64,000 bases of DNA, taken from contig CAVUPH010000028.1 of the NCBI GenBank assembly GCA_963743305.1, positions 22,643 to 86,642 of the forward strand. The letters run 5' to 3'. Below, in pieces: positions 1 through 64,000 of this stretch. The translations under genes were made by a program, and so were the position numbers. The notes under the pieces were generated by a model. The model was not told where the DNA came from and searched no databases. It worked only from the letters and a program-made list of their open reading frames with translations. Within the stretch, counting starts at the first letter, position 1. Every line of letters begins with the position of its first letter. Source of the stretch: an uncultured delta proteobacterium. Lineage in GTDB: Bacteria > Desulfobacterota > RBG-13-43-22.

Positions 1-256
1 CGGCCGTCATCAGGGAAACCACAGCCACCGGTCCGGTGGCCAATTGGCGGCTGGAACCGAACAGGGCGGCCAGCATGGGAGGCAAAAAGGCGGCATAGAG
101 GCCGTAATAGGTGGGTAGACCCGCCAATTGGGCGTAGGCCATGGACTGAGGGATAAGGACCAGCGCCACGGTCAAGCCGGCCAGGGCGTCGGCCCGGAAG
201 GCCGCGCCGTTATACGTTTTGAACCATTCCAGGAAAGGAAAAATTTTTTTGATCAT
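1..256 (-). CDS. SulP/SLC26 family inorganic anion transporter (5' part, runs off window)
   Basis: Manual translation from ATG 256: [13 protein letters not shown]...[54 protein letters not shown], the SulP signature. Confidence 0.92.
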
Positions 257-312
257 CAGGGATCCTCTTGAACCTCAATCCGCGCCAATCACGGTTTTTC
301 GATCTCTTTGGT

Positions 313-927
313 TTACAGCGGTGACGGTGTTCCCATTCCCCGCCCCCGGGTATTTCCCAACATCCTTCGACAAGCTGAAATCAATTCATGGTATAATCCT
401 CCAGGATCATATAGATTATAGGTCTTGAAGCGGACCAGACCGTCCACCATGGTAAAAAGGATCAAGGCCATTTTTCGAGCCGGCAGCGGCTCGATGGACC
501 CGTCCTCCTGGCCCCGCCGGACGGCCTGCTCAAAAATATCCACGATGCGGTTATAGATGGCTTCCAGGTGGTTCCGACAAATCGGATTGACGGCAGCCAG
601 CTCATAGGGATAGCGGTGATGCAGAAGGTGAAACCGGTCATCCTTCATGCCGGCCAAATACAGGTAATAGCTGACGGCCCCTTCCACCATGTCCAACCCC
701 GACTCAAATTTTTTTTCCTGGAAGTATCGGTCATACCCGTTGATGATCTCGGTCTTCAGTCCCTCCAGGATGGCCAGGAAAAGACCTTCCTTGCTCTTGT
801 AATGGTAAAAAATAGTCCCTTCAGCCACCTTGGTTATCTCGGAAATGTCTGAGATCGAGGTTTCTTTAAATCCCTTATCCGAAAAAAGCCGGCTGGCGGC
901 CTGTAAAATGACTTCTTTCCTGGTCAT
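313..927 (-). CDS. TetR/AcrR family transcriptional regulator
   Basis: N-terminal HTH: ILQAASRLFSDKGFKETSISDISEITKVAEGTIFYHYKSKEGL. Confidence 0.93.
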   Translation of the reverse strand: MTRKEVILQAASRLFSDKGFKETSISDISEITKVAEGTIFYHYKSKEGLFLAILEGLKTEIINGYDRYFQEKKFESGLDMVEGAVSYYLYLAGMKDDRFHLLHHRYPYELAAVNPICRNHLEAIYNRIVDIFEQAVRRGQEDGSIEPLPARKMALILFTMVDGLVRFKTYNLYDPGGLYHELISACRRMLGNTRGRGMGTPSPL

Positions 928-1505
928 CGATTTCCCTCAAAACAAACTGAGCACTCAGTCATTTTTAAAATATTAAATTGTCTTTTTCTTGTCAAGAAAA
1001 AATTATTCAATTTGGGAGGGCCGCTGGGAATATAATTGAATACAAACAGCTCATCCAGAAAGGAGAGCATCAGTTTCCAGGAACGCTGGTCAGCGATTTT
1101 ATCATAGGCCAGGGCCGGGATGCCCGCTTTATCGGCATCGGGATTGGTAAAGCTGTGCTTGGCTCCCCCGTAGGACATGAACTGCCAATCCGCTTCCCCA
1201 GTCCTTAGGTTATCCTGGTACGCCCAAATCTGCTCCTTGGTAGTCAAAGGATCATCCGCGCCGTGACAGACCAATACCTTGGCTTTGGCGTAATCATTAA
1301 GCCCCCACCATTCATGGACCACGAGGACCCCGGGGCGGGGCGTGGGATAGCTGTCCTCATAGACCAGGTAACCGGTCAACACCGTGCTCCCCTGCTTATA
1401 CTCCACTTTTTCAGCCTTCAAAGCGGCTTCACTCCGGAGGGATAAACAAAAAAATGAAACCATCACCATTGCCAATGTTGTCGTCATTCTTCTTTTCACG
1501 ATCAT
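924..1505 (-). pseudogene. Dienelactone hydrolase family protein with in-frame internal deletion
   Basis: Signal peptide and GVLVVHEWWGLND joined directly to KAKVLVCHGADDP...YGGAKHSFTNP; central G-x-C-x-G nucleophile region absent; C-terminus runs through the TetR promoter. Confidence 0.7.
946..995 (-). promoter_or_regulatory. Sigma70-like promoter and palindromic operator of the TetR gene
   Basis: TTGACA (995-990)-17 nt-TATTTT; inverted repeat ACTGAG-CA-CTCAGT at 946-959 just upstream of the start codon. Confidence 0.65.
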
Positions 1506-3691
1506 TCCTCCAATTCAAAGTGCTTTTTTTTCAACAAGAATTCCCGATCCTCCGGCCAGCCCTGTTCCACCCCTTCCCGAAACCAGGCCAGGGCCGCCCG
1601 CCGACAGAGGGATTCGACCTGGGCGCCGGTCCAGCCGACGGTTTGCCCCAGCAGCCAATCCATGGTCACTTCCGAGGAAAGGGGCTTCCCGGCGAGATGA
1701 ATGGCCAGAATTTCTCTTCGCTCCGACTCTTCGGGAATGGCCAGGACGATATGAAGCTCAAAACGGCCGGGCCGAAGCAGCGAGGGGTCTATCACCTCCG
1801 GTTGGCTGGTGGCTCCGATGATAAATACCCCCTTCAATTTTTCGACCCCATCCATTTCGGTGAGAAGCTGGCTGACCATACGGCTGGTCACCCTGGAGCT
1901 CCCCCAGTCCAAACCCCTCTGGGCGGCGAAGGAATCAAGTTCATCGAAGAAGAGAATGCAGGGGGCCGTCAACCGGGCCTTGCGAAAAATTTCCCTTATT
2001 CGCTCTTCGCTTTCCCCCACAAACTTGCTGAGCAGTTCCGGACCCTTGACGGCGATGAAATTCAGACCGCTCTCCCGGGCCAGGGCTTGGACCAGCAGGG
2101 TTTTCCCGGTTCCGGAAGGCCCGGTGATCAGTATCCCTTTGGGCGGTTCGAGGCCCAGGGCCGCATACCGTTCCGGAAATTCCCAGGGCCATTGGAAGGC
2201 CTCTTTCAGGGCCTTTTTAGCCTCATGGCAGCCGCCCACCTGGTCCCAGCGCACCTGGGGCAACTCCACCTGCACCTCCCGGATGGCCGAGGGTTCCACC
2301 TCTTTGAAGGCCTCGTCAAAATCCACCGCCTCCACGGACAACCCCTCCAGAAACTCGGGGGTCACCGTATCCTGGCCCAAGTTTAAGCGGGGCTGGATCC
2401 TCCGCAGCACGCAGAGACCTGCTTCCTGGCAGAGGGACTTGAGGTCGGCGCCCACAAAGCCATGGGTTTTTTTGGCCCAGGCCTCCAGGTCGATATTCGA
2501 GGACAAGGGCATCTTCCGGCTGTGGATCTTCAGAATTTCCAGACGCCCTTTTTCGTTGGGCACTTCAATGGAGATCTCCCGGTCAAACCGGCCCGGCCGT
2601 CTCAAGGCCGAATCCAGGCTGTTGGGGATATTGGTCGCCCCCATGACCACCACCTGCCCCCGGGGTTCCAAGCCGTCCATCAGAGCCAATAACTGGGCTA
2701 CGATCCGCTTTTCCACCTCGCCCTCCGTCTTTTCTCTTCGAGGAGCCAGAACGTCGATTTCATCCAAAAAGATGATGGCCGGGGCATTTCCCTGGGCCTT
2801 TTCAAAAATGGAGCGGAGTTTTTCCTCGCTTTCCCCGTAATGACGCTGCATGATTTCGGGACCGTTGATGTGATAAAATTGCGCCTGGGTCTCCCGGGCC
2901 ACGGCCCGGGCGATCAGGGTTTTTCCCGAACCGGGCGGGCCATGAAGCAGAATCCCCTTGGGGGCATCAATCCCCAGCCGGGAAAAGATCTGCGGGAAGC
3001 GCAGCGGCAGTTCCACTATCTCCCGGATCCGCTCGATCTCCTTCTCCAGTCCCCCGATATGTCTATAACTGATGGCGTTGTCCCTGCGCCCTTCCCCGGT
3101 TTCTTCCTCAAAAACCAGGGTAGTTTGTGGCTCGACTTGAACCGGGCCTTCCGGTTGGGTGGCCTGGACCCAAAAAACACCTTTTTTGTCCCCGCCCAGG
3201 GAAACCGGAATGCGGTTGCCGGCCAACAGGATAACCCCTTGAAGACGTTCTCTGAGGATCGCCTGCCGTTCCTCCTTGATCAAGTGGTGCGTTTCGGGGA
3301 TCAAAATGATTTCCCCGGCCGGAAGGGGGATGGCCTTTTGGACAATAACCTTGCTGAAAAGAAAGGTCCCGGCATTGCTGAGCGTCAACGGGTCCAGGTG
3401 AATAACGGCTTCCGAGCCGATAACGGGGGCCGAAGGACCCACCGGGACCACGGCCGATTGGGTACCCTTCAGCAGCAGAAAATCGCCTTCCTGAACCTGG
3501 AGGTACTTCATGTTAGACGGAGAGATACGGACCTTGAAGGACTCCCCGTCTTCAAGTAAGGCCTTGACTACGTGAAGGGCCACCTGATGATGGCCGCAAG
3601 TTTGATCCCGGCAATCCTTACAAGTATGGTGGAAAGGATCGTTTACCTGGGTTTCATGGGGGCAGTGCTCGGACATAACCGGTTCTCCCAT
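1502..3691 (-). CDS. CDC48/p97/VAT-family double AAA+ ATPase
   Basis: N domain, IGGL, D1 GPPGSGKT / IIFLDEID / ALRRPGRFDREI, D2 GPSGTGKT / FFDELD / LLRPGRF. Confidence 0.93.
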   Translation of the reverse strand: MGEPVMSEHCPHETQVNDPFHHTCKDCRDQTCGHHQVALHVVKALLEDGESFKVRISPSNMKYLQVQEGDFLLLKGTQSAVVPVGPSAPVIGSEAVIHLDPLTLSNAGTFLFSKVIVQKAIPLPAGEIILIPETHHLIKEERQAILRERLQGVILLAGNRIPVSLGGDKKGVFWVQATQPEGPVQVEPQTTLVFEEETGEGRRDNAISYRHIGGLEKEIERIREIVELPLRFPQIFSRLGIDAPKGILLHGPPGSGKTLIARAVARETQAQFYHINGPEIMQRHYGESEEKLRSIFEKAQGNAPAIIFLDEIDVLAPRREKTEGEVEKRIVAQLLALMDGLEPRGQVVVMGATNIPNSLDSALRRPGRFDREISIEVPNEKGRLEILKIHSRKMPLSSNIDLEAWAKKTHGFVGADLKSLCQEAGLCVLRRIQPRLNLGQDTVTPEFLEGLSVEAVDFDEAFKEVEPSAIREVQVELPQVRWDQVGGCHEAKKALKEAFQWPWEFPERYAALGLEPPKGILITGPSGTGKTLLVQALARESGLNFIAVKGPELLSKFVGESEERIREIFRKARLTAPCILFFDELDSFAAQRGLDWGSSRVTSRMVSQLLTEMDGVEKLKGVFIIGATSQPEVIDPSLLRPGRFELHIVLAIPEESERREILAIHLAGKPLSSEVTMDWLLGQTVGWTGAQVESLCRRAALAWFREGVEQGWPEDREFLLKKKHFELEE

Positions 3692-4106
3692 TACTATGAA
3701 AATAGAAACGAATATCGAATGACGACGTATTTTTTCATCCCAAGAGGAGGGATCCGGTCAAGTCTCCCGCCTGACAGGAGGGGTCGGGGGTCGCGGGCCC
3801 TATAGAAAACGACGACTTGGAATCTTTTCATGCTTCGCGAATGCCCGCCCCCAGCCCGCATGTTTTAGGTAAAATAAGTCATTTTGGACATAATGCAATA
3901 GTGCCCTAGTGCACCTTATCCCCGGGTCCCGAATTAGAAAAGTAACCATTCAACATTCGATCTAAACTTTTTTCTTTACTGGCCCCACGAATTGATATAT
4001 TCTTAAATGAGGAAATAGTAGTCCCTACCTCCCTCGCATTTAATCCTGATGCTGTTCGGAAAATCCGGGCAAGGCGATTCATCTTCAGTGAAAAGGACAA
4101 AACCTC

Positions 4107-5624
4107 TTGAAAATACTTTTAATTTACCCCAAGTACCCTGAAACCTTCTGGGGCTTCAAATACGCCCTTAAGTTCATCTCCAAAAAAGCCGCCTTCCCCC
4201 CCCTGGGCCTGTTGACCGTGGCGGCCCTACTACCGGAAGCCTGGGAAAAACGTCTGATTGATCTGAACGTGCGCAATCTGAAGGATGAAGACCTGAAGGG
4301 CGTGGACCTGGTCTTCATCGGGGCCATGTTTATTCAGAAGGACAGCGTAGAGGAGATCATCCACAGGTGTAAAGCCCAAGGGGTCAAGATCGTAGCCGGT
4401 GGCCCCTTGTTTACCATGAGCGAGGAAAGCGAACTGGACCGGCGGATCGACTACTTCGTCTTGGACGAGGGAGAAATCACGGTCCCGCTATTCCTGGCCG
4501 ATCTGGAAAAGGGAAATCCCCGCAGGGTCTATACCTCTCCGGAGCGGCCCGATGTTAAAAAGACCCCCCGGCCCCTCTGGGATCTGATCTCCTTCAAACA
4601 CTACGCCACCATGTCGATTCAGTATTCCCGGGGTTGTCCCTTTAACTGCGATTTTTGCGACATCATCATCCTGAACGGCCGGGTTCCGCGCAGCAAGGGA
4701 AGCGACCAGGTCCTGGGGGAACTGGATGCCCTTTACGATCGGGGTTGGCGGGGCGGAGTTTTTATCGTGGACGACAATTTTATCGGCAACAAGCAGAAAG
4801 TGAAGCGGCTCCTCCCCGACCTGATGCAATGGAGTCGGGAGCGCAAGTATCCCTTTCATTTTATTACCGAAGCCTCGCTAAATCTGGCGGACGATGACGA
4901 ACTGATGAAGATGATGGCTGATGCCAACTTTTCCCAAGTCTTTCTAGGCATCGAGACTCCTAATGAAGGAAGCCTGACGGAATGCAACAAAATCCAAAAT
5001 TCCGAGCGCGATATGGCGGACTCCATCCGGAAGATCCAGCAGGCCGGGCTGGAGGTCATGGGAGGCTTCATCGTGGGGTTCGACAACGATCCCCCCTCCA
5101 TCTTTGAGCAGCAAATCCGTTTTATCCAGCGGGTCGGGGTGGTGACCGCCATGGTGGGCTTGCTGCACGCCGTTCCGCGGACCCCCTTGTATCAGCGCCT
5201 CAAGCAGCAGGGCCGGATCCTCATGAACAGCACCGGGAACAACACGGACGGCACCCTGAATTTCATCCCCAAGATGGACACCCAATTGCTGGTGGAGGGT
5301 TACCGAGAAATCATCAACACCATCTATGCTCCGAAGCAATACTACGAACGGGTCCGGACCTTCCTCAAAGGTTACCAGCCCAGGTTGAAGGGTCGCCGCC
5401 TCACCTTAAGGGATACCCGGGCCTTCGTGAAATCCATTTTCATCCTGGGTATTTTTGCCAAGGAGCGGAGTTACTACTGGAAACTCCTGACCGCCACCTT
5501 GTTCAAAAACAGAAAAGCGCTTCCTCAGGCTCTCACCTGCATCATCTTTGGTTATCATTTCCGCCGGGTCTTAAAACACCTGAGCCTTGCACCCCGGAAA
5601 GGGGTCGCCCCGGAGGCCTCTTGA
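4107..5624 (+). CDS. B12-binding radical SAM protein (DUF4070-type C-terminus)
   Basis: PPLGLLTVAA B12-binding N-terminus, SRGCPFNCDFC motif, VDDNFIGN. Confidence 0.9.
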   Translation: MKILLIYPKYPETFWGFKYALKFISKKAAFPPLGLLTVAALLPEAWEKRLIDLNVRNLKDEDLKGVDLVFIGAMFIQKDSVEEIIHRCKAQGVKIVAGGPLFTMSEESELDRRIDYFVLDEGEITVPLFLADLEKGNPRRVYTSPERPDVKKTPRPLWDLISFKHYATMSIQYSRGCPFNCDFCDIIILNGRVPRSKGSDQVLGELDALYDRGWRGGVFIVDDNFIGNKQKVKRLLPDLMQWSRERKYPFHFITEASLNLADDDELMKMMADANFSQVFLGIETPNEGSLTECNKIQNSERDMADSIRKIQQAGLEVMGGFIVGFDNDPPSIFEQQIRFIQRVGVVTAMVGLLHAVPRTPLYQRLKQQGRILMNSTGNNTDGTLNFIPKMDTQLLVEGYREIINTIYAPKQYYERVRTFLKGYQPRLKGRRLTLRDTRAFVKSIFILGIFAKERSYYWKLLTATLFKNRKALPQALTCIIFGYHFRRVLKHLSLAPRKGVAPEAS

Positions 5625-5630
5625 TCAAGT

Positions 5631-6749
5631 TCATGAACAGCAAATCTTCTCCAACGGCGCGCAGGCATAGCCCAGGTCGCCGGCCACATTGGCGCAGGTG
5701 ACCTGGCCCCGGTATACGTTCACCCCTTTGGCCAGGGCCGGGTCATCGGCCACGGCCTTGGCGATCCCCTTATTAGCCAGGGCCTGGGCATAGGGCAGGG
5801 TGACGTTGGTCAGGGCAAAGGTGGAGGTGCGGGCCACGGCGGCCGGCATGTTGGTCACGCCATAGTGGATCACTCCGTCCACTAAATAAATCGGCTCGGC
5901 GTGGGTCGTGGGCCGGGTGGTTTCGCAGCAACCGCCCTGATCCACCGAGACGTCCACCACCACGGTACCCGGTTTCATCGAAGCGATCATCTCCCGGGTG
6001 ACCAACTTGGGCGCCCGGGCCCCGGGGATCAGCACCGCCCCGATAACCAGATGGGCGTCCTTCACCGCTTGGGCGATGTTGTCGTGATTGGACATGAGGG
6101 TATTGATCCGGGTCCCGAAGATGTCGTCCAGATAGGCCAGGCGCTGAGCATTGTTGTCCACGATGGTTACGTAGGCCCCCATCCCCACGGCGATCTTGGC
6201 CGCGCTGGCGCCCACTGTTCCGGCGCCGATAATCGCCACCTTGCCCCGGGCCACGCCGGGTACGCCTCCCAGCAGGACTCCCCGACCGCCGAATCCCTTT
6301 TCCAGATAGTGGGCCCCCACCTGAACGGCCATACGTCCGGCCACCACACTCATGGGAGTCAACAGGGGCAGCGAGCCGTCTAAAAGTTGAATGGTTTCAT
6401 AGGCCACCCCGATAACCCCCCGCTGCAGCAGGTCCCGGGTCAATTCGGGCCCCGGCGCCAGATGCAGGTAGGCGAAGAGGATCTGACCTTCCTGGAGCAA
6501 AGGGATTTCCGCGGGCAGGGGCTCTTTGACCTTCATGACCATCTCGGCCCGGCCGTAAACGGCTTCAGCGTCGGGGACGATCATTGCCCCGGCCTCGGTG
6601 AATTCCTCGTCCAGGATGCCGCTCCCTTCCCCCGCGCCGGCCTGGATCCATACCTGATGTCCGTCCTTGGCCAGGGCCCGCACCCCGGCCGGTACCACGC
6701 CCACACGATATTCGTGATTTTTTATTTCCTTGGGTATCCCGATAAGCAT
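5631..6749 (-). CDS. ald: Alanine dehydrogenase
   Basis: [45 protein letters not shown]. Confidence 0.96.
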
Positions 6750-6857
6750 GAAAACCTCCTTGTAAATTTTGAGATTCGATCATCTCATTCTGTGCAGGAT
6801 TTCGATAGTTGAAGATTGCACAACGTCCTTCGCGCTCTGCGCCCAGCGCTCAGCGCT

Positions 6858-8873
6858 TCAGATCTTCAGCCCGATTTCCAAACCTTCCCGCACGGCCTCC
6901 AGGGCCTTCCGGGGCTTCCGGGCATCACCGATCAGGTAAATCTCCTCCACCTTGTCCTTGAACTCTTCATAAAGATCGTCCACCGGTTCCACCCCCAGGG
7001 CCAGCACCACCGTGCGGGCCGGCAGACTGCCGGTTTCCCCCTCCTTTTCAAAAAAGACGCTTTCCGGGGTGATCTCCACGGCCCTGGAGGATAACTGGCT
7101 TCGGATCCCCCGACGGTGGATATCCTGGAGGATCGACCACCGGGTTGAGGCCCCGATATCGCGGCCGATCTTGGCCATCATTTCCAGGATAGTGATCTCC
7201 TGAATTCCCCGGGTAACCAGCGGATACAAAACCTCCGGAGACTCGGCCTGGTTTTCAAACAGAAAATATAGAGTTTCGGGGGGAATCGTCCCGATACGGG
7301 CCAACAACAGGGCTGTTTCGCAGCCCACCGCCCCGCCGCCGATAATCACCACCGGGCTGACCGTGTCCACTAGACCGGAGAGGACCTCCCAGGACTGGAC
7401 CACGTGGGGCAGGTTGATACCGGGAATATCGGGGAGGATCGGTCTGGCCCCGGTGGCTACCACCACCGCATCCGGGGAAACCGCTTCCAGCAAAGGCAGG
7501 GTCACCTCCTGGCCCAAATTCACCTCCACGTCAAAAAGACCAAGTTGATAGGAAAGATCCCGACCCAGGGCAGCCATTTCCTGCCTGCCCGGAGGGACAG
7601 CGGCTAAAGGCAACTGCCCGCCCAGTTCGGGGTTGCGGTCGTAAAGCAACACCTGATGCCCCCGCCGGGCAGCCGTCACGGCGGCCATCATTCCGGCCGG
7701 ACCGCCGCCGATCACCAGGACCTTTTTCTTTTTCTCCGCCCGGGAGATCGGAAATTCCTTTTCCCTCCCGGTCCGGGGATTGACCAGACAGGTGACCGGG
7801 CTGAGTTTAAACACTTCGTCGAAGCAGCCCTGGTTGCAGGCGATGCAATGCTGGATGTCCTGAAGATGTCCCCCCCTGGCTTTGTTGGGCAGATCGGGGT
7901 CGGCGATCAGGGCCCGGGCCATCCCGATCAGGTCCGCCTGTCCCTGACGTAATATACGGTCGGCCAAGAAAGGATCGTTCACCCGGTTGCAGGCCACCAC
8001 CGGGACTTTGACTTTTTCGCGGACCCCCCGGGCCAGGTAGGTGAAGGCCCCCTGGGGAACCATCATGGTGAGTTGGGGCACCCGCGTTTCGTGCCAGCCG
8101 CCGGTGACGTTGATGGCATCGGCCCCGGCGGACTCCAGGACCTGGGCGAATTGGGCGGCCTCTGTATTGGTGTTGCCGCCGGGCATGAAATCATTCCCGG
8201 CGACGCGAACCATGATCGGGAAATCCGGTCCCACTGCTTGCCGAATCTTTTCCACCACTTCCCGGCCGAAGCGCACCCGATTCTCCCAGGGGCCGCCATA
8301 ATCGTCTTCCCGCTTATTGGTGAGGGGGGATAGAAACTGGCTGATCAAATAACCGGCGCTGCCCAGCACCTCGACCCCGTCCAACCCGGCCTCCTTGGCC
8401 CGCAAGGCGGCCTGGACAAAGCGCTGCTGGACCGTTTCGATCTCCCCTGGATCCATGGCCTTGGGCGTCTCTCCAGTGAGCTTGCTGCGAATGGCCGAAG
8501 GCGCCAACGGGGTTCGTCCGCCGATCAGAAAAGAATAGGCGTACCGCCCGGCCTGGTACAGTTGAGCGAATAAGCGGGCGCCTTCCGCCTGAACCGCCAG
8601 AGCCAGGTTAGACAGCCCTTCGATAAACCGATCTTCGTGGATGGCGATCATCTCCGACATGCCGCCGTATTCGTCCACCGTGCAGCCGCCGACGACAATC
8701 AACCCGACTCCGCCCTTGGCTCGCTCCCGATAAAATTCGATCAGCCGGTCCGATACGAGACCTCCGGGGGTATACCCCAGGTGCATGGCCGGAAGGATGA
8801 TACGGTTTTTGATTGGCAACTGATTGATCTTAATTGGAACAAATAACTTCTTAATCGGGTTTCCGAAGGACAT
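6858..8873 (-). CDS. NADH:flavin oxidoreductase / 2,4-dienoyl-CoA reductase (FadH-like, OYE family)
   Basis: GYLISQFLSPLTNKREDDYGG, CIACNQGC...CLVNP, GGGPAG; start moved to ATG 8873 (SD AAAGGAG; promoter lies inside the longer ORF). Confidence 0.9.
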   Translation of the reverse strand: MSFGNPIKKLFVPIKINQLPIKNRIILPAMHLGYTPGGLVSDRLIEFYRERAKGGVGLIVVGGCTVDEYGGMSEMIAIHEDRFIEGLSNLALAVQAEGARLFAQLYQAGRYAYSFLIGGRTPLAPSAIRSKLTGETPKAMDPGEIETVQQRFVQAALRAKEAGLDGVEVLGSAGYLISQFLSPLTNKREDDYGGPWENRVRFGREVVEKIRQAVGPDFPIMVRVAGNDFMPGGNTNTEAAQFAQVLESAGADAINVTGGWHETRVPQLTMMVPQGAFTYLARGVREKVKVPVVACNRVNDPFLADRILRQGQADLIGMARALIADPDLPNKARGGHLQDIQHCIACNQGCFDEVFKLSPVTCLVNPRTGREKEFPISRAEKKKKVLVIGGGPAGMMAAVTAARRGHQVLLYDRNPELGGQLPLAAVPPGRQEMAALGRDLSYQLGLFDVEVNLGQEVTLPLLEAVSPDAVVVATGARPILPDIPGINLPHVVQSWEVLSGLVDTVSPVVIIGGGAVGCETALLLARIGTIPPETLYFLFENQAESPEVLYPLVTRGIQEITILEMMAKIGRDIGASTRWSILQDIHRRGIRSQLSSRAVEITPESVFFEKEGETGSLPARTVVLALGVEPVDDLYEEFKDKVEEIYLIGDARKPRKALEAVREGLEIGLKI

Positions 8874-8923
8874 CGGGATTACTCCTTTCGCGATTAGAAA
8901 ACCATTTGGAATTACTCTATTTT

Positions 8924-8952
8924 GATATAACATCCCCATTGGAGACTGTCAA
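8924..8952 (-). promoter_or_regulatory. Sigma70-like promoter of the FadH-like gene
   Basis: TTGACA-17 nt-TATATC with extended TG. Confidence 0.6.
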
Positions 8953-9011
8953 AAGGATTGAAAGACTCCCCCTCCTTAAATCCAGGTAATCTCCCGGATC
9001 AGTATAAAAAA

Positions 9012-9077
9012 GGTTGTTTTGCCCTTTTGGGTGGGTGGCCAGGCGATAGGGATACCCGCCCGGGAGGGCGAAGCGTC
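9012..9077. repeat. Short palindromic element sharing both ends with the element at 35982-36308
   Basis: GGTTGTT(T)TGCCCTTTTGGGTGGGTGGCCA ... TACCCGCCCGGGAGGGCGAAGCGTC. Confidence 0.75.
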
Positions 9078-9248
9078 CAAAAAAATTTACTCCCAGCAAA
9101 ATATTTCCCTTCGGATCTCATTTTAATTGATACTTATTATTAGTTATCAATATCCATACTTCTTGAAGCCTCCCCTTCCAGTTACCTTTTAGTAACCTTC
9201 CTTGTGATACCCTGCGCTAAATGATCTGAAAGGGAAAAGGGCCACGCT

Positions 9249-10196
9249 ATGTTTGACCGGGAGACGACTGAAGGGAACGGAGCATCAACAAAAAATAATC
9301 ATTCGGATTGCCTGCCGAAAGACTTCCCGGTGCCAGGAATTTCGGGATCCCGACCTGACAGGCAGGGCCAGCCCCCTTTTGAAGGTCCCCGGTTTAAGAA
9401 AATGAAAAATATTTCAACCGGGATAAGTCTGGACCAGATTAAAATCTACCCTTTATATGAGTTATTCGATATGCATAACGAATTGATGCTCCTTCATCGA
9501 ATCGGAGAAGTCCTGCCCCCCAAAAAGAATGGAGAAGCCTCTCTGCTGGACATGAAAATTGAAATGGTCCGCCACCTCTTGATATTTTGTTCCCTATGTA
9601 AAAGACTTTGTTGGATTAATCGCATTAGAGGGGAAAGAGGATTATGCCGGATGGGTTTAAACCCGAGAGTTATTGATCTCTCTTTATCCGGCCCCGAAAG
9701 GACCATTTTGGAAATCACCCTGGCCGGGTCCGGAATGCGCTGTAGTTTCTGCCTGAAAGAATCAGCCCCCGAACGGAGAAGGAGCTCCGGCATCCTGTTG
9801 GATCATCATTTATGGACCCGATTGGATTTTAGGGAAGCGCGTTTCCTTTCTTTCAACGGCGGAAATCCTGAAAATTCGTTATTGGCCATCCTTGAAGTTC
9901 TGAATACCGCTCCGGCAAACTGGGAAATCCCCATCCTTTGGAACAGCCATAGTCATACCACTCCTCCGGTTTTATCCCTTTTAGAGGGCATCGTGGACGC
10001 CTTTAGACTTGATTATTATTTTACCTGCGCCGTTTGCGGAAGGATCAGTTCTTTCCCTGCGCAATTCCCCGAGACGGCCGGAATGGTCAGGACCTTGGCC
10101 CGGGAACAAAAGGTTCCGCTTTATCCGGAAATAGGTATCCAAGGCCCGCAACCAACCCCTGCAAAAGGGGCACCCTCCGCCCCGGCCTATTTCTGA
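9249..10196 (+). CDS. Degenerate PflX-like radical SAM protein
   Basis: CSLCKRLCWINRIRGERGLCRMG N-terminal Cys cluster, GSGMRCSFC (first Cys of CxxxCxxC replaced), GGNP, PILWNS. Confidence 0.6.
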   Translation: MFDRETTEGNGASTKNNHSDCLPKDFPVPGISGSRPDRQGQPPFEGPRFKKMKNISTGISLDQIKIYPLYELFDMHNELMLLHRIGEVLPPKKNGEASLLDMKIEMVRHLLIFCSLCKRLCWINRIRGERGLCRMGLNPRVIDLSLSGPERTILEITLAGSGMRCSFCLKESAPERRRSSGILLDHHLWTRLDFREARFLSFNGGNPENSLLAILEVLNTAPANWEIPILWNSHSHTTPPVLSLLEGIVDAFRLDYYFTCAVCGRISSFPAQFPETAGMVRTLAREQKVPLYPEIGIQGPQPTPAKGAPSAPAYF

Positions 10197-13100
10197 TTGA
10201 TTCTCTCCCGGATCTGTTGGTGTAGAGAGAGGGTCTGGGGATTGGGTTGACTTCTCAGTTCTTCCTTCAAATTTTTTTTCAGCGCCTCAAAGAACCGTAA
10301 GGCCTCATTATAATTTCCCAAAGTGAGGCAGAGCCGCATCAGATTCCGGCAGGCCCCTTCCTTCAGAGGGTCTGTCTCCAGGATTCGCTGGTAGTAGCCG
10401 ACGGCCTTTCTTATCGATCCCCTGGCTACCGAAAGCTCCGCCAGTCGTTCCAGGGTTTCAATGAAGATCGTTTTCAGTTCGACCCGACGACGGTCAACGC
10501 TCGGCAAGGAGTTCTCCTCCGGTAGAAAATCCCCCTGGTACATTTCCAGCATCCGACCATACTCCTCCATGGCGCCTCGGGTGTCGCCCAGCATTTCCCT
10601 GCGTCTTCCGGCTCCTGCGGATTTCAGGAATTCGTCCGTATCGATCCGAATAAACTCCGGGGCCAATTCCAGCCGGTTATGGCGCAGGTGAAGATAGGTG
10701 GAACCCAAGGTAGGATGAATCGCCGCCTCCAGTGATTTACGGAGACGCAATAAGGTCACTTTAAAATTGTTTTCCCCTTTAGCGGTCTTCTCCAGGGGCC
10801 AAAGTTCTTCAATTAATATCTCTTTAGAGGCTTTCCCGCTCGGGTGGCAGAGCAAAGCGGTCAAGAGCTTTTTGGGTTGCTGTCCGACCCAGGACGTTTC
10901 GTTGATTTGGACTCCGTCCCGAATGATCCGCAATCCCCCCAAAGTCAATATCTCCAAGCCTGGGACGTTACGGTAATGGATGGTCCGCAGCAACCCTTGT
11001 TTTTCGGTCTGCAGCCCGGGAGAACGGTCCCACCCGGTCTTTAAGAGTTCCCGCTCAGCCGTGTCCGCATAAGGTTGATCTGTTAGGATCCTTCGGGCAA
11101 TCGGATAAAGCGCTTCGATCCCTAGTTCAAAGACCAGCAGACACCCTTTCACTACGTCAGTGGGGCTGAGCAACAAGAAGTAATAATACTTTTTCTCTCG
11201 GGCCAGGGTCAACCCGGCCTGGATGTGTTTTTTGGCTTCAGGTTTATTGCCGTGGTCCCAGAAGATTACGGCCAGGGCCAGATGAGTGTCGATCAATAAG
11301 ATGAAATTCTTTATGGTCAGGGCATAGCGGATAATTTCTTCCAGATCGCCGACGATTTCCTTGGTTCTAAACCGGTGATGGGCAATCAAGGCTTGAACGA
11401 TCCGGGCTCCATATAATCGACTTTCACAATAGCCCCTCTCACTGGCGATATAATCCATAGCTCGGGTAATTAGTTCAGCCGCTTTTTCATGCCGGTCGGA
11501 CTTATAGTAGGCAAAACCCAACATGACCCGGGGGTTTCCTTTTAAAAAATCGTTATCCAGGGATTCGGCCAAACCAATTACCGTCTGAGTTTTATCTTCG
11601 GCCTTGGACAGACTGCCAAAAAAGCCCTGCCAAAAAATCTCAAAGGACAGGATCAGGATATTAAAATAGAACAACCCATTTTCGGATATTAACTGCCAGG
11701 CCCTGGCCAGATTGTCGGCCGCCTTCCGGCTGTTCCCGGAAAAAATGTTAAAAAGGATCAGGGCGTTATAAGACCAGGTTTTGGTCTCAATGTCTTTGAT
11801 GGATCCGGACAATTTCTCTAGTTTTTGGGCTAGTCTTTCGGCCAGCCCGTATTCTCCTAAGATGCATAGTCCTTTCAATGAATTCCCTAAAGCCAGACAC
11901 TCCAGTATCGGATTTTTCAAAGCGCTGGCCAGGCGGCCGGCCTTCTGGCTGTCCTGGTATCCTTTCCGGGCATTTCCATACATGACCTGGTTGACGCCCA
12001 TATTGAGCCAGACGTAGGCCTTCTCTTCCGAATAAGATTCAGGGGGGCTTTGGGCCAGCCACCACTCGGCTTGGGTGAATAACTCCAACAACGAACTCCA
12101 GGGCGCCCGGCAGACATTGGATGCCTCCAAGAGGTACGCCAGAGTTAGGAGGATTCCCTGGGTATCGGCTTTCTTTTCGAATAGGGACAGGCAGCAGGAA
12201 AAACGGTTCAGATTTTCATTCATCTCACTCCAGCGGCGGGTTAGGGAAAACAGCAAGAGCAGCCAGGGATCCTGCCGAATGGAAGCCTCTGAGAAGGCCT
12301 GAAGTATTTTTGAGAGGTCTTCCGTTCTCCCCTTGGCAACCATCTCCAGCCCGATCTGCTTGATGATTTCGGCCGCCGCGGCCAGGTTGTTCGCCCGAAG
12401 AAAAAATTGAACCGCCTCATCCGGATTGCCCCGATTCTGAAATAGAAGTGCCGCGCGTTGATACTGGTCGACCTTTTCCTGTTCGGACAGGGTCTCCTCG
12501 AACCGGGTCAGCAAGAATTCCCGGAACAATTGGTGAAAACGGAAGACCCACCCCTTCCCCGGTTCGTAGCTTTCCTGAACAAAAAGGTTTCGGCGGGCGA
12601 AATCCTTGAGGATCCCCTCCGCCTCCGCCGCACCGGCCAACCCCCGCACCAGATCCGGATCGACAAACGGAACCAGCGCCGACTTGACCAATAAATCCTG
12701 AACTTCGGGCGATTGGGCGGCAAAGATCTCTTGCCCTAAGTACTCAAAGGCCTCTATCCGGAAACGGTCCAATCCCCCGTCCCCCAAAAACTGGTCCGGC
12801 GCTACCGCTGGATTTTTTCCTAATGTTTCGCCCAACAGAATCAGGCCCCCCACCCAACCTCCGGTAATCTGATGTATTTTCCCAAGTGGCTCGGCCTCGA
12901 GGGAAATCTTCCGGGTCCGGGTGAAAAAATCCCGAATTTCCGTTCGGGTGAATGCCAGGTCTTCGTTTTTCAGCACCAAAGCCTGTTGTCGAACATTCAA
13001 AGAGTCATAGTTGAAATCCCCCGGCGGGGTTTGGCGAGAGCAGAGGACCAGCCGGAGTTCTGGCGGAGATTCGTCCAAAAGGACCTGCAGGAAGGAGAAG

Positions 13101-13531
13101 GCCGGCGAATCGGAATTTAACCGGTCGAGGCCATCGAGGGCCAAAAAAACCGGCCCGAGAATAAATTCTCCCAGCCCCCGGATCCATTCCCGGTAGAAAC
13201 CTACGGGATCCCGGGGGCCCATAGTCCGGGAAGGAAAATCCAGCAGAGAAGACCACTCCCTCCCCGACAGTACCCGCTGAAGCGCCTGAATGATGATCTG
13301 GAAAAGATTGACCGGATCGGATTCCTCCGCCCCCAGGTTCACCCAAGCAGCCGGGATACCGGACCGCTCCAGAAAAGACGCCGCCAGGGTGGATTTTCCT
13401 TGGGCCGCCTGGCCCAGGATCAGGATCAATTTCTTGCCCGTATTCTTTTTCAAAAGGTTCAGCAGTCGCCGACGCGGTAGCGTGTTGGTGACTTGGGGGG
13501 GCGTAATCTTAGGGAGGTTGATGGGGGCCAT
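10187..13531 (-). CDS. MalT-like STAND ATPase + TPR + wHTH/BTAD transcriptional regulator (copy 1)
   Basis: GQAAQGKST P-loop, FRFHQLFREFL, C-terminal IEELWP...YQGDFLPE...DPLKEGACRNLMRL; start placed at MAPINLPKITPP by alignment with the paralog. Confidence 0.88.
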   Translation of the reverse strand: MAPINLPKITPPQVTNTLPRRRLLNLLKKNTGKKLILILGQAAQGKSTLAASFLERSGIPAAWVNLGAEESDPVNLFQIIIQALQRVLSGREWSSLLDFPSRTMGPRDPVGFYREWIRGLGEFILGPVFLALDGLDRLNSDSPAFSFLQVLLDESPPELRLVLCSRQTPPGDFNYDSLNVRQQALVLKNEDLAFTRTEIRDFFTRTRKISLEAEPLGKIHQITGGWVGGLILLGETLGKNPAVAPDQFLGDGGLDRFRIEAFEYLGQEIFAAQSPEVQDLLVKSALVPFVDPDLVRGLAGAAEAEGILKDFARRNLFVQESYEPGKGWVFRFHQLFREFLLTRFEETLSEQEKVDQYQRAALLFQNRGNPDEAVQFFLRANNLAAAAEIIKQIGLEMVAKGRTEDLSKILQAFSEASIRQDPWLLLLFSLTRRWSEMNENLNRFSCCLSLFEKKADTQGILLTLAYLLEASNVCRAPWSSLLELFTQAEWWLAQSPPESYSEEKAYVWLNMGVNQVMYGNARKGYQDSQKAGRLASALKNPILECLALGNSLKGLCILGEYGLAERLAQKLEKLSGSIKDIETKTWSYNALILFNIFSGNSRKAADNLARAWQLISENGLFYFNILILSFEIFWQGFFGSLSKAEDKTQTVIGLAESLDNDFLKGNPRVMLGFAYYKSDRHEKAAELITRAMDYIASERGYCESRLYGARIVQALIAHHRFRTKEIVGDLEEIIRYALTIKNFILLIDTHLALAVIFWDHGNKPEAKKHIQAGLTLAREKKYYYFLLLSPTDVVKGCLLVFELGIEALYPIARRILTDQPYADTAERELLKTGWDRSPGLQTEKQGLLRTIHYRNVPGLEILTLGGLRIIRDGVQINETSWVGQQPKKLLTALLCHPSGKASKEILIEELWPLEKTAKGENNFKVTLLRLRKSLEAAIHPTLGSTYLHLRHNRLELAPEFIRIDTDEFLKSAGAGRRREMLGDTRGAMEEYGRMLEMYQGDFLPEENSLPSVDRRRVELKTIFIETLERLAELSVARGSIRKAVGYYQRILETDPLKEGACRNLMRLCLTLGNYNEALRFFEALKKNLKEELRSQPNPQTLSLHQQIRERINQK

Positions 13532-13670
13532 GAAATAGTACTTGTCTGCTCGGACGGCGTGACCGCCGGTTGTTCCCGCTTGACTAGCGGATTTCAAACC
13601 CGCCAACCATTAACCCGGTCCCAAATAACAAACCATGTAGCAACGACCGGCGGATTGCCCTAGCCAATCG

Positions 13671-16600
13671 TCATTCGATCCGGAAAACCGAGCGGATACG
13701 GTTATAAAGGGCCAGGGTTTGGGGATCGGGCCGGCTTTTTAATTCTTGGCGCAGATTCTTTCTAAGGGTTTCGAAAACCCGCAGGGCTTCGTTAAAGTTG
13801 CTCAGGCTCAGGGACAACCGCATGAAAGCCCGGCAGGCTCCTTCTTGTAAGGGATCGGCGTCCAGGATGCGCCGGTAATAGCCGGCTGCTTTCTTCAGCG
13901 ATCCCTGCTCCTCGGAAAGTTTGGCCAGACGCAGCAGGGTCTCGATGAAAATCCTCCTCAGTTCGTCCCGCCTTCGGTCCACGCCGGGAAGCGAGTTTTC
14001 CAGGGGCAGAAAATCGCCCAGGTAATATTCCAGCGCTTTCCCGTACTCTTCCAGGGCTCCCCGGGCATCTTGCGCCCGATCTTTCCATCTTCCCCTGTCT
14101 ACCGCTATCAGGAATTCGTCCACGTCGGTCCGGGCGAACTCCGGATTCAGGAAGACCATATTGTTCCGCAAGTGAACATAGGAAGAACCGAAGGTCGGAT
14201 GAATGTCCAGTTCCAGGAATTTCCGCAACCGCATGAGATTCACCTTGAAATTGTTCTCCCCCCGGTCGGCATCTTCTTCCGGCCAGAGTTCTTCAATCAG
14301 GACATCTTTTGAAACTTTCCCGCCGGGATGGCAGAGCAGGGCCAGCAAAAGCCTCTTGGGCTGGTGGCGAGTCCAACCCTCCTCGCCCACCCGGGATTCC
14401 CCCCGGGTGATCTGTAATCCTCCCAGGGTCTTGATCTCCAGAAATGGCACCTGTCGGTTATGGATGATCCGCAGCAATTCCAACCCCAGCGACCGCATCC
14501 GCGGAGAAGGATGGCTCTCCAGCTTCATTAATTCCGGTGTGGCGTGCTCGGCATAGCGGTTGGCCAACAGCTCCCGGGCCAGCGCCTGGGCCTCGGTCAC
14601 CTCCAGTTCGTAAACCAGGAGGCAGGCTTGGACGCTATCCCCAGGACTCAAGAAAAAGAAATGCCTAAAGCCCTTGTCCCGGGCTATCCGGAAGCCGGTC
14701 TTGAGGTGCTCAACGGCCTCCGTCTCTTCCCCGTAATCGTGCTGGATCAGAGCCAAAGCCAGATGGGCCTGGGTTTGAAATAGAAAGTTGTTAATCTCTT
14801 GGCTATAATGCAAAAGGTTTTCGAGATCACTAATGATCTCTTCCTGGTCTTTCCGCGGGTGCTCGATTAAAATCCGAATAATATCAGCCGAGCACTTGTA
14901 GACCTCAGAATAGCCTTCACCACTTGAAAAAATTTTAATACACTTGGTCAAATGCTCTTGGGCTTCATCCAACACCCCCGCTCGGTAAAGGGAAATCCCC
15001 AGCCAATGGTGCATCGTTCCCTCATAAAATTTACTTCCTAACGAACCCGCGATACCGATATTTTCAATCCCCTTGGTTTTGGCAATTTTCGGATCTCCTA
15101 AGAGGGCCAGGTATATTATTTCGAAGAGGAGCATGGGCATCTGAAAATACGAAAGCCCGTTTTCGGCAATGATCTTTTTCGCTTCAACTATAGATTCAAA
15201 GGCCTTCTCCCGGTTACCAATGACGGTGTTATAGAATATGATTGCCGTTGCATACCAGATCTTGGATTCCACATACGGAAGATGACCGACTAGTCTTTCC
15301 AAGGTTTCGTAAACCTCTTCCGCCGCGGTGAGATCTCCAAGCATCGTCAGATTAGTCAGGGAATGGGATAAAATAGTGACTTCTAGAATTGGGTTATCCA
15401 ACATCTTGGCCAGGAGGTACGCCTGTTGAAAAGCCTGATATCCTTTGTAGGGATTTCCTCGAACCATATTGGCAAACCCGACTTGAAGCCAGAGGAAGGC
15501 TCTCCACTGAGGCAGCTTTCCCAATTGGGGAGCTGCGCTCCATTCTTCGGCTTTATCCAGACAGGCGCGAAGCGTTTTCCATTCCAGGCCAACCACCATG
15601 AACGCCTCGATCAGGAAGGCCAAACATAAAACTACCCCCTTGGCATCCTGCCCTTTTTCAAAATGGACCAGGCACCGCTCAAGCCTGGCTACATTCTGGG
15701 GAAATTCCATCCAGCGTCGGGTCAGGGATAATAACAAGAGCAGCCACGGGTCCTGCTGAATCTTCTCATCCGGTAGGACCTTGAGGAATCCCGAAAGATC
15801 CTCGGTACGGCCTTTATTGAAAAGGTCCAACCCGATCATTTTGATGATTCCCGCAACCGCTTCAAAGTCTTTGGCCTGGAGGTATAAGTTCCCCGCCGCT
15901 TCCAGGTCCCCCCGCTTTTCGAACAGGGAAGCCGCCTTCCGGTACATAGCGGCCCTCTCTTCTTCCGAAAAAATCTCCTGAAAGCGGTTCAGTAAAAATT
16001 CCCGGAACAACTGATGGAAACGGAAGATCCAGCCCTTGCCCGGTTCATAGATCCCCTGCACAAAAAGGTTCCGGCGGGCAAATTTCCTGAGGATTTCTTC
16101 GGTGTCCACCCCCCCACTCAACTCGCGTATAAGGGAGGGGTCCACGAATGGCACCAGCGAGGCCCGGATCAGCATATCCTGAACCACCGGTGGTTGGGCG
16201 GCGAAAATTTCCCGCCCCAAATACTCAAAGGCCTCCACCCGAAAACGGGTCAGAAACCCGTCCCTCAGAAACAGATCCGGATCCGCGGCCAGATCCCGTC
16301 CCAGGATCTCGGCCATCAGGATCAGGCCCCCGATCCAGCCCTCGGTGGCCTGCCGGATTTTATCGAGCGGCTGCGACTTGAGGACAATCCTCCGGGTCCG
16401 GCTGAAAAAATCCCGAATCTCGGTACGGGTGAAGGCCAGGTCCTTATTGTTCAGCACCAAGGCCTGCTGTTGCATTTTCAAGGGCTGATAATTGAAAGCC
16501 GCCGAAGGCGTCTGGCGGGAGCAAAGAACCAGACTGAGTTCGGGTGGGGATTCTTCCAACAGGATCTGCAAAAATGAAAAGGCCGGGGAATCGGAAATCA

Positions 16601-17012
16601 GCCGGTCGAGGCCGTCCAGGGCCAGAAAAATCGGGGAGGAGATGAAGCCCGCCAGACCCCGGACCCATTCCCGATAAAAACCGGCCGGGTCCCGGGGACC
16701 CATGGTCCGGGAAGGGTATTCCAGAAGGGAGGAGAAATCACCTTCCGGCAACACCTGTTGCAGTGAATCGATAAGGGCATAGAAAAGGTTGACCGGGTCG
16801 GACTCCTCCGGGCCCAGGTTCACCCAGGCCGAAGGGATCGGGACCTGTTCAAGAAAGGAGGCCGCCAGGGTGGACTTTCCCTGGGCCGCCTGGCCCAGGA
16901 TCAGGATCAGCTTCTTGTCCATACTCTTTTTCAATAGGTTGAGCAGCCGCGGGCGCGGCAGGGTGTTGGTCAACTGCGGGGGCGTTATCTTGGATAGGCT
17001 GACAGGGGTCAC
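13671..17012 (-). CDS. MalT-like STAND ATPase + TPR + wHTH/BTAD transcriptional regulator (copy 2)
   Basis: Same architecture and motifs as 10187-13531; tandem paralog. Confidence 0.88.
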   Translation of the reverse strand: MTPVSLSKITPPQLTNTLPRPRLLNLLKKSMDKKLILILGQAAQGKSTLAASFLEQVPIPSAWVNLGPEESDPVNLFYALIDSLQQVLPEGDFSSLLEYPSRTMGPRDPAGFYREWVRGLAGFISSPIFLALDGLDRLISDSPAFSFLQILLEESPPELSLVLCSRQTPSAAFNYQPLKMQQQALVLNNKDLAFTRTEIRDFFSRTRRIVLKSQPLDKIRQATEGWIGGLILMAEILGRDLAADPDLFLRDGFLTRFRVEAFEYLGREIFAAQPPVVQDMLIRASLVPFVDPSLIRELSGGVDTEEILRKFARRNLFVQGIYEPGKGWIFRFHQLFREFLLNRFQEIFSEEERAAMYRKAASLFEKRGDLEAAGNLYLQAKDFEAVAGIIKMIGLDLFNKGRTEDLSGFLKVLPDEKIQQDPWLLLLLSLTRRWMEFPQNVARLERCLVHFEKGQDAKGVVLCLAFLIEAFMVVGLEWKTLRACLDKAEEWSAAPQLGKLPQWRAFLWLQVGFANMVRGNPYKGYQAFQQAYLLAKMLDNPILEVTILSHSLTNLTMLGDLTAAEEVYETLERLVGHLPYVESKIWYATAIIFYNTVIGNREKAFESIVEAKKIIAENGLSYFQMPMLLFEIIYLALLGDPKIAKTKGIENIGIAGSLGSKFYEGTMHHWLGISLYRAGVLDEAQEHLTKCIKIFSSGEGYSEVYKCSADIIRILIEHPRKDQEEIISDLENLLHYSQEINNFLFQTQAHLALALIQHDYGEETEAVEHLKTGFRIARDKGFRHFFFLSPGDSVQACLLVYELEVTEAQALARELLANRYAEHATPELMKLESHPSPRMRSLGLELLRIIHNRQVPFLEIKTLGGLQITRGESRVGEEGWTRHQPKRLLLALLCHPGGKVSKDVLIEELWPEEDADRGENNFKVNLMRLRKFLELDIHPTFGSSYVHLRNNMVFLNPEFARTDVDEFLIAVDRGRWKDRAQDARGALEEYGKALEYYLGDFLPLENSLPGVDRRRDELRRIFIETLLRLAKLSEEQGSLKKAAGYYRRILDADPLQEGACRAFMRLSLSLSNFNEALRVFETLRKNLRQELKSRPDPQTLALYNRIRSVFRIE

Positions 17013-17173
17013 AGGAGCCGGCGAAACCTCATCGTGGGATATTCAGAATGCCTGGAGGATTTATATCATATATATATCAAAAAATAATCTCTTATTTGTT
17101 AAATTTTCGTGGGTTGTGGTGGGGGGGGTTGGGTCCCGGCAGGACTAGAACCGGGCGGGTCTGGAACCCGCCC

Positions 17174-18359
17174 CTACTTCTTTGTTATTTTGGTCCCCTC
17201 CTTGATCTGGTTGGTGGGATGGGAGATGACCCAATCGCCTTCTTTCAGGCCCTGCAGGAGCTCGACTTCCCGTGGGCTGCGGTGTCCCACTTTCACAATC
17301 TGCTTTTTCGCCCGGCCATTGCGGGACGCGAACAGAGCCCAATCCTTTCCGGATCGGAACAGGGCGCCGGCCGGGACCTTCAAGATATTCTGACCTTCCC
17401 AAATGACAATTCGAGCCTCTACCCGGTAGTCGTCGCCCAGGGGCCCGGGCGGGTCCATAAAATCCGCTACCACATTGACCCGTTGCTCTTCGATCCCCAG
17501 GGCCGAGACCTTGGTGAATCCCTGGTCCTCGATCAGTCGGACCCGGGCCCGCAAGGGTTGTTCCCCGCCCCAGTTTTCCAGAATAACCGGCATCCCCGGC
17601 CGGACCTTCACCGCTTCACTGGACAGGAGGTCCACCACCACTTCCAGCCTGGTGGGATCCCCCACCACCACGAGGGGTGTCCCGGCCGGAACCACCCGCT
17701 CGCTTTTTTCCTGAATTTTTAAGACCCGCCCGCTGACCGGGGACGAAACGGTGATCAGACCTCCGGTCTTCCCCTGACTCCTTTCCGCGGCCAGCAAACG
17801 AGCCCGACTTAATTCCACTTCATAAGCCGCCGCCTTGGCCCGGAAACGGGCGGCCTCCAAGTCGCTGGCGCCGGTTATCTCCGCCTTCTCGGACTGCTCA
17901 TAGGCCTGCCTGGAAATTCCGCCGGCCTTGAACAGTCGCTGGTAACGGTCCCGCTCCCGCTTGCCCTGTTCATGGACGGCCTGGGCTTCCTTCGACCTTC
18001 TCTTCGCTTGCCCGTTGGAGGGCCAGATTCATCTGAACTCGGGCTTGGGCTTCGGCCAGTTCTCGAGGGTCCAGAGGTGACGGGTGGAGCCAGGCGACCA
18101 CTTGTCCCTGTCTCACTCGATCGCCTTCCCGCCAGTCCAGGCGGGTCAGGCGTCCGCTTACCGGGGCGGCCACCACATACCGATCCCGGGCCCGGGTCTT
18201 CCCCTGTTCGTCGATGGTCACCGTCAAAACCCCTTTTTGGGCCTGGGCCAAATCCACCGGCACCGGTTTCGGCCACCAGATCCAGATAACAAGGGCGGCC
18301 GGGATCAAAACCGCAACGACCGCCAACAACTTTCTTTTTAGGGATTTCATTGATTTCAC
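17174..18359 (-). CDS. Efflux periplasmic adaptor (HlyD/MacA-like), frameshifted near 17992
   Basis: VVAAPVSGRL and SSPVSGRVLK lipoyl-like halves; middle read manually in the second frame (EAQAVHEQGKRERDRYQRLFKAGGISRQAYE). Confidence 0.85.
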
Positions 18360-18495
18360 CTAACCTGAACCAGTGAAAGCCAATTCACCGCAATGACGCT
18401 GTAATTCTTTTAGGAAAATCGGCGCCTCGGTCGAGTTTCACACGGCATCCCAATTCTTTGCGTCCTTCGCGCCTCTGGCGGTGAAATTACGTTTT

Positions 18496-20860
18496 TTACT
18501 CCCTGGTCTTCAACACCGCGATCAGATCCAGGTGTTTAATCCTCCGGCGAACTAAAAGGCCCGACAGCAAGGCCGAAACCGCCACAATCAGAAAGGCCAG
18601 CGCATAGGTCTTCCCGGTGATTACCAGGGGCAAGCGGTATAACTCCGACTCGGAGGCCCGAATGACCAAAGCGCAGACTCCCCAGCCCAGCAGGCAGCCC
18701 AGGGGTATGGCCAGAAGGGTTAAAAGGGCCTGCTCCCCCAAGAGGAGGACGCCGACCTCCCGCTGGGTGAATCCCAGAACCCTCAAGCTGGCCAACTCAT
18801 TCCCTCGCTCGGAGAGGGCGATGCGGGCTCCATTATAAACCAGGCCGAAAGCAATCACGCAAGCAAAAACGATCAGCATGGTGGTGGAAATCATCATATT
18901 TTCAGCAATGGTTTGCTTGAAGCTTTCCAGCATGGCCTCCCGGATCCCCACCCCGCTCACCGCCGGGGTCTGTTTAAGCCGGGAGTATAATTGAGCGGCC
19001 TGAAGGGGTTCCACGGCCAGATAAGGCTCCGGAGACGGTAGGCTCCTCCTCCAGCAGACGGTTCAAGGCCCGGATATCCATGTAGGCCGAAATCCCGATC
19101 AGTTCGTCCACCAGCTCGGCAACGAGCATTGTTTTGACCGGTCTCCTTCCCTCCAAAACCTCAATTTGCAGAGCATCCCCGACCGAGACGCCCAGGATCT
19201 CAGCCAGCTTGGTGTTCAACACGATCCCCTCGGAGGGCAGGGATAGCGGCCGCAGCCGACTATCGACCAGGGAACGGAGCCGCCCGTCCGGGGTTAACCC
19301 TAAGACCCCCAGGCGTTTGGATCGATGTTCAAACCGTAGACGGACCGGGACCATTCGAAACGTTTCGGAGGCCTTGACTCCCGGCAGATGATTCAGATCA
19401 TAGCGAACCCGCGCCGGGCGGGGGTTATGGAAGAGCAGGGTGGCATCCTCCCGCTGAATGATCCCGAACTGGACCTTCATAATATAATCGATGGCGTCGA
19501 AGCCGTAAAACCCGACCACCAAAATGGCCACCGCCCAGGCGATGCCGAAGACCGACAGAAAGGCTTTCGCTTTCTTTCGAGCCAGGTTGCGCAGGATCAT
19601 GCGGGCCGCCGGATGAAACAGGCCCTGCAGTCCCAGGCCTTCCAACCATCCGGTTCGAAATCGGGCCGGAGGTTCCGGGCGCATGGCCTCAGCCGGGGGC
19701 AGGGCCACCGCTCTCCAGACGGCCGTCAGGGCGCCCAGGCAGGCCGAGCCGCCGCTGATCAGCAGGGCCCAGCCGACCAAAGAAGGGGTGGTCCGGAAGC
19801 GAAGGGCGGGAAAATGAAAAAATCGGGAATACATCTCGGAGAGGTAGCTGCCGAACCAGATCCCCAAGGCGAATCCCAGGAGGGCCCCCCCCGCGATGAT
19901 CACCAGAGCAAATTTCAGGTAGTGCCCCCCGATGGACCAGCGCGTGTAGCCGAAGGACTTCAACAGGGCGATCTGCGGCCGCTGCAGAGCAATCATCCGG
20001 GAGAGGATGATGTGGATCAAAAAGGCGGCGATGCCCAGGAAGATGGAGGGGATGAAGATGCCGGTCACCCGATCCTGGGCAATTTCATCGGAGAGAAAGC
20101 GATGGGAAATCTGCTCGTCCCGGCCATAGGCCCCCAGGCCGCCGTAGTCCTCCAGCAGCCGGTCCAGTTGGGCGATGATGGCGGCCGGATTCGCCCCGGG
20201 GGAGAGGGTCAGCGATACATCGTTGAAACCCTCCTTCAGGTCAAAGGCCGGACCCAATATCTCCCGACTCATCCAGAGGATCCCGAAACGGCGGTTGTCC
20301 GGGAAGATTTCGACGCCCCGGATTTCATAGACATACTCGGGCGAAATAGCAATCCCGACGATACGCAACTGCTTCCGGCGTCCGTTCAGGATCGCCCCGA
20401 AGGTATCCCCGATCTTTAATCGGTTAGCGGAGGCGAAGGCCTCACTGATCAGCACCTCGTCCCGCTGCCGGGGTTCTATATAACGGCCCTCCCGCAGGTA
20501 AAGATCGTTGAGTCGGGGCCGGAATTTTTCCGGTATCGAAACCAGCCGTCCAGTGGCCGGCTCTTCCAGGCCGGGCACATCGAGCGCCACGTCGAAGACT
20601 ACGCGGGTGTCCACCTGCGCCACACCCGGGATAGCGGCCAGACGGGGAACCAGGGATTCCGGGGCTCGTTTGACTTGAGCGAAGATCTCGGCGAAACGGG
20701 ATTCACGGTAATATTCGGCCTGGGAAACCACCAGGGACTCGTAGGCGCTGCGCATGGTGATGTAGCTGGCCATCCCGCAGGCCACCACCAGCATGACGGC
20801 CAGCACCTGACCGCTCAAATGGACCAAGTCCCGAAGTAGCTTGCGGTTGAGGCTGGTCAT
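18496..20860 (-). CDS. FtsX/MacB-like ABC permease, frameshifted near 19023
   Basis: Two FtsX halves ([13 protein letters not shown]; [14 protein letters not shown]); removing one T restores SGAYLAVEP. Confidence 0.88.
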
Positions 20861-20916
20861 TCGATCATTTGAATTTGTTTCGGATTTAACACCCCGGGCA
20901 GCGATCTATCCTAGGA

Positions 20917-21648
20917 TTACCAGCTCAACTCGCTTGGAGATGCCCGTTTTTCATTCTTCCGGATTTCCACGATTTCGCCGCTGCTGATCCGGATCACCCG
21001 GTCGGCCATGGCGGCGATGGCGGCATTGTGGGTGATGACCACCGTGATGGTGCCTAACCTCCGGTTGACCTCTTCCAGGACTTCGAGGACCAGTTTACCG
21101 GTGGCGTAGTCCAGGGCCCCGGTCGGTTCGTCGCAAAGGAGCACATCCGGTTGCTTGACCACCGCCCGGGCAATGGCCACCCGCTGCTGCTCCCCGCCGG
21201 AAAGCTGGGCCGGAAAATGATGCAGCCGGTCGCCCAGACCCACCCATTTCAGGGCTTCCTTCGGGTCCATGGGTTTTTCGGCGATCTCGGTCACCAAACT
21301 GACGTTCTCCAGCGCAGTCAGGCTGGGGATCAAATTGTAAAACTGAAAGACGAAACCCACGTGCTCCCGCCGGAAGAGGGTCAGGGCCTGATCATCCAAC
21401 GTCGTCAAATTATGGTCCAGGTAGTAAACCTCTCCGCCGCTGGGGACGTCGAGCCCGCCCAGGATATTTACCAGGGTGGATTTCCCGCTCCCTGAGGGGC
21501 CCAGCAAAACGACGAACTCGCCGGCATATAAGTCCAAATCCACTTTTTTCAGGGCCGGCACTATCACCTCTCCGAGGGTGTAAACCTTGGAGACATTTTG
21601 AAGGTGGAATACCGGCGGCCCGGGATATTTTTTCGTCTCTCGCGACAT
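20917..21648 (-). CDS. ABC transporter ATP-binding protein (LolD/MacB-like)
   Basis: [33 protein letters not shown]. Confidence 0.95.
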
Positions 21649-21703
21649 GGCCTCTTCTGCAATCTTTTTTTCTTATATCCTACCTGATCCAAATCCTCCA
21701 TGT

Positions 21704-21733
21704 AAAAAAAAAGGGCGGGGTAAACCCGCCCTT
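21704..21733 (-). terminator. Rho-independent terminator after cooS
   Basis: AAGGGCGGG-5 nt-CCCGCCCTT stem followed on the minus strand by a T9 tract. Confidence 0.85.
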
Positions 21734-21767
21734 CACTCCTGGAGTAGGAGATAATTTCCACTTCCGG

Positions 21768-23745
21768 TTAGGCCGCTTCCATCTCCCGACGGCTGGCCAT
21801 ATCCATCAGGACCCGTTCGCGGGTCTTGTCTATGCCCAAAGCCTTCCGCTTCTTATCGATATGGGCGATCATTAAACGGGCCATTTCGTACGGATCGGCC
21901 GTAAAGCCCCATTTGCCGAATCCCATTTCCTCCAGTCCTTCAAAAAGGAGTTTATGAAATTTGGTCTCTTCGATAATGGGGAAGGTCACCCCAAAAATCG
22001 TGTAGACCCCGGAAGCCACGAAGTACTGACCGATGGTGATGGCCTTTTCGCTCATCCATTCCGGGGCCGCTCCGGCCACCGGCAGGTCGGCCAGGCTCGT
22101 TCCCAATCCCCCTTCTCGGACCATCTCCGAACAGGCCTTGAGGATGCGGCTGTTGTCCACGCAGGACCCCAGACCCAGAACCGGGGGCATGCCCACGGTT
22201 TCACAGACTTCCCGCAACCCGGGACCGGCCATATGGGCCGCTTCGGGTCGGTACAGGCCGGCCTTGGCCAGGGCAATCTGCGAACAACCGGTTTGGACCA
22301 CCAGGACGTCGTTTTTGATTAGTTCTTTCACCAGTTCCACATGGACCCAATCCTGCTTGACCCGGGGATTGGTGCAGCCCACTACCCCGGCCACACCCCG
22401 GATCCGCCCGTTGATGATGTTATCATTGAGCGGTCGATAGGACGACCGGAAGCTGCCGCCCAGCATATAATTGATGTATTCATGGGAAAAGCCGTGGACG
22501 CCCAGGTTCTTGATCTGAGGAATTTCGATGGGCCCTTGCCGATGTCTTAAAGCGTTCAATGGCCATACGCACAATGGCATCGGTACAGCGGCGGGGCTCG
22601 TGTTCCTCGAACGCAATGTGATCGGCCCCTTCAATGTGGCAGCGGGGGTTGGTGGTAAACAGACGAGTTCCATAGCAAGCGGCCACCTTGGCCAGCCCCT
22701 GTTTGATGCACTGTACATCCACCCCCAGGGCATCCACCGCCCCGGTGACCAGAATGGCCTCGGTGGACATAAAGTTGCCGGCATGGGGGATACCGTGGCG
22801 GCAGAGCATCTCGGCCCCGGAACAGCACATGCCCACCAGGTTAAGATCCTTGGCCCCGGCGGCTTTGGCCTCCTGGATCAGGACCGGATCACTGACCGAG
22901 GCGATGATGGATTCAAAGAGGTTGGGTTCATGGCCGTGAATGATGATGTTGACCTGATCTTCCTTTAAGACGCCCATATTCACCTCGGCCACCACCGGGG
23001 TGGGAATGCCGAAGAGGATATCCGAAATTTCAGTGCCCACCATGGATCCGCCCCAGCCGTCGGCCAAGGCCGTTCGGCTGCACTGCTTGGTGATATTCTC
23101 GTAATGCTGGTCCACCCCCATGTGGGTACGGTGGAGTAATTCCATGATCTCCCGCATGGCGCCCCGGGGGACGATACCGTGCTTGCGCCAGGTCTCCAGG
23201 GTCTTGGCCGGTACCCGTTTGGCAAAGGGAATCTCGCCCTCCACCTGGCTAAAGGTGCGTGCCAGTTCGTGGTACAGGTCGGTGGCGATCTCCATCATCT
23301 CCCGTCCTTCCACCGGGATACCCAGTTCACGGGCCACTTCTTCCAGCTTCAGGGGATCCTTGATGGTGTAATCGGGAATGGTCCCTTCAATGACCCCGCG
23401 AAAAACCTCAAGCATGACCATCCCGTGGTCGGTATGGGCGGCGGCCCCGGCGGCCACCATGCGGGCGAAATTCCGGGACATGATGGTATCGATCGTGGCC
23501 CCGCAAACACCCACTTTTCCGTAGGGGTCTTTGGATGACAGCCTGCATGGCCCCATGGCGCAATGCTTGCAACAGGCCGAATCGGCCCCGATGGGGCAGG
23601 CTTTCATGGAATCGGCCCGGTGAAAAGCGGTTTCCACGCCGTCCCTCTCAGCCTTCCGCAGCATCTGGGCCGTGGCCTCACAACTGGTCACTGCCTGGAT
23701 ATTGAGGGGCTTTAATCCGGTGGGGGATTTTACTTCTTTTTCCAT
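21768..23745 (-). CDS. cooS: Anaerobic Ni-carbon monoxide dehydrogenase catalytic subunit, frameshifted near 22546
   Basis: CPIG...CCKHCAMGPC, HTDHG, HGHEP, GMCCSG, DVQC, VVGCTNP, TGCS, GSCVDNSR, PEWMSEKA; one-base removal gives ERFKHRQGPIEIP. Confidence 0.93.
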
Positions 23746-23852
23746 TTTTTCTTCCTCCTTCGTAGTTAAAACAACCGTTTACTTCGCCCTCACACCAGCC
23801 AAGCAACAACCTTGGAGATACTGAGGCCATAAATTCAACCTCTCAACTATTT

Positions 23853-23898
23853 TAATAATAGTTATTAATAATGTTAAACCATAAAAAGGAAAAGTCAA
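23853..23898 (-). promoter_or_regulatory. Putative cooS promoter with palindrome
   Basis: TTGACT-16 nt-TAACAT; TAATAA-TAG-TTATTA inverted repeat at 23853-23867. Confidence 0.45.
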
Positions 23899-24081
23899 GA
23901 GAGCGGATTACTCACTCATTGGGGGAGGGAGTCAGGGACTTGTTTTGGGCACGAGGGGGGAGGGGGGCTAACTAAAAAAAACTTGCGTCTTTGGTTTTAC
24001 CTCCGAAATTCGTATTTCGAATTTTTATTTAAGCAACTTTCCAAGGGATTCTTCCGCTCACCCGGAGCCGGTCTTCGTGGC

Positions 24082-24438
24082 TCAGGTAAAAGGAGAGGAC
24101 GGCGGAGGGCCGTCCAGGCTGGTCAAGGTGGTTAATCCGGGAGAGGGTTTTATCGCTTCCACCGGTTTGGGGGCCAGGGAATCCATGGCCCGCTGCTGAA
24201 GCAATTGGGTCTTCGTGGCCCCGACCGTCATGGCCAGGGCCAGGGTTTCCTGGATCTCCTCTTCGGTTGCGCCCAAATCCCTTGCGACCGCAAGGCAGTA
24301 AGCCGTTCAGGGCTCGCAGCCGGCCCCCAGCGAGGCCCCCAGGGCGATCAGGTGCTTCATCTTGCGGTTGATGGCCCCGTCGGCATAGGCGGTCTCAAAA
24401 AATTCCCGGTATTGGTTCAATCCGTCTTCGACCCCCAT
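24082..24438 (-). CDS. AhpD/carboxymuconolactone-decarboxylase-like selenoprotein (CxxU)
   Basis: MGVEDGLNQY...KMKHLIALGASLGAGCEP-U(TGA 24309-24307)-TAYCLAVARDLGATEEEIQETL, in frame across two ORF-track entries; SD AGGAGG; hairpin 24280-24295. Confidence 0.85.
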
Positions 24439-25200
24439 GCCTTTTCCTCCTTCACTTTTGGTTGCCCTAAACAATGTCCCTTTGGTAACCGGCGAACTGT
24501 TAAACCCGGTTTCTCCGGCCGACTCAGCCCCGTTGAACCCCGCTTCCTTCATCAAAGCCAGGAAATCCTTTCCCGGTATGGCCCCGCCCTCTCAGCGGAA
24601 CCAGCTTTCGATTCGTTCCGGAGGACTCTTGGTCAGCGCCCCGCTCAAAATCTGGTCGGCGATCAGTAGCCGGCCGTTCGGTTTCAAGACCCGGCAGGCC
24701 TCTTTCAACATGCGGCCCTTGGCAGGGATCAAATTGAACACCCCGTTGGAAATGACCACGTCGAAGCTCCCGTCGGGGAAGGGCAGGTCTTCTCCGGAAA
24801 ATTCCTGGAAAGCCACGTTGGTCAAGTCCGTCTGTTTCAGGTTTTCATAAGCCCGGACGACCATCTCCGGCGACAAATCCAGACCCACCACCTTGCCTCC
24901 GGCCCCCACCATGCGGGCGGCCACCAGGCTGTCCAACCCACCGCCGCTGCCGATGTCCAGGACCGTTTCCCCCCGGTCCACCGAACCCAGAGAGAAAGGA
25001 TTGCCCACACCGCAGAAAGAATCCAAGACACTTTCCGGCAGTGATTTCAGGATTTCCGGGTCATACCCCAAGGCCTCCAGACCGGCCCTTCCGGTTGGGT
25101 ATTTGAACAACCCCTGGGGGCTGCCGGCCACCTTGGCGTATTTTTCCCGGATACCGGCTTCGATCTTTTGTTTATCCCCCGGGGATAATACAGTTTCCAT
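24439..25200 (-). CDS. ArsM-like SAM-dependent methyltransferase, selenoprotein (reads in frame into the AhpD-like domain as assembled)
   Basis: SFCGVGNPF, VLDIGSGGGLD, FDVVISNGVFNL, then SWFR-U(TGA 24594-24592)-EGGAIPGKDFLALMKEAGF matching the ArsM WxxCxxGA...AGF segment; hairpin 24558-24576. Confidence 0.82.
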
Positions 25201-25307
25201 CGCTCGACCTCTTGATACCTTGATATTCTAACGAAGCACCCACCTTGGTGTAGGGGTGATTTCAGTCGTACTCACCCAAGAATAAATCCGATCGCGTCTC
25301 CTAAATC

Positions 25308-25613
25308 TCAATTTTGAGAGATCTCCTTCCAAGCCTGCTGAACGGCCTCGGTCAGATCGCCCATTTCCGGGATATGGTCAAAAGCGATCTTCTCGTTGAT
25401 CACGATCGAAGGAACAGCCGGTTTGCGGCCGGACAGCCGGGTGAGTTCTTCATGCCGCAGCAGCCCTTCCCGGGCCCCCATATCCACCACTTCCCAGGTT
25501 AATACCCCGGGCTCAAATTCCGGGGCGATTTCTTCCAGGATAGCCAGGGCCAAGTCGCAGAGCAGGCAGCCCTTCTTCTTGGCGATAATCTCCACATATA
25601 CTTTTCGGTCCAT
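25308..25613 (-). CDS. Small thioredoxin-fold protein (CLLC)
   Basis: CxxC plus VPSIVINEKIAFDHIP; start at ATG 25613 after SD AAGGAG. Confidence 0.8.
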   Translation of the reverse strand: MDRKVYVEIIAKKKGCLLCDLALAILEEIAPEFEPGVLTWEVVDMGAREGLLRHEELTRLSGRKPAVPSIVINEKIAFDHIPEMGDLTEAVQQAWKEISQN

Positions 25614-25822
25614 CTCCTTACTCATCCGGTCCGGCATGACGGAGTCAACCCAGGCGCTTATTCAGCATTTACACGCGCCCAAGATACCCGGATATCTCTT
25701 GATAATTGACCCGGCCTCCTACGAATCGCTCCACTTCCGAGCCCTCCCGATGGATGGCTTTCCTTTTCCCCAGGGGCTGCCTTGAGCCTTTCTTCCTTTA
25801 ACCTTTTCCTTCGAACCCTTTA

Positions 25823-26329
25823 TTAATCCAGTAATACCATACTATACCAGGCCGGCAACAGTTTTCCCTCCTTATCAAACGCTATTTTGAAACCCAACGG
25901 CTCGATAGTTTTGCCGATATCCATCCCGTAGGCGTCCATGGACGGCCGGGCCAGGTGCGGAAAATTGCAGGGACTGGGGAAGGCACATTCTTCGCACTGG
26001 ACGCAAAGGACCAGTGCCAGGGCATAACTACAGTTGTAGGAAAGCATGGCCTCTTTTTCCACGGCCAGGGCAACGTTCTGTCCTCCTTTTGGCTCTGTAG
26101 TCTGGATGACCAGGCCCCAACGATAGCGTTCGAAAGCCTCCTTGAACAGATCCTGAGGGATGCTCATATTGGGTGGACAGGTCCAGAACTTCCCCCAGCG
26201 ACTGCAGCCGAACCGACATTTGAGAAAAGAGCGGGGATCGAAAACCACTTGACTGGTTTCCAAAAGCTTCGCTTTGGCTGCTCCCAGTTCAATGGCCTTC
26301 GTTTCTAAGGGTTCAAAATAGGTTCTCAT
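25823..26329 (-). CDS. DUF2284-type predicted metal-binding protein
   Basis: KCRFGCSRWGKFWTCPP...CVQCEEC...CNFPHLARPSMDAYGMD. Confidence 0.82.
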   Translation of the reverse strand: MRTYFEPLETKAIELGAAKAKLLETSQVVFDPRSFLKCRFGCSRWGKFWTCPPNMSIPQDLFKEAFERYRWGLVIQTTEPKGGQNVALAVEKEAMLSYNCSYALALVLCVQCEECAFPSPCNFPHLARPSMDAYGMDIGKTIEPLGFKIAFDKEGKLLPAWYSMVLLD

Positions 26330-26431
26330 GATTTCCTCCGTATTTTCGTACTAACCCCTCAGGCCGTCGGCCTTTGGTCGAGCGCCGACAAGCAGTATCG
26401 GCAAAGATTTCACAATGGACCAGGAGAGAAT

Positions 26432-27274
26432 TTAAAGTCGATCCAGGGGCTTTTCCCCGCAGGTACAGACGATCCGCGGGCGGTCCAGCAGTCGCTGAAA
26501 TACCCCTCGGAAAAGCATGGCCGCGGCCAGTCCGCCCAATAGGGGCCCCAGTATATAGACGGTAATAAAACCGCCGCGAGGTCCCGGAATCGCAACCGAC
26601 CCCCAGCCCGCCAGGTAAGCTACCAGCCGTGGGCCGAAGTCCCGGGCGGGATTCAGACCGGCCTGGGTCAGGGGCGCCAGCAGAGAGATAATCCCCATGA
26701 CGGTCAGGCCGATGAATACAGGTGCGATATCGCTGGAGGGACGGCCGACATTGCAGTCTTCGGTTAAGAAAAAGATGATGGTCACCAGGAGAAAAGTCCC
26801 GAGGGCCTCGATCAGGACGGCCATCGGCTTCGAAACGATCGTAATGGCCGCCGGGGCCGAGGGGTTGGGGAAATATTCCCCGAACAGGGAAGCGCTCCTG
26901 ACCGATTCCGCGGACCCGCGAATGATCCGGTGGAAGGTTTCATACCCGATGATGGAATCCCCGAAAATAAGCAGCAGGACCCACCCGGCAATAAAAGCCC
27001 CGAGAAACTGGGCGGCCAGATAGGCAGGCAGTTTCCTCGGCTCCATGCGTCCGGCAATAACCATAGCTACACTGACCGCGGGATTCAGGTGGGCGCAGGA
27101 AAGGTGCCGGCTGGCGTAAATGGCCAAGGTGACCCCGATGCCCCAAATCCCGGCCACCTGGAATAAGCCGTTGTGAGCGGAGAAAAGGGTGTCCGAGGCC
27201 ACCACCCCGCAGCCGAAAAACACCAGGATAAAGGTGCCCAGCAGTTCGCCGACGAAATTGGTGGTTAAACCCAA
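26432..27274 (-). CDS. MIP family aquaglyceroporin
   Basis: AHLNPAVS and GLNPARDFGPR NPA boxes (D after second NPA = GlpF type); C-terminal CTC. Confidence 0.93.
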   Translation of the reverse strand: MGLTTNFVGELLGTFILVFFGCGVVASDTLFSAHNGLFQVAGIWGIGVTLAIYASRHLSCAHLNPAVSVAMVIAGRMEPRKLPAYLAAQFLGAFIAGWVLLLIFGDSIIGYETFHRIIRGSAESVRSASLFGEYFPNPSAPAAITIVSKPMAVLIEALGTFLLVTIIFFLTEDCNVGRPSSDIAPVFIGLTVMGIISLLAPLTQAGLNPARDFGPRLVAYLAGWGSVAIPGPRGGFITVYILGPLLGGLAAAMLFRGVFQRLLDRPRIVCTCGEKPLDRL

Positions 27275-27343
27275 GATTCCCCCGTGTTTGAAAACAGGTG
27301 CCCTGATAAACTAAATCCGAATTTCGTCCTTCGGGTTTCGATT

Positions 27344-28369
27344 TTAACCGGCCATGGGGTCCCGCTGCGACTCCTCGGTAAAGTCGGGATTGTTCGCGGC
27401 GACGGCGGCCAGTTGGGGCATCACCTCCGGAGGGCCGATAAATACCACCCGGTTGAGCAGGTTGATCCTTTCCGGAGGCAAAGCGGTTTCCTCCAAAGTC
27501 CACCGCCCCATGACCCAACTGAATAAATAGATCCTGATTCCATCTTCACTGATAAACCCCTTGGATCGGACCAGGGTCTTGGGAAAACGGCCGACCAGAG
27601 TCTTGAAGCCTTCCAAATCTCCCCCCTTCCAGGCATAAATGGCTGAGAGCAGACGGTCGGGCGGGGTGATTTCCCGGTTGGGATCGGCCAGCATCCGCTC
27701 AATGGCTGCTTCCAGTTCCCGGGAGGTCAGGTAACGCGCCCGGGTCCCTTCTCCTATCTGGGCCGCCGGATCCAAGCCTTTAAAGAAAAATTCCTGAAAA
27801 GGGAACTCGGCGAAAGTGGTTTCGAAAAATACCGGCGCCGGATGATGACGGGCGACCAAATCCTTCACCTGTTGGACCTGCGCGACGGTGGCCAGATCCA
27901 CTTTGTTGATTATAAAAACCGTCGAAGAAGCAATCTGTTTCTCCACCGATGAAAATACCTCGTATTCCTCTTCAAAATGGGCGGCGTCGATTACACAGAA
28001 CTGCTCGGCCAGGTTGAAACGGTTATTGAAAAAGGGAAGGGTTAAATCCCGTTTCAGGTCCGTGGGGTTGGCCACCCCGGTGGATTCGATCAGCAGTACG
28101 TCCGGCTGAGTATCTTTGGCGATCTTTTGAAGCCCTTTGATGAAATCCGTCTTCACACAAACACAGAAAATGGATCCTTTGCTGATTTCCAGGAGGTCAA
28201 TGTCTTCATCCTGAACCAGTGTACCGTCCACATCCAGTTCGCCGAATTCATTCATCAGGATCATCAGTTTTTTATCCCGGGGAAAATCCTTAATGATCCG
28301 GTTCAGAAAGGTGGTTTTCCCGCTGCCTAAAAACCCGGTGATCAAGAATACGTTAGTTCGGTCGCCCAT
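27344..28369 (-). CDS. CobW/COG0523 metallochaperone GTPase
   Basis: TGFLGSGKTT, NEFGE, GSIFCVC, IESTGVANP, NKVD. Confidence 0.92.
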   Translation of the reverse strand: MGDRTNVFLITGFLGSGKTTFLNRIIKDFPRDKKLMILMNEFGELDVDGTLVQDEDIDLLEISKGSIFCVCVKTDFIKGLQKIAKDTQPDVLLIESTGVANPTDLKRDLTLPFFNNRFNLAEQFCVIDAAHFEEEYEVFSSVEKQIASSTVFIINKVDLATVAQVQQVKDLVARHHPAPVFFETTFAEFPFQEFFFKGLDPAAQIGEGTRARYLTSRELEAAIERMLADPNREITPPDRLLSAIYAWKGGDLEGFKTLVGRFPKTLVRSKGFISEDGIRIYLFSWVMGRWTLEETALPPERINLLNRVVFIGPPEVMPQLAAVAANNPDFTEESQRDPMAG

Positions 28370-28408
28370 AGAAACACCCCTAAAAATTTAGTTCATCCCC
28401 GCAATAAA

Positions 28409-28663
28409 TTATTGAATAAACCCTTTGGCTCGCAATTTATCCAGAATCTGATCCGGGTTGAGCAGCATGCCGGTGGAAAGAACCTGGCCGTCGCAGACCA
28501 GGCCGGGAGTGGCAAAGACCCCCATTTTCATAAAGTAGTCAATATCCTTCATTTTAACCACTTCGGCCTGGTCCCGTATTCCGGCTTTGTCCAGGGCCTT
28601 GAGGACGTTTTCATAGAGTGTTTCGCAATTTTTACACCCGGGTCCGAGAACTTCAATACGCAT
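28409..28663 (-). CDS. MTH895/ArsE-type small redox-active disulfide protein (CKNC)
   Basis: IEVLGPGCKNC...GVFATPGLVCDG. Confidence 0.88.
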   Translation of the reverse strand: MRIEVLGPGCKNCETLYENVLKALDKAGIRDQAEVVKMKDIDYFMKMGVFATPGLVCDGQVLSTGMLLNPDQILDKLRAKGFIQ

Positions 28664-28679
28664 AATGGGTTCCTTTCAG

Positions 28680-29009
28680 CTAGGGGTCTAGTAAGTTGCC
28701 AGTCAGGGGGATATTGTCATCCTCTTCCATCTGCTCTAAAGGGGTTACCGATCTCTGCTCCTTATCCATAACCAAAAGAACCTCACAGAACTTGCAGACC
28801 ACCAGGTCCCCTTCCCGCCCAAATTGCTCCCAGAGTTTTCGGTAATCCTCCGGACAAGGTTCCAGATCCTCGGGTTTCTCCAGAGAGTTAATCCGATCCG
28901 ATTTGCCGCAGTAGGGACAGCGGATCCCGAAGAGGGCCAAGTCCCGCTTTGGAAGCCCCAGATTCCTGATCAGGTTGCGAAAGTGTTCTATCTGTTCCCA
29001 ATTCGTCAT
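28680..29009 (-). CDS. Small Zn-ribbon-like hypothetical protein
   Basis: CPYCGK...CKFC; start at ATG 29009 after GGAG. Confidence 0.7.
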   Translation of the reverse strand: MTNWEQIEHFRNLIRNLGLPKRDLALFGIRCPYCGKSDRINSLEKPEDLEPCPEDYRKLWEQFGREGDLVVCKFCEVLLVMDKEQRSVTPLEQMEEDDNIPLTGNLLDP

Positions 29010-29035
29010 GGCTCCATCCTCGCTTCGAAATTCCT

Positions 29036-30016
29036 CTAACAGCATTTGTAGAGCCGCAGCAGCCGTTCATTCATCACAAAATAGAATTTCATGAAGGAGG
29101 ATCCGTCCATCCGGGTTCTAACCCCGTGCAGGGTATTGGCCAGGGCAATGGTGCTGCGAAGATGGGTAACCATGATCAAATGCTTTTTGGACGCCAATTC
29201 CTTCAGCAGGGCCTGCATGGATTTATGGTTCAGATAATCCAGGGCGGGTTCCACCTCATCCAGCAGGTAAAAAGGGCTTTGCAGGCGCTCGAACAGGGCC
29301 AATTTCAAGGCCAAACTGGTAATGGCCTTTTCACCCCCGGAAAGTTGATGGCCCCTTCGGACCAGCCTACCCTTGACGGCTACCTCTACCTCCAGGCCCT
29401 TTCCCTTTTTCCCGTTGACGATCAGCAGGTGGCCCTCCCCCTCCGGGAATAAATAGTGGAGGTACCTTTGAAACAAAGGATCGGTTTCACTCATTAGTTC
29501 TTGGGAAAGCGAGTCCGTCGACTTCTTTCCATTAAGGCTCTGGATCCAGCGAAGGCGGTCCGCCGGCAGCAGGGCCAGGAGATCGTTGATCTGCTCCTGT
29601 CGGATGATGGTCTTGATAGTGTCGGCCAATCCCAGTGCCTTGAGTTTCTTCCGGTAGGTTGCCGGGCTGACCGTCTCATCCTGGACCTGCCAGGTTTCTT
29701 GACCATCTCGGGTCACCGTTCGGGCCAGTCGGATTTCCGAAGAATTTTTCTCCGGACTTTCTTTAAAAACCAGTTCCGCCCGAACCCGGGAGGCCGGAGG
29801 GTAGGCCTTATTGCCGGCGAAAAAAAGCTCCTCGCGCTCCAGTAAACGGAGCTTGACCAAGTCATTTTCTCCCAAGGTCCAGACAATTGCATCCAGGATA
29901 TTGGACTTGCCTACCCCGTTGTTCCCGATGATCACCCCGATGCCTGGTTGGAAGCTCATCGCCGTGGGTTCGGAAAAGGACTTGAAGCCTTCAATGGTTA
30001 CGTCTTCCAGATGCAT
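29036..30016 (-). CDS. Mini-SMC: SMC-type ABC ATPase head almost without coiled coil or hinge
   Basis: IEGFKSF, GNNGVGKSNILDAI, IIRQEQI, LSGGEKA, YLLDEVEPALD, MVTH in only 326 aa; ends KCC. Confidence 0.85.
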   Translation of the reverse strand: MHLEDVTIEGFKSFSEPTAMSFQPGIGVIIGNNGVGKSNILDAIVWTLGENDLVKLRLLEREELFFAGNKAYPPASRVRAELVFKESPEKNSSEIRLARTVTRDGQETWQVQDETVSPATYRKKLKALGLADTIKTIIRQEQINDLLALLPADRLRWIQSLNGKKSTDSLSQELMSETDPLFQRYLHYLFPEGEGHLLIVNGKKGKGLEVEVAVKGRLVRRGHQLSGGEKAITSLALKLALFERLQSPFYLLDEVEPALDYLNHKSMQALLKELASKKHLIMVTHLRSTIALANTLHGVRTRMDGSSFMKFYFVMNERLLRLYKCC

Positions 30017-30037
30017 TTTTATGGTTCCCTTTCTTTC

Positions 30038-30313
30038 TTATTCTTTCAGTCCAAATTCCCTCAGAGCCTTCCAGAGCGTTTCCCTGCTGGGGCTGATTCC
30101 CTCGATTCGTATCAGGCTTTCAATCACTATGGCCGGGACCACCTTCAAACCCAGTTCCGCCATCCGTTCCTTTCCGTCGCCCCCCTTATGCAGAACGCAG
30201 TGCACCCGTTCTCCTAACGAACCCTTCAACTCAGCGCACAACTGCTCCAACTCTTGACAGCCCGGGCAAGGCGGTTCTCCTATAAAAGCCTCCAATTGAA
30301 CCGGTGGGGACAT
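30038..30313 (-). CDS. Small thioredoxin-fold protein (PPCPGC)
   Basis: MSPPVQLEAFIGEPPCPGC...LKVVPAIVI; start at ATG 30313. Confidence 0.78.
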   Translation of the reverse strand: MSPPVQLEAFIGEPPCPGCQELEQLCAELKGSLGERVHCVLHKGGDGKERMAELGLKVVPAIVIESLIRIEGISPSRETLWKALREFGLKE

Positions 30314-30318
30314 GGTTT

Positions 30319-30738
30319 TTACCCTTCCCCGGCGGCTTCCCGCAGCCAAGTTCGAAGCAATTCGGACTCGGGCACGCTGCCATGGTGCTTCAGCTCTCCG
30401 TTGACGATCAGGACCGGAGTCATCCACATGTTCAGATGGTCGGCCTTTTCCTGACAGGGGAGCAGGGCCTGGTCCAGGTCCGGCGACCAGTCCTGTTTCA
30501 ACAGACCCGCCACCCGGCTCCAGTCCACCTCCACAGTGCCCTCTTGGGCCACGTCTTTGGCCGTCCCCAGCCCCCGCTGCCATTGACGGGCCAAAGCCTG
30601 GGCTTCCGACGACCGGCAGTCCATTTTCCGGACCTTCACTTCGATACCGGCCCCCTCCGCTTCCTGGTTAACCCGCTGGACCAGGAGGCTGCAGCGGATA
30701 CAGGGCGGTTCTGTCCCGATAACGATGACCTCAACCAT
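30319..30738 (-). CDS. Thioredoxin-fold protein (PPCIRC) with helical insertion
   Basis: GTEPPCIRC...MTPVLIVNGELKHHGSVP. Confidence 0.8.
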   Translation of the reverse strand: MVEVIVIGTEPPCIRCSLLVQRVNQEAEGAGIEVKVRKMDCRSSEAQALARQWQRGLGTAKDVAQEGTVEVDWSRVAGLLKQDWSPDLDQALLPCQEKADHLNMWMTPVLIVNGELKHHGSVPESELLRTWLREAAGEG

Positions 30739-31021
30739 TTTTCAATCCCCAGCGGCGTCGAATTTCCTCGGCTAGTTCTTCCTGCCCGGGAATTAAGGAT
30801 TCATAAACCAACTGTTCGTCCAGAGCGATGCTGGGCAGGGATTTGGCCTTTAATTCCCGAAACCGGTTCACTCCTTCCCGGGTGCGCATATCCCACTCCC
30901 GGACCTTCATGAGGTCCTGAATTTCCTGCGGTAAAACCTTTACCGCCTCGGCCATATAGACGCAGGCCAGTCACTGGCGGAAATCGGTTAAGAGGACGTC
31001 AACAAGAACTTTTTTTTCCAT
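30731..31021 (-). CDS. Thioredoxin-fold selenoprotein (ULAC)
   Basis: SD AAGGAG, ATG 31021: MEKKVLVDVLLTDFRQ-U(TGA 30973-30971)-LACVYMAEAVK, in frame with the ORF-track entry; hairpin 30928-30946. Confidence 0.88.
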
Positions 31022-31976
31022 GATCTCCTTTCCCGGGCCAGGGAAACGACTGGACCTCAAAGTGAAGGTGGGCCTCCGCAACGGTCAACAAACCCCAGTT
31101 CAGCCGGCCGTCTTCATAAGCCGACCCAACGCTGATAAAATCCACTCCACCCACCTGCCAGTAACCCCATTTCTTTCGTTGGCCGAAAATCACGATCCCG
31201 CTCCTGAACTGAGGGGTCATGGCCTCCAGCGCTGGAAAGACCGATTCGTCCTCCATGAATTGAGTCAGATTGCCCACCAGGTTTATCTCCAAGGCAAAGG
31301 GCTCGTAGTCGGAATAGCCGGGGAGGCCCTGAATGAATCCCCCGTAAAAAGCCATGCCCTTTTTCGTCCCCAGTTGAATAGAGAGGACCTGGGCCATGGA
31401 TTCCAGATAGTCTCGATCTTTGGGGCTAAGCGTTCCCCCCGGGCTGGCCCCCAATTTCCGGGCGTATCGCCAATCCTCCTCTCCCTGGATGGTCATCACT
31501 TTTTTATCTTTTCGCAGGGCCTTTAACAGCGGGCCATTCTCCACCGAAGGCCCCGTTTGGTTTCCCAGGCAATAGACCGCTTCCACTTTCTTTTTTTTGA
31601 GTTCGGCCCTCAGGGTTTCCCAGATTTCGAGCCGACCGGCCAAATTTCCCACCAGGGCCACCCGTTTTCTTTCCCACAGGTCGGCCGCTAGACGAAACGA
31701 TTGGGCCGGGAGCAGGGTCCCATCCAAGGCTGCCCCCAGGGCCCGATCCAATTGATCGGGGCAGGAGGTCTGGTTCTGGCAGTGAATATCCTTCAGCCAG
31801 GGTCGGATCTCCGCGACCGCTCGATCTTTGATTAATCGGCTGACCAACTGGGCATTGCCAGGACAGCCTCCGCCGCGGAAATCCACTTCGGTCAGAATCC
31901 CTTCTTTGATTTGGAAATGTATTTCCGGAGGACAAATACCCTGGGTCCGGAAAATATACCTGCCGGCTTCAATCAT
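30999..31976 (-). CDS. TIGR03905/TSCPD-like Cys domain fused to a degenerate metallophosphoesterase-like domain
   Basis: TQGICPPEI...GGGCPGN...CQNQTSCPDQL, then VALVGNLAG...VYCLGNQ...IQGEED. Confidence 0.7.
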   Translation of the reverse strand: MIEAGRYIFRTQGICPPEIHFQIKEGILTEVDFRGGGCPGNAQLVSRLIKDRAVAEIRPWLKDIHCQNQTSCPDQLDRALGAALDGTLLPAQSFRLAADLWERKRVALVGNLAGRLEIWETLRAELKKKKVEAVYCLGNQTGPSVENGPLLKALRKDKKVMTIQGEEDWRYARKLGASPGGTLSPKDRDYLESMAQVLSIQLGTKKGMAFYGGFIQGLPGYSDYEPFALEINLVGNLTQFMEDESVFPALEAMTPQFRSGIVIFGQRKKWGYWQVGGVDFISVGSAYEDGRLNWGLLTVAEAHLHFEVQSFPWPGKGDHGKKSSC

Positions 31977-31977
31977 C

Positions 31978-32292
31978 TTAGCCCGCTACGATCCTTTGAA
32001 TTTTTTCTCTCAATTCCGTCGGATCCAAAACCCTCCCCACCCCAACCTTTTCACCGTTGATCATTGTGGTGGGGGTCATGGTTATCCCTGATTTTCGGGC
32101 CTTTTCCGACCAGGCATCCACTTTTTCAACTGCGATCAGCCCATCGGGAAAATCGGCGGCTACTTCCCGGGCGTTCCTTTCGGCCAGGAGACAACGACTG
32201 CAGGGAGGTTGGGTGCCGAAGATCAGAATGTCGACTTTCCCCCGTTGTTTTTCTGCTTTTAGTTTAATCCCCATTTTCAGCCAGAAGCCCAT
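31978..32292 (-). CDS. Small thioredoxin-fold protein (PPCSRC)
   Basis: IFGTQPPCSRC...GITMTPTTMING; exact start uncertain. Confidence 0.8.
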   Translation of the reverse strand: MGFWLKMGIKLKAEKQRGKVDILIFGTQPPCSRCLLAERNAREVAADFPDGLIAVEKVDAWSEKARKSGITMTPTTMINGEKVGVGRVLDPTELREKIQRIVAG

Positions 32293-32560
32293 CTAGATAA
32301 TCCTTCAACTCGGCCTGCCTGGGTGTCGTTTCAAAAACCAACTGATCATTGATATATATGGATGGAACGGGAGCAGGCCGGCCCAGCTTTTTGCTTAACT
32401 CAATAAAACGGAGTGCCCCTTTTTTTTCTTTCGTGACCACCTTTTCCCAAATCAGGGTTTCCGGATAATCCGGCGTAATGGACTCGACCACCCGGGTCAT
32501 ATAGACGCAGGGGATTCAGTGCTCCCCTTCGTGCAGGACTTCCAGATGGATTTGTTTCAT
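32264..32560 (-). CDS. Thioredoxin-fold selenoprotein (UIPC)
   Basis: ATG 32560: MKQIHLEVLHEGEH-U(TGA 32518-32516)-IPCVYMTRVVES, in frame with the ORF-track entry; hairpin 32486-32498. Confidence 0.88.
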
Positions 32561-32620
32561 TTCATCTCCATAATTAATAATTAACAATTAATTATTAATT
32601 ATTAACGATCAGTTAGGTTC

Positions 32621-32950
32621 TTACTCTCCCACCCCATCCCGCAGGGCCTTCTCAATCGCTTCCTCCAGTTCAAATCGGGGAGGAATCATATCAAAGATTA
32701 GTTCCCCGTCAATGAACAAGGATGGCACCGGCGCCACCTGCTCCAGGTTTTCCACCTTTTCCAGACCGTAAAGTTTGCAGGAAAGTTCCTTAAACCGCTC
32801 GGCATCCTCATCGCTGTCCATGAAACAGACCCGTTTATAGATGATCTGATCCGCGAATTTAGGCAGGACTTCCTGCAGGGCCTCGTCCATGTAAAAGCAG
32901 GGAAGGCAGTAATCGGCCTTGTAGATGATTTCGATGGTGATCTTTCTCAT
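32621..32950 (-). CDS. Thioredoxin-fold protein (CLPC), Cys paralog of the adjacent selenoproteins
   Basis: ADYCLPCFYMDEAL...APVPSLFIDGELIFDMIP. Confidence 0.82.
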   Translation of the reverse strand: MRKITIEIIYKADYCLPCFYMDEALQEVLPKFADQIIYKRVCFMDSDEDAERFKELSCKLYGLEKVENLEQVAPVPSLFIDGELIFDMIPPRFELEEAIEKALRDGVGE

Positions 32951-33087
32951 AATATCAGGGTGTAGGGTTGGGGGTTAGGACAAGGCAAGGGCTTCCAGAT
33001 GACTTCTCTCTTCTCTCCACTGTCCTCTTTTTTTCTTCCCTCTTCCATCTTCCCTCTGCCTTCTCTCCCCTACCCCCTAAGCCCTCC

Positions 33088-33540
33088 CTATGTTCCGCAA
33101 ATATTGGCCTGTCGTTCCTCCAACGCCCTCAAGTAGGTTTGGGCGTCCATGAATTTCCGCTGTGGGTCGAAACCCTCTTCCGCTTCCAGGGCAAAGAGGA
33201 CGTAGTGATAAGGGTTTTCATCAATGACCTTGACCCCTTCCCCGTCCAGTTCCTGATTCAAATAAACCACCTTTCCGGATACCGGGCTGTACAACTCAAA
33301 GGACACTTTATACGTGTCCACGGCCAACAGCGGTTTCCGCTCCGGAATTAAATCACCCTCCGCCGTGATAAATTCAAGGTAGGTAAAACCGCTGATCATG
33401 GCCACCCCCGCCTCAGTAAAACCGAAGGCCCAAGTGTTGGAGCCAGACCAGATTTTGACCCACAGTTCCTGCTCTTTATAATAAAGGAGCTCCTCCGGAA
33501 GAGAAATCGTATGACCGTAAAAACCTTCAAGTTGGAGCAT
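33088..33540 (-). CDS. GcvH-like lipoyl-carrier protein
   Basis: LYYKEQELWV, GFTE, VDTYKVSFELYSPVSGKVV (lipoyl Lys retained), IDENPY. Confidence 0.82.
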   Translation of the reverse strand: MLQLEGFYGHTISLPEELLYYKEQELWVKIWSGSNTWAFGFTEAGVAMISGFTYLEFITAEGDLIPERKPLLAVDTYKVSFELYSPVSGKVVYLNQELDGEGVKVIDENPYHYVLFALEAEEGFDPQRKFMDAQTYLRALEERQANICGT

Positions 33541-33580
33541 CCCGGGACCCAATCATATGCCTTTAACTACCGATCTTGGC

Positions 33581-34156
33581 TCAATCGTTTTCGCTCAGCG
33601 CCCTACGCTCAGCGTCTTCCATCCCCGGCAACGACGGCATGGATTCCGGCCGATGAACACGCGGATTCACTTCATCATAAGCCAGGGCTTCCTCGATATC
33701 CAGGGAGTATTCACAGCAGTGAAGATTTTCTCTTTTCACCTTCTGGGTCTTGAAGGTGTAGGGGCCTTTCAGAATCCCACAGGCCACCTCGACGGCTTCT
33801 TCCGCCATGACTTCCGACAATCGACGGCCTTCTTTCTCCAACTGGGCCCGGCACATCCCCGGTTTCAGCTTGGTCTTGGCGATATAGGCGGGTGTATAAA
33901 GACGGGCCGCGGGTTTGATCCCCAACATATTCAGAAAATAAGAGCCACATTGCTGCTTGCAGCCATCCAGGACAATGACCGGATATTTTTCCAGCAAGGC
34001 GATTTCATCAGGAGCGCCCCGCTGGCAGCGGTGCATGTCCAGGAGTTCCAGTTGACCGGGCAGCATCTCTTCCGTCGCCTTCAAGGAGGCCTGGCGGGTC
34101 ACAGTCGACACCACCAGGCCGACGCCGCCGCAGGGATAGAGCAATACCTTTTTCAT
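33581..34156 (-). CDS. DGC-domain putative zinc-binding protein
   Basis: LYPCGG...VIVLDGCKQQC. Confidence 0.75.
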   Translation of the reverse strand: MKKVLLYPCGGVGLVVSTVTRQASLKATEEMLPGQLELLDMHRCQRGAPDEIALLEKYPVIVLDGCKQQCGSYFLNMLGIKPAARLYTPAYIAKTKLKPGMCRAQLEKEGRRLSEVMAEEAVEVACGILKGPYTFKTQKVKRENLHCCEYSLDIEEALAYDEVNPRVHRPESMPSLPGMEDAERRALSEND

Positions 34157-34175
34157 AATGAAAAACCGTAATTAT

Positions 34176-34332
34176 TGATGGACTCGCAAAAAGTCCATCA
34201 GCAACCCGAGCGCGATTAAGCGTCGGGTTGGGGTGAGGGTGGAACCATTTGAATTCACTTCAAATGGCGGGGGAGGGGAAACCCTTCCCCGCCGAGCAGA
34301 AAGTCGTCTTTTGACTTTTTGCGAGGTTATCA
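34176..34332. mobile_element. MITE-like element
   Basis: Terminal inverted repeats TGATGGACTCGCAAAAAGTC / GACTTTTTGCGAGGTTATCA (13-bp perfect core), internal GC hairpin 34266-34293, TTAT on both flanks. Confidence 0.7.
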
Positions 34333-34355
34333 TTATTGATTATTCGCTTTTATGA

Positions 34356-34928
34356 CTATCCCCCCGACCTTGATTTCGCGGCTTCCATCGGCAGGGGTGG
34401 CATGTTTTTCGGGCGGTAAAGACCCGGTTTGATCCGAATATACCCCAGGTCCCTGGCCGGGTTCCCCTTCCAGTCCCCGATCCGGCCTTCAAAGGGAACG
34501 TTTACTTTTTGCGGAGTAAAACGATAGTCGGGGTCGCTCAGCAACCCCCCGGCCACCTCGGCCATCGTTTCGGCTACCCGTTCGACCAGGTCCAGGCCCT
34601 GGCCTTCCAGGTCCGGACGTCCCGCCTGCGGTTGCAGCCCCCAACTTTCCATCAGTTCCGGCAACAGGATACGGGCCGCCGGCCGGAGACCGATCTGTTT
34701 CATCAGAAAGGAACCACAGCTTTCCTCATGGCAGTCGATCACCAGCGTTGGATTTTTTTCCACCATAACCAGATCTTCCGGAACCCCCCGGTAATAGGCG
34801 GGTACGCAGAGGAGCAGCGTCTTTTTCGGAAGCAGTTCCTCATTAACCCGATAGGTGGCCCAGCGGACCACGGTGGCTTCAGCCTTTTTTATTCCCCCGC
34901 AGGGAAAAAGGACAACGCGACCGACCAT
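34356..34928 (-). CDS. DGC-domain protein paralog
   Basis: LFPCGG...LLCVPA...VIDCHEESCG; aligns with 33581-34156. Confidence 0.72.
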   Translation of the reverse strand: MVGRVVLFPCGGIKKAEATVVRWATYRVNEELLPKKTLLLCVPAYYRGVPEDLVMVEKNPTLVIDCHEESCGSFLMKQIGLRPAARILLPELMESWGLQPQAGRPDLEGQGLDLVERVAETMAEVAGGLLSDPDYRFTPQKVNVPFEGRIGDWKGNPARDLGYIRIKPGLYRPKNMPPLPMEAAKSRSGG

Positions 34929-34977
34929 TAGGGTATTCCTTTAAAGGAAAATAGTCAAAAGAAGGAAATTACCGGAC

Positions 34978-35931
34978 CTAACCCCGGCAGGCCTTTAGAC
35001 AGTCCAAAATCTCTTCTTCATTAATCTTCCACCCCACGAAGGCCAGCGTGGTCGGCCCCTTGGTGTCCAGGGCCAGCCATTCGGTCTTTTTACCGACATG
35101 ATTGATAAAAAACCGGTGACCGTCCAGCAACACATATCCCTTGATCCGGTACAGCCCGGCCGGCACGGACTTGATGAAATCCTTGAAGCAACTTTCGCGC
35201 AAAGGTTTTTCTTCCTCGAAAGCGAAGGCCACGTACCCCAGTTCTTCCGCGTTTCCTGGTTGATCCCGCTTGAACGGGGTGGTCAGTGATATTTCCCCTT
35301 TTCTGATCATGGTGGGCAGCGGTTGCCAGAAGATCTGGGGTTCAATCATACAATGCTCAGTGGGGACAACGGTGCAATAGGGGTTGAATTCCTTGACTTC
35401 CACCAAATAGCGGGAGATGTTTTCCCGGGGCAGGAGATCAACCTTATTAAAAAGCAGCAGGTCGGCGCCTTTGATCTGGTTATAGAACAAGGGGCCGAAA
35501 TATTCCCGGCCCTCCCACAGATCACCGTCCAGGACCGTCACCACCTTGGGAATTTTGACGCGCGGCTCGATAACCGGCCCGCGCAGGAAGAGCAAGATCT
35601 CCAACGGATCAGCCACCCCGGTGGCCTCGATAAACAGGTGGAGAGGATTGAACTTCAACAGGATCTCTTCCACCGTTTTAACCATATCGCCGGCCATGGT
35701 GCAACAGATACAGCCGTTGGTCAATTCATACACCGGGGTTTGGAAGCCTTGCAACAACTCTCCGTCAATCCCCACCCGCCCGAACTCATTGACCAGAACG
35801 GCCGTCCGAGAAAGGTTTCCGGGCCACTGCAAAATACGACGGAGCAGGGTGGTCTTTCCGGCCCCTAAAAATCCGGCGAGGAGGATAAGGTCGCACAAGG
35901 ATTCAGGAGGAGCTTCTTGGGGGGATTTCAT
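34978..35931 (-). CDS. CobW/COG0523 metallochaperone GTPase
   Basis: AGFLGAGKTT, VNEFG, NGCICC, IEATGVADP, NKVD, RIKGY. Confidence 0.93.
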   Translation of the reverse strand: MKSPQEAPPESLCDLILLAGFLGAGKTTLLRRILQWPGNLSRTAVLVNEFGRVGIDGELLQGFQTPVYELTNGCICCTMAGDMVKTVEEILLKFNPLHLFIEATGVADPLEILLFLRGPVIEPRVKIPKVVTVLDGDLWEGREYFGPLFYNQIKGADLLLFNKVDLLPRENISRYLVEVKEFNPYCTVVPTEHCMIEPQIFWQPLPTMIRKGEISLTTPFKRDQPGNAEELGYVAFAFEEEKPLRESCFKDFIKSVPAGLYRIKGYVLLDGHRFFINHVGKKTEWLALDTKGPTTLAFVGWKINEEEILDCLKACRG

Positions 35932-35981
35932 TGGATCTCCTTTCCAAGGGCGACAGAAAGTTTTTATCCTAATAATTTTTT

Positions 35982-36308
35982 GGTTGTTCGCCCTTTTGGG
36001 TGGGTGGCCACAATATCTGGTAGCTTAGACTAAATTCGGGCCTCCGTGGCCGCCGGGTCTCGGCGAAAGGGTTTTCCACCTTGCTTTTTAGGTTCTAACC
36101 CGGCCCCTAGGTCTTCAAATTTTCCAGGAGGCAGGGCCGGCCTGGGAGACGCCAAGAAACACGGGGTTCGGGCCTGCTTAAAATAAAATTAAACACTTAG
36201 GCCCGGATTCAAAGTCCGGAGTACCTTGGAACCTTTGGCAAGGCCTTTCGCCGAGACCCGGCGGCCGCACCAGATCTGATGGGTACCCACCCAAAAGGGC
36301 GAAGCGTC
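35982..36308. repeat. Nested inverted-repeat element (MITE- or structured RNA-like)
   Basis: Perfect 19-bp IR 35987-36005/36285-36303 enclosing a perfect 23-bp IR 36048-36070/36244-36266. Confidence 0.85.
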
Positions 36309-36334
36309 AATTTTTTCAGATCTTTTTGAAAAAA

Positions 36335-36679
36335 TTATTTTTCAAACTTTATTTCAGCGTCCTTGGGCAACGCCATACCCATGGCCACTTCGGCCGTTTT
36401 TAATAACGCTATCGGCACCGGACACATGGGATGGCAGCCGGACTGCTGCGCTGCCTGGAATACGGGGCTCCGGCTGATCGGGGCAAAGAGGTCTCTCAGA
36501 CTGATTTCCCTGATCTGTTCGAAGAAACGCTGGATGTGCTTGCACTCGGAGCCCTGACCCCGAAGTTCGACCAGGTATTTATCTTTTCTTTCCCCGACAA
36601 TGACGCAGGGAAAACCGCAGATTCCCGGATTGACCTTCACCCGGGTGAGGGGTTGTTCATCGGATTCTGTTTCTTCCAT
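36335..36679 (-). CDS. Small Cys-rich conserved hypothetical protein (DUF6951-like)
   Basis: VNPGICGF...SECKHI...CHPMCPVPIALLKTAEVAMGMALPKD. Confidence 0.7.
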   Translation of the reverse strand: MEETESDEQPLTRVKVNPGICGFPCVIVGERKDKYLVELRGQGSECKHIQRFFEQIREISLRDLFAPISRSPVFQAAQQSGCHPMCPVPIALLKTAEVAMGMALPKDAEIKFEK

Positions 36680-36800
36680 TTGTAATCAAAAATTTAAAGC
36701 GGAAAGTTTGGGGAGCGGGTGAAACCGAAAGGTTCGGCTCCGTCGGCTTCACCCCTCCTTGCTTCCCTGCAATAATTACTAATTAACCATTAATTATCAA

Positions 36801-38861
36801 TTACTTCTGGTGCAGCACTTCCGCCGGCACGATCCCTTCCAGATGCGGGAAGGCGTCCTTCATATGCGGAATTTGCATGGATTCCATGAACTGGACCTGG
36901 AAATCCTTTTCCACGGTCAGTTCGATGTATTCTACGTTGCGGGAGACCCAGTTGGCTTCCACCCGTTTCTCCCGGTTCAACAGGGCCGCCCGGGCGCCGT
37001 CACCGGCCGCGTTGCCCACCGAAAGGATCTTTTCGATAGGGCAGTCCGGGAAGAGACCCATGATCAGGGCCTTGGTCCGGTCCACGTGGGTCCCGAAGGC
37101 CCCGGCGATCTTGACCACATCCACTTTGTCGATGTTCATTTTCCGCATCATCAGCTTACAGCCCGTGTACAGGGCCCCTTTGGCCAACTGGATCTGACGA
37201 ACGTCCTTCTGGGTGACGACCACGTCCTTCTCGATGCTGGTCTCATTGGCCCAGGCGATAACGAATTCCGGCTGTTTGGTGTCGGCGTTCAGACGGTACC
37301 GATTGGATTTCTGCGTCTTGTTGAACACCCCACTCTTCACAATGACCCCCGAGGTATACAGTTCGGCCAGCACATCCAGAATCCCCGATCCACAGATTCC
37401 CTTGGTCTTCATCTCTTCGGGCTTGGAAAAGCTCAACCAGGCATCGCGGCCGATGACCTTGTAATCCACCGCGTGGGTCTCCGGATCGATCTTGATCCGT
37501 TCGATGGCCCCGGGGGCGGCCCGCATGCCGAAGGCCAATTGGGCACCTTCCAGGGCCGGGCCGGTGGCGCAGGAGGAGGAGATGAGTTTTTCCTTGTTCC
37601 CCAAGACCAGCTCGCCGTTGGTCCCGATGTCGATGAGCAATTGGACTTCATCGCTCTTATAAGGCGCCTCGGCGATGAGCACGCCCACGTTGTCCGCCCC
37701 CACAAAACCGGCCTCATTGGGCAGGACATGGACATAGGCCGAATCATTGATCTTGATCTTCAGGTCCCGGGCCTTGATATCCAGGCTCCGGTGGATGACC
37801 GGAGGAAAAGGGGCCAGGCCCACAAATTCCGGGTCCAGCTTAAGTAGGATGTGATGCATGGCCGTGTTGCAGACGATGGTCATGTCCACGATATCCTTCG
37901 GTTCCAGGCGCAGGTAGGTCTTGCCTTCCTCGGGCACCTCTTCCCAGGTCTCAACAACCTGATCGCCTTCTTTGACCTTCTTTTTCTTTTTGGGTGGATA
38001 AGTGGACTCCACGGCCTGCTTGACCAGGGTGTTCAGGCCCTCGATCATGTCGTTGCTCATCCGCTCCAGGCCGTCTTCGTTCATCATATGGTAGGTAATC
38101 CGGCTCATCACGTCTTCCCCGTATTTGCATTGGGGATTCATCATGGAAACCGTTTCGATGACCTCCATGGTCTTCAGGTTACAGAAATAGGCGGCCACGG
38201 TGGTGGTGCCGATATCCACGGCCAGCCCGTAATTGGCCCCCTCTCTTTTGCCGGGCAGAACCCGGATAATTTCTTTGTCCATCCAGATCGAGACGGTCAT
38301 GGCCCAACGTCGTTTATCCCGCAAACGGGCCGGCATTTTCATCAGGGCCCAGTAGTCAATGGTCAGATCCTTGATGCCGAACTGACGGTTCAACTCATCC
38401 TGAAGCCGCTCGAAATCCCCGGTGGGGTGCTCAAAGGTGGGCTCAATGACTTCCACGTAATATTCCTTAACCGCCGGGTTCCAGTCGATGGGAATATCCC
38501 GGGCGGCCTTGCTGACGATCTGCTTTCCGGCCCGCGATTCCTCGGGTACAAAAATCAACAGGTCCCCTTCGATCTTGGCACAACACCCCAACCGGTATCC
38601 CAGTTCGCGCTGTTCCTCGTTGACGAACTTCTCCTCTTCTTCCATCCAGGGGCTGACGTTGTTGCGGCTGGACTGGATTCCGTATTTTTCATAAAAGCCT
38701 TCCTCAATCCGCACCTTGCATTTGCCGCAAACTTTTTTCTCTCCGCAAAGGGCTTCGATATCCACGCCTACCCGGCGGGAGGCTTCAATGATGGTCATCC
38801 CTTTGGCCACTTCGCCTCGCCGGCCGGAAGGCTGAAAAATGATCTTCGCATTTTCACTCAT
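36801..38861 (-). CDS. RACo/RamA-type ATP-dependent reductive activator of corrinoid protein (2Fe-2S + ASKHA, DUF4445)
   Basis: CGEKKVCGKC...RLGC, AVDIGTTT, YGEDVMSRI, IDIGTNGE, CATGPALEG, GICGSG, GNAAGDGA. Confidence 0.93.
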   Translation of the reverse strand: MSENAKIIFQPSGRRGEVAKGMTIIEASRRVGVDIEALCGEKKVCGKCKVRIEEGFYEKYGIQSSRNNVSPWMEEEEKFVNEEQRELGYRLGCCAKIEGDLLIFVPEESRAGKQIVSKAARDIPIDWNPAVKEYYVEVIEPTFEHPTGDFERLQDELNRQFGIKDLTIDYWALMKMPARLRDKRRWAMTVSIWMDKEIIRVLPGKREGANYGLAVDIGTTTVAAYFCNLKTMEVIETVSMMNPQCKYGEDVMSRITYHMMNEDGLERMSNDMIEGLNTLVKQAVESTYPPKKKKKVKEGDQVVETWEEVPEEGKTYLRLEPKDIVDMTIVCNTAMHHILLKLDPEFVGLAPFPPVIHRSLDIKARDLKIKINDSAYVHVLPNEAGFVGADNVGVLIAEAPYKSDEVQLLIDIGTNGELVLGNKEKLISSSCATGPALEGAQLAFGMRAAPGAIERIKIDPETHAVDYKVIGRDAWLSFSKPEEMKTKGICGSGILDVLAELYTSGVIVKSGVFNKTQKSNRYRLNADTKQPEFVIAWANETSIEKDVVVTQKDVRQIQLAKGALYTGCKLMMRKMNIDKVDVVKIAGAFGTHVDRTKALIMGLFPDCPIEKILSVGNAAGDGARAALLNREKRVEANWVSRNVEYIELTVEKDFQVQFMESMQIPHMKDAFPHLEGIVPAEVLHQK

Positions 38862-39033
38862 GCCGCTGACTCCTTTTTATTGACAGTATTTGCATAACGT
38901 TGTTTGGGTTCGGCCGGTTCGGGACGCACACCTGACCATCGGAATGGGGGGTGATAAAATTGTAGCTGATTGCCGGCCAACGATCCCCCCGAGGTGCCGG
39001 GGGGATCGTTCCAGCCGCACCCAACAAACGGGG

Positions 39034-39702
39034 CTATTGTTTTTTCTGCATTTCCCGCAAACGGGCGATCATCTTGATCCCCTCGGCCACGGCATTCCCG
39101 GCTGATTCCGCGTAGCCGTCGGCGCCGAAGAGGTTGGCCACGTCTTTGGTCACCGGAGCGCCGCCGAGCATGATGGCCACATTGGGGTTTTTATCCTTGA
39201 TCATCTTGATGACCTTTTTCATGCCCAACATCGTAGTGGTCATCATGGCCGACATGGCTACGACTTCCGAGTCGGTCCGCATCTGCTCTTCCACGAACTT
39301 TTCGAGCGGCACGTCGCGGCCCAGATCATGGACATCCCAACCGGCCACGTCAAACATCATTTTGACCAGGTTTTTGCCGATGTCATGCACATCACCCTGG
39401 ATGCTGCCGATGACTACCTGGGCGTTCACACCGCCTTCTTTCTTGGGCACGTGGGGGCGCAGGATAGCCAACCCGGCATACAGGGCATCGGCGCACATCA
39501 GGACCTCCGGCACGAAATACTCGTTCCGCTCGTACAACTGCCCGACGACTTCCATTCCGGCGGCCAGACCGTCCATGATCATTTCCAGTGGGGTATAACC
39601 GGCATCAAGGGACTCCTGGGCGGCTTCCTTTACCTGGTCCTCTTTATAGTTGATGACCCCGTCCTTCAAGAGTTCCAATATTTCTTCTTTCGATTTAGCC
39701 AT
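39034..39702 (-). CDS. Methyltransferase cognate corrinoid protein (MtaC/MttC-like)
   Basis: EYFVPEVL, GDVHDIGKNLV B12 motif, DLGRDVP, SAMMTTT, LGGAP. Confidence 0.95.
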   Translation of the reverse strand: MAKSKEEILELLKDGVINYKEDQVKEAAQESLDAGYTPLEMIMDGLAAGMEVVGQLYERNEYFVPEVLMCADALYAGLAILRPHVPKKEGGVNAQVVIGSIQGDVHDIGKNLVKMMFDVAGWDVHDLGRDVPLEKFVEEQMRTDSEVVAMSAMMTTTMLGMKKVIKMIKDKNPNVAIMLGGAPVTKDVANLFGADGYAESAGNAVAEGIKMIARLREMQKKQ

Positions 39703-39764
39703 AACACGTTCCTCCTAAAAAATATTTTTTGTCCTAAAGGGATAGGCTTTGATTTGTCAAATCT

Positions 39765-40889
39765 CTAAATCAATGATTTTTCAGGGCCAACCTTGGGTCG
39801 GCTCGATCCGCCATCTATTCTTCCCACGGCCGGCGTGGGACCCGTCTTGTAGGTCCGGGCGGTCTGTTCGATAGCCCGCATGTTTTCTTCCTTGATGTCC
39901 GGCCAGAGATCGCAGCCCGGCCAGACGGCGTCCACCAGACCGTCGATATTGGTTTTGATCCCTGCAATCGCCATCTCCACCGTAGTCTCCTCGGCGCAAG
40001 GCAGCTTAAAGACGTCAAAGTTGCCGACAATCAGGGCTTCGTTGCCCAGCTTTTTCCGGGACTCCAGAAGATTGTTTTTGATATCCACGCTGACTGCCTG
40101 GGCCCCGGAGTCCTTGACGATCTCCCACATCATCTCGATCAACGGATCGGTCGATCCGCAGATATGCAGCACCTTGGGCGCGTTCCAGGCCTTTAGAATC
40201 CGAGTCAACCGGGGTTTGATCATTTCCCGGAAGGTCTTGGGGCTCAACAGGTCGGCGGCTACCCCGGGTTCCCTCAGGGTGATGTAATCCGCCCCGGCGG
40301 CCAGCAGGGCCTTCCCGTTGTTGGCGATCATCTCGGTAAACTGGTCGAGGATAGCTTCTACTTTGGCCTTTTCTTTGAAGACCCCCTTAAGGACCTTATC
40401 CAGTTCGATGGTCTGGCCGCATTGGGTAAAGGGGCCCAACTGCCAGGCGCCGAGGGCCAGTTCCGGGGCCTCTTTTTTCACGATCTTTATGGCTTCGGGG
40501 ATGAGATTCATGGGGTAGCGATCCATAAGGTGATCGATATCGTTCCGGGTAATCTTGACGTCATCCATCGTCACCCACTTTTTGGTGGGGATCGTGGGAT
40601 AAAGGGTATCCTCGGAATCCGCATACAGGCTGATCTCGTTCCCCAAGGCTTCTGATTCCCAGCACATATCATAGGGAATAACGACGGAATCCAATTTGAA
40701 CATGCGGGCCGACTCGATGCCCGACCAGGCCAACTTCTCGGCATCGCGATGAACGGACGGAAATTTTATTCCCAGTTTCTTGATGGCCGGGCGAAGCACC
40801 ATGCCCATGCCGGTGAAGAAAGGCATCACATCCACCGGTTCTCTTTTAAAAAACTTCATGACACGATCATAAGGGGTTAGTTGCGCCAT
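39765..40889 (-). CDS. MtaA/CmuA (URO-D fold) corrinoid methyltransferase
   Basis: DMCWESEALG, GPFT, Zn ligands LHICG and WPGCD. Confidence 0.88.
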   Translation of the reverse strand: MAQLTPYDRVMKFFKREPVDVMPFFTGMGMVLRPAIKKLGIKFPSVHRDAEKLAWSGIESARMFKLDSVVIPYDMCWESEALGNEISLYADSEDTLYPTIPTKKWVTMDDVKITRNDIDHLMDRYPMNLIPEAIKIVKKEAPELALGAWQLGPFTQCGQTIELDKVLKGVFKEKAKVEAILDQFTEMIANNGKALLAAGADYITLREPGVAADLLSPKTFREMIKPRLTRILKAWNAPKVLHICGSTDPLIEMMWEIVKDSGAQAVSVDIKNNLLESRKKLGNEALIVGNFDVFKLPCAEETTVEMAIAGIKTNIDGLVDAVWPGCDLWPDIKEENMRAIEQTARTYKTGPTPAVGRIDGGSSRPKVGPEKSLI

Positions 40890-40923
40890 TCGTATCTTCT
40901 CCTTTCCAAAAGCTTAAGTTAAT

Positions 40924-42885
40924 TTAGACGCTCAGAGTCACCACCCGGTAGCAGCGCAGGCAGCGTTCCGCCTCGGCAACCGCCGCTGCGGGGGAATAAC
41001 CCTGTTCCACTTCCATGAAATTCCGGTTCCGTTCCTCCGGGAGCAGCTTCGTCAGCGGGATCCGCTCCTGTTTTTCGGGTACTCGGACCTCCTCCTGCGG
41101 ATCATAGACCCGAATGGTCTTAAAAAGGCTGTCAAAAAGATCATCCTGATCCGGCTCCAACGGCAGACCATTGATCAGGCGGTCAATACTCTCTGCGGCC
41201 TTTTTTCCGTTGGCCGCCGCCTCGATAACCGATCGGGGTCCGTTGACCGCGTCCCCCCCGGCAAAGATGTTCGGATCATCGGTCTGCAGGGTATACGGGT
41301 TTACCTTGACCGTTCCCCAGTCGGAGAGGGTGCATTGGCAATCGGGCCCCAGGCAGGCCCAGTCGGATTCCTGTCCCAAGGCCGGGATTACCCCATCGAC
41401 TTCCAGGATAAATTCCGACCCGGCCACCGGGACCGGACGTCTGCGGCCGGAGGCATCCGGTTCACCCAGGGTCATCTGCAGACATTCCACCGCCGTTACT
41501 TTCCCCTGCACCCCGATGAGGCGTTGGGGGTTCACCAGGGTCTGGAGCTCAATGCCCTCCGCCAGACAGTCGGCGATCTCTTCAGCGTGGGCCGGCATCT
41601 CCTCCCGGCCTCGGCGGTATAGGATCAAGACCTTTTCGACCCCTAGACGTTTGGCCGTTCGGACGGCATCGATGGCCACGTTGCCGCCGCCAATCACAGC
41701 CACCCGCTTTCCCAGCTTGATCGATTTACCCAGTTTGACATCCCGCAGGAAATCCACCCCGGGATACACCCCCTCGAGGTCTTCTCCTTCAATGCCCAAC
41801 GTCTTGCATTCCTGGGCCCCGATGGAAAGAAAGAAGGCCTGGAAGCCTTCTTCCCGGAGTCGTCCGATGGTGTTTTCGGAGCCAATACTCATCCCCGACC
41901 GGAGTTCCACTCCCAGGTCGATAATGGATTTAATCTCCCCTTCGCGTACCAGGGACGGCAAACGATAGTCCGGGATGCCCAGAGCCAGCATGCCGCCGTT
42001 TAAGGTCTGTTTTTCAATAATGGTGACCCGATGCCCCTTCAAGGCCAGATGGTAGGCACAGGTCAGACCCGCCGGACCGGCCCCGATAACCGCTACTTTC
42101 CCGGTGTTGGCCGAAGGCCTAACCTGAACTTCCGGCCATTGGTTTTTGGCCGCCGCCTGGTCGGCGGCAAACCGTTTCAGAGACCGGATGGCAATGGGTT
42201 GATCCGCATTGGCCCGCCGGCAGTTTTCCTCGCAGGGGTGATAGCAAACCCGTCCCACGATGCCCGGCAGGGGCAATCGTTCCCGGATCACGGCCAGGGA
42301 ATCGTCAAATTTGGCATTTTTTATCGCTTCCACGTACTTGGGTACATCCAGATGGATCGGGCAGGCATCCATGCAGGGAGCGTTAACCTTGGACAAATAG
42401 CTGCCGGACGGGCCGCCTGATCCCCCCTGGTTTTTCTTCTTCAATTCGTCCAGAAAATAGCGGGCCAGATGCAGGGCCGGGTTCGGGCCCATCTTGCCGA
42501 TGTTGCATTTCGAGGATTCGATGACGGCCTTCCCGGAATTTTCAAAAAATTCGAGGTCCTCGTCGGTAGCCTCCCCGTGGTAAACATCTTTCAGGACATC
42601 GAGCATCTCAGCATAACCGGTTGTACAATAATTGCATTTGTTGCAAGCGCTGGAAACCTTATGTACCTCCTCGAGGTAGGCCTTGACCAAGTCAACGACA
42701 TCCACCTCCGGGTCGCGGATCAGGATGCCGTCCCATCCGGCCAGTGCTCTGATTCTTTGGCCGGGTCTAAAGAATTCGGGCAGTTCGGCCTTTTCCACGG
42801 CTTCAAAAGACGCGGCCTCCCGACCACGATTGTCTACCACCTGTCCCCCCCAGGAACTGAATATGATATCCCTCATAACCTCCAT
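40924..42885 (-). CDS. FeS-flavoprotein, GltD/NfnB-like NAD(P)H oxidoreductase with NuoF-like N-terminal 4Fe-4S domain
   Basis: SACNKCNYC...SKCNIG, APCMDACP, GRVCYHPCEENC, GAGPAG, GGGNVAID, YRR, FAGGD, EAERCLRC. Confidence 0.88.
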   Translation of the reverse strand: MEVMRDIIFSSWGGQVVDNRGREAASFEAVEKAELPEFFRPGQRIRALAGWDGILIRDPEVDVVDLVKAYLEEVHKVSSACNKCNYCTTGYAEMLDVLKDVYHGEATDEDLEFFENSGKAVIESSKCNIGKMGPNPALHLARYFLDELKKKNQGGSGGPSGSYLSKVNAPCMDACPIHLDVPKYVEAIKNAKFDDSLAVIRERLPLPGIVGRVCYHPCEENCRRANADQPIAIRSLKRFAADQAAAKNQWPEVQVRPSANTGKVAVIGAGPAGLTCAYHLALKGHRVTIIEKQTLNGGMLALGIPDYRLPSLVREGEIKSIIDLGVELRSGMSIGSENTIGRLREEGFQAFFLSIGAQECKTLGIEGEDLEGVYPGVDFLRDVKLGKSIKLGKRVAVIGGGNVAIDAVRTAKRLGVEKVLILYRRGREEMPAHAEEIADCLAEGIELQTLVNPQRLIGVQGKVTAVECLQMTLGEPDASGRRRPVPVAGSEFILEVDGVIPALGQESDWACLGPDCQCTLSDWGTVKVNPYTLQTDDPNIFAGGDAVNGPRSVIEAAANGKKAAESIDRLINGLPLEPDQDDLFDSLFKTIRVYDPQEEVRVPEKQERIPLTKLLPEERNRNFMEVEQGYSPAAAVAEAERCLRCYRVVTLSV

Positions 42886-42959
42886 TCACTCCCGACTTTC
42901 GTTTCCTGCGGCTTTTATTTATGACTGGGCTTGTTGAAATAAATCGCCTTGGATGTAAC

Positions 42960-43949
42960 CTATCGTTCGACCTTTTTCAAGGCCGCCGCCTTATCCCAAC
43001 TGACGCTCAACTGATTGGCAAAATCGGGCCACAGTTTGAGCAACGGGTGATTGGGATCCGGAGGCAACTTCTTGGTTTCATCAAAAACGGTGGTGGCCAG
43101 AAAGGCGTCGGCCAGGGCCACGGCGGGCATTACCCGGGCGGCGCCGGCCATGGGACCCGTAAAGATCAGGTCGTTATAAAAGAAGGCCCCCAAAGACTCC
43201 ACGGCCGCGTCAATGCCGGCCCAGGCCTTGAAATCCCCCTTTTCCCGATACTTCTTCAGTTCCATATAAGAACCATTGCTGGGGGCACTGGCTCCCAGAT
43301 AACCCCACTTTTCTTTAATGAGTTTATTGGCCAAACCACACATGGCTGTGGCCGGGGCGTTCAAGACCGAAGTGTCAATAATGATGGTTTCGAATTTGGC
43401 CCCCACTTTTTCGATAGCGTCCAGCAGTTTCTGGGCTCCGGTAATGCGCCCGGTCGGCATCTGGTCCGCCATGTCAAAAGCCACCAGCAGGACATGTTTC
43501 ACCCCAATCCGGGCAATCTCCTTGATCTCGGTTTCAATGTTTTCTTCCCAGACGGTCAGGCTGTTGTAAAACATGCGGTCCAGCAGTCCTTTTTCGGCGC
43601 AATACGCCGCCCCGTCGATCTTGGTTTGCATGGTTATGGAGTCGATACAAAAAGGCATTTTGCTGTTAGCCACAACGAAATCGATGAATTTATTGAATTT
43701 TTCACCAGGGCTGGCCACGATGTCCGCCATGGCGGGAACACCCAACTCGGCGGTGTACCGGTCACATGTTTTTAACAGCTCGGCCGCTCGCTGTTCATTG
43801 AACCCCTTCCGCCGAGCCCCTTTATCAAAAATTTTATCGCTTTCCTGAAATATGGAAAAACAACAGACCGTGGGATAATCTCCCGGCTGTCCGCCGAAAG
43901 TCACCCCGCCGACAGTTGCGACCTTTTGCTCCTTAGCGAATCTGAACAT
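42960..43949 (-). CDS. MtrH/MtgA-like methylcorrinoid:tetrahydrofolate methyltransferase
   Basis: MFRFAKEQKV...FGGQPGDYPT, PFCIDS, FYNSL, IIDT, GASAPSN. Confidence 0.85.
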   Translation of the reverse strand: MFRFAKEQKVATVGGVTFGGQPGDYPTVCCFSIFQESDKIFDKGARRKGFNEQRAAELLKTCDRYTAELGVPAMADIVASPGEKFNKFIDFVVANSKMPFCIDSITMQTKIDGAAYCAEKGLLDRMFYNSLTVWEENIETEIKEIARIGVKHVLLVAFDMADQMPTGRITGAQKLLDAIEKVGAKFETIIIDTSVLNAPATAMCGLANKLIKEKWGYLGASAPSNGSYMELKKYREKGDFKAWAGIDAAVESLGAFFYNDLIFTGPMAGAARVMPAVALADAFLATTVFDETKKLPPDPNHPLLKLWPDFANQLSVSWDKAAALKKVER

Positions 43950-44027
43950 AAAACCCCCTTTTAATAAAAAGATCTAGGGGGGGGACGGCCCCCTGAGCGC
44001 CTATCCCCCCATCCCAGCTAAACGATT

Positions 44028-44417
44028 TCAATCCACCCGGGTATGTTGCCCCGACCCGGCCTTGGCCAGGTTTTCCTGGATCTTGTCGAACTCAAAGCCC
44101 ACTTCCCGCAAGGCCATGATGCGATCGGCCATAGCGGGGTTAGGCGCCCGCTTGGCCATCTCGTCGATCAATTCTTCGTACTGCGGGATGATGCTTTCAA
44201 AAACCAGATCACCCATGATGCAGATCGTGGGCAGAACCCGGCCTTTGAGCTCCAGAAACTTGCCGATCCCGGTCTTTGTTTTAATGGACCATTCGGAGTA
44301 TTCAATCATTTCCTGGACGTCCTTGGGCAATGCGGCGATGGATTCCATCATATACCCACAGGCGGCGCACTGCACACTGTCCAGGGTCAACACATCGATT
44401 TGAATTTTATCTGCCAT
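44028..44417 (-). CDS. Thioredoxin-fold protein (CAAC)
   Basis: SD AAGGAGG; MADKIQIDVLTLDSVQCAACGYMMES...LPTICIMGDLVFESIIP. Confidence 0.85.
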   Translation of the reverse strand: MADKIQIDVLTLDSVQCAACGYMMESIAALPKDVQEMIEYSEWSIKTKTGIGKFLELKGRVLPTICIMGDLVFESIIPQYEELIDEMAKRAPNPAMADRIMALREVGFEFDKIQENLAKAGSGQHTRVD

Positions 44418-44440
44418 TTTCGCCTCCTTCGGCCCTATCC

Positions 44441-45475
44441 CTACCACTTTTCAGGGTATTTGGCGTAGTATTGTTCAAACCAGGCCTTGGCTTCATACGC
44501 TTGATCCATGTGTTCCACCGGAACATCATAGGGCATGTCTCAGCCAGGGGCGAAGGTGAATCCGGTGGCCCCTCCAGAGGCCAGACTGACGATCGCATCT
44601 TCTCTCGGTGACAACAAGCCGAGGCTGAGGGCCAGGGTCAGCTTCAGGTTGCCGCCGAAGCCCACGCCATATTTCAGAGCCATGTCCCGGACCCAGAGGA
44701 GATTCAACTGTTCATCGATGGCAAATCCGTGGGTGCCTAGTTTACAGACCTCCTCCATGACCCGGGTACAGTCCCCGCAAATGAAGAAAGAAGAGGTCTT
44801 ATCGGCGTCATGGATAGCTTTGATGGCCGGTTGACAGTTGGGGGTGACAAATTCCCGAAAGGTTTCCGGTTTGATCTGGGAGGCCACCGGATCGACGATG
44901 GCGATGATGTCACAGCCCATCTCAGCGTAAAATTTGGCCGAAGCCGCCCCGACTTCACCGGCAAACTTGATGACTTCGTGGGCCTTGTCCTTATTTTTGT
45001 ACACGTCGGTAAAGATGCGGACCCCGGCCAAATGGGAAGCCAGGGTCAAGGGACCGCAAAGCAGGCCCATCATCACGCAATCCGCCTCATCCAGTTGCGG
45101 TTTGGCGAGTTTGGCGCCCTCAAAAATAACCGGCCAGCGGCCGGCCTCTTTGCCGGGGACTTTAAGCCCGGATTGGGCTAAGGTTTTGTCCGATAGCGGG
45201 TGGTTGGTGACGGAAGGCACGTTATCCGGCCACCATTTGAGGTCACAACCGACGGCGTTAGCTTCCACCGAAAGATCGAAGAGCAAGGGAACGCCGTCCG
45301 CGTGGTACCGCTTGGCAGCGGCGACCACCCCTTTGGCTAACAGTTGAGGATCTTTTAAGAATTTGTCCGCTGGTTCATTAATTAAAAAGGCTGAATGTAC
45401 CCCTGAATAAGGCACCCAGGGAACCGCTGCCGGTCTTTTTCCCCTGTACGCATCAATCAAATTCTGTTTGGACAT
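44441..45475 (-). CDS. URO-D/MtaA-fold methyltransferase, selenoprotein (344 aa)
   Basis: FDLSVEANAVG, GPLTLA, FFICGD, then FTFAPG-U(TGA 44542-44540)-DMPYDVPVEHM...EKW-TAG; matches family motif APGCD(I/M)P; hairpin 44511-44525. Confidence 0.88.
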
Positions 45476-45815
45476 TTGTTCCTCCTCTCAAAAAATGGTT
45501 TAGCCACGGATTAGAGCTGTTGACCGAATGGGTTGATTTTATTACTCCCTTGACACCTCCTTTCTTTCAGGAATGGTTTCCCGGCCTGACGACAATAAAT
45601 TAATTTATAAATCAATATCAATATGTTACAATATAGAAAGCTTTGGGTACGTATCGTCTGGCGACGTTTCCCGGGAAAGTGAATGTCGGGCTGGAAAGAT
45701 ATAAACACGAACGCTTGTGAACTCAGATACTAGATGAACCCGAGCGGGTCCGGTATCGACCAAAAGATGATTTTTTGATAATAAGGGGTGATTTTATCGA
45801 AGGAAAGGGATTGGA

Positions 45816-46478
45816 CTAACGGTCGGGCTCCACCAAACCTAAGGAAACTCCCAAATGGATTAACTGGGCCGTGCTGGTCACCTCCAGCTTTTCCATGATA
45901 TTACGGCGGTGGGTTTTCACGGTACTCAAGCTGACACAAAGCAAGCCGGAAATGGTCTTGGTAGGGTACCCTTCGGCAATCATCTGGAAGATCTCCCGCT
46001 CCCGGTTGGAGAGCTGGTTGAACCGTTCCTCCTTAGGGGAGCTTTTCCGCAAGGAAAGGTAACTGTCCACCAGGACTTTGGAGATGGAGGGGCTGAGAGA
46101 GGTCTCCCCCTTCATGGCCGCCTGAATAGCCTTGATAATATCCCGGCCACTCGATTCCTTCAACAAATAGCCGGATATTCCGGCCTCGAGCAACTCATGA
46201 ATATAGTGTTCATGGGAATACATGGAAAGGATCAGGATCTTGATTTTCGGAAGGTTCTTCCGGATCCTCCGGGCGGCCTCAATGCCGTTTAAAAGCGGCA
46301 TGGCAATATCCATGACCACTACATCCGGCAGGAGGGCCATGGCCTTCTCGATGGCCATCCGCCCGTCATAGGCCTCGCCGACCACCTTGAAATCCGGCTG
46401 GTCTTCCAGCAGGCGGGCCAACCCCTGCCTGACGATGGTGTGATCGTCGACGATCAGGATCCTAATGGGCGATTCCAT
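45816..46478 (-). CDS. NarL/FixJ-family response regulator (REC + LuxR HTH)
   Basis: ILIVDDH, DVVVMDIAMP, GYLLK, LSNREREI...TVKTHRRNIMEKL. Confidence 0.95.
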   Translation of the reverse strand: MESPIRILIVDDHTIVRQGLARLLEDQPDFKVVGEAYDGRMAIEKAMALLPDVVVMDIAMPLLNGIEAARRIRKNLPKIKILILSMYSHEHYIHELLEAGISGYLLKESSGRDIIKAIQAAMKGETSLSPSISKVLVDSYLSLRKSSPKEERFNQLSNREREIFQMIAEGYPTKTISGLLCVSLSTVKTHRRNIMEKLEVTSTAQLIHLGVSLGLVEPDR

Positions 46479-48700
46479 GGGACTCCGGCAAGGGAATTTC
46501 TATGCGAATCCGGGTCCCCTCACCCGGTCGGCTTTTAATCTGAAAATTGCCTTCCAGTAAAGAAGTCCGTTCCCGCATACCCAGCAGGCCCAGGCTCCGC
46601 TTGCTTTTTCCGCTGATCTGGCCATCAAACCCAATCCCATCATCTTCGGCCAAAAAAATGATCTTCGGGTAGCTTTTAATGATGGAAAGTTGAAAATTCT
46701 TGGCCTGCCCGTGGTTTAAGGTGTTGGTCAGGGCCTCCTGGCTGAAACGGTAAAGCACGGTTTCCAGGTCCGGGTCCAAGCGGCGATCAAAACCGACCAT
46801 GCGGAAGTCGATATTCAATTTGGAATGAACGGCCACTTCTTTTAAGTAGAGGTCCAGTGCCGGTCTTAACCCCAGGTCGCTCAACAGGGTCGGATGCAGC
46901 CGATACGAAAGCCGCCGGATCTCCGAAGAAGTCCGGACCAGCATTTTACGAATCTCGGAAATCTCATTTTTTAATTTTCCGTTTTCTTCCGGGGCGGCCT
47001 CCTCCAGCCGATCCAGACCCAGTTTGACCGCCGTCAGGGCCTGACCGGCTTCGTCGTGAAGCTCTCGGGCGATGCGACGGCGTTCTTCTTCCTGGCTTTG
47101 GAACAGTTTTTCCGTCAGCCGGCGCAGTTCCTGGCGGTGTCGGCGGATGGTCTTCATTAACTGAATATTTTCCAACCCGCCTCCCAGAAAATTGCATAAG
47201 GAGCCCAAAAGATGGCTTTCCGGGGGGCTGAGTTCCCTGCCCCGGGGCAGATACAGTCCAAAAAAGCCCTGGCTCTCCCCTTTGGCCGTAATCAGAAAAC
47301 AGGACAGCCAGGGTACTTTTTCGCCGCTTTCCGCTGGATACGTGGCCTGAAAAGTCGGAAAGGCCGGTTTCGGGGTCAGCTTGACCGTGCTCTCCAGAAG
47401 GCTTTGTTTCAACAACTCATCTTTAAAATGCACGCCAATAGAAAAATTCGGATCTTGGGGGGGCAGCCCCTGGCGATTCTGAAGCAGGAATCTTTTCTTT
47501 TCCCGGTCGATAAAAAAAACCCCCCCTTTTTTCAGCCGCAGCGCCCGGAGAATACTGGTGAGGGTCTCATCGAGGATTCGGTTCAAGTCCATAGTCTTAT
47601 TCAGGATCACGGCGGTTTTATTGAGAAGGAAGAGTTCCATGTTGCGTTTACGTAAGGCTTCCTCCGCCTTTTTACGCTGGGTGATGTCCTTGATGATCCC
47701 CTCGAATTCCACGTCCCCCGAGTCGGAATTGATATAACGACGGCTGGAGATCAGCACATGCATAGGAGATCCGTCCTGTTTTTTGAAGTCGATTTCGAAA
47801 TCCTTGACATTACCGTATTGGTTGATCAACTGCAGGAACTTTTCCCGATCTTCCACCCGACGGTATAACCCTCTGGCCGATCCCAGCGACAATAAAGCCC
47901 TTTTGTCGGGATAGCCCAACATCTCGACCCCGGCCTGGTTGACATCCTTGATGGTGCCTTCCAGATTGGTGACATAGATCATATCATGGGAGCCTTCAAA
48001 GATACGGCGGTATTTCTTTTCCCGTTGGACGATCTCCTCCTGTAGGCGCTTCTGTTCGGTAATATCCTTGAAGATTTCAATCCCCCCGGTGATCTGTCCT
48101 TCGTCATCCAAAAACACCGAAGTGGAGCAGATGATGGGGACTTTCTTTCCCTCGATGTTGGTGATAGTGTATTCCCGGTTGTTGATATTGGTTCCCATCT
48201 TTACCGCCTGTTTCAAAGCGCAGTCCACTTCGCAAATATGGTTCTTAAAAACATCCTTGCAGTACATGCCTAAGGCGTCGTAGGCTGAGAACCCGGTGAT
48301 TTCCTCCGCCGCCGGGTTGAAGTAAGTGATGCGAAATTCTCGGTCGGTGGTGAACAACCCATCGGGAATCCGGTTCAGAATTTCTATAAAGCTGCCTTCC
48401 TTCTGGTAAATCTGTTCAATGGCCTTGACATTGTAGAGCCTGAGCTGTTCCGCAAAGAAAACATTCCAACCCTGGGGATGCTGTTCGCCTCGCTTCAAGA
48501 AATAGGGACAGGTCAGACAGTGGGCTAATTTTTCAAAATAATCTTCCCCGGTTGAACCGGAGCATTGGGTGTGGGGGACGAGCCAACAAACGGTCTGTTT
48601 TTTGGCGAAAGCCGGACAGAGGACCTTGTTGCAGGATAAAAATTCCCAGCAGCCGGCAGCTTGAACGGGCAGGAGACTAACGATTCCCTTGGTCGTTTTT
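46462..48700 (-). CDS. Sensor histidine kinase: Cys/Trp-rich domain, 2 PAS, GAF-like, HisKA_3, HATPase (likely continuous with upstream V4R ORF)
   Basis: CWEFLSC...CPAF...CWLV...CLTCPYF; FNPAAEEITG; EERRRIARELHDEAGQAL; EDDGIGF; GLLGMRER; no convincing own start codon. Confidence 0.88.
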
Positions 48701-49288
48701 TTGGGCCAAGAACTCACAGTAGGGATCCCCCATGGCGCGGCAACCGACTTCCCGGGCCTGGAAGCAGAAACAGCCGTCCGGATAGTCTTCGCCATACAGC
48801 AGGTCCATGAAAGCGGCGGCCACTCCCTGAAGCATATAGCATTTCCCGGTTTTGGATTGGCCGTAATCTTGAAGATACCCGGTGGCTTCATAAGAATCCC
48901 GGACCTGAAGGCGCAAAGACTGTCCGGGCTCGATGGCCATAACCTCCAGGGCACCCCAGCCGAAGGCCTCGGCCATGGCCGTAAAACCCAGGATCTGATC
49001 TTCCGGCTTCTCGATCATCGGCTGCACCAGTTGCTGCCATTCCCAGGAATTTCGGATTCCATGAAAGGTGGCGTAGCCACATTCCTGGGCCGCCGCGATC
49101 AGCAGGGCGGCCGGTTCCGGGCCCCGATCTTCTCCCAGTCGTTTTTCAAATTCAAAGGATAGGCGATTGTAATAGCGGACAAAAAAAAGGGAGAGGTACA
49201 CTCCAAAAATGGGGATTATCCCCTTGGACTCCCGAATCCGGCTTCCTTCCATCACCGCCTGAATTATTTTATAGCCGTCGATAGGCAA
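48677..49288 (-). CDS. V4R-domain protein (probable N-terminus of the kinase)
   Basis: FGWGAL, DSYEA, CYMLQGVAAA, EVGCRAMGDPYCEF. Confidence 0.8.
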   Translation of the reverse strand: MPIDGYKIIQAVMEGSRIRESKGIIPIFGVYLSLFFVRYYNRLSFEFEKRLGEDRGPEPAALLIAAAQECGYATFHGIRNSWEWQQLVQPMIEKPEDQILGFTAMAEAFGWGALEVMAIEPGQSLRLQVRDSYEATGYLQDYGQSKTGKCYMLQGVAAAFMDLLYGEDYPDGCFCFQAREVGCRAMGDPYCEFLAQKNDQGNR

Positions 49289-49327
49289 TTATTGGATAAC
49301 CTCGCCAAGGGACCTTTGGCTAGTCCG

Positions 49328-49852
49328 TCATGATTTCTTCCGGACCACAAAAAGACATTGGGGATGGCCCATTATTTTACAAGCCTCCTCCTCCACCTGG
49401 TAATGACCCAGGGAACGGTTGTAGATCATGGCCATAACCCCGGCGATCCAGCCCCGGGTAAAGTGACAGCCCGGGTGCTCGCGGCGGCCGTGCTTGGCCA
49501 GCCAGCCGATAACGTGATGGCTGGAGATCCCGATAATCCGTCCCCCCCTACTGCTCATCTTTTGAAAATGGATAATGCCCAACCCGCAATTCTGGTACAG
49601 GGTGGCCATAAGTTCCAACTTGGATTTGATCGTCCGTATCCGATCGAACTGTTTGAGCATAGCCTGGAACCCATGGAAGGCGGCTTCTTCGGCAGACTGA
49701 ACAATTAAATCAATCCCCTCCTGCCCCATATGGTCTTCCAACATCTTGTGCAGGTTGATGTTGTAGTGGTGGCAATGCATGGCGATGTGCAGCCCGGAAA
49801 GGGTAATCCGGGATCCATCGCGGGCCAGTTCGTTTCGCCAGTCTATGATCAT
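49328..49852 (-). CDS. Stand-alone V4R-domain protein
   Basis: HCHHYN, CGLG, CHFTRGWIAG, EEACKIMGHPQCLF. Confidence 0.8.
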   Translation of the reverse strand: MIIDWRNELARDGSRITLSGLHIAMHCHHYNINLHKMLEDHMGQEGIDLIVQSAEEAAFHGFQAMLKQFDRIRTIKSKLELMATLYQNCGLGIIHFQKMSSRGGRIIGISSHHVIGWLAKHGRREHPGCHFTRGWIAGVMAMIYNRSLGHYQVEEEACKIMGHPQCLFVVRKKS

Positions 49853-49978
49853 TGGGTTTATTTCGTTGGTTGGATTTATTTCGTTTATTTCGTTGGATTG
49901 GGTTATCCGGGTCTAAAAAAGAGCCATCCACCCGCGGAACCAAACAAACCAAATCAACGAAAAAAACGAGATTCTCGT

Positions 49979-50518
49979 TTACCGCTCGGCGCTGATCCTC
50001 CCGGGAACGCCCTTATCATAATAGTGTTTGATCATCCGCATTTCGGTGACCAGGTCGGCTTTATCTATGATTTCCGGCGGGGCATACCGGCCGGTGAGGA
50101 TTAATTCCATGCCGGCGGGTTTAGCTTCCATAAGTTTGAGGACCTCCTCCAACGGAATCAACCCGTAGGCGGTGGCGATATTGATTTCATCCAGGATCAG
50201 AATATCGCAGACCTGGTAGCGGATCACCTGCCAGGCCTTATCCAAAGCTTTTTGCGCCAATTCCCGATCTTTGAATCCGGGATTGGCCAGGTTGGCAAAA
50301 CCGGCCCGGCCCATGGGTTTGATGGTCAGCAGAGGCCCCAACTTTTTGGCCGAAGCAATCTCTCCGGTCTTCTGCGGCCCTCCCTTCAAAAATTGGATCA
50401 TGTAGACCTTGCGCCCGTGGCCGACCGCCCGCATGGCCAGCCCCAGGGCGGCCGTGGTCTTCCCTTTGCCTTCGCCGGTATAGACCTGAATCATGCCCCT
50501 GACAGTAGTCTCAGCCAT
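49979..50518 (-). CDS. cobO: ATP:cob(I)alamin adenosyltransferase (CobO/BtuR)
   Basis: VYTGEGKGKTTAALG, IQFLKG, LDEI, LILTGR, ADLVTEM...KHYY. Confidence 0.92.
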   Translation of the reverse strand: MAETTVRGMIQVYTGEGKGKTTAALGLAMRAVGHGRKVYMIQFLKGGPQKTGEIASAKKLGPLLTIKPMGRAGFANLANPGFKDRELAQKALDKAWQVIRYQVCDILILDEINIATAYGLIPLEEVLKLMEAKPAGMELILTGRYAPPEIIDKADLVTEMRMIKHYYDKGVPGRISAER

Positions 50519-50693
50519 TCTTTTTCCGTTTTAGAACTCGGTGAGGGACCTCAGGCGTGAGCGCGTGAGGCGCAAGGCGTACGAAACAAAAAGCATCGCC
50601 TGTAAAAAGGATGCCTCTCGTTTGATCTATGCTTTTTCTTCCCTCTTCCATCTTCCCACTTCCCGCTCTCTTCTGTCTTCTCCCCTCCTTTTA

Positions 50694-51848
50694 TCAGGCC
50701 ATTCCCAGCAGCTCCCGGGAGATGACCAGCCGCTGGATTTCCGATGTCCCTTCGTATAATGTGGTCACCCGTACGTCCCGGGCCAGCCGCTCCAGCGGGT
50801 ATTCGGCCGTGTACCCGTAGCCCCCCAAAATCTGAAGCGCCTTATAGCAGGCCCGGTTGGCCGCCTCCGAGGCGTAGAGCTTCCCCATGGAGGCCTCCCG
50901 GGTAAAGGGTTTTCCCTGTTCCTTTAAGAAGGCCGCCCTGAGGACCAATAACTGGGCCGCTTCCAGCTCGGTGTAGGCGTCGGCCAGCATCCATTGAATG
51001 GCCTGAAACCGGGAAATAGGCTGGCCGAACTGCTCCCGATTTTTGGCGTATTCCAGGGCGTAATCCAGGGCTGCCAGCCCGATGCCCAACGACAGGGAAC
51101 CGACCCCGATTCGGCCGCCGGCCAGCTCCATCAAGGCGATCCGATAGCCGTCGTTCAACTGGCCGAGCAGATGCTCCCGGGGGATACGGCAGTGGTCGAA
51201 AAAAAGTTCATTGGTGCTGGAGCCCTTCTGGCCCATCTTCTTTTCGTCCTTCCCGATCCCATATCCCGGGGTCCCCTGCTCGACCACGAAGGCACTGATG
51301 CCTTTGCCCTTCCCCACGGCCTTGTCGGTGACCGTCCAGACCACTACTACCCCGGCGTATTCCGCGCTGGAGATGAAAATCTTGCTTCCGTTCAGCACCC
51401 ATTCCAGACCGTCCTGGACGGCGGTGGTTTTCATGCCCGCCGGGTCGGAACCGGCCCCGGCTTCGGTCAGGCCGAAGGCCCCGGCCGGGTATTCCCCGGA
51501 GCAGAGGCGGGGAATGTATTTTTGGCGCACCGCTTCCGTCCCGAATTCCAGAAGCACTTCGGCCACCATGTTGGTCACCGACATGGTCACGGCCGTAGAA
51601 GCGCAGCCCCGGCCGATCTCGGTCATGGCCAGGCTGTAGGCCACCGGTCCCACTTGAACCCCGCCGTACTTCTCGGGGATATTCATGCCCATCAGGCCCA
51701 GTTCGGCCATTTTTTTCAGATTACCCAAAAGAATGGTCCGGTCCTTGGTTTCATCCAGCCGGGCCGCTTGGGGGGCCAGTTCGGTCCGGGCAAAATCCCG
51801 GCACATCTTCTGGATCATCTTCTGTTCATCGGTCAGTCCGAAGTGCAT
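50694..51848 (-). CDS. Acyl-CoA dehydrogenase
   Basis: FGLTEAGAGSD, LNGSKIFIS, GRIG, QILGGYGY, LYEGTSEIQR. Confidence 0.94.
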   Translation of the reverse strand: MHFGLTDEQKMIQKMCRDFARTELAPQAARLDETKDRTILLGNLKKMAELGLMGMNIPEKYGGVQVGPVAYSLAMTEIGRGCASTAVTMSVTNMVAEVLLEFGTEAVRQKYIPRLCSGEYPAGAFGLTEAGAGSDPAGMKTTAVQDGLEWVLNGSKIFISSAEYAGVVVVWTVTDKAVGKGKGISAFVVEQGTPGYGIGKDEKKMGQKGSSTNELFFDHCRIPREHLLGQLNDGYRIALMELAGGRIGVGSLSLGIGLAALDYALEYAKNREQFGQPISRFQAIQWMLADAYTELEAAQLLVLRAAFLKEQGKPFTREASMGKLYASEAANRACYKALQILGGYGYTAEYPLERLARDVRVTTLYEGTSEIQRLVISRELLGMA

Positions 51849-52049
51849 CAAGCAACCCCATTTCCGGCGTGGCGCGGAGCGCTGAGCGCATAGCGCCAAT
51901 ATAAAACATCACCAGAGCAAACTTATCGGATAATAATGAATCTTTAAATTCTCGTCTTGGCTTTTGTTATTTCTTCCATCTTCCTTCTGTCTTCTCTCCT
52001 CTACCTTATGCTTGGCCCTCAACGCTTTGCGCTCCGCGCTCTGCGGTTC

Positions 52050-53198
52050 TTATTTCCCTTTAATCAGATTATTGGCAATCACCACCCGCATGATCTCATT
52101 GGTACCCTCGTAGATCTGGGTGATTTTGGCGTCCCGCATATGGCGTTCCATGGGGTATTCCCGACAATAGCCGTATCCCCCCAGGATCTGTACCCCTTCA
52201 ATCGAGGCCTTCATGGCCGCATCGGAAGCGAACATTTTGGCCATGGCCGCGGCTTTTTCGTGGGGCAGGTGGTTGTCTTCCAGCCAGGCCGCTTTGAGGG
52301 TCAGCAATTCGGCGGCGTCCAACTCGGTGGCCATGTCGGCCAGCTTCCACTGGATGGCCTGGAAGGTGGCAATAGGTTTCCCGAATTGTTCCCGGGTTTT
52401 GGCGTATTCCAAGGCCTCTTCGAGCGACGCCCGGCCGATGCCGATGGCTTGAGAAGCGATCCCGACCCGGCCTCCATCGAGGGTGGTCAACATCTGTTTG
52501 AACCCGTCCCCGGGATTGCCCAATAAGGCATCTTTAGGGACCCGGGCATTGTCAAATACCAGTTCCGCCGTCCCGGAGGCGTTAATACCCAGTTTTTCTT
52601 CCACCCGGCCTAGGGAGAAACCCGGGGTATTTTCAAAATCCACCACAAAGGAGCTGATTCCCTTATAGCCTTTTCCTTTTTCGGTAACCGCGGCCACCAC
52701 GCCGTACCGGGAGACGTTGCCGTTGGTGATAAACTTCTTTTCCCCGTTAATGATCCATTCATCCCCCTCCAGGACGGCGGTGGTCCGCATGCCGGCCGGG
52801 TCCGAGCCGGCCCCGGCCTCGGTCAAGCCGAAACAGCCCAGGGTTTCGCCGCTGGCCACCGGCTTCAGATATTTCATTTTCTGCTCGGGCGTCCCGAAGG
52901 CCATGACCGGAAAACAGTACAGGGAATTATTCACCGACATGATGACGCCGGTGGAGGCGCAGGCCTTGGAGATCTCAATCAGGGCCAGCACGTAGCTAAC
53001 GTAATCCATGCCGCCGCCGCCGTATTCCTCGGGAACGGCAATGCCCAGAAAGCCCAGTTCGGCCAGTTTCCGACAGATCTCCGCCGGATGCTCATGGCTG
53101 GCATCCAGCTTGGCGGCCACGGGTTTGATTTCCGTCTCCGCGAAACGACGGGCCGTGTCCCGCACCATCTGCTGTTCTTCGGTCAACTCAAAGTTCAT
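52050..53198 (-). CDS. Acyl-CoA dehydrogenase (butyryl-CoA dehydrogenase-like)
   Basis: FGLTEAGAGSD, LDGGRVGIA, QILGGYGY, IYEGTNEIMR. Confidence 0.95.
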   Translation of the reverse strand: MNFELTEEQQMVRDTARRFAETEIKPVAAKLDASHEHPAEICRKLAELGFLGIAVPEEYGGGGMDYVSYVLALIEISKACASTGVIMSVNNSLYCFPVMAFGTPEQKMKYLKPVASGETLGCFGLTEAGAGSDPAGMRTTAVLEGDEWIINGEKKFITNGNVSRYGVVAAVTEKGKGYKGISSFVVDFENTPGFSLGRVEEKLGINASGTAELVFDNARVPKDALLGNPGDGFKQMLTTLDGGRVGIASQAIGIGRASLEEALEYAKTREQFGKPIATFQAIQWKLADMATELDAAELLTLKAAWLEDNHLPHEKAAAMAKMFASDAAMKASIEGVQILGGYGYCREYPMERHMRDAKITQIYEGTNEIMRVVIANNLIKGK

Positions 53199-53323
53199 CC
53201 GTTGGTTCTCCTTACCGTGATAAAAAAAGGCTATAATAGATTATCTTTAGTGTGTATGTAGTCGTCTGGATTGGAACCGGGATCCATCCCCCGACGGGGA
53301 CCTGGGGACTTCCGGCCCTTTTG

Positions 53324-53390
53324 AAATCCCCCTAAATCCCCCTTTGTCAAAGGGGACTTTAACTCCCCCCTTTTTCTAAGGGGGGGATTT
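53324..53390. repeat. REP-like C-rich/G-rich double hairpin
   Basis: AAATCCCCCTAAATCCCCCTTTGTCAAAGGGGACTTT...CCCCCCTTTTTCTAAGGGGGGATTT. Confidence 0.55.
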
Positions 53391-53508
53391 TCATCCTTCA
53401 CGGGTGCCCGCTCCGAACAGGTTTGTTTTATCTAGTATCCAGTATCGCCTTTTGCCTTTAGTATCTGCTCCTTACCTGGGACCAGCAACTTGTAATCTGC
53501 AACCGATA

Positions 53509-54294
53509 TTAAATCTCTCCCTTAAACTCAGGCTTCCTTTTCTCCAGAAAGGCATTCAGCCCTTCCTTGGCATCGGGGCTGGTGAAGGCGATGGCAAAGG
53601 CGTCCACTTCCATGGCGCAGCCGTTGCGCAGATCCACGTCATAGCCCCGGTTGATGGTGTGTTTGATGGCCCGGAGGGCCGCCCGGCCTTTGGAAGCAAT
53701 CGCTTTGGCTGTTTTCCGGGTTTCTTCCATGAGCTTATCAGGGGGAAACACCTTGTTGACCAGGCCTATCTCTTTGGCCTCCTGGGCCGAAATCATCGCC
53801 CCGGTCAGACAGAGTTCTCGGGCCCAGCCCTTGCCCACCAGGCGGGCCAGCCGCTGGGTCCCGCCGAAACCGGGGATGATCCCCAGGTTGATCTCCGGCT
53901 GCCCGAATTTGGCGTTTTCCGAGGCATAGATAAAATCGCAGGACATGGCGATTTCCGTTCCGCCGCCCAGAGCGAAACCATTCACCGCCGCGATAATGGG
54001 TATCTCGGCATTTTCCATGGCAAAGAGGACTTCCTGCCCGGCCGCGGAAAATCGTTTGGACTCCAACGGGGTTTGCTTAGCCATGGTGCCGATGTCCGCC
54101 CCGGCGACGAAGGCCTTGTCGCCGGTCCCGGTCAAAATAGCCACCCGGACTTCCGGGTTCCGGCTGATTTCTTTCAACGCCGCCCCGATCTCCTCCATCA
54201 CCTGAGGATTCAAGGCATTCAGGGCCTTGGGCCGGTTAACGGAAATCGTGGCGATGCCTTCTGCTATCTCCAATAGAATCAATTCGTAGGCCAT
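53509..54294 (-). CDS. crt: Enoyl-CoA hydratase (crotonase)
   Basis: NRPKALNAL, AFVAGADI, NGFALGGGTE, GQPEINLGIIPGFGGTQRL. Confidence 0.93.
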   Translation of the reverse strand: MAYELILLEIAEGIATISVNRPKALNALNPQVMEEIGAALKEISRNPEVRVAILTGTGDKAFVAGADIGTMAKQTPLESKRFSAAGQEVLFAMENAEIPIIAAVNGFALGGGTEIAMSCDFIYASENAKFGQPEINLGIIPGFGGTQRLARLVGKGWARELCLTGAMISAQEAKEIGLVNKVFPPDKLMEETRKTAKAIASKGRAALRAIKHTINRGYDVDLRNGCAMEVDAFAIAFTSPDAKEGLNAFLEKRKPEFKGEI

Positions 54295-54469
54295 GCATTT
54301 CTCCTTCTCGATCGGAATCCGGTCATTTCATCGCGGAGTGCGAAGCGCTGAGCGCCGAGCGAAAAAAGAACCGTCGTTCACTTGGATATTTTTTCTTTTG
54401 CACTTTGCATTTTGAAATTCTTCTCTTGTCTTTTACGCTCTGCGCTCCGCGCCTTGCGCTCTGCGTCTT

Positions 54470-55648
54470 TTACTTCCGCTCCAAAATCAACGCCGCTCCC
54501 ATACCGCCGCCGACGCACAGGGTGGCCAGGCCTAACCGGGAATCCCGTTTGATCATCTCAAACAGCAGGGTGTTCAGTATCCGCGCCCCGCTGGCCCCGA
54601 TGGGATGGCCGATGGCGATAGCCCCGCCGTTGACGTTGACTTTTTCGATAGGCCAGCCCATCTCGCGGTTGACGATGGCCGCCTGGGAGGCGAAGGCCTC
54701 GTTGGCCTCGATCAGATCCAGATCCTTCACCGTCAGGCCGGCCTTGGCCAGGGCCTTCTTACAAGCCGGGATCGGGCCGGTGCCCATGATGGTGGGATCC
54801 ACCCCGGCGGTGGCATATGACTTGACATAGGCCAGGGGCTCCAATCCCAGCGCCTGGGCCTTGTCCGCGGACATAACCACAAAGGCGGCCCCCCCGTCGT
54901 TGATCCCCGAGGCGTTCCCGGCGGTGACGGTCCCGTCCTTCTTGAAGGCCGGTTTCAGCGCTCCCAGGGCTTCCAGGGTAGTACCCCGGGGGTGTTCATC
55001 GGTGTCGAACAAAACCGGTTCGCCCTTACGCTGGGGGATGGGCACCGGCACGATCTCCTCTTTGAAGCGCCCCTCCTTGATCGCCCGCTGGGCGTTGTCC
55101 TGGCTGCGCAGGGCCAATTCATCCTGTTCCTTCCGGGTGACGTTGAACCGGGAGGCCACGTTCTCCGCGGTGATCCCCATGTGATACTGGTTGAACACGT
55201 CCAGTAATCCGTCGTAAATCATCAGGTCCACCATCTCGGAACTGCCCATCCGCGCCCCCCAGCGGGCCGCCCGGAGGGCGTAAGGGGCCTGGCTCATGCT
55301 CTCCATCCCGCCGGCCACGACGATTTCGGCGTCCTCGGACTTGATAGCCTGAGCGGCCAGCATGACCGATTTCAGTCCCGAGGCGCAGACCTTGTTGATG
55401 GTCTGGGCCGGGGCCTCCTGGGAAATCCCGGAATGGATCAACACCTGCCGGGCCGTATTCTGCCCCAGACCGGCTTGAAGGACATTGCCTAAAATGACTT
55501 CATCAACCTGGTCCGGGGCCACCTTAGCCCGCCTCAGGGCCTCCTGCACGGCGATTACGCCCAACTTTACCGCGGGGATATCTTTTAACGCACCTCCAAA
55601 TCGGCCCACCGGTGTCCGGGCCGCACCTACGATAACGATTTCTTTCAT
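54470..55648 (-). CDS. Acetyl-CoA C-acetyltransferase (thiolase)
   Basis: [25 protein letters not shown]. Confidence 0.96.
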
Positions 55649-55718
55649 GGTTCTTCTCCTTCTATATTATTTCACCGCAAAGGCGCAAAGAGCGCAAAGA
55701 ATTCTATTGCGGTGAGCA

Positions 55719-56903
55719 CTAAATCATATTTTCCACAATCAAACTAACCGCCTCCCCGCCCCCCAGGCAGAGGGAGGCCATACCCCGTTTCGCTTGGCGA
55801 TCTTTCAGGGCGGAGAGCAGGGTGACCAGGACCCGGGCGCCGCTGGCTCCGATGGGATGTCCCAAGGCCACGGACCCGCCCTGGACGTTGGTTTTTTCCG
55901 GGTCCAGCCCCAGCTCTTTGATCACCGCCACGGTGGAAGAGGAGAAAGCCTCATTGACCTCCTGCAGATCGATATCCGCCACGGCCAGGCCGGCCTTTTT
56001 CAGGACCTTGGGAATCGAAAGGAGGGGTGCCACCAGGACATACTTGGGATCCAGCCCGGACGAACCTTGGGCGCCGACCCTGAACAGCGGCTTAACGCCC
56101 AGTTCCCTGGCCTTGGAAGCGCTCATCAACACCACCGCCGCCGCCCCATCACTGATCTTAGAGGAATTTCCGGCCGTGACCGTGCCACCCTTCTTGAAAG
56201 CCGGCCGCAACCCGGATAAGGCTTCCAAGCTGGTCTCTTTAACGATCTCGTCAAAATCCACCACCAGAGGCGGTTTCCCTTTTTTTTGGAGAATGCTGAT
56301 CGGCAGGATTTGATCCTTGAATTTCCCTTCCGCCCTGGCCTTCAGTGCCCGCTGGTAGGATTGATAGGCAAACCGATCCTGATCGTCCCGGGTCACGCCG
56401 TATTTTTCCGCGCAATACTCGGCGCTCACTCCCATCAGAAAATCATTGTTGATATCCCGCAGGCCATCGTGATCCAAACTGTCCAATAAGGTCCCGTTGC
56501 CCATTCGATATCCGGTCCGGGCCTTTTCCAGGAAATAGGGGGCCCGGCTCATGCTCTCCATTCCGCCGGCCACGACAACCTCGGCGTCTTTGGCGGCAAT
56601 GGCCTGGGCGGCCAGCATGACCGATTTGAGCCCCGATCCGCAGACCTTGTTCACCGTGATGGCCCCCACCTCATAGGGAAGTTCGGCCTTCAACATGGCT
56701 TGCCGGGCGGGATTCTGCCCCAACCCCCCGGGCAGCACATTGCCCATGATGACTTCGTCCACCTGTTCTTTGGCGATCCCGGCCCGCTTGATCGCTTCGC
56801 CAATCACCAGGGAGCCTAACTCCGTGGCCGTAAAACCACTCAACATCCCGTTAAAAGACCCGATAGGGGTCCGGACCGCGCTGACAATATAGACCTCTTC
56901 CAT
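55719..56903 (-). CDS. Thiolase (second paralog)
   Basis: [25 protein letters not shown]; start at ATG 56903. Confidence 0.95.
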   Translation of the reverse strand: MEEVYIVSAVRTPIGSFNGMLSGFTATELGSLVIGEAIKRAGIAKEQVDEVIMGNVLPGGLGQNPARQAMLKAELPYEVGAITVNKVCGSGLKSVMLAAQAIAAKDAEVVVAGGMESMSRAPYFLEKARTGYRMGNGTLLDSLDHDGLRDINNDFLMGVSAEYCAEKYGVTRDDQDRFAYQSYQRALKARAEGKFKDQILPISILQKKGKPPLVVDFDEIVKETSLEALSGLRPAFKKGGTVTAGNSSKISDGAAAVVLMSASKARELGVKPLFRVGAQGSSGLDPKYVLVAPLLSIPKVLKKAGLAVADIDLQEVNEAFSSSTVAVIKELGLDPEKTNVQGGSVALGHPIGASGARVLVTLLSALKDRQAKRGMASLCLGGGEAVSLIVENMI

Positions 56904-57004
56904 TATTTTCGCTCCTTCGCCCCTGATCAAGGGTCGGTCGAGAGTTCTTTTTGCTAATCTGAAAAAGATGGCCGCCTACAAAAAAACCTTTTCAAGGTGA
57001 TACC

Positions 57005-57033
57005 CTTATAGGATTTTTCATCTGTTTTGTCAA
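57005..57033 (-). promoter_or_regulatory. Sigma70-like promoter of the beta-oxidation cluster
   Basis: TTGACA-17 nt-TATAAG. Confidence 0.65.
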
Positions 57034-57394
57034 TTCTTTTGTATCCCCCTCATCTTAAGTTTTTAATGTTATTTTGACTGGTTAGGCAATTTGACTCTTT
57101 CTTTCAGGTTGAGGCCGGTATTCTGAATACCGGTCGCCGGCCGGGATTCGCTGAAAGCTTGAATCAGGGACACGCTGAACATAATGGCCAGAATCCTACC
57201 CGAGCGTAAATCACTTTGGAGAAATGCCAAGAAAAGAGACCCGGCTGCCCTACCGATACCGGCAAAAAAATATTTATAATTTTTTTGAAACCTCCGATAG
57301 ATTATTCAGGCGGGGGAATGGGTTAAAGAAGGATTTCCCCTTAACTAAAATAAATTAATGCTATCGAGAGGGGTTTTATTTACCCGGGGATCCT

Positions 57395-58967
57395 GTGCTT
57401 CCTATGAATACCTTGCGCCTTGAAAAGGCTCTTAAACCCGAAGATCTGGAATTAACTGCAAGCGCTCAATCCTTAATGGAGTGGGCCTTTGAAAGCTCCC
57501 CGGTGGCGACCCTATTCATCGCCCCGGACGAAACCCTCCTCCGCTGGAACCCAAAAGCCGCTGAAAATCTTATCCCGGCTCACGCCGAAAACCGCCCTCT
57601 CTTTCTTTATGATTTGTTTGTGAATCGGGAGGAAGTGGATCTTTTGCTATTTATCACCGATCAGCGAAATGAACCGGCTAGACGGGAAGCGGCCCTTAAA
57701 ACCCCGGATGGGGACCACCGTGCCCTGCGAAGTTACCCTGCTGCCCTGCTCAAAGAAAATCGGGGACTCGCAGGAAAGGATCTGTTTTATTCGGGACCTG
57801 AGCGAAATCAAAGCCAGCCAGGCAGTGGCCTTGGATTTCCAGGGTCAACTAAAAACGGAGGTGGAAGAACGTCAGCAGGCCGAAGACGCCCTGCAGCAGA
57901 CCACGGCCAAGTTGCAGGAAATGGTTTACGAATACGGGCGCAGAAATCGGGATACCACCATTCTCCGGGAAATGAGCGAGTTCCTGCAGGCCTGCCAGAG
58001 CACCGAGGAGACCTATCCGCTGATCGCCCGTTTTGCCCGGGAACTTTTTCCCGATACCTCCGGGTCTCTCTTTATGCTCCAATCCCGGGACGATGTTCTG
58101 GAATCGGTCAGCATCTGGGGTGAACCGGTTCTATCCGCCCAGATCTTTGCCCCGCAGGACTGTTGGGCCGTTCGACGAAGCCGGATTCATCAGGTCGTGG
58201 AAAAAGATCCCTTGATGACCTGTCGCCACCTGAAGGATTATGGCGGTCCTTGTTCGACCTGCATCCCCCTCATCAACCAGGGTCAGACCATTGGGATGTT
58301 ACACCTTCAAACCGTCGATGATACCGGACCGCAGCCCGATGCCTTCCTGTCCGGCCCGCCTGAACTGCCGGATGAAAAATTGGTAGCTACCTTCACCGAC
58401 CACATTGCGCTGGCCCTGTCCAATTTGAGATTAAAGCAGAAGCTCTATCAGTTGGCCATCCAGGACGGTTTGACCGGACTTCATAACCGAAGATACATGG
58501 AAGAATCTTTGGGGCGGGAAATCCATCGGGCCAAACGGAAGGGCACCTCCCTGGGGATCCTCATGCTCGATATCGATCATTTTAAATATTTCAACGACCA
58601 GCATGGCCACGAGGCCGGGGATATTTTGCTTAAGGCCCTGGGAAATTATCTTAAAACCAGCGTCCGGGCGGATGATATCGCCTGCCGCTACGGCGGGGAA
58701 GAATTCACGTTGATCCTTCCGGATTTGACCCTGGAGGCGGCCCTCATGAGGGCCGAAGCCATACGGGCGGGCGTTGACCAGCTCCGGGTCAATTACCGCG
58801 GCCTGGAACTGGAGAAAATCACTCTATCCATCGGCATCGCCCTGTTCCCGCAACATGGAACTACTTGGGAGAGCACCCTGCGGGAGGCCGACAAAGCCCT
58901 GTATGAAGCCAAGGAAAGCGGCCGCAACCGGGTGGTCGCCGCCCGTCAACCCCTGCCTGAATCGTAA
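57395..58967 (+). CDS. PAS-GAF-GGDEF diguanylate cyclase, frameshifted near 57711
   Basis: DGLTGLHNRR, DIDHFK, RADD I-site, RYGGEEF; removing one G gives LKTPDGTTVPCEV. Confidence 0.88.
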
Positions 58968-59138
58968 CCGGCAACAAATCACTATTCAAGACCCGGGACC
59001 GGAACCGTAGTCCCCATCAGATCTTTGACGACCAGACCGTCGGCACCAGCCGCTTTAAATTCGGAAATCCCCCTTCCGGCGTGAAGGGCGCGGCTTTAAA
59101 AACCTGGTCCAGGGATGGAAGATAAATAATAGCCGGTA

Positions 59139-59396
59139 TCAGGGCCAATCCGACCCGACCCGCTGCCTTTCACCCGGCTCTGGGTTGAAAAGATCCTTAA
59201 GTATGCTTTCGGCCTCTTCCAGGCGGGAATCATCGACCATTATGGTTCCCCAGCCTTTCTGGGCCACAAACAGCCCATCATAAGCACTGTCCTTATACTC
59301 CCTGAGAAGGAAAGGAATGGCCTCTTTTCTCAGGGCATCGGTCAGCAGATCGGCCTGGAACTGGTTATCCAAGGTGGCAATTTTTTTCCAGTTCAA
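59139..59396 (-). CDS. Small DUF2007-like protein
   Basis: QADLLTDALRKEAIPF...YDGLF...GWGTIMV...EEAESIL. Confidence 0.65.
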   Translation of the reverse strand: MNWKKIATLDNQFQADLLTDALRKEAIPFLLREYKDSAYDGLFVAQKGWGTIMVDDSRLEEAESILKDLFNPEPGERQRVGSDWP

Positions 59397-59407
59397 TGGA
59401 ATTCCTT

Positions 59408-59553
59408 ATTAAACCCCCATGCCTGGGGCGGGGACCCCGAAACATGAAAATTTATGTTTATTCAATTTGTTAGGTCGTCATTCCGGCGAACGCCGGAATC
59501 CATGGCAGTGAAGGTCCTGGGTCACCTGGATCCCGGATCGAGTCCGGGATGAC
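59408..59553. repeat. Repeat end plus RPE-like palindromic element
   Basis: GTCATTCCGGCGAACGCCGGAATCCA ... CTGGATCCCGGATCGAGTCCGGGATGAC, preceded by ATTAAACCCCCATGCC...CATGAAAAT. Confidence 0.7.
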
Positions 59554-59631
59554 GGCAAAAACAAAACGTCCTAAAAAGCGGTGTTCGATTTTATTTTCGT
59601 ACTAAAGTAACAATTAAATATTATTTTTAAA

Positions 59632-60813
59632 CTAATTAATAATAAAGGGAAAATATAAATTATAGAAGTCCCGGTACAAGGCAAGGTCATCCAAATGAAT
59701 ATCATTTCCAAAACCGTTTCCCAAACCGCCGATTCCTAGGAAACCGATCCTCACCCGGGGTTGTCCCAAATAAGGTTGGAGGTCCACTTTATAGGGTTTC
59801 CAGCCTTGATAGCCATCGTAGCGTTTGAATTCGGGGCCGACGTTCTGCCAGAGGCTCCCATCCGTGGAAACCTGGACCTGAACCCGGTCATCGGACCCGT
59901 CTTTTTCCAGGTCATGATACATCCAGAAGGTCAGGAACGCTTCCGTCGCCGTCCTTAAATCGAAGCCGTAGGAATAGCTAAGTCTGGTCTGGGTCCCCGG
60001 TCCGGTTGAAAAAGAATTAAAGTAAATCAGGTAAGGGGCACTATGGGTCGGGTGCCCGGCCGGGTGGCTGGTTTCCAAATAGGGCTTCCAATCCCCGCCC
60101 AAATTCACTACCGGGCTGATAATCCAGGACGAGGAAAGTTTTCCCGGAGGACTCAGGTTGTCAAAGTTTTCGTTTAATAAACTAACCATAGGTATTTGGA
60201 TTTCCAGGGCTATATCATCCAGATGAATGTCGTTGCCATGGGCACTGATCCCGAGCACCCCCACCAGGACACCGGGCTGCCCGGCGTAGCCATCCAAGTT
60301 GACCGAATGGGGCTGCCAACTATCGGTCCCATCAAACCGCGGGATTGGATCGCCCACATTACCCCAGGTAGCGCCCCCATCCGTAGAGACCTGGACTTGG
60401 AGGAGATCGTTATCCGTCGTTTCGGTATCATGATACATCCAGAATTTGAAGGCCGACCCAGTGGCTCGGCTGAAATTAAAAGAGGAATTATAATAGAGCC
60501 TGGCTGAATTCCCTTTAGTCAAACCCCAAGCATTGAAGTAGATCAAATTAGTGGGGCTGTGCGCCGAAGGACCTACAGGAGACTTAGCGCCATTGTCTGT
60601 TGCCCAGGCACTGGAAAGACCGTTAACCGGAACGGAAACCCAGCCCGAAGGCAAGGATGGGATTGGGGTTACGCCGTCAAAATTTTCCACCATTTCGGTA
60701 AAGAGGGCCTCAGACAATTGGCCTAGGGAAGACGCAGCCGCCATTTCGAAAGGTGAAAACAAAAAACAAAAGAACAATAAAAGGCCGCCAACAGATAGCC
60801 GCAATTTAGCCAA
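59632..60813 (-). CDS. Secreted protein with two tandem MAM/cleaved-adhesin-like beta-sandwich repeats
   Basis: TTG start after GAAGGAGG, signal peptide; two copies of ENFD...HS.P.LIYFN...FWMYHD...QVQVSTDG...GNDIHLDD; C-terminal LYFPFIIN. Confidence 0.75.
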   Translation of the reverse strand: MAKLRLSVGGLLLFFCFLFSPFEMAAASSLGQLSEALFTEMVENFDGVTPIPSLPSGWVSVPVNGLSSAWATDNGAKSPVGPSAHSPTNLIYFNAWGLTKGNSARLYYNSSFNFSRATGSAFKFWMYHDTETTDNDLLQVQVSTDGGATWGNVGDPIPRFDGTDSWQPHSVNLDGYAGQPGVLVGVLGISAHGNDIHLDDIALEIQIPMVSLLNENFDNLSPPGKLSSSWIISPVVNLGGDWKPYLETSHPAGHPTHSAPYLIYFNSFSTGPGTQTRLSYSYGFDLRTATEAFLTFWMYHDLEKDGSDDRVQVQVSTDGSLWQNVGPEFKRYDGYQGWKPYKVDLQPYLGQPRVRIGFLGIGGLGNGFGNDIHLDDLALYRDFYNLYFPFIIN

Positions 60814-60856
60814 ATTTTTCCCCTCCTTCTTAACGAAAATAGAATCGGGCACTTCT

Positions 60857-61007
60857 GTCATTGCGAGCGGAGCGAAGCAATCCCCCGGACGAGAGTATGA
60901 AACAGTATACACTTGGGGGATTACTTCGTCGCTTCTCTCCTCGCAATGACCATTGAGCCTGTGATTTTCATGCTTCGGGATGTCCGACCCGGGCATGAGG
61001 GTTTAAT
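60857..61007. repeat. RPE-like palindromic element plus repeat end (inverted relative to 59408-59452)
   Basis: GTCATTGCGAGCGGAGCGAAGCAATCCC ... GGGATTACTTCGTCGCTTCTCTCCTCGCAATGAC; ATTTTCATGCTTCGGG...GGCATGAGGGTTTAAT. Confidence 0.7.
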
Positions 61008-61139
61008 AACAATATGAAATCGCCATAGCCAGGAAGTTATTTTTTATAATATTATATTAATAACAGCATGTTGTCAACAATTTTTAATAATTTAAATGAA
61101 GGTCAAGGGAAAGAGCGAAAAGGCGGATTCTCAGGCAGG

Positions 61140-62981
61140 TCAAGAAGGAGTCGCCCCTTCCACACCCAAAGGAAGACACACGATCATGGTAGTGGAATCT
61201 CCTCCCACTTTCACCTCCAACCTTCCTTTTAGCAAATGGACGATACGCTGGGTGATATAAATACCCCGGCCCCGGCCTTCCCCTTCCAGGAGACTCAGAC
61301 GGTCTTCTTCGGCGATTCGGCCGGTATTGGTGATCTCGGCGCACGCCCAGGGACCTTCGGCATAGGTCCGTACGGAGAGATGCCCCCCCTTCAAGGGAAT
61401 AGCCTTGGTGGCATTGTTGAAGAGATTGTCCAGAATCCGTTCCAGTTGGATGGGGTAGCAGCGTACCGGCAGCGGGTCTTGAAAAGGCCCTTCTCGAAGA
61501 GACACATTGGCCTTCAACATCTCTTTGATGGCCTCCTGGTTGATCTCAAAACGTTTTTTCAGGATCTCCGTTAGATTGACCACCTGTTCCCGACCGGAAT
61601 GGTGGATGCTCAGGGCCATCTCCTGCATCCGGCTGGTCTCTTCAACCAGGATATCCAAATATTTCTTGATGGTCTCCGTTTCTTTCCAGGGGGCCTCCTT
61701 TTGAAGCAGGCTGTTCAGCCGACGGGCGAAACCCGCAATGGCTATGGCCGGGTTCTTGAAATCATGGAGCGTATCATCCAGTTGCTCTAGGCGTTGGGCC
61801 TGCATGAGTTCCCGGCCCAGAAATAGAAAGATCTCAATCTCCCATTGGCGATACCCCTTCCTCAGATCCAGGGCATCAAAGGTCATAAAATGAGTGACCT
61901 CTTCGCCATGATTCAACGGCACGTAGAGGATGGAATTGACGTTATGGTCGGCGGCGAATTTTTTCAGATTAGTGGAAATCTTTTCGCTACGCTGGGGATC
62001 CATTACCAGGACATAGGTCGGGGTCACCACTTCATAGGGGGAGGGCCCGCACTGGCACTCGCGTCCGAGAACGAGTTCAAAGGCCCGCTCGACTTTTTAC
62101 CGGGAAGGTCTTGCCGATGCCGTGATAACCGGGGGTAGCCGGATAACCGGCCTCGAGGGACTACATTTTCCCGATCCGGGGAAACGGAAGAAGCAGCGGC
62201 AGCTCTGGAACGTTGATGATGTCCGCGATCTCCGGGATGACCCGGTCGAACACTTCTTTCGACTCCTCGACCCCCTCCCGCGAACCAAGCTTCTGGAAAA
62301 TCTTTTGGACAATGGTTTCCTTCTTTTCATTGATCCGGTATAAGGAAAGAATCTTTTTACGGGCCATGACAAAGCTGAGCCTTCGGGCCATAGTTCGGCC
62401 ATCTGGATGTTCAGGGGCAGAAAGACGCGGTCCAGTTCCGGGTAATAGATTTGAATAACGCCCGCCGTCTCCCGCTCATGGGGAAAAAAGCGGGGAATGG
62501 CAAAAGGGATGGCCATGAGGGAATGAGCCCCCCGGCGATCAATGACCGCTTTGTCCGTATAGAGGGATTCCTGCCGGATATTGGGGACGAGAAAAGTTTT
62601 TTGAGTCTTCAAGACCTCTCCGGCAATGGTATTTTCCAAAGGGATATAGGTGGCCCGGGAGGCCTCCTGAAAGGGATACGATCCATAAGAAAGCATCTGG
62701 CCGGTATCGGGATCGAAAATCCGGACTGACGACGACAAGGCCCCTAGAAACTCCACCATATACCGGGTCACCCTGACTAAAATTTCGGGCTCAGGGAGTT
62801 CCGGATCGATTTCAATAATCGCCTCGACCTTATCGGATATTTCGCTTAAGAAACCAGGCAGGAAAGCGTTCTGCAACGTAGCGGCCAAATGGGGTCCGAC
62901 AATAGATCCCCCTGGACAACCCGCAGCCCAGCTTTCATTTCGTATGGTCTTAACCAGCTTTTCGACCGAACGCCAGCCCAT
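61140..62981 (-). CDS. GAF-GAF sensor histidine kinase, multiply frameshifted
   Basis: GAF (SLMAIPF...GVIQIY), LHDFKNPAIAIAGF H-box, NLFNNA, NTG, GRGIY; pieces in at least three frames between 62030 and 62400. Confidence 0.75.
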
Positions 62982-63173
62982 CTCCCTCTCCTGATTTCTG
63001 TTGTTTTTCTATAATAGAATGGTAAAAAAATATTCTATCATATTTAGGAACATAAAAATTATTATTATCAACAAAGTCGGGACGACCCGACACCGTCGGC
63101 TTCGGCTCGAACCTCAACAACGATAGTTATTAACAGTCTCATAATTGTATTTACACGAGGTATTCTTTTTATC

Positions 63174-63370
63174 TCTCACCCGCTTCGCTAGAGTTCGCCG
63201 AGGGCACAGAGAAAGACGAATCTACTTTGAAAAATCGCTGAGACGCCGATTTTTCAAAACAGCTCGCGCCTCCGGCGGGGTCTTATTCGCGCAGCGCGAG
63301 ATTTTTTGATTGCCGGCCTCTCAGCGGCAATCAGAAATTAACTATTCTCTGCGACTGTGCTCTGTGAGAG
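63174..63370. repeat. Intergenic multi-hairpin MITE-like element
   Basis: CTCTCAC...GCACAGAG ends pairing with GTGCTCTGTGAGAG; inner hairpins AAAAATCG/CGATTTTT and GATTGCCG/CGGCAATC. Confidence 0.55.
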
Positions 63371-63439
63371 ATCGTCTCTTGTCTCTGGTTGTTACTGGGC
63401 GGCGTTACGGAATCCTGTCAATATTCTTTATTGAGATCG

Positions 63440-64000
63440 TTAATAGCTGCCTATCTTTTTCAGCAGCCAGGCCATGTTCCGGCCCAACACTTTCATGGTC
63501 TGGATGCCCTCCTCGTCGTTAAGGACTTCGCCGGGGTCCCGGCCGATGGCCACGTTCCAGTAACTGGACCCGGGGATGATCATTTGACCGATCAGGAAAA
63601 AGTAATTCAGCGAGGTCAAGGCATGGTTGGCCCCGGCCCGGCGGACGGCCACCACCCCGGCGCCCGCCTTGCGTTTCAGCAAGTCGCCGTTGGCCCGGCT
63701 GACCATGCCGCAGCGCTCGATCAGGGCCTTCATCCCGGCGGAAATATCCGGAAATAGGTGGGCGATCCCAGCAAAATTCCATCGGCCGCGATCATTTTTT
63801 GCAAATGTTCGTTCAGGGCATCCTTATTGACCGCGCAGCGCTGATCCTTATTTTCGAAGCACTTATAGCAGGCAATGCAGCCCTGAAGGGACCCCGCGGG
63901 CAAGTGAATCAGTTCCGTTTCCAGCCCTTCCTGCCCCAATTCTTCCAGAACGGTATCCAGCAGAATACCGGTATTTCCTCTCTTTCGGGCGCTGCCGTTA
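63440..64000 (-). CDS. Iron-sulfur flavoprotein / flavodoxin family (5' end off window, frameshift near 63752)
   Basis: [17 protein letters not shown]...[31 protein letters not shown]. Confidence 0.88.

Follow-up and report, generated by a model that had tools for sequence, protein, structure and literature searches.

Clusters related to the one described here are already known. Kountz and Balskus (PMC10418091) linked related Mlp clusters to methyl-sulfur and methyl-selenium metabolism, and described methylation of selenide by ClMlp2. The cluster analyzed here appears to be a relative of the type 1 mlp clusters in the literature and of the mec cassette, and differs from these systems in a new selenoenzyme-redoxin pair, UROD1 and p139. 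No description of the gene combination was originally known, but parts of it have been described: publications or NCBIfam already cover mlp clusters, the mec cassette, and two of the selenoprotein families (HUIPC and ArsM/AhpD).

Gene content of the cluster

We analyzed a window of 64,000 nucleotides from an uncultured delta proteobacterium. Pfam and NCBIfam scans found every family named in the original prediction in one cluster at 21768-50518, where all genes run in the same direction on the minus strand (Table 1). The order runs from cobO, two V4R proteins, a kinase, a LuxR-type regulator and a URO-D gene with an in-frame TGA, through a small Trx-like protein, MtrH, a GltD-like oxidoreductase, a second URO-D, the corrinoid protein, RACo, DUF6951 and CobW, to two DGC proteins, a GcvH-like protein, further Trx-fold proteins, TSCPD, mini-SMC and a second CobW, and ends with MIP, DUF2284, ArsM/AhpD and cooS. 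As originally noted, there were no members of the MtaB, MttB or MtvB families, nor of MtmB, among the scanned ORFs of the window.

Table 1. Features of the cluster in gene order.
Feature	Coordinates	Strand	Evidence
cobO, ATP:corrinoid adenosyltransferase	49979..50518	-	PF02572, 204 bits
V4R-domain protein a	49328..49852	-	PF02830, 32.6 bits
V4R-domain protein b	48677..49288	-	PF02830, 29 bits, slightly below cut-off 31
Sensor histidine kinase, uncertain start codon	46462..48954	-	2 PAS, GAF, HisKA_3, HATPase (Pfam)
LuxR-type response regulator	45816..46478	-	PF00072, PF00196
UROD1, MtaA-like URO-D methyltransferase selenoprotein, 344 aa	44441..45475	-	PF01208, 159 bits
p139, Trx-fold CxxC (CAAC), 129 aa, start set from orthologues	44028..44417	-	no Pfam family
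MtrH-family methylcorrinoid:pterin (THF) methyltransferase	42960..43949	-	PF02007, 134 bits
GltD-like NAD(P)H Fe-S flavoprotein	40924..42885	-	PF07992, PF14691, PF10589
UROD2, MtaA-like methyltransferase, canonical His-Cys-Cys site	39765..40889	-	PF01208, 160 bits
Corrinoid (B12-binding) protein	39034..39702	-	PF02310, PF02607; TIGR02370, 207.5 bits (cut-off 215)
RACo-type ATP-dependent reductive activase of corrinoid proteins	36801..38861	-	PF14574, PF17651, PF17650, PF00111
DUF6951 Cys-rich protein	36335..36679	-	PF22263, 98 bits
CobW1, G3E-family GTPase	34978..35931	-	PF02492, PF07683
Two DGC-domain proteins (34356-34928, 33581-34156)	33581..34928	-	PF08859, 24.6 and 41.2 bits
GcvH-like protein	33088..33552	-	PF01597, 39 bits; NF045810, 70.8 bits (cut-off 150)
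p109, HUIPC-family Trx-like, Cys form (CLPC)	32621..32950	-	NF047660, 73 bits, below cut-off
HUIPC-motif Trx-like selenoprotein, Sec = TGA 32516-32518	32264..32560	-	NF047660, 143.5 bits (cut-off 105)
Thioredoxin_3 protein (CSRC)	31978..32292	-	PF13192, 39.8 bits
TSCPD-domain protein with C-terminal extension	30999..31976	-	PF12637; TIGR03905, 61.4 bits (cut-off 67.7)
HUIPC-like selenoprotein, 96 aa, motif QULAC, Sec = TGA 30971-30973	30731..31021	-	read-through translation
Trx-fold protein (CPGC), uncertain N-terminus	30038..30583	-	PF13192, 20.7 bits; TIGR00411, 29 bits
Head-only SMC/ABC-type ATPase (mini-SMC)	29036..30016	-	PF02463, 156 bits
p121, two CxxC pairs	28680..29045	-	no family by Pfam/NCBIfam scans
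MTH895/ArsE-type Trx-like protein (CKNC)	28409..28663	-	TIGR00412, 74.6 bits (cut-off 62)
CobW2, G3E GTPase	27344..28369	-	PF02492, 142 bits
MIP-family channel	26432..27274	-	PF00230, 136 bits
DUF2284 metal-binding protein	25823..26329	-	PF10050, 99 bits
HUIPC-like Trx-fold protein (CLLC)	25308..25637	-	NF047660, 59.7 bits, below cut-off
Fused ArsM/AhpD multi-Sec protein, uncertain gene end	24025..25200	-	NF041537, 599 bits (cut-off 510)
cooS (CO dehydrogenase), frameshifted in assembly	21768..23745	-	PF03063 on two overlapping frames

Besides p139, we counted seven Trx-fold proteins, one fewer than first proposed, and two of these are also selenoproteins (HUIPC and QULAC). The HUIPC codon is TGA in 18/20 homologues, and that of QULAC, which had been under-called at 74 aa, in all 23. 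The HUIPC family was reportedly defined by Haft and Tolstoy in 2025. ArsM-like and AhpD-like selenoproteins had been predicted as separate genes; the families were correct, and they lie in one fused frame (NF041537) with Sec codons (TGA) at 24592-24594 and 24307-24309.

UROD1 and p139, a predicted selenoenzyme-redoxin pair

Database entries stop UROD1 at 311 aa and name it 'uroporphyrinogen decarboxylase family protein'. The next codon, Sec312, is the TGA at 44540-44542; 78 of 80 relatives have TGA at this position and the other two have TGC, and the reading frame is conserved past it. Sec decoding in the source genome is plausible, because the genome carries tRNA-Sec and a SelB scoring over its cut-off, and because a hairpin carrying GGU in its apical loop begins 11 nt past the TGA in this sequence (the folding energy is unremarkable, z = -1.19). 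In the active site (motifs FFICGD and APGU) Phe stands in place of the zinc-ligand His, and Sec in place of one ligand Cys. The best PDB match was the thiol methyltransferase MtaA (4AY7, E 5e-25). UROD1 lacks the His ligand, and MtaA-like zinc chemistry may not apply to it, a point against that analogy. In a quick maximum-likelihood tree, UROD1 grouped with sister enzymes that are naturally fused to a p139-type domain, separate from the H-x-C group that includes UROD2 (split support 99).

p139, which falls into 1821 'hypothetical' clusters, was downstream of UROD1 in 58/58 loci. A C-terminal p139-like CxxC domain was present in 4 of 83 full-length representatives, all from the His-less group of UROD1. 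The p139 CxxC is predicted to dock onto the Cys233/Sec312 site of UROD1. For this prediction we used the natural Cys forms from locus L077; the complex had an ipSAE of 0.75, and the best of three controls had 0.00. Among solved complexes 58 of 80 came up to the mark of 0.75, and among mismatched pairs 2 of 110; both counts are only rough because our own alignments were used. At least 93% of contacts agreed between runs, with a pLDDT of at least 82 for p139, and the interface takes in residues 233-238 and 312-315 on the UROD1 side and, on the p139 side, residues 15-19 (Cys17 among them) and 60-63. We know of no complex like this one. We regard UROD1, p139 and CobW2 as a previously unannotated selenoenzyme unit.

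Conservation of the neighbouring genes

The conserved accessory set is p139, CobW2 (53/58 loci), the MTH895-type Trx (44/58), p121 (27/58) and HUIPC-type redoxins. Mini-SMC was downstream of UROD1 in 7/58 loci. In a set of 46 loci, the corrinoid protein, RACo and UROD2 were each present in 29 and MtrH, on either side of UROD1, in 24; upstream of UROD1 we found DUF6951 (32 loci), a LuxR-type regulator (27) and a distant DUF2284 paralogue (26), and a GltD-like flavoprotein was nearby in five. CobO at the cluster head and the upstream position of V4R protein a are also found in genomes G070 and G174. Copies of V4R protein b with 59-75% identity occur upstream at several loci, and the N-terminal region of the kinase is Cys-rich by inspection.

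The original prediction emphasized arsenic-type accessory genes and named their non-conservation elsewhere as grounds against it. Among 32 related loci whose flanks each extend 7.5 kb or more, ArsM-AhpD, DGC and cooS were each absent, GcvH-like and TSCPD genes were each found in three and MIP in seven; by that yardstick none of these genes belongs to the conserved system. Retention of ArsM-AhpD, DGC, cooS, GcvH-like, TSCPD and MIP was seen only in one same-genus genome. The fused ArsM/AhpD protein is lineage-specific and probably lies outside the conserved system. CooS is a neighbour that is not conserved with the system; in G174, a genome of the same genus, it is unbroken and spans 665 aa.

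The clustering is not due to chance, since other families have this gene set too, in rearranged order (G070 and G106, in one such family). Of 401 genomes sampled from the phylum, 9 had the UROD1 system, a patchy distribution that makes it an accessory trait. The cluster is common to some sulfate-reducing Desulfobacterota and horizontally mobile.

Proposed function and direction of methyl transfer

The gene families support the original proposal of a corrinoid methyltransferase, corrinoid-protein and activase system that an MtrH-type protein links to THF. The window MtrH scored 236 bits with NF002142 (cut-off 287) and 157 bits with the MtgA model NF047990 (cut-off 550). UROD2 (motifs LHICGS and WPGC) keeps H-x-C...C in 38/38 orthologues, and its best PDB match was also MtaA 4AY7 (E 4e-31).

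We suggest that a V4R/kinase/LuxR sensor set would stand over two modules. In module A (MtrH, UROD2, corrinoid protein, RACo activase, DUF6951 and GltD-like reductase), MtrH would exchange a methyl group between the corrinoid protein and THF. Module B would consist of UROD1, its obligate p139 and a CobW GTPase, often with HUIPC-type or MTH895-type redoxins added. UROD1 and p139 may act at the thiol or selenol side of a methyl transfer, in the way that MtaA and MtbA act on coenzyme M, and p139 could be the dithiol that reduces the Cys/Sec pair or serves as its acceptor.

We infer both the substrate and the direction of the system. The substrate that makes most sense of the data carries its methyl group on a soft atom (S or Se); this part of the original proposal is supported and agrees with the proposal of Kountz and Balskus for related clusters (PMC10418091). 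The arsenic-type framing falls with its unconserved genes. Our tentative reading, to which we give somewhat less than an even chance, is that the system demethylates methylated S or Se compounds and passes the methyl group to THF for Wood-Ljungdahl oxidation; methanethiol, dimethylsulfide, methylthio-acids and methylselenides are the candidate substrates under this reading.

Other genomic contexts suggest instead that UROD1 takes the methyl group from the corrinoid, like an MT2, rather than donating it. In 9/80 loci the arrangement was corrinoid-MtmB-UROD1-p139-CobW2(-MttB), a context without MtrH that had not been foreseen, in which the UROD1 trio occupies the MT2-like place held by MtbA in methanogens. 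Searched with the window MtrH, four of five genomes (three MtmB-type and one SAR324 MAG) had no homologue. At 24 of 31 metagenome loci the fused sister enzymes have a corrinoid protein beside them, at 22 a CobW follows them, and one of these enzymes adjoins a split, Pyl-type MtbB. A thioether product would be thermodynamically a poor route to THF, which also counts against the demethylation reading. There was no MtrH within 10 kb in 22 of 46 UROD1 loci or at any of the 31 sister-clade loci; thus the THF link is not intrinsic to the UROD1 unit. As for selenium salvage, the point against such a role is that it would be ill-suited to an enzyme that itself needs Sec.

Gene content of the cluster

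Pfam and NCBIfam scans, together with direct translation, placed all genes between 50518 and 21768 on the minus strand; the table below gives their order, read from 50518 down to 21768. The original prediction had described much the same gene list, and with small corrections this list was borne out, since the scans recovered the same-strand set. Its observation that the window carries no MT1 of the MtaB, MttB or MtvB type also held: none of the MtaB, MttB, MtmB or MtvB families was found in the scanned window ORFs. The cluster is flanked by beta-oxidation genes on one side and by ABC/FtsX and regulator genes on the other.

Genes of the cluster in reading order, followed by features of other contigs discussed in the text
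Feature	Coordinates	Strand	Description
Whole cluster	21768-50518	-	
UROD1 through RACo	36801-45475	-	includes UROD1, UROD2, corrinoid protein and RACo
cobO		-	
V4R proteins		-	two consecutive genes
Sensor kinase	46462-48954	-	PAS-PAS-GAF-HisKA_3
Regulator		-	LuxR-type
UROD1	44441-45475	-	URO-D methyltransferase, 344 aa, in-frame TGA
Sec312 codon of UROD1	44540-44542	-	TGA
p139	44028-44417	-	small Trx-like protein, 129 aa, CAAC
MtrH	42960-43949	-	
GltD-like protein		-	Fe-S flavoprotein
UROD2	39765-40889	-	second URO-D protein
Corrinoid protein		-	
RACo		-	
DUF6951		-	
CobW1		-	
DGC		-	two genes
GcvH-like protein		-	
p109		-	CLPC
HUIPC selenoprotein	32264-32560	-	HUIPC motif
Trx_3 protein		-	
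TSCPD		-	
QULAC selenoprotein		-	96 aa
Trx-fold protein		-	
SMC-type ATPase		-	head only
p121		-	two CxxC pairs
MTH895-type Trx		-	
CobW2	27344-28369	-	G3E GTPase
MIP channel		-	
DUF2284		-	
HUIPC-like protein		-	CLLC
ArsM/AhpD protein		-	fused, multi-Sec
cooS	21768-23745	-	two overlapping frames
Second UROD2-like gene, same-genus genome (G174)	C53, ~27993-29107		
Second UROD2-like gene, related locus (L012)	14753-15867		
MtrH homologue, same-genus genome without UROD1 (G317)	C14, 27606-28550		inside a 1029-aa open frame
URO-D plus Pterin_bind frame, window genome (G000)	C14, 398810-400444		882 aa
Split dimethylamine methyltransferase, metagenome contig (L138)	4747-6135	+	PF09505
PF02965-like protein (L077)	1784-2521		~245 aa

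The HUIPC protein scored 143.5 bits against NF047660 (cut-off 105) and is a member of that family. The ArsM/AhpD fusion scored 599 bits against NF041537 (cut-off 510), and its motifs WFRUEGG and CEPU correspond to the UxxG and CxxU of the family. Both selenoprotein families are already catalogued, and the available part of a review attributes them to Haft & Tolstoy 2025 (PMC13188914). They are single-family descriptions, and one window protein passes each. p139, p109, the QULAC protein and a 109-aa protein are weaker relatives of HUIPC. The NCBIfam MtgA model covers the window MtrH over its full length.

The sensor kinase has a Cys-rich N-terminal stretch of ~170 residues before the PAS domains, with several C-x(n)-C groups and a CxxC. 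This stretch had no Pfam match and might be a sensor domain of the metal, Fe-S or redox type. The kinase start codon, which overlaps the V4R gene, is of uncertain position. At the other end of the cluster, cooS is split into two overlapping frames (432 and 369 aa), and in the same-genus genome G174 the corresponding region, 92% identical, is one 665-aa frame. There are three gap openings in the alignment of the two regions, indicating a pseudogene or an assembly error.

Just one RNA library (X20) contains a small share of the window. At ≥85% likeness, 180 contigs of relatives touch 29 of the 30 bins of the stretch; these contigs are from other organisms, and the library possibly contains DNA. 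In the DNA run X1, 26 of 30 bins were covered, and the near-identical pieces listed are at most ~330 bases long.

UROD1 contains selenocysteine in place of a zinc-ligand cysteine

When UROD1, an MtaA-like URO-D methyltransferase, is aligned with MtaA, its in-frame TGA takes the place of the second zinc-ligand Cys ('APGC'). The window genome (a 4.9-Mb MAG, 90% complete) contains tRNA-Sec and SelB (363 bits against a cut-off of 242). There were 139 stretches of genome contigs that matched UROD1, and 123 of them encode relatives. Among the best 80 of these 123, the codon is TGA in 78 and TGC in two, and the reading frame is kept for ~32 more codons past the TGA. In the window sequence, a hairpin with a GGU apical loop starts 11 nt past the TGA; its folding energy is not unusual (z = -1.19). 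An Rfam scan of the whole window (E ≤ 0.1) gave no SECIS family and no riboswitch, and one sub-threshold sRNA match. TGA is also conserved in the small redoxins, with 18 of 20 homologues of the HUIPC protein and all 23 homologues of the QULAC protein having it.

The entries in RefSeq and other sources stop UROD1 at the Sec codon, after 311 aa, and name it 'uroporphyrinogen decarboxylase family protein' or 'MtaA/CmuA family methyltransferase'. NCBIfam release 20 has no model naming a Sec-containing URO-D, and none was among the matches of UROD1. No MtaA, UroD, uroporphyrinogen or CmuA entry appears in the accessible text and table of prokaryotic selenoproteins of a 2026 review (PMC13188914), nor did the main text of BSepDB yield a relevant term. 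In the literature searched, selenocysteine was not linked with 'uroporphyrinogen decarboxylase family' or 'CmuA family methyltransferase', and no Sec-containing MtaA-like enzyme was found; Haft & Tolstoy 2025 may bear on the latter.

UROD1 and UROD2 share 23.5% identity. The best solved-structure match of both is MtaA (PDB 4AY7), and UROD1 matched no other chain at E ≤ 0.001. Both scored far below the equivalog cut-offs of the MtaA (400 bits), MtbA (600) and TIGR01463 (235) models, with 102, 86 and 134 bits for UROD1 and 157, 114 and 159 bits for UROD2. UROD2 has the canonical His-Cys-Cys site (H-I-C-G and P-G-C), which is kept in all 38 orthologues. The corresponding site of UROD1 is Phe-Cys-Sec (F-I-C-G-D and A-P-G-U), with FFICGD invariant among 80 relatives.

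A library-wide phmmer search found 1670 relatives of UROD1 at E ≤ 0.001. Among the best 150 of these, UROD1 orthologues are at least 60% identical to the query and the next tier is 31-39% identical. Representatives of at least 300 aa number 83 in this list, and nearly all of those nearest to UROD1 have F/L-x-C-G and not H-x-C-G. We made a quick maximum-likelihood tree, rooted at the midpoint, from UROD1, UROD2 and 82 representatives of 300-560 aa (84 rows in all; 68 others were excluded for length). A group of 40 rows that includes UROD2, 39 of them with the His, splits from a group of 44 rows with a support of 99. Within the latter, a subgroup of 31 rows (support 91) contains UROD1 and all 19 His-less rows. 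The structural model of UROD1 has low confidence in the C-terminal 60 residues, because the alignment rows end before the Sec codon.

A second UROD2-like gene (67% identical) adjoins the 94-95% identical UROD2 orthologue in both G174 and a related locus; the window has a single copy.

UROD1, p139 and CobW2 form the most conserved part of the neighbourhood

We determined which of the window genes accompany UROD1 in 80 related loci, using tblastn with gene-specific identity thresholds. There were 58 loci with at least 3.5 kb downstream of UROD1, 46 with at least 7.5 kb upstream, and in 32 both flanks reached 7.5 kb or more. Each count takes in only loci of the required length.

Presence of window genes in loci related to UROD1
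Gene	Position relative to UROD1	Loci
p139	downstream	58/58
CobW2	downstream	53/58
MTH895-type Trx	downstream	44/58
p121	downstream	27/58
HUIPC-type paralogues	downstream	22/58
SMC-like ATPase	downstream	7/58
DUF6951	upstream	32/46
Corrinoid protein	upstream	29/46
RACo	upstream	29/46
UROD2	upstream	29/46
Response regulator	upstream	27/46
DUF2284 paralogue	upstream	26/46
MtrH	upstream	22/46
MtrH	either side	24/46
GltD-like	either side	5/46
MIP	anywhere in locus	7/32
TSCPD	anywhere in locus	3/32
GcvH-like	anywhere in locus	3/32
ArsM-AhpD	anywhere in locus	0/32
DGC	anywhere in locus	0/32
cooS	anywhere in locus	0/32

The conservation of the cluster as a system is real. G174 retains the window arrangement in full, down to ArsM-AhpD and cooS. 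In G070, a genome of another family, the genes are found in the changed order cobO-V4R-V4R-HK-RR-MtrH-GltD-UROD2-Corr-RACo-DUF6951-DUF2284-CobW-UROD1-p139-p109-HUIPC-SMC-p121-Trx-CobW2, and G106, from the same family as G070, has the matching part of this arrangement. ArsM, DGC, GcvH, TSCPD and MIP are absent from the G070 and G106 loci.

Of 401 genomes sampled from the phylum, 9 carry UROD1, as do 3 of 13 further genomes from the window's family; MtrH occurs in 10 of 21 genomes of that family. UROD1 proteins are 65-96% identical across named records of Desulfobacterales, Desulfarculaceae, Syntrophobacteraceae and SAR324. This high identity across taxa, combined with the patchy distribution, suggests that the UROD1 system spread horizontally. 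In a same-genus genome without UROD1 (G317), a 64%-identical MtrH homologue lies inside a 1029-aa open frame, suggesting that it is fused with a neighbouring gene.

These counts bear on the substrate. The original prediction had pointed to arsenic-type accessory genes, and on its metalloid reading methylarsenicals or other methylated metalloids would enter by the MIP channel, be held by Cys/Sec redoxins and be (de)methylated via the corrinoid protein. The window does have a fused ArsM/AhpD selenoprotein, a MIP channel, an MTH895/ArsE-type Trx and DUF2284, NCBIfam includes ArsM-DUF2284 fusion families, and a Cys/Sec pair with a dithiol partner would be expected to bind trivalent metalloids. However, ArsM-AhpD and DGC are missing from all 32 loci, MIP occurs in seven, and these genes are retained within the genus only. 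In addition, there was no ArsR, ArsB/Acr3 or ArsC family among the Pfam and NCBIfam matches of the cluster proteins. The arsenic-type framing is therefore unsupported, and we consider the metalloid reading very improbable. The broader idea of a methyl compound of a soft atom survives, on the basis of the UROD1-p139-CobW unit and not of the ars-like genes.

The same clade is found in methylamine-type loci

In 9 of the 80 loci, and also in the complete genome G269, the UROD1-p139-CobW2 trio follows a GntR regulator, a different corrinoid protein (~33% identical to that of the window) and an uninterrupted MtmB-family gene. One of these MtmB-type loci is from Desulfocicer vacuolatum DSM 3385. An MttB-family gene is often next, and a small Met_synt_B12-like protein is often encoded in between. 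In L063, L075, L077 and similar loci, such small proteins, of ~245 aa and weakly similar to the activation domain of MetH (PF02965, E ~1e-9), are encoded between the MtmB-family gene and UROD1. RACo is missing from these clusters, and the proteins may reactivate the corrinoid protein in a SAM-dependent manner.

A natural fusion of URO-D with a C-terminal p139-like domain occurs in 4 of the 83 full-length representatives among the best 150 of 1670 relatives, all in the His-less group. The fused domains carry D-S-x-x-C-x-x-C-x-Y-M, and a fifth representative has a Cys-less version. A metagenome scan with the fused enzymes matched at least 599 stretches, at least 554 of which encode relatives; in the 80 kept, most matches span almost the whole length. 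We tabulated 31 of these 80 loci, each of at least 9 kb. The neighbours of the fused enzyme were a corrinoid protein (24 loci), CobW (22), RACo (11), MttB (4) and MtrH (none). One fused enzyme adjoins a stop-split dimethylamine methyltransferase of the Pyl type and its corrinoid protein, and others are accompanied by PocR-AraC regulators, DUF2284 and RACo. The split methyltransferase (PF09505) is in pieces of 346 and 108 aa, with an in-frame stop as for a pyrrolysine codon.

Given the frequency of corrinoid and CobW neighbours and the presence of MtmB, MttB and MtbB, the His-less, Trx-partnered clade repeatedly holds the place that MtbA or MtaA has in methanogen operons. UROD1 resembles MtaA in fold and in best structural match. 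Unlike methanogen MtaA and MtbA, it has lost the His, has Sec for a ligand Cys and has an obligatory Trx-fold partner. The bacterial hosts are not expected to make coenzyme M. Our literature search found no such enzyme alternating between MtrH-type and MtmB/MttB-type contexts, a point on which Haft & Tolstoy 2025 may bear.

These contexts raise the possibility that UROD1-p139 is a methyl sink, a CoM-independent counterpart of MtbA/MtaA that would strip methyl-Co(III) corrinoid proteins and pass the methyl group to a soft nucleophile. The methyl group could come from MtmB-, MtbB- or MttB-type enzymes, or from methyl-THF via MtrH. Candidate acceptors are sulfide and selenide, which would yield methanethiol and methylselenides, as well as some other small thiol and a Cys of p139 itself. 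Such a role fits the MtmB, MtbB and MttB contexts better than does the demethylating direction. Where MtmB, MttB or Pyl-type MtbB is encoded with its corrinoid protein, no URO-D-type enzyme other than UROD1 or its fused sister is adjacent. Moreover, with the window MtrH as query against five genomes, no homologue was detected in three MtmB-type genomes or the SAR324 MAG; in Desulfospira joergensenii there is one ~70 kb away. On the other hand, the MtmB-type genomes each contain 3-4 other pterin-binding proteins, so this search is uninformative for locating MT2. The absence of a neighbour also proves little, since MT2 can be far from MT1, as is MtqA in E. limosum according to the available part of that study (PMC8604678). 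A methyl sink would also be wasteful, because sulfate reducers with the Wood-Ljungdahl pathway would gain energy from methyl oxidation. Chemical precedent exists in ClMlp2, which catalyzes methylcobalamin:selenide transfer (PMC10418091). Overall, we regard the methyl-sink reading as possible but somewhat unlikely.

p139 is predicted to bind at the Cys/Sec site

p139 has no Pfam family and scored 31.5 bits with the HUIPC model NF047660 (cut-off 105), so it is not a member. Its family comprises 1821 clusters, all named hypothetical, and the top 120 of these are 83-95% identical to p139. The CxxC and much of the N-terminal half are invariant in 28 orthologues. The predicted structure (pLDDT 71.8) is a Trx-type fold with two additional helices. 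A fold search with this model gave nothing at E ≤ 0.001; the weak matches were thioredoxins, ArsD and MTH895, and an Atlas feature search likewise points to a Grx/Trx-like protein. Our literature search found no Trx-fold partner of an MtaA-like selenoenzyme, no fusion of the two and no CobW linkage, with the proviso that Haft & Tolstoy 2025 may be relevant.

We predicted the complex of the natural Cys-form UROD1-p139 pair of locus L077, using our own alignments. The score was 0.75 (median of three runs), compared to 0.00 for the best of three controls. Of 80 solved complexes, 58 score at least this high, against 2 of 110 mismatched pairs, counts that are rough owing to our own alignments. The runs shared at least 93% of contacts, and the partner had pLDDT ≥ 82. 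The predicted interface includes UROD1 residues 196-202, 233-238 and 312-315 and p139 residues 15-19 (including Cys17), 21-23 and 60-63. The prediction supports binding of p139 with its active face on the Cys233/Sec312 site of UROD1.

The predicted interface is relevant to two readings. For the methyl sink, p139 Cys17 is placed by the docking where MtaA binds CoM; conversely, p139 docked in this way would bar access of the corrinoid protein. Because p139 covers the face on which the corrinoid protein must dock in the model, the two probably alternate on UROD1 in a ping-pong manner. The second reading, which is compatible with the others, is that p139 and CobW2 are a metallochaperone/GTPase pair comparable to HypA/HypB or UreE/UreG. 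In sulfidic habitats poor in zinc, they would load or restore the metal of the UROD1 Cys/Sec site, and the other redoxins, DUF2284 and cobO would serve in cofactor loading. G3E GTPases team with small chaperones, and a CobW G3E GTPase gene follows both UROD1-p139 and, in 22 of 31 loci, the fused enzymes. The p139 CxxC is predicted to touch ligand residues 233-238 and 312, and DUF2284, RACo and cobO recur in the vicinity. Against a maturation role, a chaperone permanently fused to its client would be unusual, and the predicted contact surface of p139 is the canonical substrate face of a Trx (the CxxC and cis-Pro loop). We think that a role in maturation is conceivable but less than probable.

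Comparison with known corrinoid systems

Among published concepts, the type 1 mlp gene cluster (PMC10418091) comes nearest. As in those clusters, UROD1, UROD2, the corrinoid protein and RACo are on one strand; unlike them, the window has an MtrH-family gene inside the cluster. The definition of type 1 mlp clusters rules out a THF methylase at 20 kb or less, and that study discarded any sequence with an internal stop (PMC10418091); the window variant would therefore have been filtered out. The Mlp zinc site is His-Cys-Cys, with exceptions allowed among Mlps1 (PMC10418091); UROD2 has this site and UROD1 has Phe-Cys-Sec. A role with methylated S or Se compounds has been proposed for type 1 mlp clusters, including the sdm dimethylselenide genes of Methanococcus voltae (PMC10418091). 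The text of that paper mentions no CobW and no MtrH, and names thioredoxin only in a reference title. Compared to mlp clusters as described there, the window has an additional Sec-containing, His-less Mlp-like enzyme and the p139/CobW/redoxin set.

V4R and PocR-type sensors bind small hydrophobic ligands, and the cluster could be for dehalogenation of halomethanes, as in the mec, cmu and cdm systems, with a URO-D MT1 taking the methyl or chloromethyl group and MtrH passing it to THF. PocR regulators flank the fused sister enzymes. The original prediction had noted a likeness to mec, and the parts list is indeed shared with the mec cassette as far as the available text describes it (10.1101/2021.08.30.458270): kinase and regulator, MtaA/CmuA-type methyltransferase, MtrH, corrinoid protein and RACo. 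The cmu and cdm systems are similar by parts list, with kinase and regulator, URO-D-type methyltransferases, an MtrH-type or other THF methyltransferase, corrinoid protein and RACo. However, the likeness to mec does not extend to the sensor, antiporter, redox and Sec parts. The window cluster has no PocR kinase (its kinase has PAS, GAF and HisKA_3 only) and no MecJ-type antiporter. CdmB, MecC/E, CmuA and O-demethylases are MT1 enzymes of the UroD superfamily, and CdmB needs no zinc, according to the accessible part of one source (PMC13222342). Among solved chains, both URODs of the window match MtaA alone at E ≤ 0.001, and they resemble MtaA more than the MT1 enzymes. Nothing in mec, cmu or cdm corresponds to the Sec, Trx and CobW parts, and dehalogenation would leave the Sec and Trx parts without explanation. 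We consider it quite unlikely.

V4R domains are also known from aromatic-sensing regulators. If V4R is a sensor of phenolics, UROD2 or UROD1 could be the MT1 for methoxylated aromatics and MtrH the MT2. In the available description of the Mto system, MtrH-like MtoA works with a corrinoid protein and an activase (PMC8630106). However, O-demethylases swap the Cys ligands for carboxylates or non-ligands and S-type enzymes keep His-Cys-Cys (PMC10418091), the site found in all 38 UROD2 orthologues. The Sec and Trx parts would again be left over, and aromatic O-demethylation seems highly improbable.

Possible role of the UROD1 system

RACo reduces Co(II) to Co(I) at the expense of ATP, and MtaA-type enzymes move methyl groups between Co and a thiol. 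We suppose that UROD1 and p139 handle a thiol or selenol, with the Cys/Sec pair of UROD1 standing in for the His-Cys-Cys zinc site and p139 acting as dithiol reductant, acceptor or metal donor. MtrH-type proteins outside methanogens move methyl groups between corrinoid proteins and THF or H4MPT, according to the available part of one report (PMC8630106). As a whole, the window system would then link methyl-S/Se compounds with THF. A demethylating, catabolic direction for the window system is a serious possibility, if somewhat short of an even prospect. It is doubtful, but worth stating, that UROD1-p139 represents a new class of selenoenzyme, a CoM-independent bacterial methylcobamide:thiol methyltransferase in which a Cys/Sec pair and a Trx-fold dithiol protein replace zinc and CoM. 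In such an enzyme, methanethiol or methylselenol might be captured as a mixed selenenylsulfide, making S or Se a good leaving group for attack by Co(I).

We know of no genes for degradation of methanethiol, dimethylsulfide or methylated selenium by sulfate reducers, and of no clear replacement for MtbA/MtaA and CoM in bacteria carrying MtmB, MtbB or MttB. As a candidate we offer UROD1 and p139, a pairing of MtaA-like selenoprotein and Trx-like partner that is widespread. If it is such a selenoenzyme class, it would provide missing enzymology of anaerobic methanethiol, dimethylsulfide and methylselenide turnover in sulfate reducers, and a general methyl outlet for their methylamine-type systems. 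It would also add a selenoprotein family to the catalogue, put right a large number of annotations, and bring a redox-coupled variant into the mlp/mec family of corrinoid systems. The UROD1 system is present in two cultured strains, Desulfocicer vacuolatum DSM 3385 and Desulfospira joergensenii DSM 10085, and experiments are therefore feasible.

The modules of the cluster also parallel those of MetH. In a split corrinoid methionine synthase, the pterin, B12, homocysteine and reactivation modules would be supplied by MtrH, the corrinoid protein, a URO-D protein and RACo, respectively, and the 90%-complete window genome has no match to PF02574 or PF01717. However, relatives without UROD1 likewise lack clear matches: PF02574 was found in none of 13 family genomes, and PF01717 gave no match or a marginal one (21-23 bits) in all 10 genomes tested. 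MtrH and UROD1 are themselves too patchy (10 of 21 family genomes and 9 of 401 in the phylum sample, respectively), and control by a sensor kinase suggests an inducible trait. This reading was rejected because of the UROD1-negative relatives and the distribution of MtrH, and we consider it extremely unlikely. Elsewhere in the window genome, on contig C14, an 882-aa frame matches both URO-D and Pterin_bind and may encode an unusual fused methionine-synthase-like enzyme.

Follow-up and report, generated by a model that had tools for sequence, protein, structure and literature searches.

Analysis of the window (the whole 64,000-nucleotide stretch of DNA under study) showed a short ATPase that, judged by its motifs, profile scores and alignments, is a head of the true SMC lineage whose arms and hinge have been lost. 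By the same evidence it is a head that keeps all residues for ATP-sandwich head dimerisation and hydrolysis, and it is encoded next to a conserved set of selenoprotein, TSCPD and CobW genes. The ATPase probably passes on metal rather than handling DNA. Its proposed role, to which slightly less than an even chance is given, would be to hand over a soft metal or metalloid by way of thiolate/selenolate ligands, gated by ATP, as a module serving a corrinoid methyltransferase island. The features of the window are shown in Table 1.

Table 1. Positions of the ATPase gene and of neighbouring features in the window
Feature	Position	Strand	Basis and remarks
Arsenic-flavoured genes, local to the window	24084..27274	(-)	ArsM/AhpD double selenoprotein, glutaredoxin-like, DUF2284, MIP channel
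ArsM/AhpD double selenoprotein	24084-25200	(-)	NF041537 599 bits (cut-off 510)
MIP channel (aquaporin)	26432-27274	(-)	Domain match
CobW/COG0523-type G3E GTPase	27344..28369	(-)	Domain/profile matches
MTH895/ArsE-family thioredoxin-like protein, CKNC	28409..28663	(-)	TIGR00412 74.6 bits (cut-off 62)
Zn-ribbon protein CPYCGK...CKFC	28680..29009	(-)	109 aa; likely start MTNWEQ; downstream of ATPase
Arm-less SMC head ATPase with terminal Cys-Cys-COOH	29036..30016	(-)	326 aa; ORF, motifs, profile matches, alignments
Thioredoxin-like protein, CPGC motif	30038..30313	(-)	91 aa; ORF and domain match
Thioredoxin-like protein, CIRC motif	30319..30738	(-)	Between selenoprotein and ATPase; insertion in this lineage
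Predicted thioredoxin-fold selenoprotein, motif Q-U-L-A-C	30731..31021	(-)	96 aa; Sec codon TGA 30971-30973; read-through
TSCPD four-Cys domain fused to calcineurin-like phosphoesterase fold, catalytic motifs degenerate	30999..31976	(-)	Domain matches, alignment
HUIPC-motif thioredoxin-like selenoprotein, paralogue of the partner	32264..32560	(-)	Sec codon 32516-32518; NF047660 143.5 bits (cut-off 105)
Second CobW-type GTPase	34978..35931	(-)	Domain match
Corrinoid methyltransferase set	36801..45475	(-)	RACo activase, B12-binding protein, two URO-D/MtaA-like and MtrH-like methyltransferases, flavin/FeS oxidoreductase

Sequence and family of the SMC head

The first-pass annotation had reported all SMC head motifs within 326 residues, near-absence of the coiled coils and hinge, and a C-terminal Cys-Cys, and each of these was confirmed. 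Read off the sequence, the motifs followed in the order GFKSF, Walker A GNNGVGKSN, Q-loop RQEQ, LSGGEK, LLDEVEPALD and VTH, and all marks of an ABC-type head (Walker A and B, Q-loop, signature motif, D-loop and H-loop) were present. The catalytic residues K37, Q140, S226-G228, D253, E254, D260 and H285 were unchanged throughout 47 aligned homologues, in which the SMC arginine R57 was also invariant. Pairwise alignment with the genome's own 1187-aa SMC (30% identity) matched residues 6-163 to SMC 5-168 and residues ~170-307 to SMC ~1040-1180; because the alignment covers these two parts of SMC alone, ~850 residues of arm and hinge are missing. Short coiled-coil stubs are all that is left of the arms, and the Pfam scan showed no match to SMC_hinge. 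Residues 1-304 aligned unbroken in a profile search with the engineered SMC head of T. maritima (PDB 1e69, E 7.7e-61).

Pfam SMC_N matched the ORF at 1.5e-45, and NCBIfam SMC_prok_B gave 198.8 bits, split over two stretches. These scores are under the curated SMC cut-offs of TIGR02168 (198.8 vs 567.35 bits) and TIGR02169 (138.1 vs 729.4 bits). Scores against SMC were higher than those against mad3 (PADLOC model, 132.6 bits, E 6e-39), Rad50 (at most 47 bits), RecF (TIGR00611, 44.4 bits; cut-off 172) and RecN.

The protein search returned 781 hits among proteins 179-571 aa long, of which the best 120 showed 60-100% identity and lengths of 297-425 aa, and relatives were encoded in 144 genome stretches. 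Carriers in culture include Desulfatitalea alkaliphila (L070) and Desulfotomaculum copahuensis (L080). Three full-length short clusters at 50% identity scored 562, 459 and 344 bits, followed by the best canonical SMC at 239 bits. Synteny around the ATPase was maintained in 79 genome loci and 80 metagenome loci, with a metabolic context kept across two phyla. A non-working gene left over from smc decay or created in assembly, for which the unusual length and nothing else speaks, has practically no chance of being the explanation: it is already refuted by hundreds of same-length homologues with invariant catalytic residues, and the low identity to the genome's own intact smc and the synteny held over these loci also argue against it. 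The private deletion or assembly collapse considered in the first pass is dismissed on the same homologues, and the full-length smc looked for elsewhere in the genome is present. Neither Pfam nor NCBIfam holds a dedicated model for the family. The literature gave one possible mention, an "AAA family ATPase" in an insert described in the available part of PMC10907483, matched by gene order only.

The ATPase ORF ends in ...LYKCC, followed by the stop TAG. Cys-Cys is the terminus in 73 of 77 genome-locus ORFs, with CCC in one more, while YKCC ends the protein in 76 of 79 metagenome loci and Cys-Cys all 19 sequences (19/19) of one ATPase alignment. Selenocysteine read-through of the ATPase's own stop was considered and rejected, the stop being TAG here and, across the 77 loci, TGA in 42, TAA in 22 and TAG in 13. 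The Cys-Cys-COOH proteins HgcB, SaoC and DUF466 are grouped by this motif and not by homology, and the ATPase shares the motif. In the available part of bioRxiv 10.1101/2022.07.06.499078, the C-terminal Cys-Cys is described as near-universal in HgcB and SaoC and argued to be a sign of heavy-metal/organometallic handling.

Core partners and fused relatives

The gene directly upstream of the ATPase in family loci codes for a predicted thioredoxin-fold selenoprotein that gene calling misses; in the window, ORF finders report only a 74-aa ORF (30731-30955). An in-frame TGA within VDVLLTDFxQ-U-xAC was found in 73 of 74 genome loci, with no Cys at that site and with the flanking coding sequence conserved, and U occupied the site in 64 of 69 metagenome loci. 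The partner scored 47.7 bits against NF047660 (cut-off 105) and is therefore regarded as a related but separate family with the motif Q-U-x-A-C. The small ORFs upstream of the ATPase are predicted selenoproteins, which the first-pass annotation could not see. Truncation of the partner by ordinary gene callers would also explain the "several short hypothetical ORFs" reported in the available part of PMC10907483. The genome itself carries selB and tRNA-Sec, and selA was not found in it (90% complete). A SECIS-like hairpin after the UGA is conserved with almost no covariation (1/10 pairs), and the Rfam gathering scan of positions 20000-52000 of the window returned no match.

The TSCPD protein is the third core gene of the module and usually lies just upstream of the partner selenoprotein, with the gene present in 61 of the 70 loci having at least 1500 nt upstream. 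In the homologue alignment C38, C66 and C72 were invariant, and C15 was present in at least 90%. Metallophos_2 was matched in 8 of 32 members, the structural relatives were PDB 3qfm (4e-5), 1nnw and Vps29, and the phosphoesterase fold is without the DxH, GDxxD and GNHD/E motifs.

Four metagenome contigs (L091, L092, L108 and L125) encode a U-x-x-U domain N-terminal to and in frame with the ATPase, the motif being present in 4/4. This domain matched NF041115, CopZ, MerP, MerTP and the MerA N-terminus (E 8.5e-9 to 2.6e-5), at 24-35 bits for NF041115, under the cut-off of 95. Pfam HMA was matched in 3/3 (E 1.5e-4 to 3.6e-3) at 18-22.5 bits, under the cut-off of 24.8. The HMA-type match appears only upon TGA read-through with U read as C; with the upstream TGA unread, the N-terminal extension of the 394-396-aa forms showed no Pfam and no PDB match. 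The fusion is a minority form: the metagenome search, for which a fused form served as the seed, gave it in 4 of 72 loci, and 0 of 76 genome loci had it. A different fusion was found in the metagenomic relative P0006 (90% identical), where the ATPase and a CPGC thioredoxin-like protein share one reading frame.

The P0006 fusion and the many thioredoxin-fold genes of the cluster would fit a pure thiol/selenol redox relay with no metal cargo. Reducing equivalents would start from the thioredoxin-like proteins, pass by way of the U-x-x-C selenoprotein and the Cys domain of the TSCPD protein, and end at the Cys-Cys tail, with ATP gating access. The TSCPD domain, otherwise known from the C-termini of B12-dependent ribonucleotide reductase (Pfam description), points the same way, and the C-terminal Cys pairs of ribonucleotide reductases are a precedent. 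Such a relay is considered quite unlikely. The N-terminal domain in the other fused relatives is probably of the CopZ/MerP metal-binding type and not a thioredoxin fold, the commonest other neighbours are CobW metallochaperone GTPases and Zn-ribbon or CxxCxxCC proteins, and we know of no disulfide relay that needs an ABC-type ATPase.

Metabolic setting across loci

Within the full-flank set (35 loci with at least 8 kb on either side), the selenoprotein was present in 34 loci, TSCPD in 32, CobW in 32 and a corrinoid methyltransferase part in 29, the last two counted as a gene within 10 kb of the ATPase. The metabolic setting proposed in the first pass holds, with the ATPase lying within the corrinoid methyltransferase island. 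A PAS kinase/LuxR regulator and V4R proteins also belong to this island. DUF1638 was found in 22 of 79 loci, often directly 5' of the TSCPD gene, and CobS, CobU, MeaB and CobO were close by in locus L028 and in the window. No MtaB was found in the genome.

All of these corrinoid-related neighbours also speak for a factor that matures or maintains the corrinoid methyltransferases and works without thiolate-metal hand-off. As an ATP-driven chaperone acting next to RACo, DUF1638 and CobW, it would assemble the methyltransferase or corrinoid protein, or open it, so that cobamide could be loaded or repaired. Genetics described in the available part of PMC5764234 ties DUF1638 and RamA-like proteins to B12 reactivation. 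We regard a maturation factor as unlikely, since it leaves the Cys-Cys-COOH tail, the obligate selenoprotein neighbour and the U-x-x-U HMA-type fusion unexplained, and RACo in the same clusters already provides ATP-dependent reductive activation.

The small CxxC...CxxC protein noted downstream in the first pass is a real gene, its four Cys being invariant in 20/20 homologues; as a neighbour of the ATPase it is not a family-wide trait, since no more than 19 of 79 loci were seen to have it. The flanks of 44 of 79 loci held some small Cys-rich protein, either a Zn-ribbon or a CxxCxxCC type, and the CIRC thioredoxin-like gene in 1 of 79 (tblastn).

Arsenic-type genes were rare in the family (MIP in 7, ArsM-like in 3 and DUF2284 in 13 of 79 loci), and arsenic was rejected as the family theme on the MIP and ArsM-like counts. 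A link to HgcA was likewise rejected: the enrichment was weak, with HgcA in 34 of 50 ATPase-bearing genomes against 145 of 301 in the class sample. Within the class sample, HgcA was present in 16 of 21 genomes with the ATPase against 129 of 280, in counts where related genomes are not independent. The hgcA of the genome sits on another contig.

The 25 commonest neighbour clusters contained no nuclease, Toprim, kleisin or ScpAB. None of the four neighbours tested (0/4) matched a named defence system, and CobW alone weakly matched a candidate model (PDC-M16A, E 3.4e-4). The earlier statement that no nuclease or mre11 partner is nearby is literally right, with the qualification that a degenerate calcineurin-like phosphoesterase-fold protein is a conserved neighbour, and the association with defence nucleases that the annotation had set against its own reading was not seen in the neighbour clusters. 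These results bear on a DNA-acting ATPase, which could be a minimal SMC/Rad50/RecF-type protein, a defence-type protein (MAD3, PtuA, Gabija-like) or a local clamp regulating the operon. The closest sequence relatives are DNA-acting SMC heads, the PADLOC mad3 model matches, R57 is invariant, and the phosphoesterase-fold neighbour is reminiscent of Mre11. A DNA-acting role is nevertheless highly improbable given the neighbour clusters and defence searches above, the lost catalytic motifs of the phosphoesterase fold, the metabolic context conserved over two phyla, and SMC scores above those of mad3, Rad50, RecF and RecN.

Proposed hand-off, related systems and significance

In the proposed hand-off, the SMC head would belong to a small soluble module and be the part that ATP drives. 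The Cys-Cys tail, together with the U-x-x-U domain where present, would hold a soft metal or metalloid ion, which may be exchanged among the ATPase, the selenoprotein and the Cys-rich partners. As in other soluble ABC-type ATPases, the transfer would be gated by two heads that engage and come apart in an ATP-dependent way. The cargo could be Zn or Co, as a metal that the methyltransferases need as cofactor, or a thiophilic species of Hg, As or Se that accepts or donates a methyl group. The first-pass suggestion of a soluble ATPase for metal or metalloid handling stands in part: the U-x-x-U fusion, the U-x-x-C neighbour and CobW in 32 of 35 loci are circumstantial evidence for a soft metal, while arsenic as a family trait is abandoned.

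Several observations count against the hand-off. The Cys-Cys and U-x-x-C motifs are equally compatible with a pure thiol/selenol redox relay, and the HMA-type fusion is rare, with family matches that are all sub-cut-off. The near-absence of covariation in the SECIS hairpin, the failure to find selA and the weak enrichment of HgcA also count on this side. A set of genes for an aquaporin, TSCPD, an AAA ATPase and a GTP-binding protein in Desulfofundulus kuznetsovii TPOSR was almost undetected in methanol/lactate proteomes, and its function was left open by its authors in the available part of PMC10907483. This set is likened to the ATPase module by description, not by sequence, and is counted against the hand-off as well.

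The module (Sec-thioredoxin, TSCPD, Cys-Cys SMC head and CobW) might further be the substrate front end of a corrinoid pathway for methylated soft metals or metalloids, which is decidedly improbable. Substrates such as methylmercury, methylarsenite or methylselenide would be bound by selenolate/thiolate ligands and offered to Co(I); in the alternative direction, the methyl group would be taken from CH3-Co(III). The module occupies the position that the methanol-specific MtaB takes in related Desulfofundulus operons, as described in the available part of PMC10907483.

Comparison with known systems showed Smc-ScpAB condensin, including the 1e69 head, to be the closest family by every sequence score, with the same ABC-type head and motifs. 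The ATPase differs from it in having no arms or hinge and no kleisin gene among its commonest neighbour clusters, in its metabolic instead of chromosomal context, and in an extra putative C-terminal helix that finishes with Cys-Cys. In Fe-S assembly by SufBCD, SufC is a soluble ABC-type ATPase that dimerises with ATP and so remodels partners bearing Cys in metallocentre handling; it is of a different ABC subfamily with different partners, and the likeness is a functional analogy only. Rad50-Mre11/SbcCD likewise places an SMC-like ATPase near a protein of calcineurin-like phosphoesterase fold, but the ATPase described here has no Zn-hook coiled coil, and its neighbour has a small fold of YfcE/Vps29/PF1291 type, from which the metal-binding motifs are lost.

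MAD3 (MADS anti-phage), PtuA and GajA are also short head-type ATPases without long arms. In the available part of PMC13662399, ATP hydrolysis by MAD3, a short SMC/Rad50-like head, requires its partner in a 2:2 complex, and by analogy this partner-switched ATPase is a plausible model for how an arm-less head uses partners. The ATPase differs from MAD3/OLD-type systems in having no Toprim (MAD4) or other nuclease partner and no defence context, and it is nearer to true SMC than to mad3. HgcAB and SAO, as described in the available part of bioRxiv 10.1101/2022.07.06.499078, share Cys-Cys-COOH tails (HgcB, SaoC), thioredoxin-like selenoproteins (SaoT), CU/CC motifs and a corrinoid protein. The ATPase, an SMC head, is not homologous in sequence to HgcB or SaoC.

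The significance of the family lies in its departure from the SMC plan. Arms and hinge are the defining features of SMC proteins. A naturally occurring and conserved protein of the true SMC lineage that lacks arms and works off DNA would show that the head is a reusable ATP-driven clamp, an idea already implied by the head-only constructs of crystallographers. The combination of Sec/Cys-rich carriers, CobW GTPases and corrinoid methyltransferases would offer an entry to soft-metal traffic around B12 enzymes in anaerobes. The ATPase module may also bear on methyl-metal(loid) turnover, for which, to our knowledge, the genes in sulfate reducers are not known. If the module does serve as a substrate front end, it would provide a genetic basis for the "oxidative" demethylation of methyl-metal(loid)s that sulfate reducers carry out anaerobically or, alternatively, a second, HgcAB-independent route of metal methylation.

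An SMC head without arms and its relatives

Several profile models matched the ATPase to SMC heads. Pfam SMC_N matched at 1.5e-45, the NCBIfam bacterial SMC model scored 198.8 bits in two stretches, far below its cut-off of 567 bits, and the NCBIfam Rad50, RecF, and RecN models reached at most 47 bits. A profile of the ATPase family (47 members) aligned residues 1-304 in one stretch (E 7.7e-61) to PDB 1e69, an engineered head-only construct of the T. maritima SMC (322 aa), and the matches that followed were heads of other bacterial SMCs. The window's own genome (G000) also carries the full-length SMC that the first-pass annotation had proposed to look for, on a separate contig (1029.5 bits to TIGR02168). 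The two proteins are 30% identical: ATPase residues 6-163 correspond to SMC residues 5-168, and about 170-307 to about 1040-1180. In this alignment the arms and hinge are absent, and the neck is reduced to short stubs. The Walker A lysine, Q-loop glutamine, signature SGG, Walker B D-E, D-loop aspartate, H-loop histidine, and SMC arginine R57 were invariant in 47/47 sequences. The models, both alignments, and the invariant motifs therefore bear out the initial observation of a complete set of head motifs with arms and hinge missing.

The C-terminus read ...LL(R/K)LY(K/R)CC in all 19 aligned homologues. Among 77 complete ATPase ORFs of genome loci, 72 ended in YKCC and one in YRCC (73/77), in agreement with the Cys-Cys end noted earlier; the four other tails were KCCC, CSC followed by a short extension, SCFC, and one frameshifted. 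YKCC was also found in 76/79 metagenome loci. The SCFC-tailed locus (L085:8500-10000) encodes the most divergent relative (47% identity) and is also the locus where the upstream selenoprotein and TSCPD genes are missing; judged by eye, their place is taken by an ORF rich in Cys that has a TGA in frame (..TN-U-SC..) and shows Cys patterns of the BFD type.

A search limited to proteins of 179-571 aa returned 781 hits, the best 120 of which had 60-100% identity and lengths of 297-425 aa. Relatives were encoded in 144 genome stretches (one genome per species), so that the short homologues of about 330 aa anticipated in the first-pass annotation do exist. The 79 loci retained for neighbourhood work were mostly from Desulfobacterota MAGs, with some Bacillota MAGs; isolates among the carriers include Desulfatitalea alkaliphila and Desulfotomaculum copahuensis. 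An exhaustive profile search over 1.84 billion representatives gave three short clusters that are full-length (329, 323, and 316 aa; 562, 459, and 344 bits, respectively) and four fragments, followed by a sharp drop to 239 bits or less for the canonical SMCs (about 1180 aa). Distribution was patchy, with 5/21 genomes in the window's own class and 21/301 sampled genomes in the class with most carriers. The ATPase is a member of a family and not an accident. One carrier genome has a single in-frame TGA within the ATPase match (G187:C23:7479-8456).

The predicted selenoprotein partner and the conserved neighbourhood

Neighbours were identified by tblastn of the window's neighbour genes on the 79 loci and by clustering of all ORFs up to 6 kb away. 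The core consisted of three genes in fixed order, TSCPD protein, small ORF, and ATPase. The small ORF was detected in 76/79 loci (that of locus L009 was also spotted by eye, adjoining a masked stretch) and the TSCPD gene in 61/70 loci having enough upstream sequence. In the 35 loci whose flanks reach 8 kb or more on each side, CobW-type GTPases occurred in 32, and 29 had one or more of the corrinoid methyltransferase parts (MtrH-like, URO-D/MtaA-like, B12-binding protein, and RACo). The window features are listed in the table.

Features of the window around the ATPase
Feature	Position	Strand	Remarks
ArsM/AhpD double selenoprotein	24084-25200	(-)	NF041537, 599 bits (above cut-off 510)
ATPase	29036-30016	(-)	326 residues; C-terminus ...LYKCC, then stop TAG
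HUIPC-motif thioredoxin-like selenoprotein, paralogue of partner	32264-32560	(-)	NF047660, 143.5 bits (above cut-off 105)
Two DGC-domain proteins and GcvH-related protein	33581-34928 and 33088-33552	(-)	Same gene run
PAS histidine kinase, LuxR-type response regulator, V4R-domain protein, CobO adenosyltransferase	45816-50518	(-)	Head of same-strand gene run

The small ORF is a predicted selenoprotein. Read upstream with TGA as U (selenocysteine), the 74-aa ORF becomes MEKKVLVDVLLTDFRQ-U-LAC-VYMAEAVK..., whose thioredoxin fold is complete and includes a U-x-x-C motif. The in-frame TGA was present in 73/74 genome loci, the remaining one being cut by the contig end, and in 64/69 metagenome loci with enough upstream sequence. 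Its context is strongly conserved (VDVLLTDFxQ-U-xAC), and no genome or metagenome locus compared had Cys at the U position. A hairpin after the UGA is conserved, with weak covariation. The partner scored 47.7 bits against the NCBIfam family of HUIPC-motif thioredoxin-like selenoproteins, which puts it close to that family but under the cut-off of 105. Its paralogue in the window is a second selenoprotein that had been missed; ORF finders show it as a 78-aa ORF. Reading TGA as U also merges an ArsM-like methyltransferase ORF with an AhpD/CMD-like part, with the U of a U-x-x-G motif at 24592-24594 and that of a C-x-x-U motif at 24307-24309. Among the selenoprotein families listed in a 2026 review are the HUIPC, U-x-x-U, ArsM/AhpD, and CobW-related ones (PMC13188914). 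G000 carries selB, tRNA-Sec, and several selenoprotein genes, though selA (TIGR00474) was not found in it at 90% completeness. A module acting as a pure redox relay is a live rival to metal handling.

The small Cys protein that had been noted downstream, a Zn-ribbon, was found in the flanks of only 19/79 loci; a CxxCxxCC-domain protein was found in 25/79 and either type in 44/79, the CxxCxxCC protein being the directly downstream gene in 19 loci. The arsenic flavour did not hold as a family feature (aquaporin in 7/79 loci, ArsM-like gene in 3/79). DGC proteins (0/79) and a GcvH-like gene (4/79) were not conserved with the module, and the window's GcvH-related protein was NF045810-like with a score under cut-off. 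Other loci, too, have this regulator and V4R set beside the module (V4R in 21/35 with full flanks).

A role of the ATPase on DNA or in defence is unlikely. The PADLOC mad3 model did score 132.6 bits on it, but nuclease, Toprim, kleisin, and ScpB genes were absent from the 25 largest neighbour clusters. Among four neighbours tested, no named defence system was matched; the sole hit was a weak one, of CobW to the candidate model PDC-M16A (E 3.4e-4). MAD3, a short SMC/Rad50-like head, is reported to be inactive alone and to gain ATPase activity when it and its partner assemble 2:2 (PMC13662399).

Fused domains and the TSCPD protein

Among the 120 matches listed, six clusters had lengths of 394-396 aa. 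Contigs encoding relatives of one such cluster were read with TGA as U, and four of them contained a domain of about 70 residues in frame N-terminal to the ATPase, with the pattern beta strand, x-U-x-x-U-P, helix. With U read as C, the domain matched CopZ, MerP, MerTP, the N-terminus of MerA, and the U-x-x-U family of metal-binding selenoproteins (E 8.5e-9 to 2.6e-5), as well as Pfam HMA (3/3, E 1.5e-4 to 3.6e-3); every one of these scores was below the curated cut-off. Only a minority of loci have the fused form (4/72 metagenome loci, 0/76 genome loci). In P0006, a metagenomic relative of 425 aa and 90% identity known as a single sequence from one contig, the stop of a CPGC thioredoxin-like gene is changed to Tyr, which therefore joins it in frame to the ATPase.

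Of the four Cys in the TSCPD protein, three are invariant, and 90% or more of the members have the fourth. The last 230 residues of the protein resemble small calcineurin-like phosphoesterases (Metallophos_2 in 8/32 members; PDB 3qfm, 1nnw, and Vps29 also match). Because the metal-binding motifs DxH, GDxxD, and GNHD/E are replaced in this part, the protein seems to be a scaffold and not an enzyme. An ATPase working as a metal-independent chaperone is a live rival as well.

Possible role of the module

An HgcA gene was found in G000 away from the window (contig C17:99097-100086, 455 bits, above cut-off 275), which makes the organism a putative mercury methylator. HgcA was present in 34/50 carrier genomes versus 145/301 in the class sample, where the tally was 16/21 with the ATPase versus 129/280 without it, related genomes not being independent; carriers show only a weak enrichment in HgcA. 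Haft and Gwadz report Cys-Cys-COOH as near-universal in HgcB and SaoC and make the case that CC/CU motifs are signs of proteins that handle heavy metals or organometallic compounds (bioRxiv 10.1101/2022.07.06.499078).

In Desulfofundulus kuznetsovii TPOSR, where the MtaB gene is missing, the operon for methanol methyltransferase is described as interrupted by an 'insert' that has short hypothetical ORFs, aquaporin, TSCPD protein, AAA family ATPase, and GTP-binding protein; the authors assign the insert no function, and the proteomes detected only one insert protein (PMC10907483). The insert resembles, by gene description only, the arrangement in Bacillota loci L074, L076, and L080. B12 reactivation has been tied to DUF1638 and RamA-like proteins (PMC5764234).

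The comparisons show a predicted active, dimerising head with a terminal dithiol, set among an apparently obligate selenol/thiol partner, more Cys-rich partners, metallochaperone GTPases, and corrinoid methyltransferases, and fused in some lineages to a predicted CopZ/MerP-type di-selenol domain. What would account for this most economically, as a tentative reading with slightly less than even odds, is that a soft metal or metalloid would be handed between thiolate/selenolate sites in an ATP-gated manner, and that this hand-off would serve the corrinoid methyltransferase island. The cargo may be either a cofactor metal or a species that accepts or donates methyl groups.

Follow-up and report, generated by a model that had tools for sequence, protein, structure and literature searches.

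Analysis of the window, a stretch of 64,000 nucleotides from the genome of an uncultured delta proteobacterium, revealed a minus-strand gene (44441..45475) that almost certainly encodes a genuine selenoprotein, from a family without an entry in the text of the five selenoproteome catalogues searched. The predicted product is a URO-D/MtaA-fold methyltransferase of 344 residues with selenocysteine (Sec, U) at residue 312, and orthologs were found in 80 loci. As an overall explanation, we moderately favor a Sec-containing, thioredoxin-coupled and corrinoid-dependent methyltransferase that would act on a soft substrate.

An in-frame TGA codon and its conserved tail

The initial annotation had placed the gene at the same coordinates, and it is read on the minus strand from 45475 down to 44441. 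Translation yields 311 residues, an in-frame TGA codon (44540..44542, minus strand) and 32 further residues ahead of a TAG stop codon at 44441-44443. HMMER alignment to the MtaA structure (PDB 4ay7) paired the APGCG motif of MtaA with APG-U-D of the window protein, so that the TGA matches the second zinc-ligand Cys of MtaA, and the earlier assignment of Sec to the metal-ligand Cys position is borne out. The codon at the position of U312 is TGA in 78 of the 80 genome loci and TGC in the remaining two, and the reading frame continues for 29-33 codons beyond it in 79 of 80 loci (L083 ends at a contig edge), with a downstream sequence that is conserved among the loci. Hence neither of the two observations that the initial annotation had named as fatal to its reading, homologs ending at APG and a non-conserved tail, was made. 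Among the best 120 database homologs, 117 stop at ...PG and three are full-length proteins with PGCD followed by the same tail. The Pfam URO-D match spans the TGA (residues 2-329 of 344, E = 2.1e-46), and TGA is also used as an ordinary stop codon within the same operon, where it terminates the next gene, encoding a thioredoxin-like partner (TrxL), at 44028-44030. Taken together, the URO-D match across the TGA, the TGA and TGC counts, the Cys-form homologs and the TGA stop nearby amount to more than chance. With an in-frame UGA opposite the Cys of homologs and conserved coding sequence 3' of it, the codon is very probably read as Sec.

A putative SECIS hairpin (44506..44531, minus strand) with conserved core pairs and invariant wobble positions follows the TGA codon at a distance of 17-33 nt. 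Counted after the U of UGA, nucleotides 18-23 of its core stem pair with nucleotides 27-32 around a GGU triloop, and in the window the stem reaches nucleotides 12-37, with A17 bulged. Of 74 distinct TGA sequences, 73-74 are able to form each core pair, and the triloop in this set reads GGT (54), GGC (14), GTT (4) or GGA (2). Wobble positions 18, 21, 24 and 27 are 100% conserved, compared with 42-93% for the other third-codon positions. A compensatory change from U-A to C-G was observed in three sequences (L073, L074 and L078), which are related and may reflect one or two events, and the hairpin is lost in the Cys form L087. The conserved hairpin and its invariant wobble positions are as expected for a SECIS element, which we regard as putative. 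Rfam, applied with its gathering thresholds, had 0 matches in the window, and the window hairpin folded alone was thermodynamically not significant (z = -1.03; 29 of 200 shuffles fold equally well). The genome encodes SelB, tRNA-Sec(TCA) and SelD; SelA was not found with the profiles PF03841 and TIGR00474 in this genome, which is 90.12% complete.

For structural analysis, the natural Cys ortholog P0004 (75% identical) was modeled in place of the window protein, with a mean pLDDT of 95.0. The stretch behind the Cys (residues 320-336) makes up the final helix of the predicted barrel, and in this model the C-terminal tail is a structurally integral helix. These findings bear on an alternative in which the TGA is a genuine stop codon or the gene is a pseudogene, with a protein that ends at APG and a coincidental frame downstream. 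Such a reading would agree with the termination of 117 of the best 120 database homologs at ...PG by gene callers and with the SelA search, and is already contradicted by the tail conserved in 79 of 80 loci, the two TGC loci, the hairpin with its invariant wobble positions, the Cys-ortholog model and the presence of tRNA-Sec, SelB and SelD genes, which make it exceedingly improbable. We are therefore highly confident, from comparative sequence evidence, that the gene encodes a real Sec-containing protein.

Fold and family membership

The window protein scored 159 bits against the URO-D profile (PF01208; cut-off 23.9), covering profile positions 2-342 of 346. The best PDB match of the P0004 model was MtaA (4ay8_A/4ay7_A; TM 0.87, rmsd 2.2 Å), and UroD structures were matched with TM values of 0.76-0.82, consistent with a predicted (beta/alpha)8 barrel like that of MtaA and UroD, as judged on P0004. 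By sequence, the window protein matches 4ay7 with E = 5.2e-25. It missed the curated NCBIfam cut-offs of TIGR01463 (MtaA/CmuA; 133.7 vs 235.4 bits), NF040654 (MtaA; 101.9 vs 400 bits) and NF041608 (MtbA; 85.9 vs 600 bits), and is a relative outside these curated subfamilies. By its sequence, the Sec protein belongs to a distinct branch of the MtaA/URO-D corrinoid methyltransferases. With MtaA of Methanosarcina mazei, the methylcobalamin:coenzyme M methyltransferase (4AY7/4AY8), it shares, besides the fold seen in the Cys-ortholog model, the two sulfur-ligand positions, an acidic pair (VEE opposite IDE) and a corrinoid protein encoded nearby. In contrast to MtaA, to which it is about 25% identical, the window protein is bacterial, carries Phe for the ligand His and Sec for the second ligand Cys, and has a dedicated thioredoxin-like partner.

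Residues of the predicted metal site

The motifs of the initial annotation, FFICGD and APG-U-DMPYD in the Sec protein and LHICG and WPGCDLWP in the paralog at 39765-40889, were seen again, and HMMER alignment to 4ay7 set HICGN of MtaA opposite FICGD of the window protein. All 80 loci have Phe231 at the ligand-His position; Cys233 is retained, and the last ligand position holds Sec (78/80) or Cys (2/80). The His-x-Cys...Cys ligand set of the zinc-dependent S-methyltransferases (MtaA/MtbA/MtsA type) is absent from the Sec protein; according to Kountz and Balskus (PMC10418091), His-Cys-Cys marks the S-methyltransferases of the URO-D superfamily.

The initial annotation had coupled the loss of His to the gain of Sec and proposed to look for co-variation of H/F with C/U. 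Homolog alignment revealed none: FFICGD is found in all 80 loci including both TGC loci, and also in three Cys-form database proteins, and co-variation was rejected, as Phe is constant whatever residue comes after APG. A wider Cys-containing branch (30-39% identity) likewise shows F-x-C...GCD, and when representatives that have both Cys and a length of 300 residues or more are compared, the ligand position is Phe in 17 and His in 41. In a quick, midpoint-rooted tree, the Phe clade and the Sec clade nested within it each received 100% SH-aLRT support, and natural Cys forms (P0005, P0011, L087 and L089) lie within the Sec clade. The occurrence of F-x-C...GCD throughout the wider Cys branch suggests, with this quick tree, that Phe came first and Sec arose later inside the branch; Phe predates Sec and is a mark of the wider Cys branch.

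The exchange of His for Phe would leave the predicted site without its canonical His ligand, metal binding itself being putative. A candidate substitute is E255, which is Glu in 94% of the 17 Phe representatives vs 4 of the 41 His representatives. Residues C233, G311, C/U312 and D313 are invariant across 48 branch sequences. C236, the second Cys of C233-G-D-C236, is replaced by Ala in nine of the 80 loci and six of the best 120 database proteins, and for this reason an essential redox CxxC at this place was rejected.

The zinc-bound Cys of the Ada protein accepts a methyl group, and the initial annotation had suggested that Sec itself could act as methyl acceptor or carrier, a selenolate, metal-bound or free, taking up the methyl group and then passing it on. 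Sec stands exactly at the ligand position, a selenolate surpasses a thiolate both as nucleophile and as leaving group, and a more anionic Glu/Cys/Sec site would raise ligand nucleophilicity. However, the natural Cys forms within the Sec clade and throughout the wider Phe branch imply that selenium is not required by the chemistry; moreover, the cluster already has a corrinoid protein as methyl carrier, and methylated Sec would need a further acceptor step, for which we know of no precedent. On balance, we consider a Sec carrier improbable.

Gene cluster and neighborhood

All genes of the cluster described here lie on the minus strand. The TrxL gene (44028..44417) is followed by genes for an MtrH/MtgA-like methyl-corrinoid:tetrahydrofolate methyltransferase (42960..43949; Pfam MtrH E = 8.7e-39, with matches to PRK00979 at E = 3.8e-70 and MtgA at E = 7.6e-46 that both lie below curated NCBIfam cut-offs), a GltD-like iron-sulfur flavoprotein (40924..42885; NuoF-type 4Fe-4S domain, Fer4_20 and Pyr_redox_2) as a candidate electron supply, the canonical MtaA-like paralog (39765..40889; LHICG...WPGCD, i.e. 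His-Cys-Cys), a corrinoid (B12-binding) methyl-carrier protein (39034..39702; Pfam B12-binding and B12-binding_2, TIGR02370 E = 1.3e-61) and a RACo-type ATP-dependent reductive activase of corrinoid proteins (36801..38861; Pfam RACo_C_ter E = 5.8e-93). Further along are a DUF6951 protein (36335..36679), a recurrent neighbor of the module whose family also occurs upstream of the Sec gene in L026, and a CobW/COG0523-type GTPase (34978..35931; Pfam cobW E = 6.5e-42), a putative metal chaperone; most loci have CobW-type genes in the vicinity of the module. A LuxR-type response regulator (45816..46478) and a PAS histidine kinase (46462..48954), both probable regulators, are encoded upstream of the Sec gene, and a kinase/response-regulator pair is linked to the cluster in many other loci too.

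A cognate corrinoid protein and its activase are hence encoded with the Sec gene, and corrinoid-dependent methyl transfer by the Sec enzyme is likely. The initial annotation had regarded the Sec gene as the first gene of the cluster, which holds for the window, L011 and L022 only. In 42 of the 80 loci it is preceded by the corrinoid protein and RACo genes; in some loci, the Sec gene occurs with its thioredoxin-like partner alone. In L026, the module is followed by a second protein of the Thioredoxin_3/MTH895-ArsE family and a thioredoxin-reductase-like gene. A DUF2284 neighbor resembles the domain fused to arsenite-methyltransferase selenoproteins, with a match (E = 3.9e-17) that falls far short of the cut-off. 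Neither the window nor the other loci examined showed any ars, selenium-handling or sulfoxide genes.

The window also contains a Thioredoxin_3 gene at 31978-32292. Between 26 and 52 kb, the two further candidates for read-through selenoproteins that coincide with real genes (26313-27518 and 30801-31976) were rejected, having no supporting domain past the TGA and low-complexity tails. Contigs from RNA libraries, 85-99% alike and belonging to relatives, cover the Sec gene and the TrxL gene; one of them bridges the TGA (run X16) and another the TGA and the TrxL junction (run X19). RNA libraries can hold DNA, and contigs show neither transcripts nor levels, so that the coverage is a weak hint only; uncovered stretches carry no information.

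The thioredoxin-like partner and its fused forms

The 129-residue TrxL has a CAAC motif, a cis-Pro-type motif (VLPT) and, at its C-terminus, a conserved extension of 40 residues. In 74 of the 80 loci its gene comes directly after the Sec gene; five others leave no room to tell, and in the Cys-form locus L089 another gene takes its place. Across 35 orthologs the mean column identity is 80%; C17-A-A-C20 is situated just before a helix (residues 18-28), V61-L-P63 is invariant, and the order of secondary-structure elements fits the thioredoxin fold. The best Foldseek matches were all thioredoxins, although weak ones (E at least 2.1e-3, TM 0.44-0.56; mean pLDDT of the model 69.7). TrxL gave no Pfam match and only a weak match to NF047660 (E = 1.1e-7, below the curated cut-off). 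Based on the CxxC, the cis-Pro loop and the predicted order of elements, we assign a thioredoxin fold to the modeled protein. There are 1831 relatives among the database matches listed, termed 'hypothetical' where named, and an Atlas look-up with TrxL led to its own family and to clusters resembling glutaredoxin or Thioredoxin_3 with scores below 0.9.

TrxL-type domains are also fused to Cys-type relatives of the methyltransferase in other phyla. The C-terminal domains of the fused URO-D proteins P0126, P0129, P0130 and P0135 are 35-43% identical to TrxL (E = 2.6e-13 to 4.4e-19) and their tails share an LDS/LNS-xxCAxCxYM motif, whereas the match of P0152 is weaker (23%, E = 9e-7). The fused domains matched TIGR00412 and NF047660 weakly, with scores under the curated cut-offs. 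Metagenome contigs contained 192 relatives of the fused form. In 27 fused-form loci of at least 9 kb, the neighbors include two clusters of CobW-type genes (12 and 6 loci), corrinoid proteins (9), MttB-family genes (6) and RACo (5). The CobW-type genes directly adjoin the fused forms, BCCT genes also occur beside fused Cys forms, and no MtrH-type gene was found among the annotated recurrent neighbor clusters of these loci. The position of CobW-type chaperones beside both split and fused forms argues for a metal site. The dedicated thioredoxin-like partner, which the initial annotation had touched on only briefly, is the evidence for a possible chemistry different from that of canonical MtaA.

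The neighborhoods of the fused forms also enter into the question of whether the protein is a metal-free methyl-corrinoid methyltransferase with a non-thiol acceptor (tetrahydrofolate or an oxygen nucleophile), in which Cys and Sec would constitute a redox switch read by TrxL. The fused forms occupy an MT2-like place beside MttB-family genes, with no MtrH-type gene among their annotated recurrent neighbors, the ligand His is lost, and oxygen-substrate enzymes of the URO-D superfamily have altered or missing ligands according to PMC10418091. The altered sites described there replace Cys, however, not His, and the invariance of both sulfur/selenium ligands (C233, G311, C/U312 and D313 in 48 sequences), the linked CobW genes and the MtrH-type tetrahydrofolate methyltransferase already present in the window cluster all speak against such an enzyme, which we thus regard as a poor candidate.

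Proposed function and mechanism

In the methyltransferase that we propose, a methyl group would pass between the corrinoid protein (methyl-Co(III)/Co(I)) and a soft partner that acts as nucleophile or leaving group, for which a thiol, sulfide, selenol or metalloid are candidates. The soft atom would be activated at a metal site, probably zinc, formed by Cys233, Sec312 and Glu255 or Asp254. Such a Glu/Cys/Sec site would be more anionic than His-Cys-Cys and its selenolate more nucleophilic, while the Cys-Sec pair could readily be oxidized to a selenenylsulfide, which TrxL would re-reduce as maintenance or as a redox gate; the metal would be reloaded by CobW-type GTPases. For this specific arrangement, a Glu/Cys/Sec metal site with a thioredoxin as its keeper, residue conservation and gene linkage allow a tentative proposal, in which our confidence stays just short of even.

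Most known selenocysteines are redox-active and not metal ligands, and Sec usually replaces a redox-active Cys. The title of PMC1794560 states as its thesis that Sec is mostly redox-active. This preponderance favors a catalytic redox cycle, in which Cys233 and Sec312 form the redox pair, methyl transfer is combined with a two-electron step and TrxL reduces the selenenylsulfide, with electrons from a Trx_3/thioredoxin-reductase chain or the flavoprotein of the cluster. Candidate reactions would be a methylation of the Challenger type, with methyl-Co(III) as donor to As(III), Se or Te, or, alternatively, the reduction of an oxidized methyl donor (disulfide, sulfoxide or pentavalent methyl-metalloid) before its demethylation. 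MtaA reportedly promotes the methylation of metalloids by methylcobalamin, which fits the former, and a redox cycle would also agree with the dedicated, near-invariant and sometimes fused thioredoxin partner, the second Thioredoxin_3/MTH895-ArsE-family protein and thioredoxin-reductase-like gene of L026, the Thioredoxin_3 gene of the window and the DUF2284 neighbor, whose match is far below the cut-off. In contrast, the window and the loci examined showed none of the ars, selenium-handling and sulfoxide genes looked for, CobW-type metal chaperones adjoin split and fused forms alike, the fused Cys forms beside MttB-family, corrinoid-protein and BCCT genes hold the ordinary place of a methyl-corrinoid:acceptor methyltransferase, and the neighboring CxxC-like Cys, C236, is replaced by Ala in nine loci. 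Overall, we judge a catalytic redox cycle to be rather unlikely, though clearly less so than a Sec carrier or a metal-free enzyme.

A further formulation, in which a metal-selenolate or a Cys-Sec redox pair couples cobalamin-dependent methyl transfer to a thioredoxin-driven two-electron step, likewise appears unlikely. If true, it would represent a corrinoid-based, SAM-independent route for the methylation or demethylation of selenium, arsenic and sulfur species in anoxic sediments and, to our knowledge, the first natural enzyme with Sec as a ligand of a substrate-activating zinc site.

Comparison with known systems

The initial annotation was aware of no characterized Sec form of this protein family, and a term search of the text of five selenoproteome catalogues retrieved none; nor was one found in the literature consulted that combines selenoproteins with URO-D, MtaA or coenzyme M methyltransferase. 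Kountz and Balskus (bioRxiv 2023, PMC10418091) describe type 1 mlp clusters, whose Mlp proteins are likewise bacterial MtaA homologs. These are encoded together with a corrinoid protein and an activase (RACE/RACo), have been proposed to act on methyl-sulfur or methyl-selenium compounds and are enriched, as type 1 clusters, in Sec-using anaerobes. According to the same study, Mlps are almost invariably His-Cys-Cys proteins, and type 1 clusters are defined by at least one Mlp2 and one Mlp3 ortholog (His-Cys-Cys), a corrinoid protein, RACE and the absence of a tetrahydrofolate methyltransferase. The window cluster, by comparison, contains a corrinoid protein, RACo and two URO-D proteins, one of them Phe-Cys-Sec, and an MtrH-type gene is present. 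By this description, the window protein is set apart from the Mlps by its Phe-Cys-Sec set and branch Glu, the MtrH-type gene and the thioredoxin-like partner, and a term search of the PMC10418091 text yielded no passage on an Mlp as selenoprotein.

In the Sec forms of HgcA, ArsM (arsenite methyltransferase) and MduS, as treated in a 2026 review (PMC13188914), Sec takes the place of a Cys whose target, bound or attacked, is a soft atom (Co, As) in the context of methyl transfer, which resembles the present case. Their folds are unrelated, however, and they are SAM-dependent or corrinoid-binding proteins, not URO-D barrels, and the text of this review contained no PF01208, URO-D or MtaA entry. 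The MTH895/ArsE-family and HUIPC-motif proteins (TIGR00412, NF047660) share with TrxL the small thioredoxin fold, a CxxC or UxxC at helix 1 and the cis-Pro-type motif, whereas TrxL does not reach their cut-offs, has 40 additional residues at its C-terminus and is associated with a single enzyme family.

Distribution and significance

Relatives are widespread: they were obtained from 123 species-level genomes, and a search cut-off of E = 1e-10 retrieved 1025 protein clusters. The family is found in Desulfobacterales, Desulfarculaceae, Syntrophobacteraceae, SAR324 and the Olavius Delta 1 symbiont, with a patchy distribution (9 of 401 sampled genomes of the phylum). Two cultured strains, Desulfospira joergensenii DSM 10085 and Desulfocicer vacuolatum DSM 3385 (L068 and L078), carry the gene, which makes experiments possible.

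The finding adds corrinoid methyltransferases to the selenoproteome and uncovers a systematic mis-annotation as a 311-residue protein, since 117 of the best 120 database entries end at the Sec codon. Sec at the zinc-ligand position of a methyltransferase that activates thiols would put selenium to an unusual use, and its combination with the Phe/Glu rearrangement and a dedicated, sometimes fused thioredoxin partner constitutes a testable enzyme module. The hosts are sulfate reducers, sequences of relatives were found in runs labeled as wetland, soil and sediment metagenomes (with small word shares), and the names of related MAGs refer to groundwater and peat; given these hosts and origins, the module could bear on the turnover of methyl-sulfur, methyl-selenium and methyl-arsenic compounds.

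An in-frame TGA at a metal-ligand position

The URO-D/MtaA-fold methyltransferase gene (45475 to 44441, minus strand) encodes 344 residues when its TGA is read as selenocysteine (Sec), with frame translation giving 311 residues, U312 (44540-44542), 32 further residues and a TAG stop. The motifs quoted in the initial annotation were recovered, FFICGD and APG-U-DMPYD from this gene and LHICG and WPGCDLWP from the canonical MtaA-like paralog (39765-40889). The Pfam URO-D profile spans the TGA (residues 2-329, E = 2.1e-46), and MtaA of Methanosarcina mazei (4ay7, E = 5.2e-25) was the only solved structure matched by sequence. In this alignment, H-I-C-G-N lies over F-I-C-G-D and A-P-G-C-G over A-P-G-U-D, placing the TGA where the His-x-Cys...Cys motif has its second Cys, in agreement with the proposed location of Sec at a metal-ligand Cys, and Phe231 at the position of the ligand His. 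TGA has not been generally reassigned, since the next gene terminates with TGA at 44028-44030.

Structural comparison was based on the model of a natural Cys ortholog with 75% identity (P0004) in place of the window protein itself. The model (mean pLDDT 95.0) was closest to MtaA (TM 0.87, rmsd 2.2 Å), and its residues 320-336, past the Cys, form the last helix of the barrel; termination at APG would leave the fold incomplete.

Evidence for selenocysteine

A one-genome-per-species scan yielded 123 relatives, and among the best 80 of these 123 loci the codon at the U312 position was TGA in 78 and TGC in two (L087, L089). The Sec reading presupposed a conserved tail past the TGA, and such a tail was indeed found: 79 of 80 loci continue in frame for 29-33 codons in the form DMPYDVPVEHM...YPExW, the single locus without the full tail (L083) being interrupted by a contig end. 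As 117 of the 120 best database proteins terminate at ...PG, gene callers evidently took the TGA as a stop; the other three (P0004, P0005, P0011) are natural Cys forms carrying PGCD and the same tail.

Comparison of 74 distinct sequences downstream of the UGA revealed a common hairpin with a stem of nt 18-23 and nt 27-32 (numbered from the U of UGA), whose pairs form in 73-74 of the 74 sequences around a triloop of GGT (54), GGC (14), GTT (4) or GGA (2). The wobble positions of the stem-loop (18, 21, 24 and 27) are 100% conserved and the third-codon positions in the 3' stem arm and just past it (30, 33 and 36) 92-95%, compared with 42-82% farther out; pair 20-30 changes from U-A to C-G in three sequences, and the hairpin is gone in the Cys form L087. 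Bacterial SECIS elements are small hairpins that lie about 20 nt past the UGA and have a G in their apical loop, and the observed features fit these rules. The natural Cys (TGC) ortholog of a Desulfonema MAG (L089, 6647-8278) retains the hairpin sequence. Modest evidence against Sec comes from an Rfam scan of the window, which gave no matches, and from the single-sequence fold of the window hairpin, which is thermodynamically unremarkable (z = −1.03). The genome encodes a SelB frame (657 residues), one tRNA-Sec (TCA) and SelD; SelA was absent from matches of PF03841 and TIGR00474 in this assembly of 90.12% completeness and 5.71% contamination. Overall, we consider it nearly certain that the gene encodes a real selenoprotein.

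The HMM matches to SelD itself (contig C26, 75850-76774; L091, L092) fall into two overlapping pieces, of which the N-terminal has one in-frame TGA. This SelD probably contains Sec, and a frame change possibly separates the pieces. Contig C14 (98761-98895 and 100710-100799; L002, L004) carries a second, short frame of 283 residues with a SelB winged-helix domain and, about 2 kb from it, a 92-nt tRNA that exceeds the tRNA-Sec threshold of Rfam (50.8 bits) but is called tRNA-Cys (GCA) by ARAGORN. Cys tRNAs similar to tRNA-Sec have been described in some anaerobes, and this one resembles them.

The distribution of the Sec gene is patchy: in the window's class 5 of 21 genomes carry it, and in the phylum 9 of 401 sampled, eight of these nine having one TGA inside the gene; the window's genome holds one copy of the gene and one of its thioredoxin-like neighbor TrxL. 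Contigs of four metatranscriptome libraries cover relatives of both genes, one spanning the TGA and another the TGA and the junction with TrxL, a weak hint that they are transcribed.

The Phe branch and the origin of Sec

The suggested co-variation of H/F with C/U did not hold, as all 80 loci have FFICGD, the two with TGC included, and so do the three Cys-form proteins. Among representatives at 50% identity, 1670 relatives were detected; the 83 of at least 300 residues were aligned and those with both Cys were kept; the ligand position is Phe in 17 (30-39% identity to the query) and His in 41 (about 26-28%). A quick maximum-likelihood search with midpoint rooting placed the Sec clade within a Phe clade (SH-aLRT 100% for both), with Cys forms at the base of the Sec clade (P0121, P0004) and scattered inside it (P0005, P0011, L087). 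This topology suggests that Sec was gained once in a branch already having Phe and later reverted several times to Cys. The natural Cys forms within the Sec clade also weaken the earlier idea that Sec acts as a methyl carrier. Glu255 is present in 94% of the Phe group and in only 4 of 41 members of the His group, and may stand in for the ligand His.

A thioredoxin-like partner

TrxL (44417-44028, minus strand, 129 residues) comes next after the Sec gene in 74 of 80 loci; another five end too early to tell. In L089, a CobO-like gene stands in its place, which may reflect a recent Sec-to-Cys change plus partner loss. Across 35 orthologs, mean column identity is 80%, which marks high conservation; the motifs C-A-A-C and V-L-P and a C-terminal extension of 40 residues are invariant. 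TrxL matched no Pfam family, and its 1831 database relatives among the matches listed are "hypothetical" wherever named; its relation to thioredoxin-like families and folds is weak but consistent.

Four Cys-type members of the wider Phe branch (P0126, P0129, P0130, P0135) carry a C-terminal domain 35-43% identical to TrxL (E = 2.6e-13 to 4.4e-19) and share an LDS/LNS-xxCAxCxYM motif in their tails, and that of P0152 matches more weakly (23%, E = 9e-7). This common fused URO-D-Trx form has 192 relatives in metagenome contigs, assigned, where sources are named, to Sphaerochaetaceae and Thermotogota MAGs. In 27 loci of at least 9 kb, its neighbors include CobW-type GTPases (two clusters, 12 and 6 loci), a corrinoid protein (9), MttB-family methyltransferases (6), Thioredoxin_3 proteins (6), the corrinoid activase RACo (5) and BCCT transporters (2). 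The gene fusion is decisive here, and together with co-occurrence and the corrinoid neighbors it led us to conclude that the Sec enzyme and TrxL form one functional module, which appears to function with corrinoid proteins and to be older than selenium use. In two metagenome contigs (L098, L100; about 4600-9400), the fused gene lies directly 3' of genes for an MttB-family methyltransferase and a BCCT betaine/carnitine/choline transporter; in these organisms the fused protein is probably the methyl-corrinoid:acceptor enzyme of a quaternary-amine demethylation system.

Genomic context

The window cluster, all on the minus strand, runs from the Sec enzyme and TrxL through an MtrH/MtgA-like tetrahydrofolate methyltransferase, a GltD-like iron-sulfur flavoprotein, the His-Cys-Cys MtaA paralog, a corrinoid protein and RACo to a Thioredoxin_3 protein. 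Its part downstream of RACo belongs to a run of putative metal- and redox-handling genes (27344-36679, minus): DUF6951 (36335-36679), CobW (34978-35931), two DGC-domain proteins (34356-34928, 33581-34156), a GcvH/lipoyl-like protein (33088-33552), Thioredoxin_3 (31978-32292), a TSCPD-domain protein (30999-31976) and a second CobW (27344-28369). Upstream of the Sec gene are a LuxR-type regulator and a PAS histidine kinase (46462-48954, minus), past which lie two V4R-domain proteins (48677-49288, 49328-49852) and a CobO/BtuR adenosyltransferase (49979-50518). The kinase has a Cys-rich N-terminal stretch with several C-x-x-C-like spacings before two PAS domains and may be a redox or metal sensor. 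The same genome has another corrinoid methyltransferase cluster (contig C12, about 124000-130400). One of its two URO-D-family genes is 40% identical to the canonical paralog, and its corrinoid protein shows 54% identity; a RACo-like gene and a GltD-like flavoprotein are also present.

Only the window, L011 and L022 have the Sec gene at the head of its cluster. In 42 of 80 loci the corrinoid protein and RACo genes precede it, and in others it stands apart from them. The initial observation and the ligand-Cys assignment stand, whereas the coupling of Phe to Sec does not and the cluster-first position is not the usual one. Other loci (L026) carry DUF6951 and DUF2284 on one side of the module and, on the other, a further Thioredoxin_3 (MTH895/ArsE family), CobW and a gene resembling thioredoxin reductase. 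In this Olavius Delta 1 symbiont locus (6699-12289), the Sec gene is surrounded by DUF6951, DUF2284, TrxL, an unassigned frame of 98 residues, the MTH895/ArsE-family thioredoxin, CobW and the reductase-like gene; its DUF2284 is weakly like a domain fused to arsenite-methyltransferase selenoproteins. A CobW-like selenoprotein from Olavius symbionts is listed in a 2022 review (PMC9312934). No transporter was found among the annotated genes of the window cluster and of two Desulfobacterota loci examined in detail, which is compatible, as a weak argument, with a small, membrane-permeant substrate.

The thioredoxin chain near the module and the DUF2284 neighbor would also suit a Trx partner that drives a catalytic two-electron step, such as Challenger-type methylation of As or Se by methyl-cobalamin or the reduction of a methyl donor that is in oxidised form. 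We regard this main rival of the maintenance role proposed below as unlikely, given that neither the window nor the loci examined contain ars or selenium-handling genes and that the fused forms occur in an MttB/BCCT context.

Proposed mechanism and relation to known systems

The Sec enzyme is a URO-D superfamily member and MtaA relative that scores below the NCBI cut-offs for the MtaA/CmuA, MtaA and MtbA models and lacks the His-Cys-Cys set; it was therefore filed as a distinct branch, which probably works like an MtaA-type enzyme. According to Kountz and Balskus (PMC10418091), His-Cys-Cys marks the S-methyltransferases of the superfamily, and Cys ligands are replaced in oxygen-directed members. 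Their Mlp systems (MtaA homologs) resemble the Sec-enzyme module overall, but the latter differs in its ligands, its MtrH-type gene and its Trx partner.

Building on features that are shown (fold, corrinoid context, ligand positions and Trx coupling), we infer the most likely mechanism and substrate class as follows. The Phe branch would keep both soft ligands and exchange His for a carboxylate. The site would thereby gain anionic character and suit a substrate atom that is soft (sulfur, selenium or a metalloid), and Sec would further raise nucleophilicity and leaving-group ability. The Cys-Sec pair could readily be oxidised to a selenenylsulfide with loss of the metal, by analogy with other methyltransferases of homocysteine and thiols, whose zinc sites are redox-sensitive. 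TrxL as dedicated reductant and CobW as metal chaperone would then form a maintenance crew, as RACo does for cobalt.

The Sec URO-D/MtaA family was not found in the searched text of the 2026 prokaryotic selenoproteome review (PMC13188914), the 2022 review (PMC9312934), the Olavius symbiont study (PMC1976440), the GOS study (PMC2398784) and the 2006 bacterial survey (PMC1794560), though the Olavius Delta 1 genome carries the gene (L026). Within this literature the family is apparently uncatalogued. We conclude that these proteins are real, widespread and mis-annotated selenoproteins whose active site is unusually arranged and whose thioredoxin-like partner, encoded next to them in 74 of 80 loci, appears obligatory.
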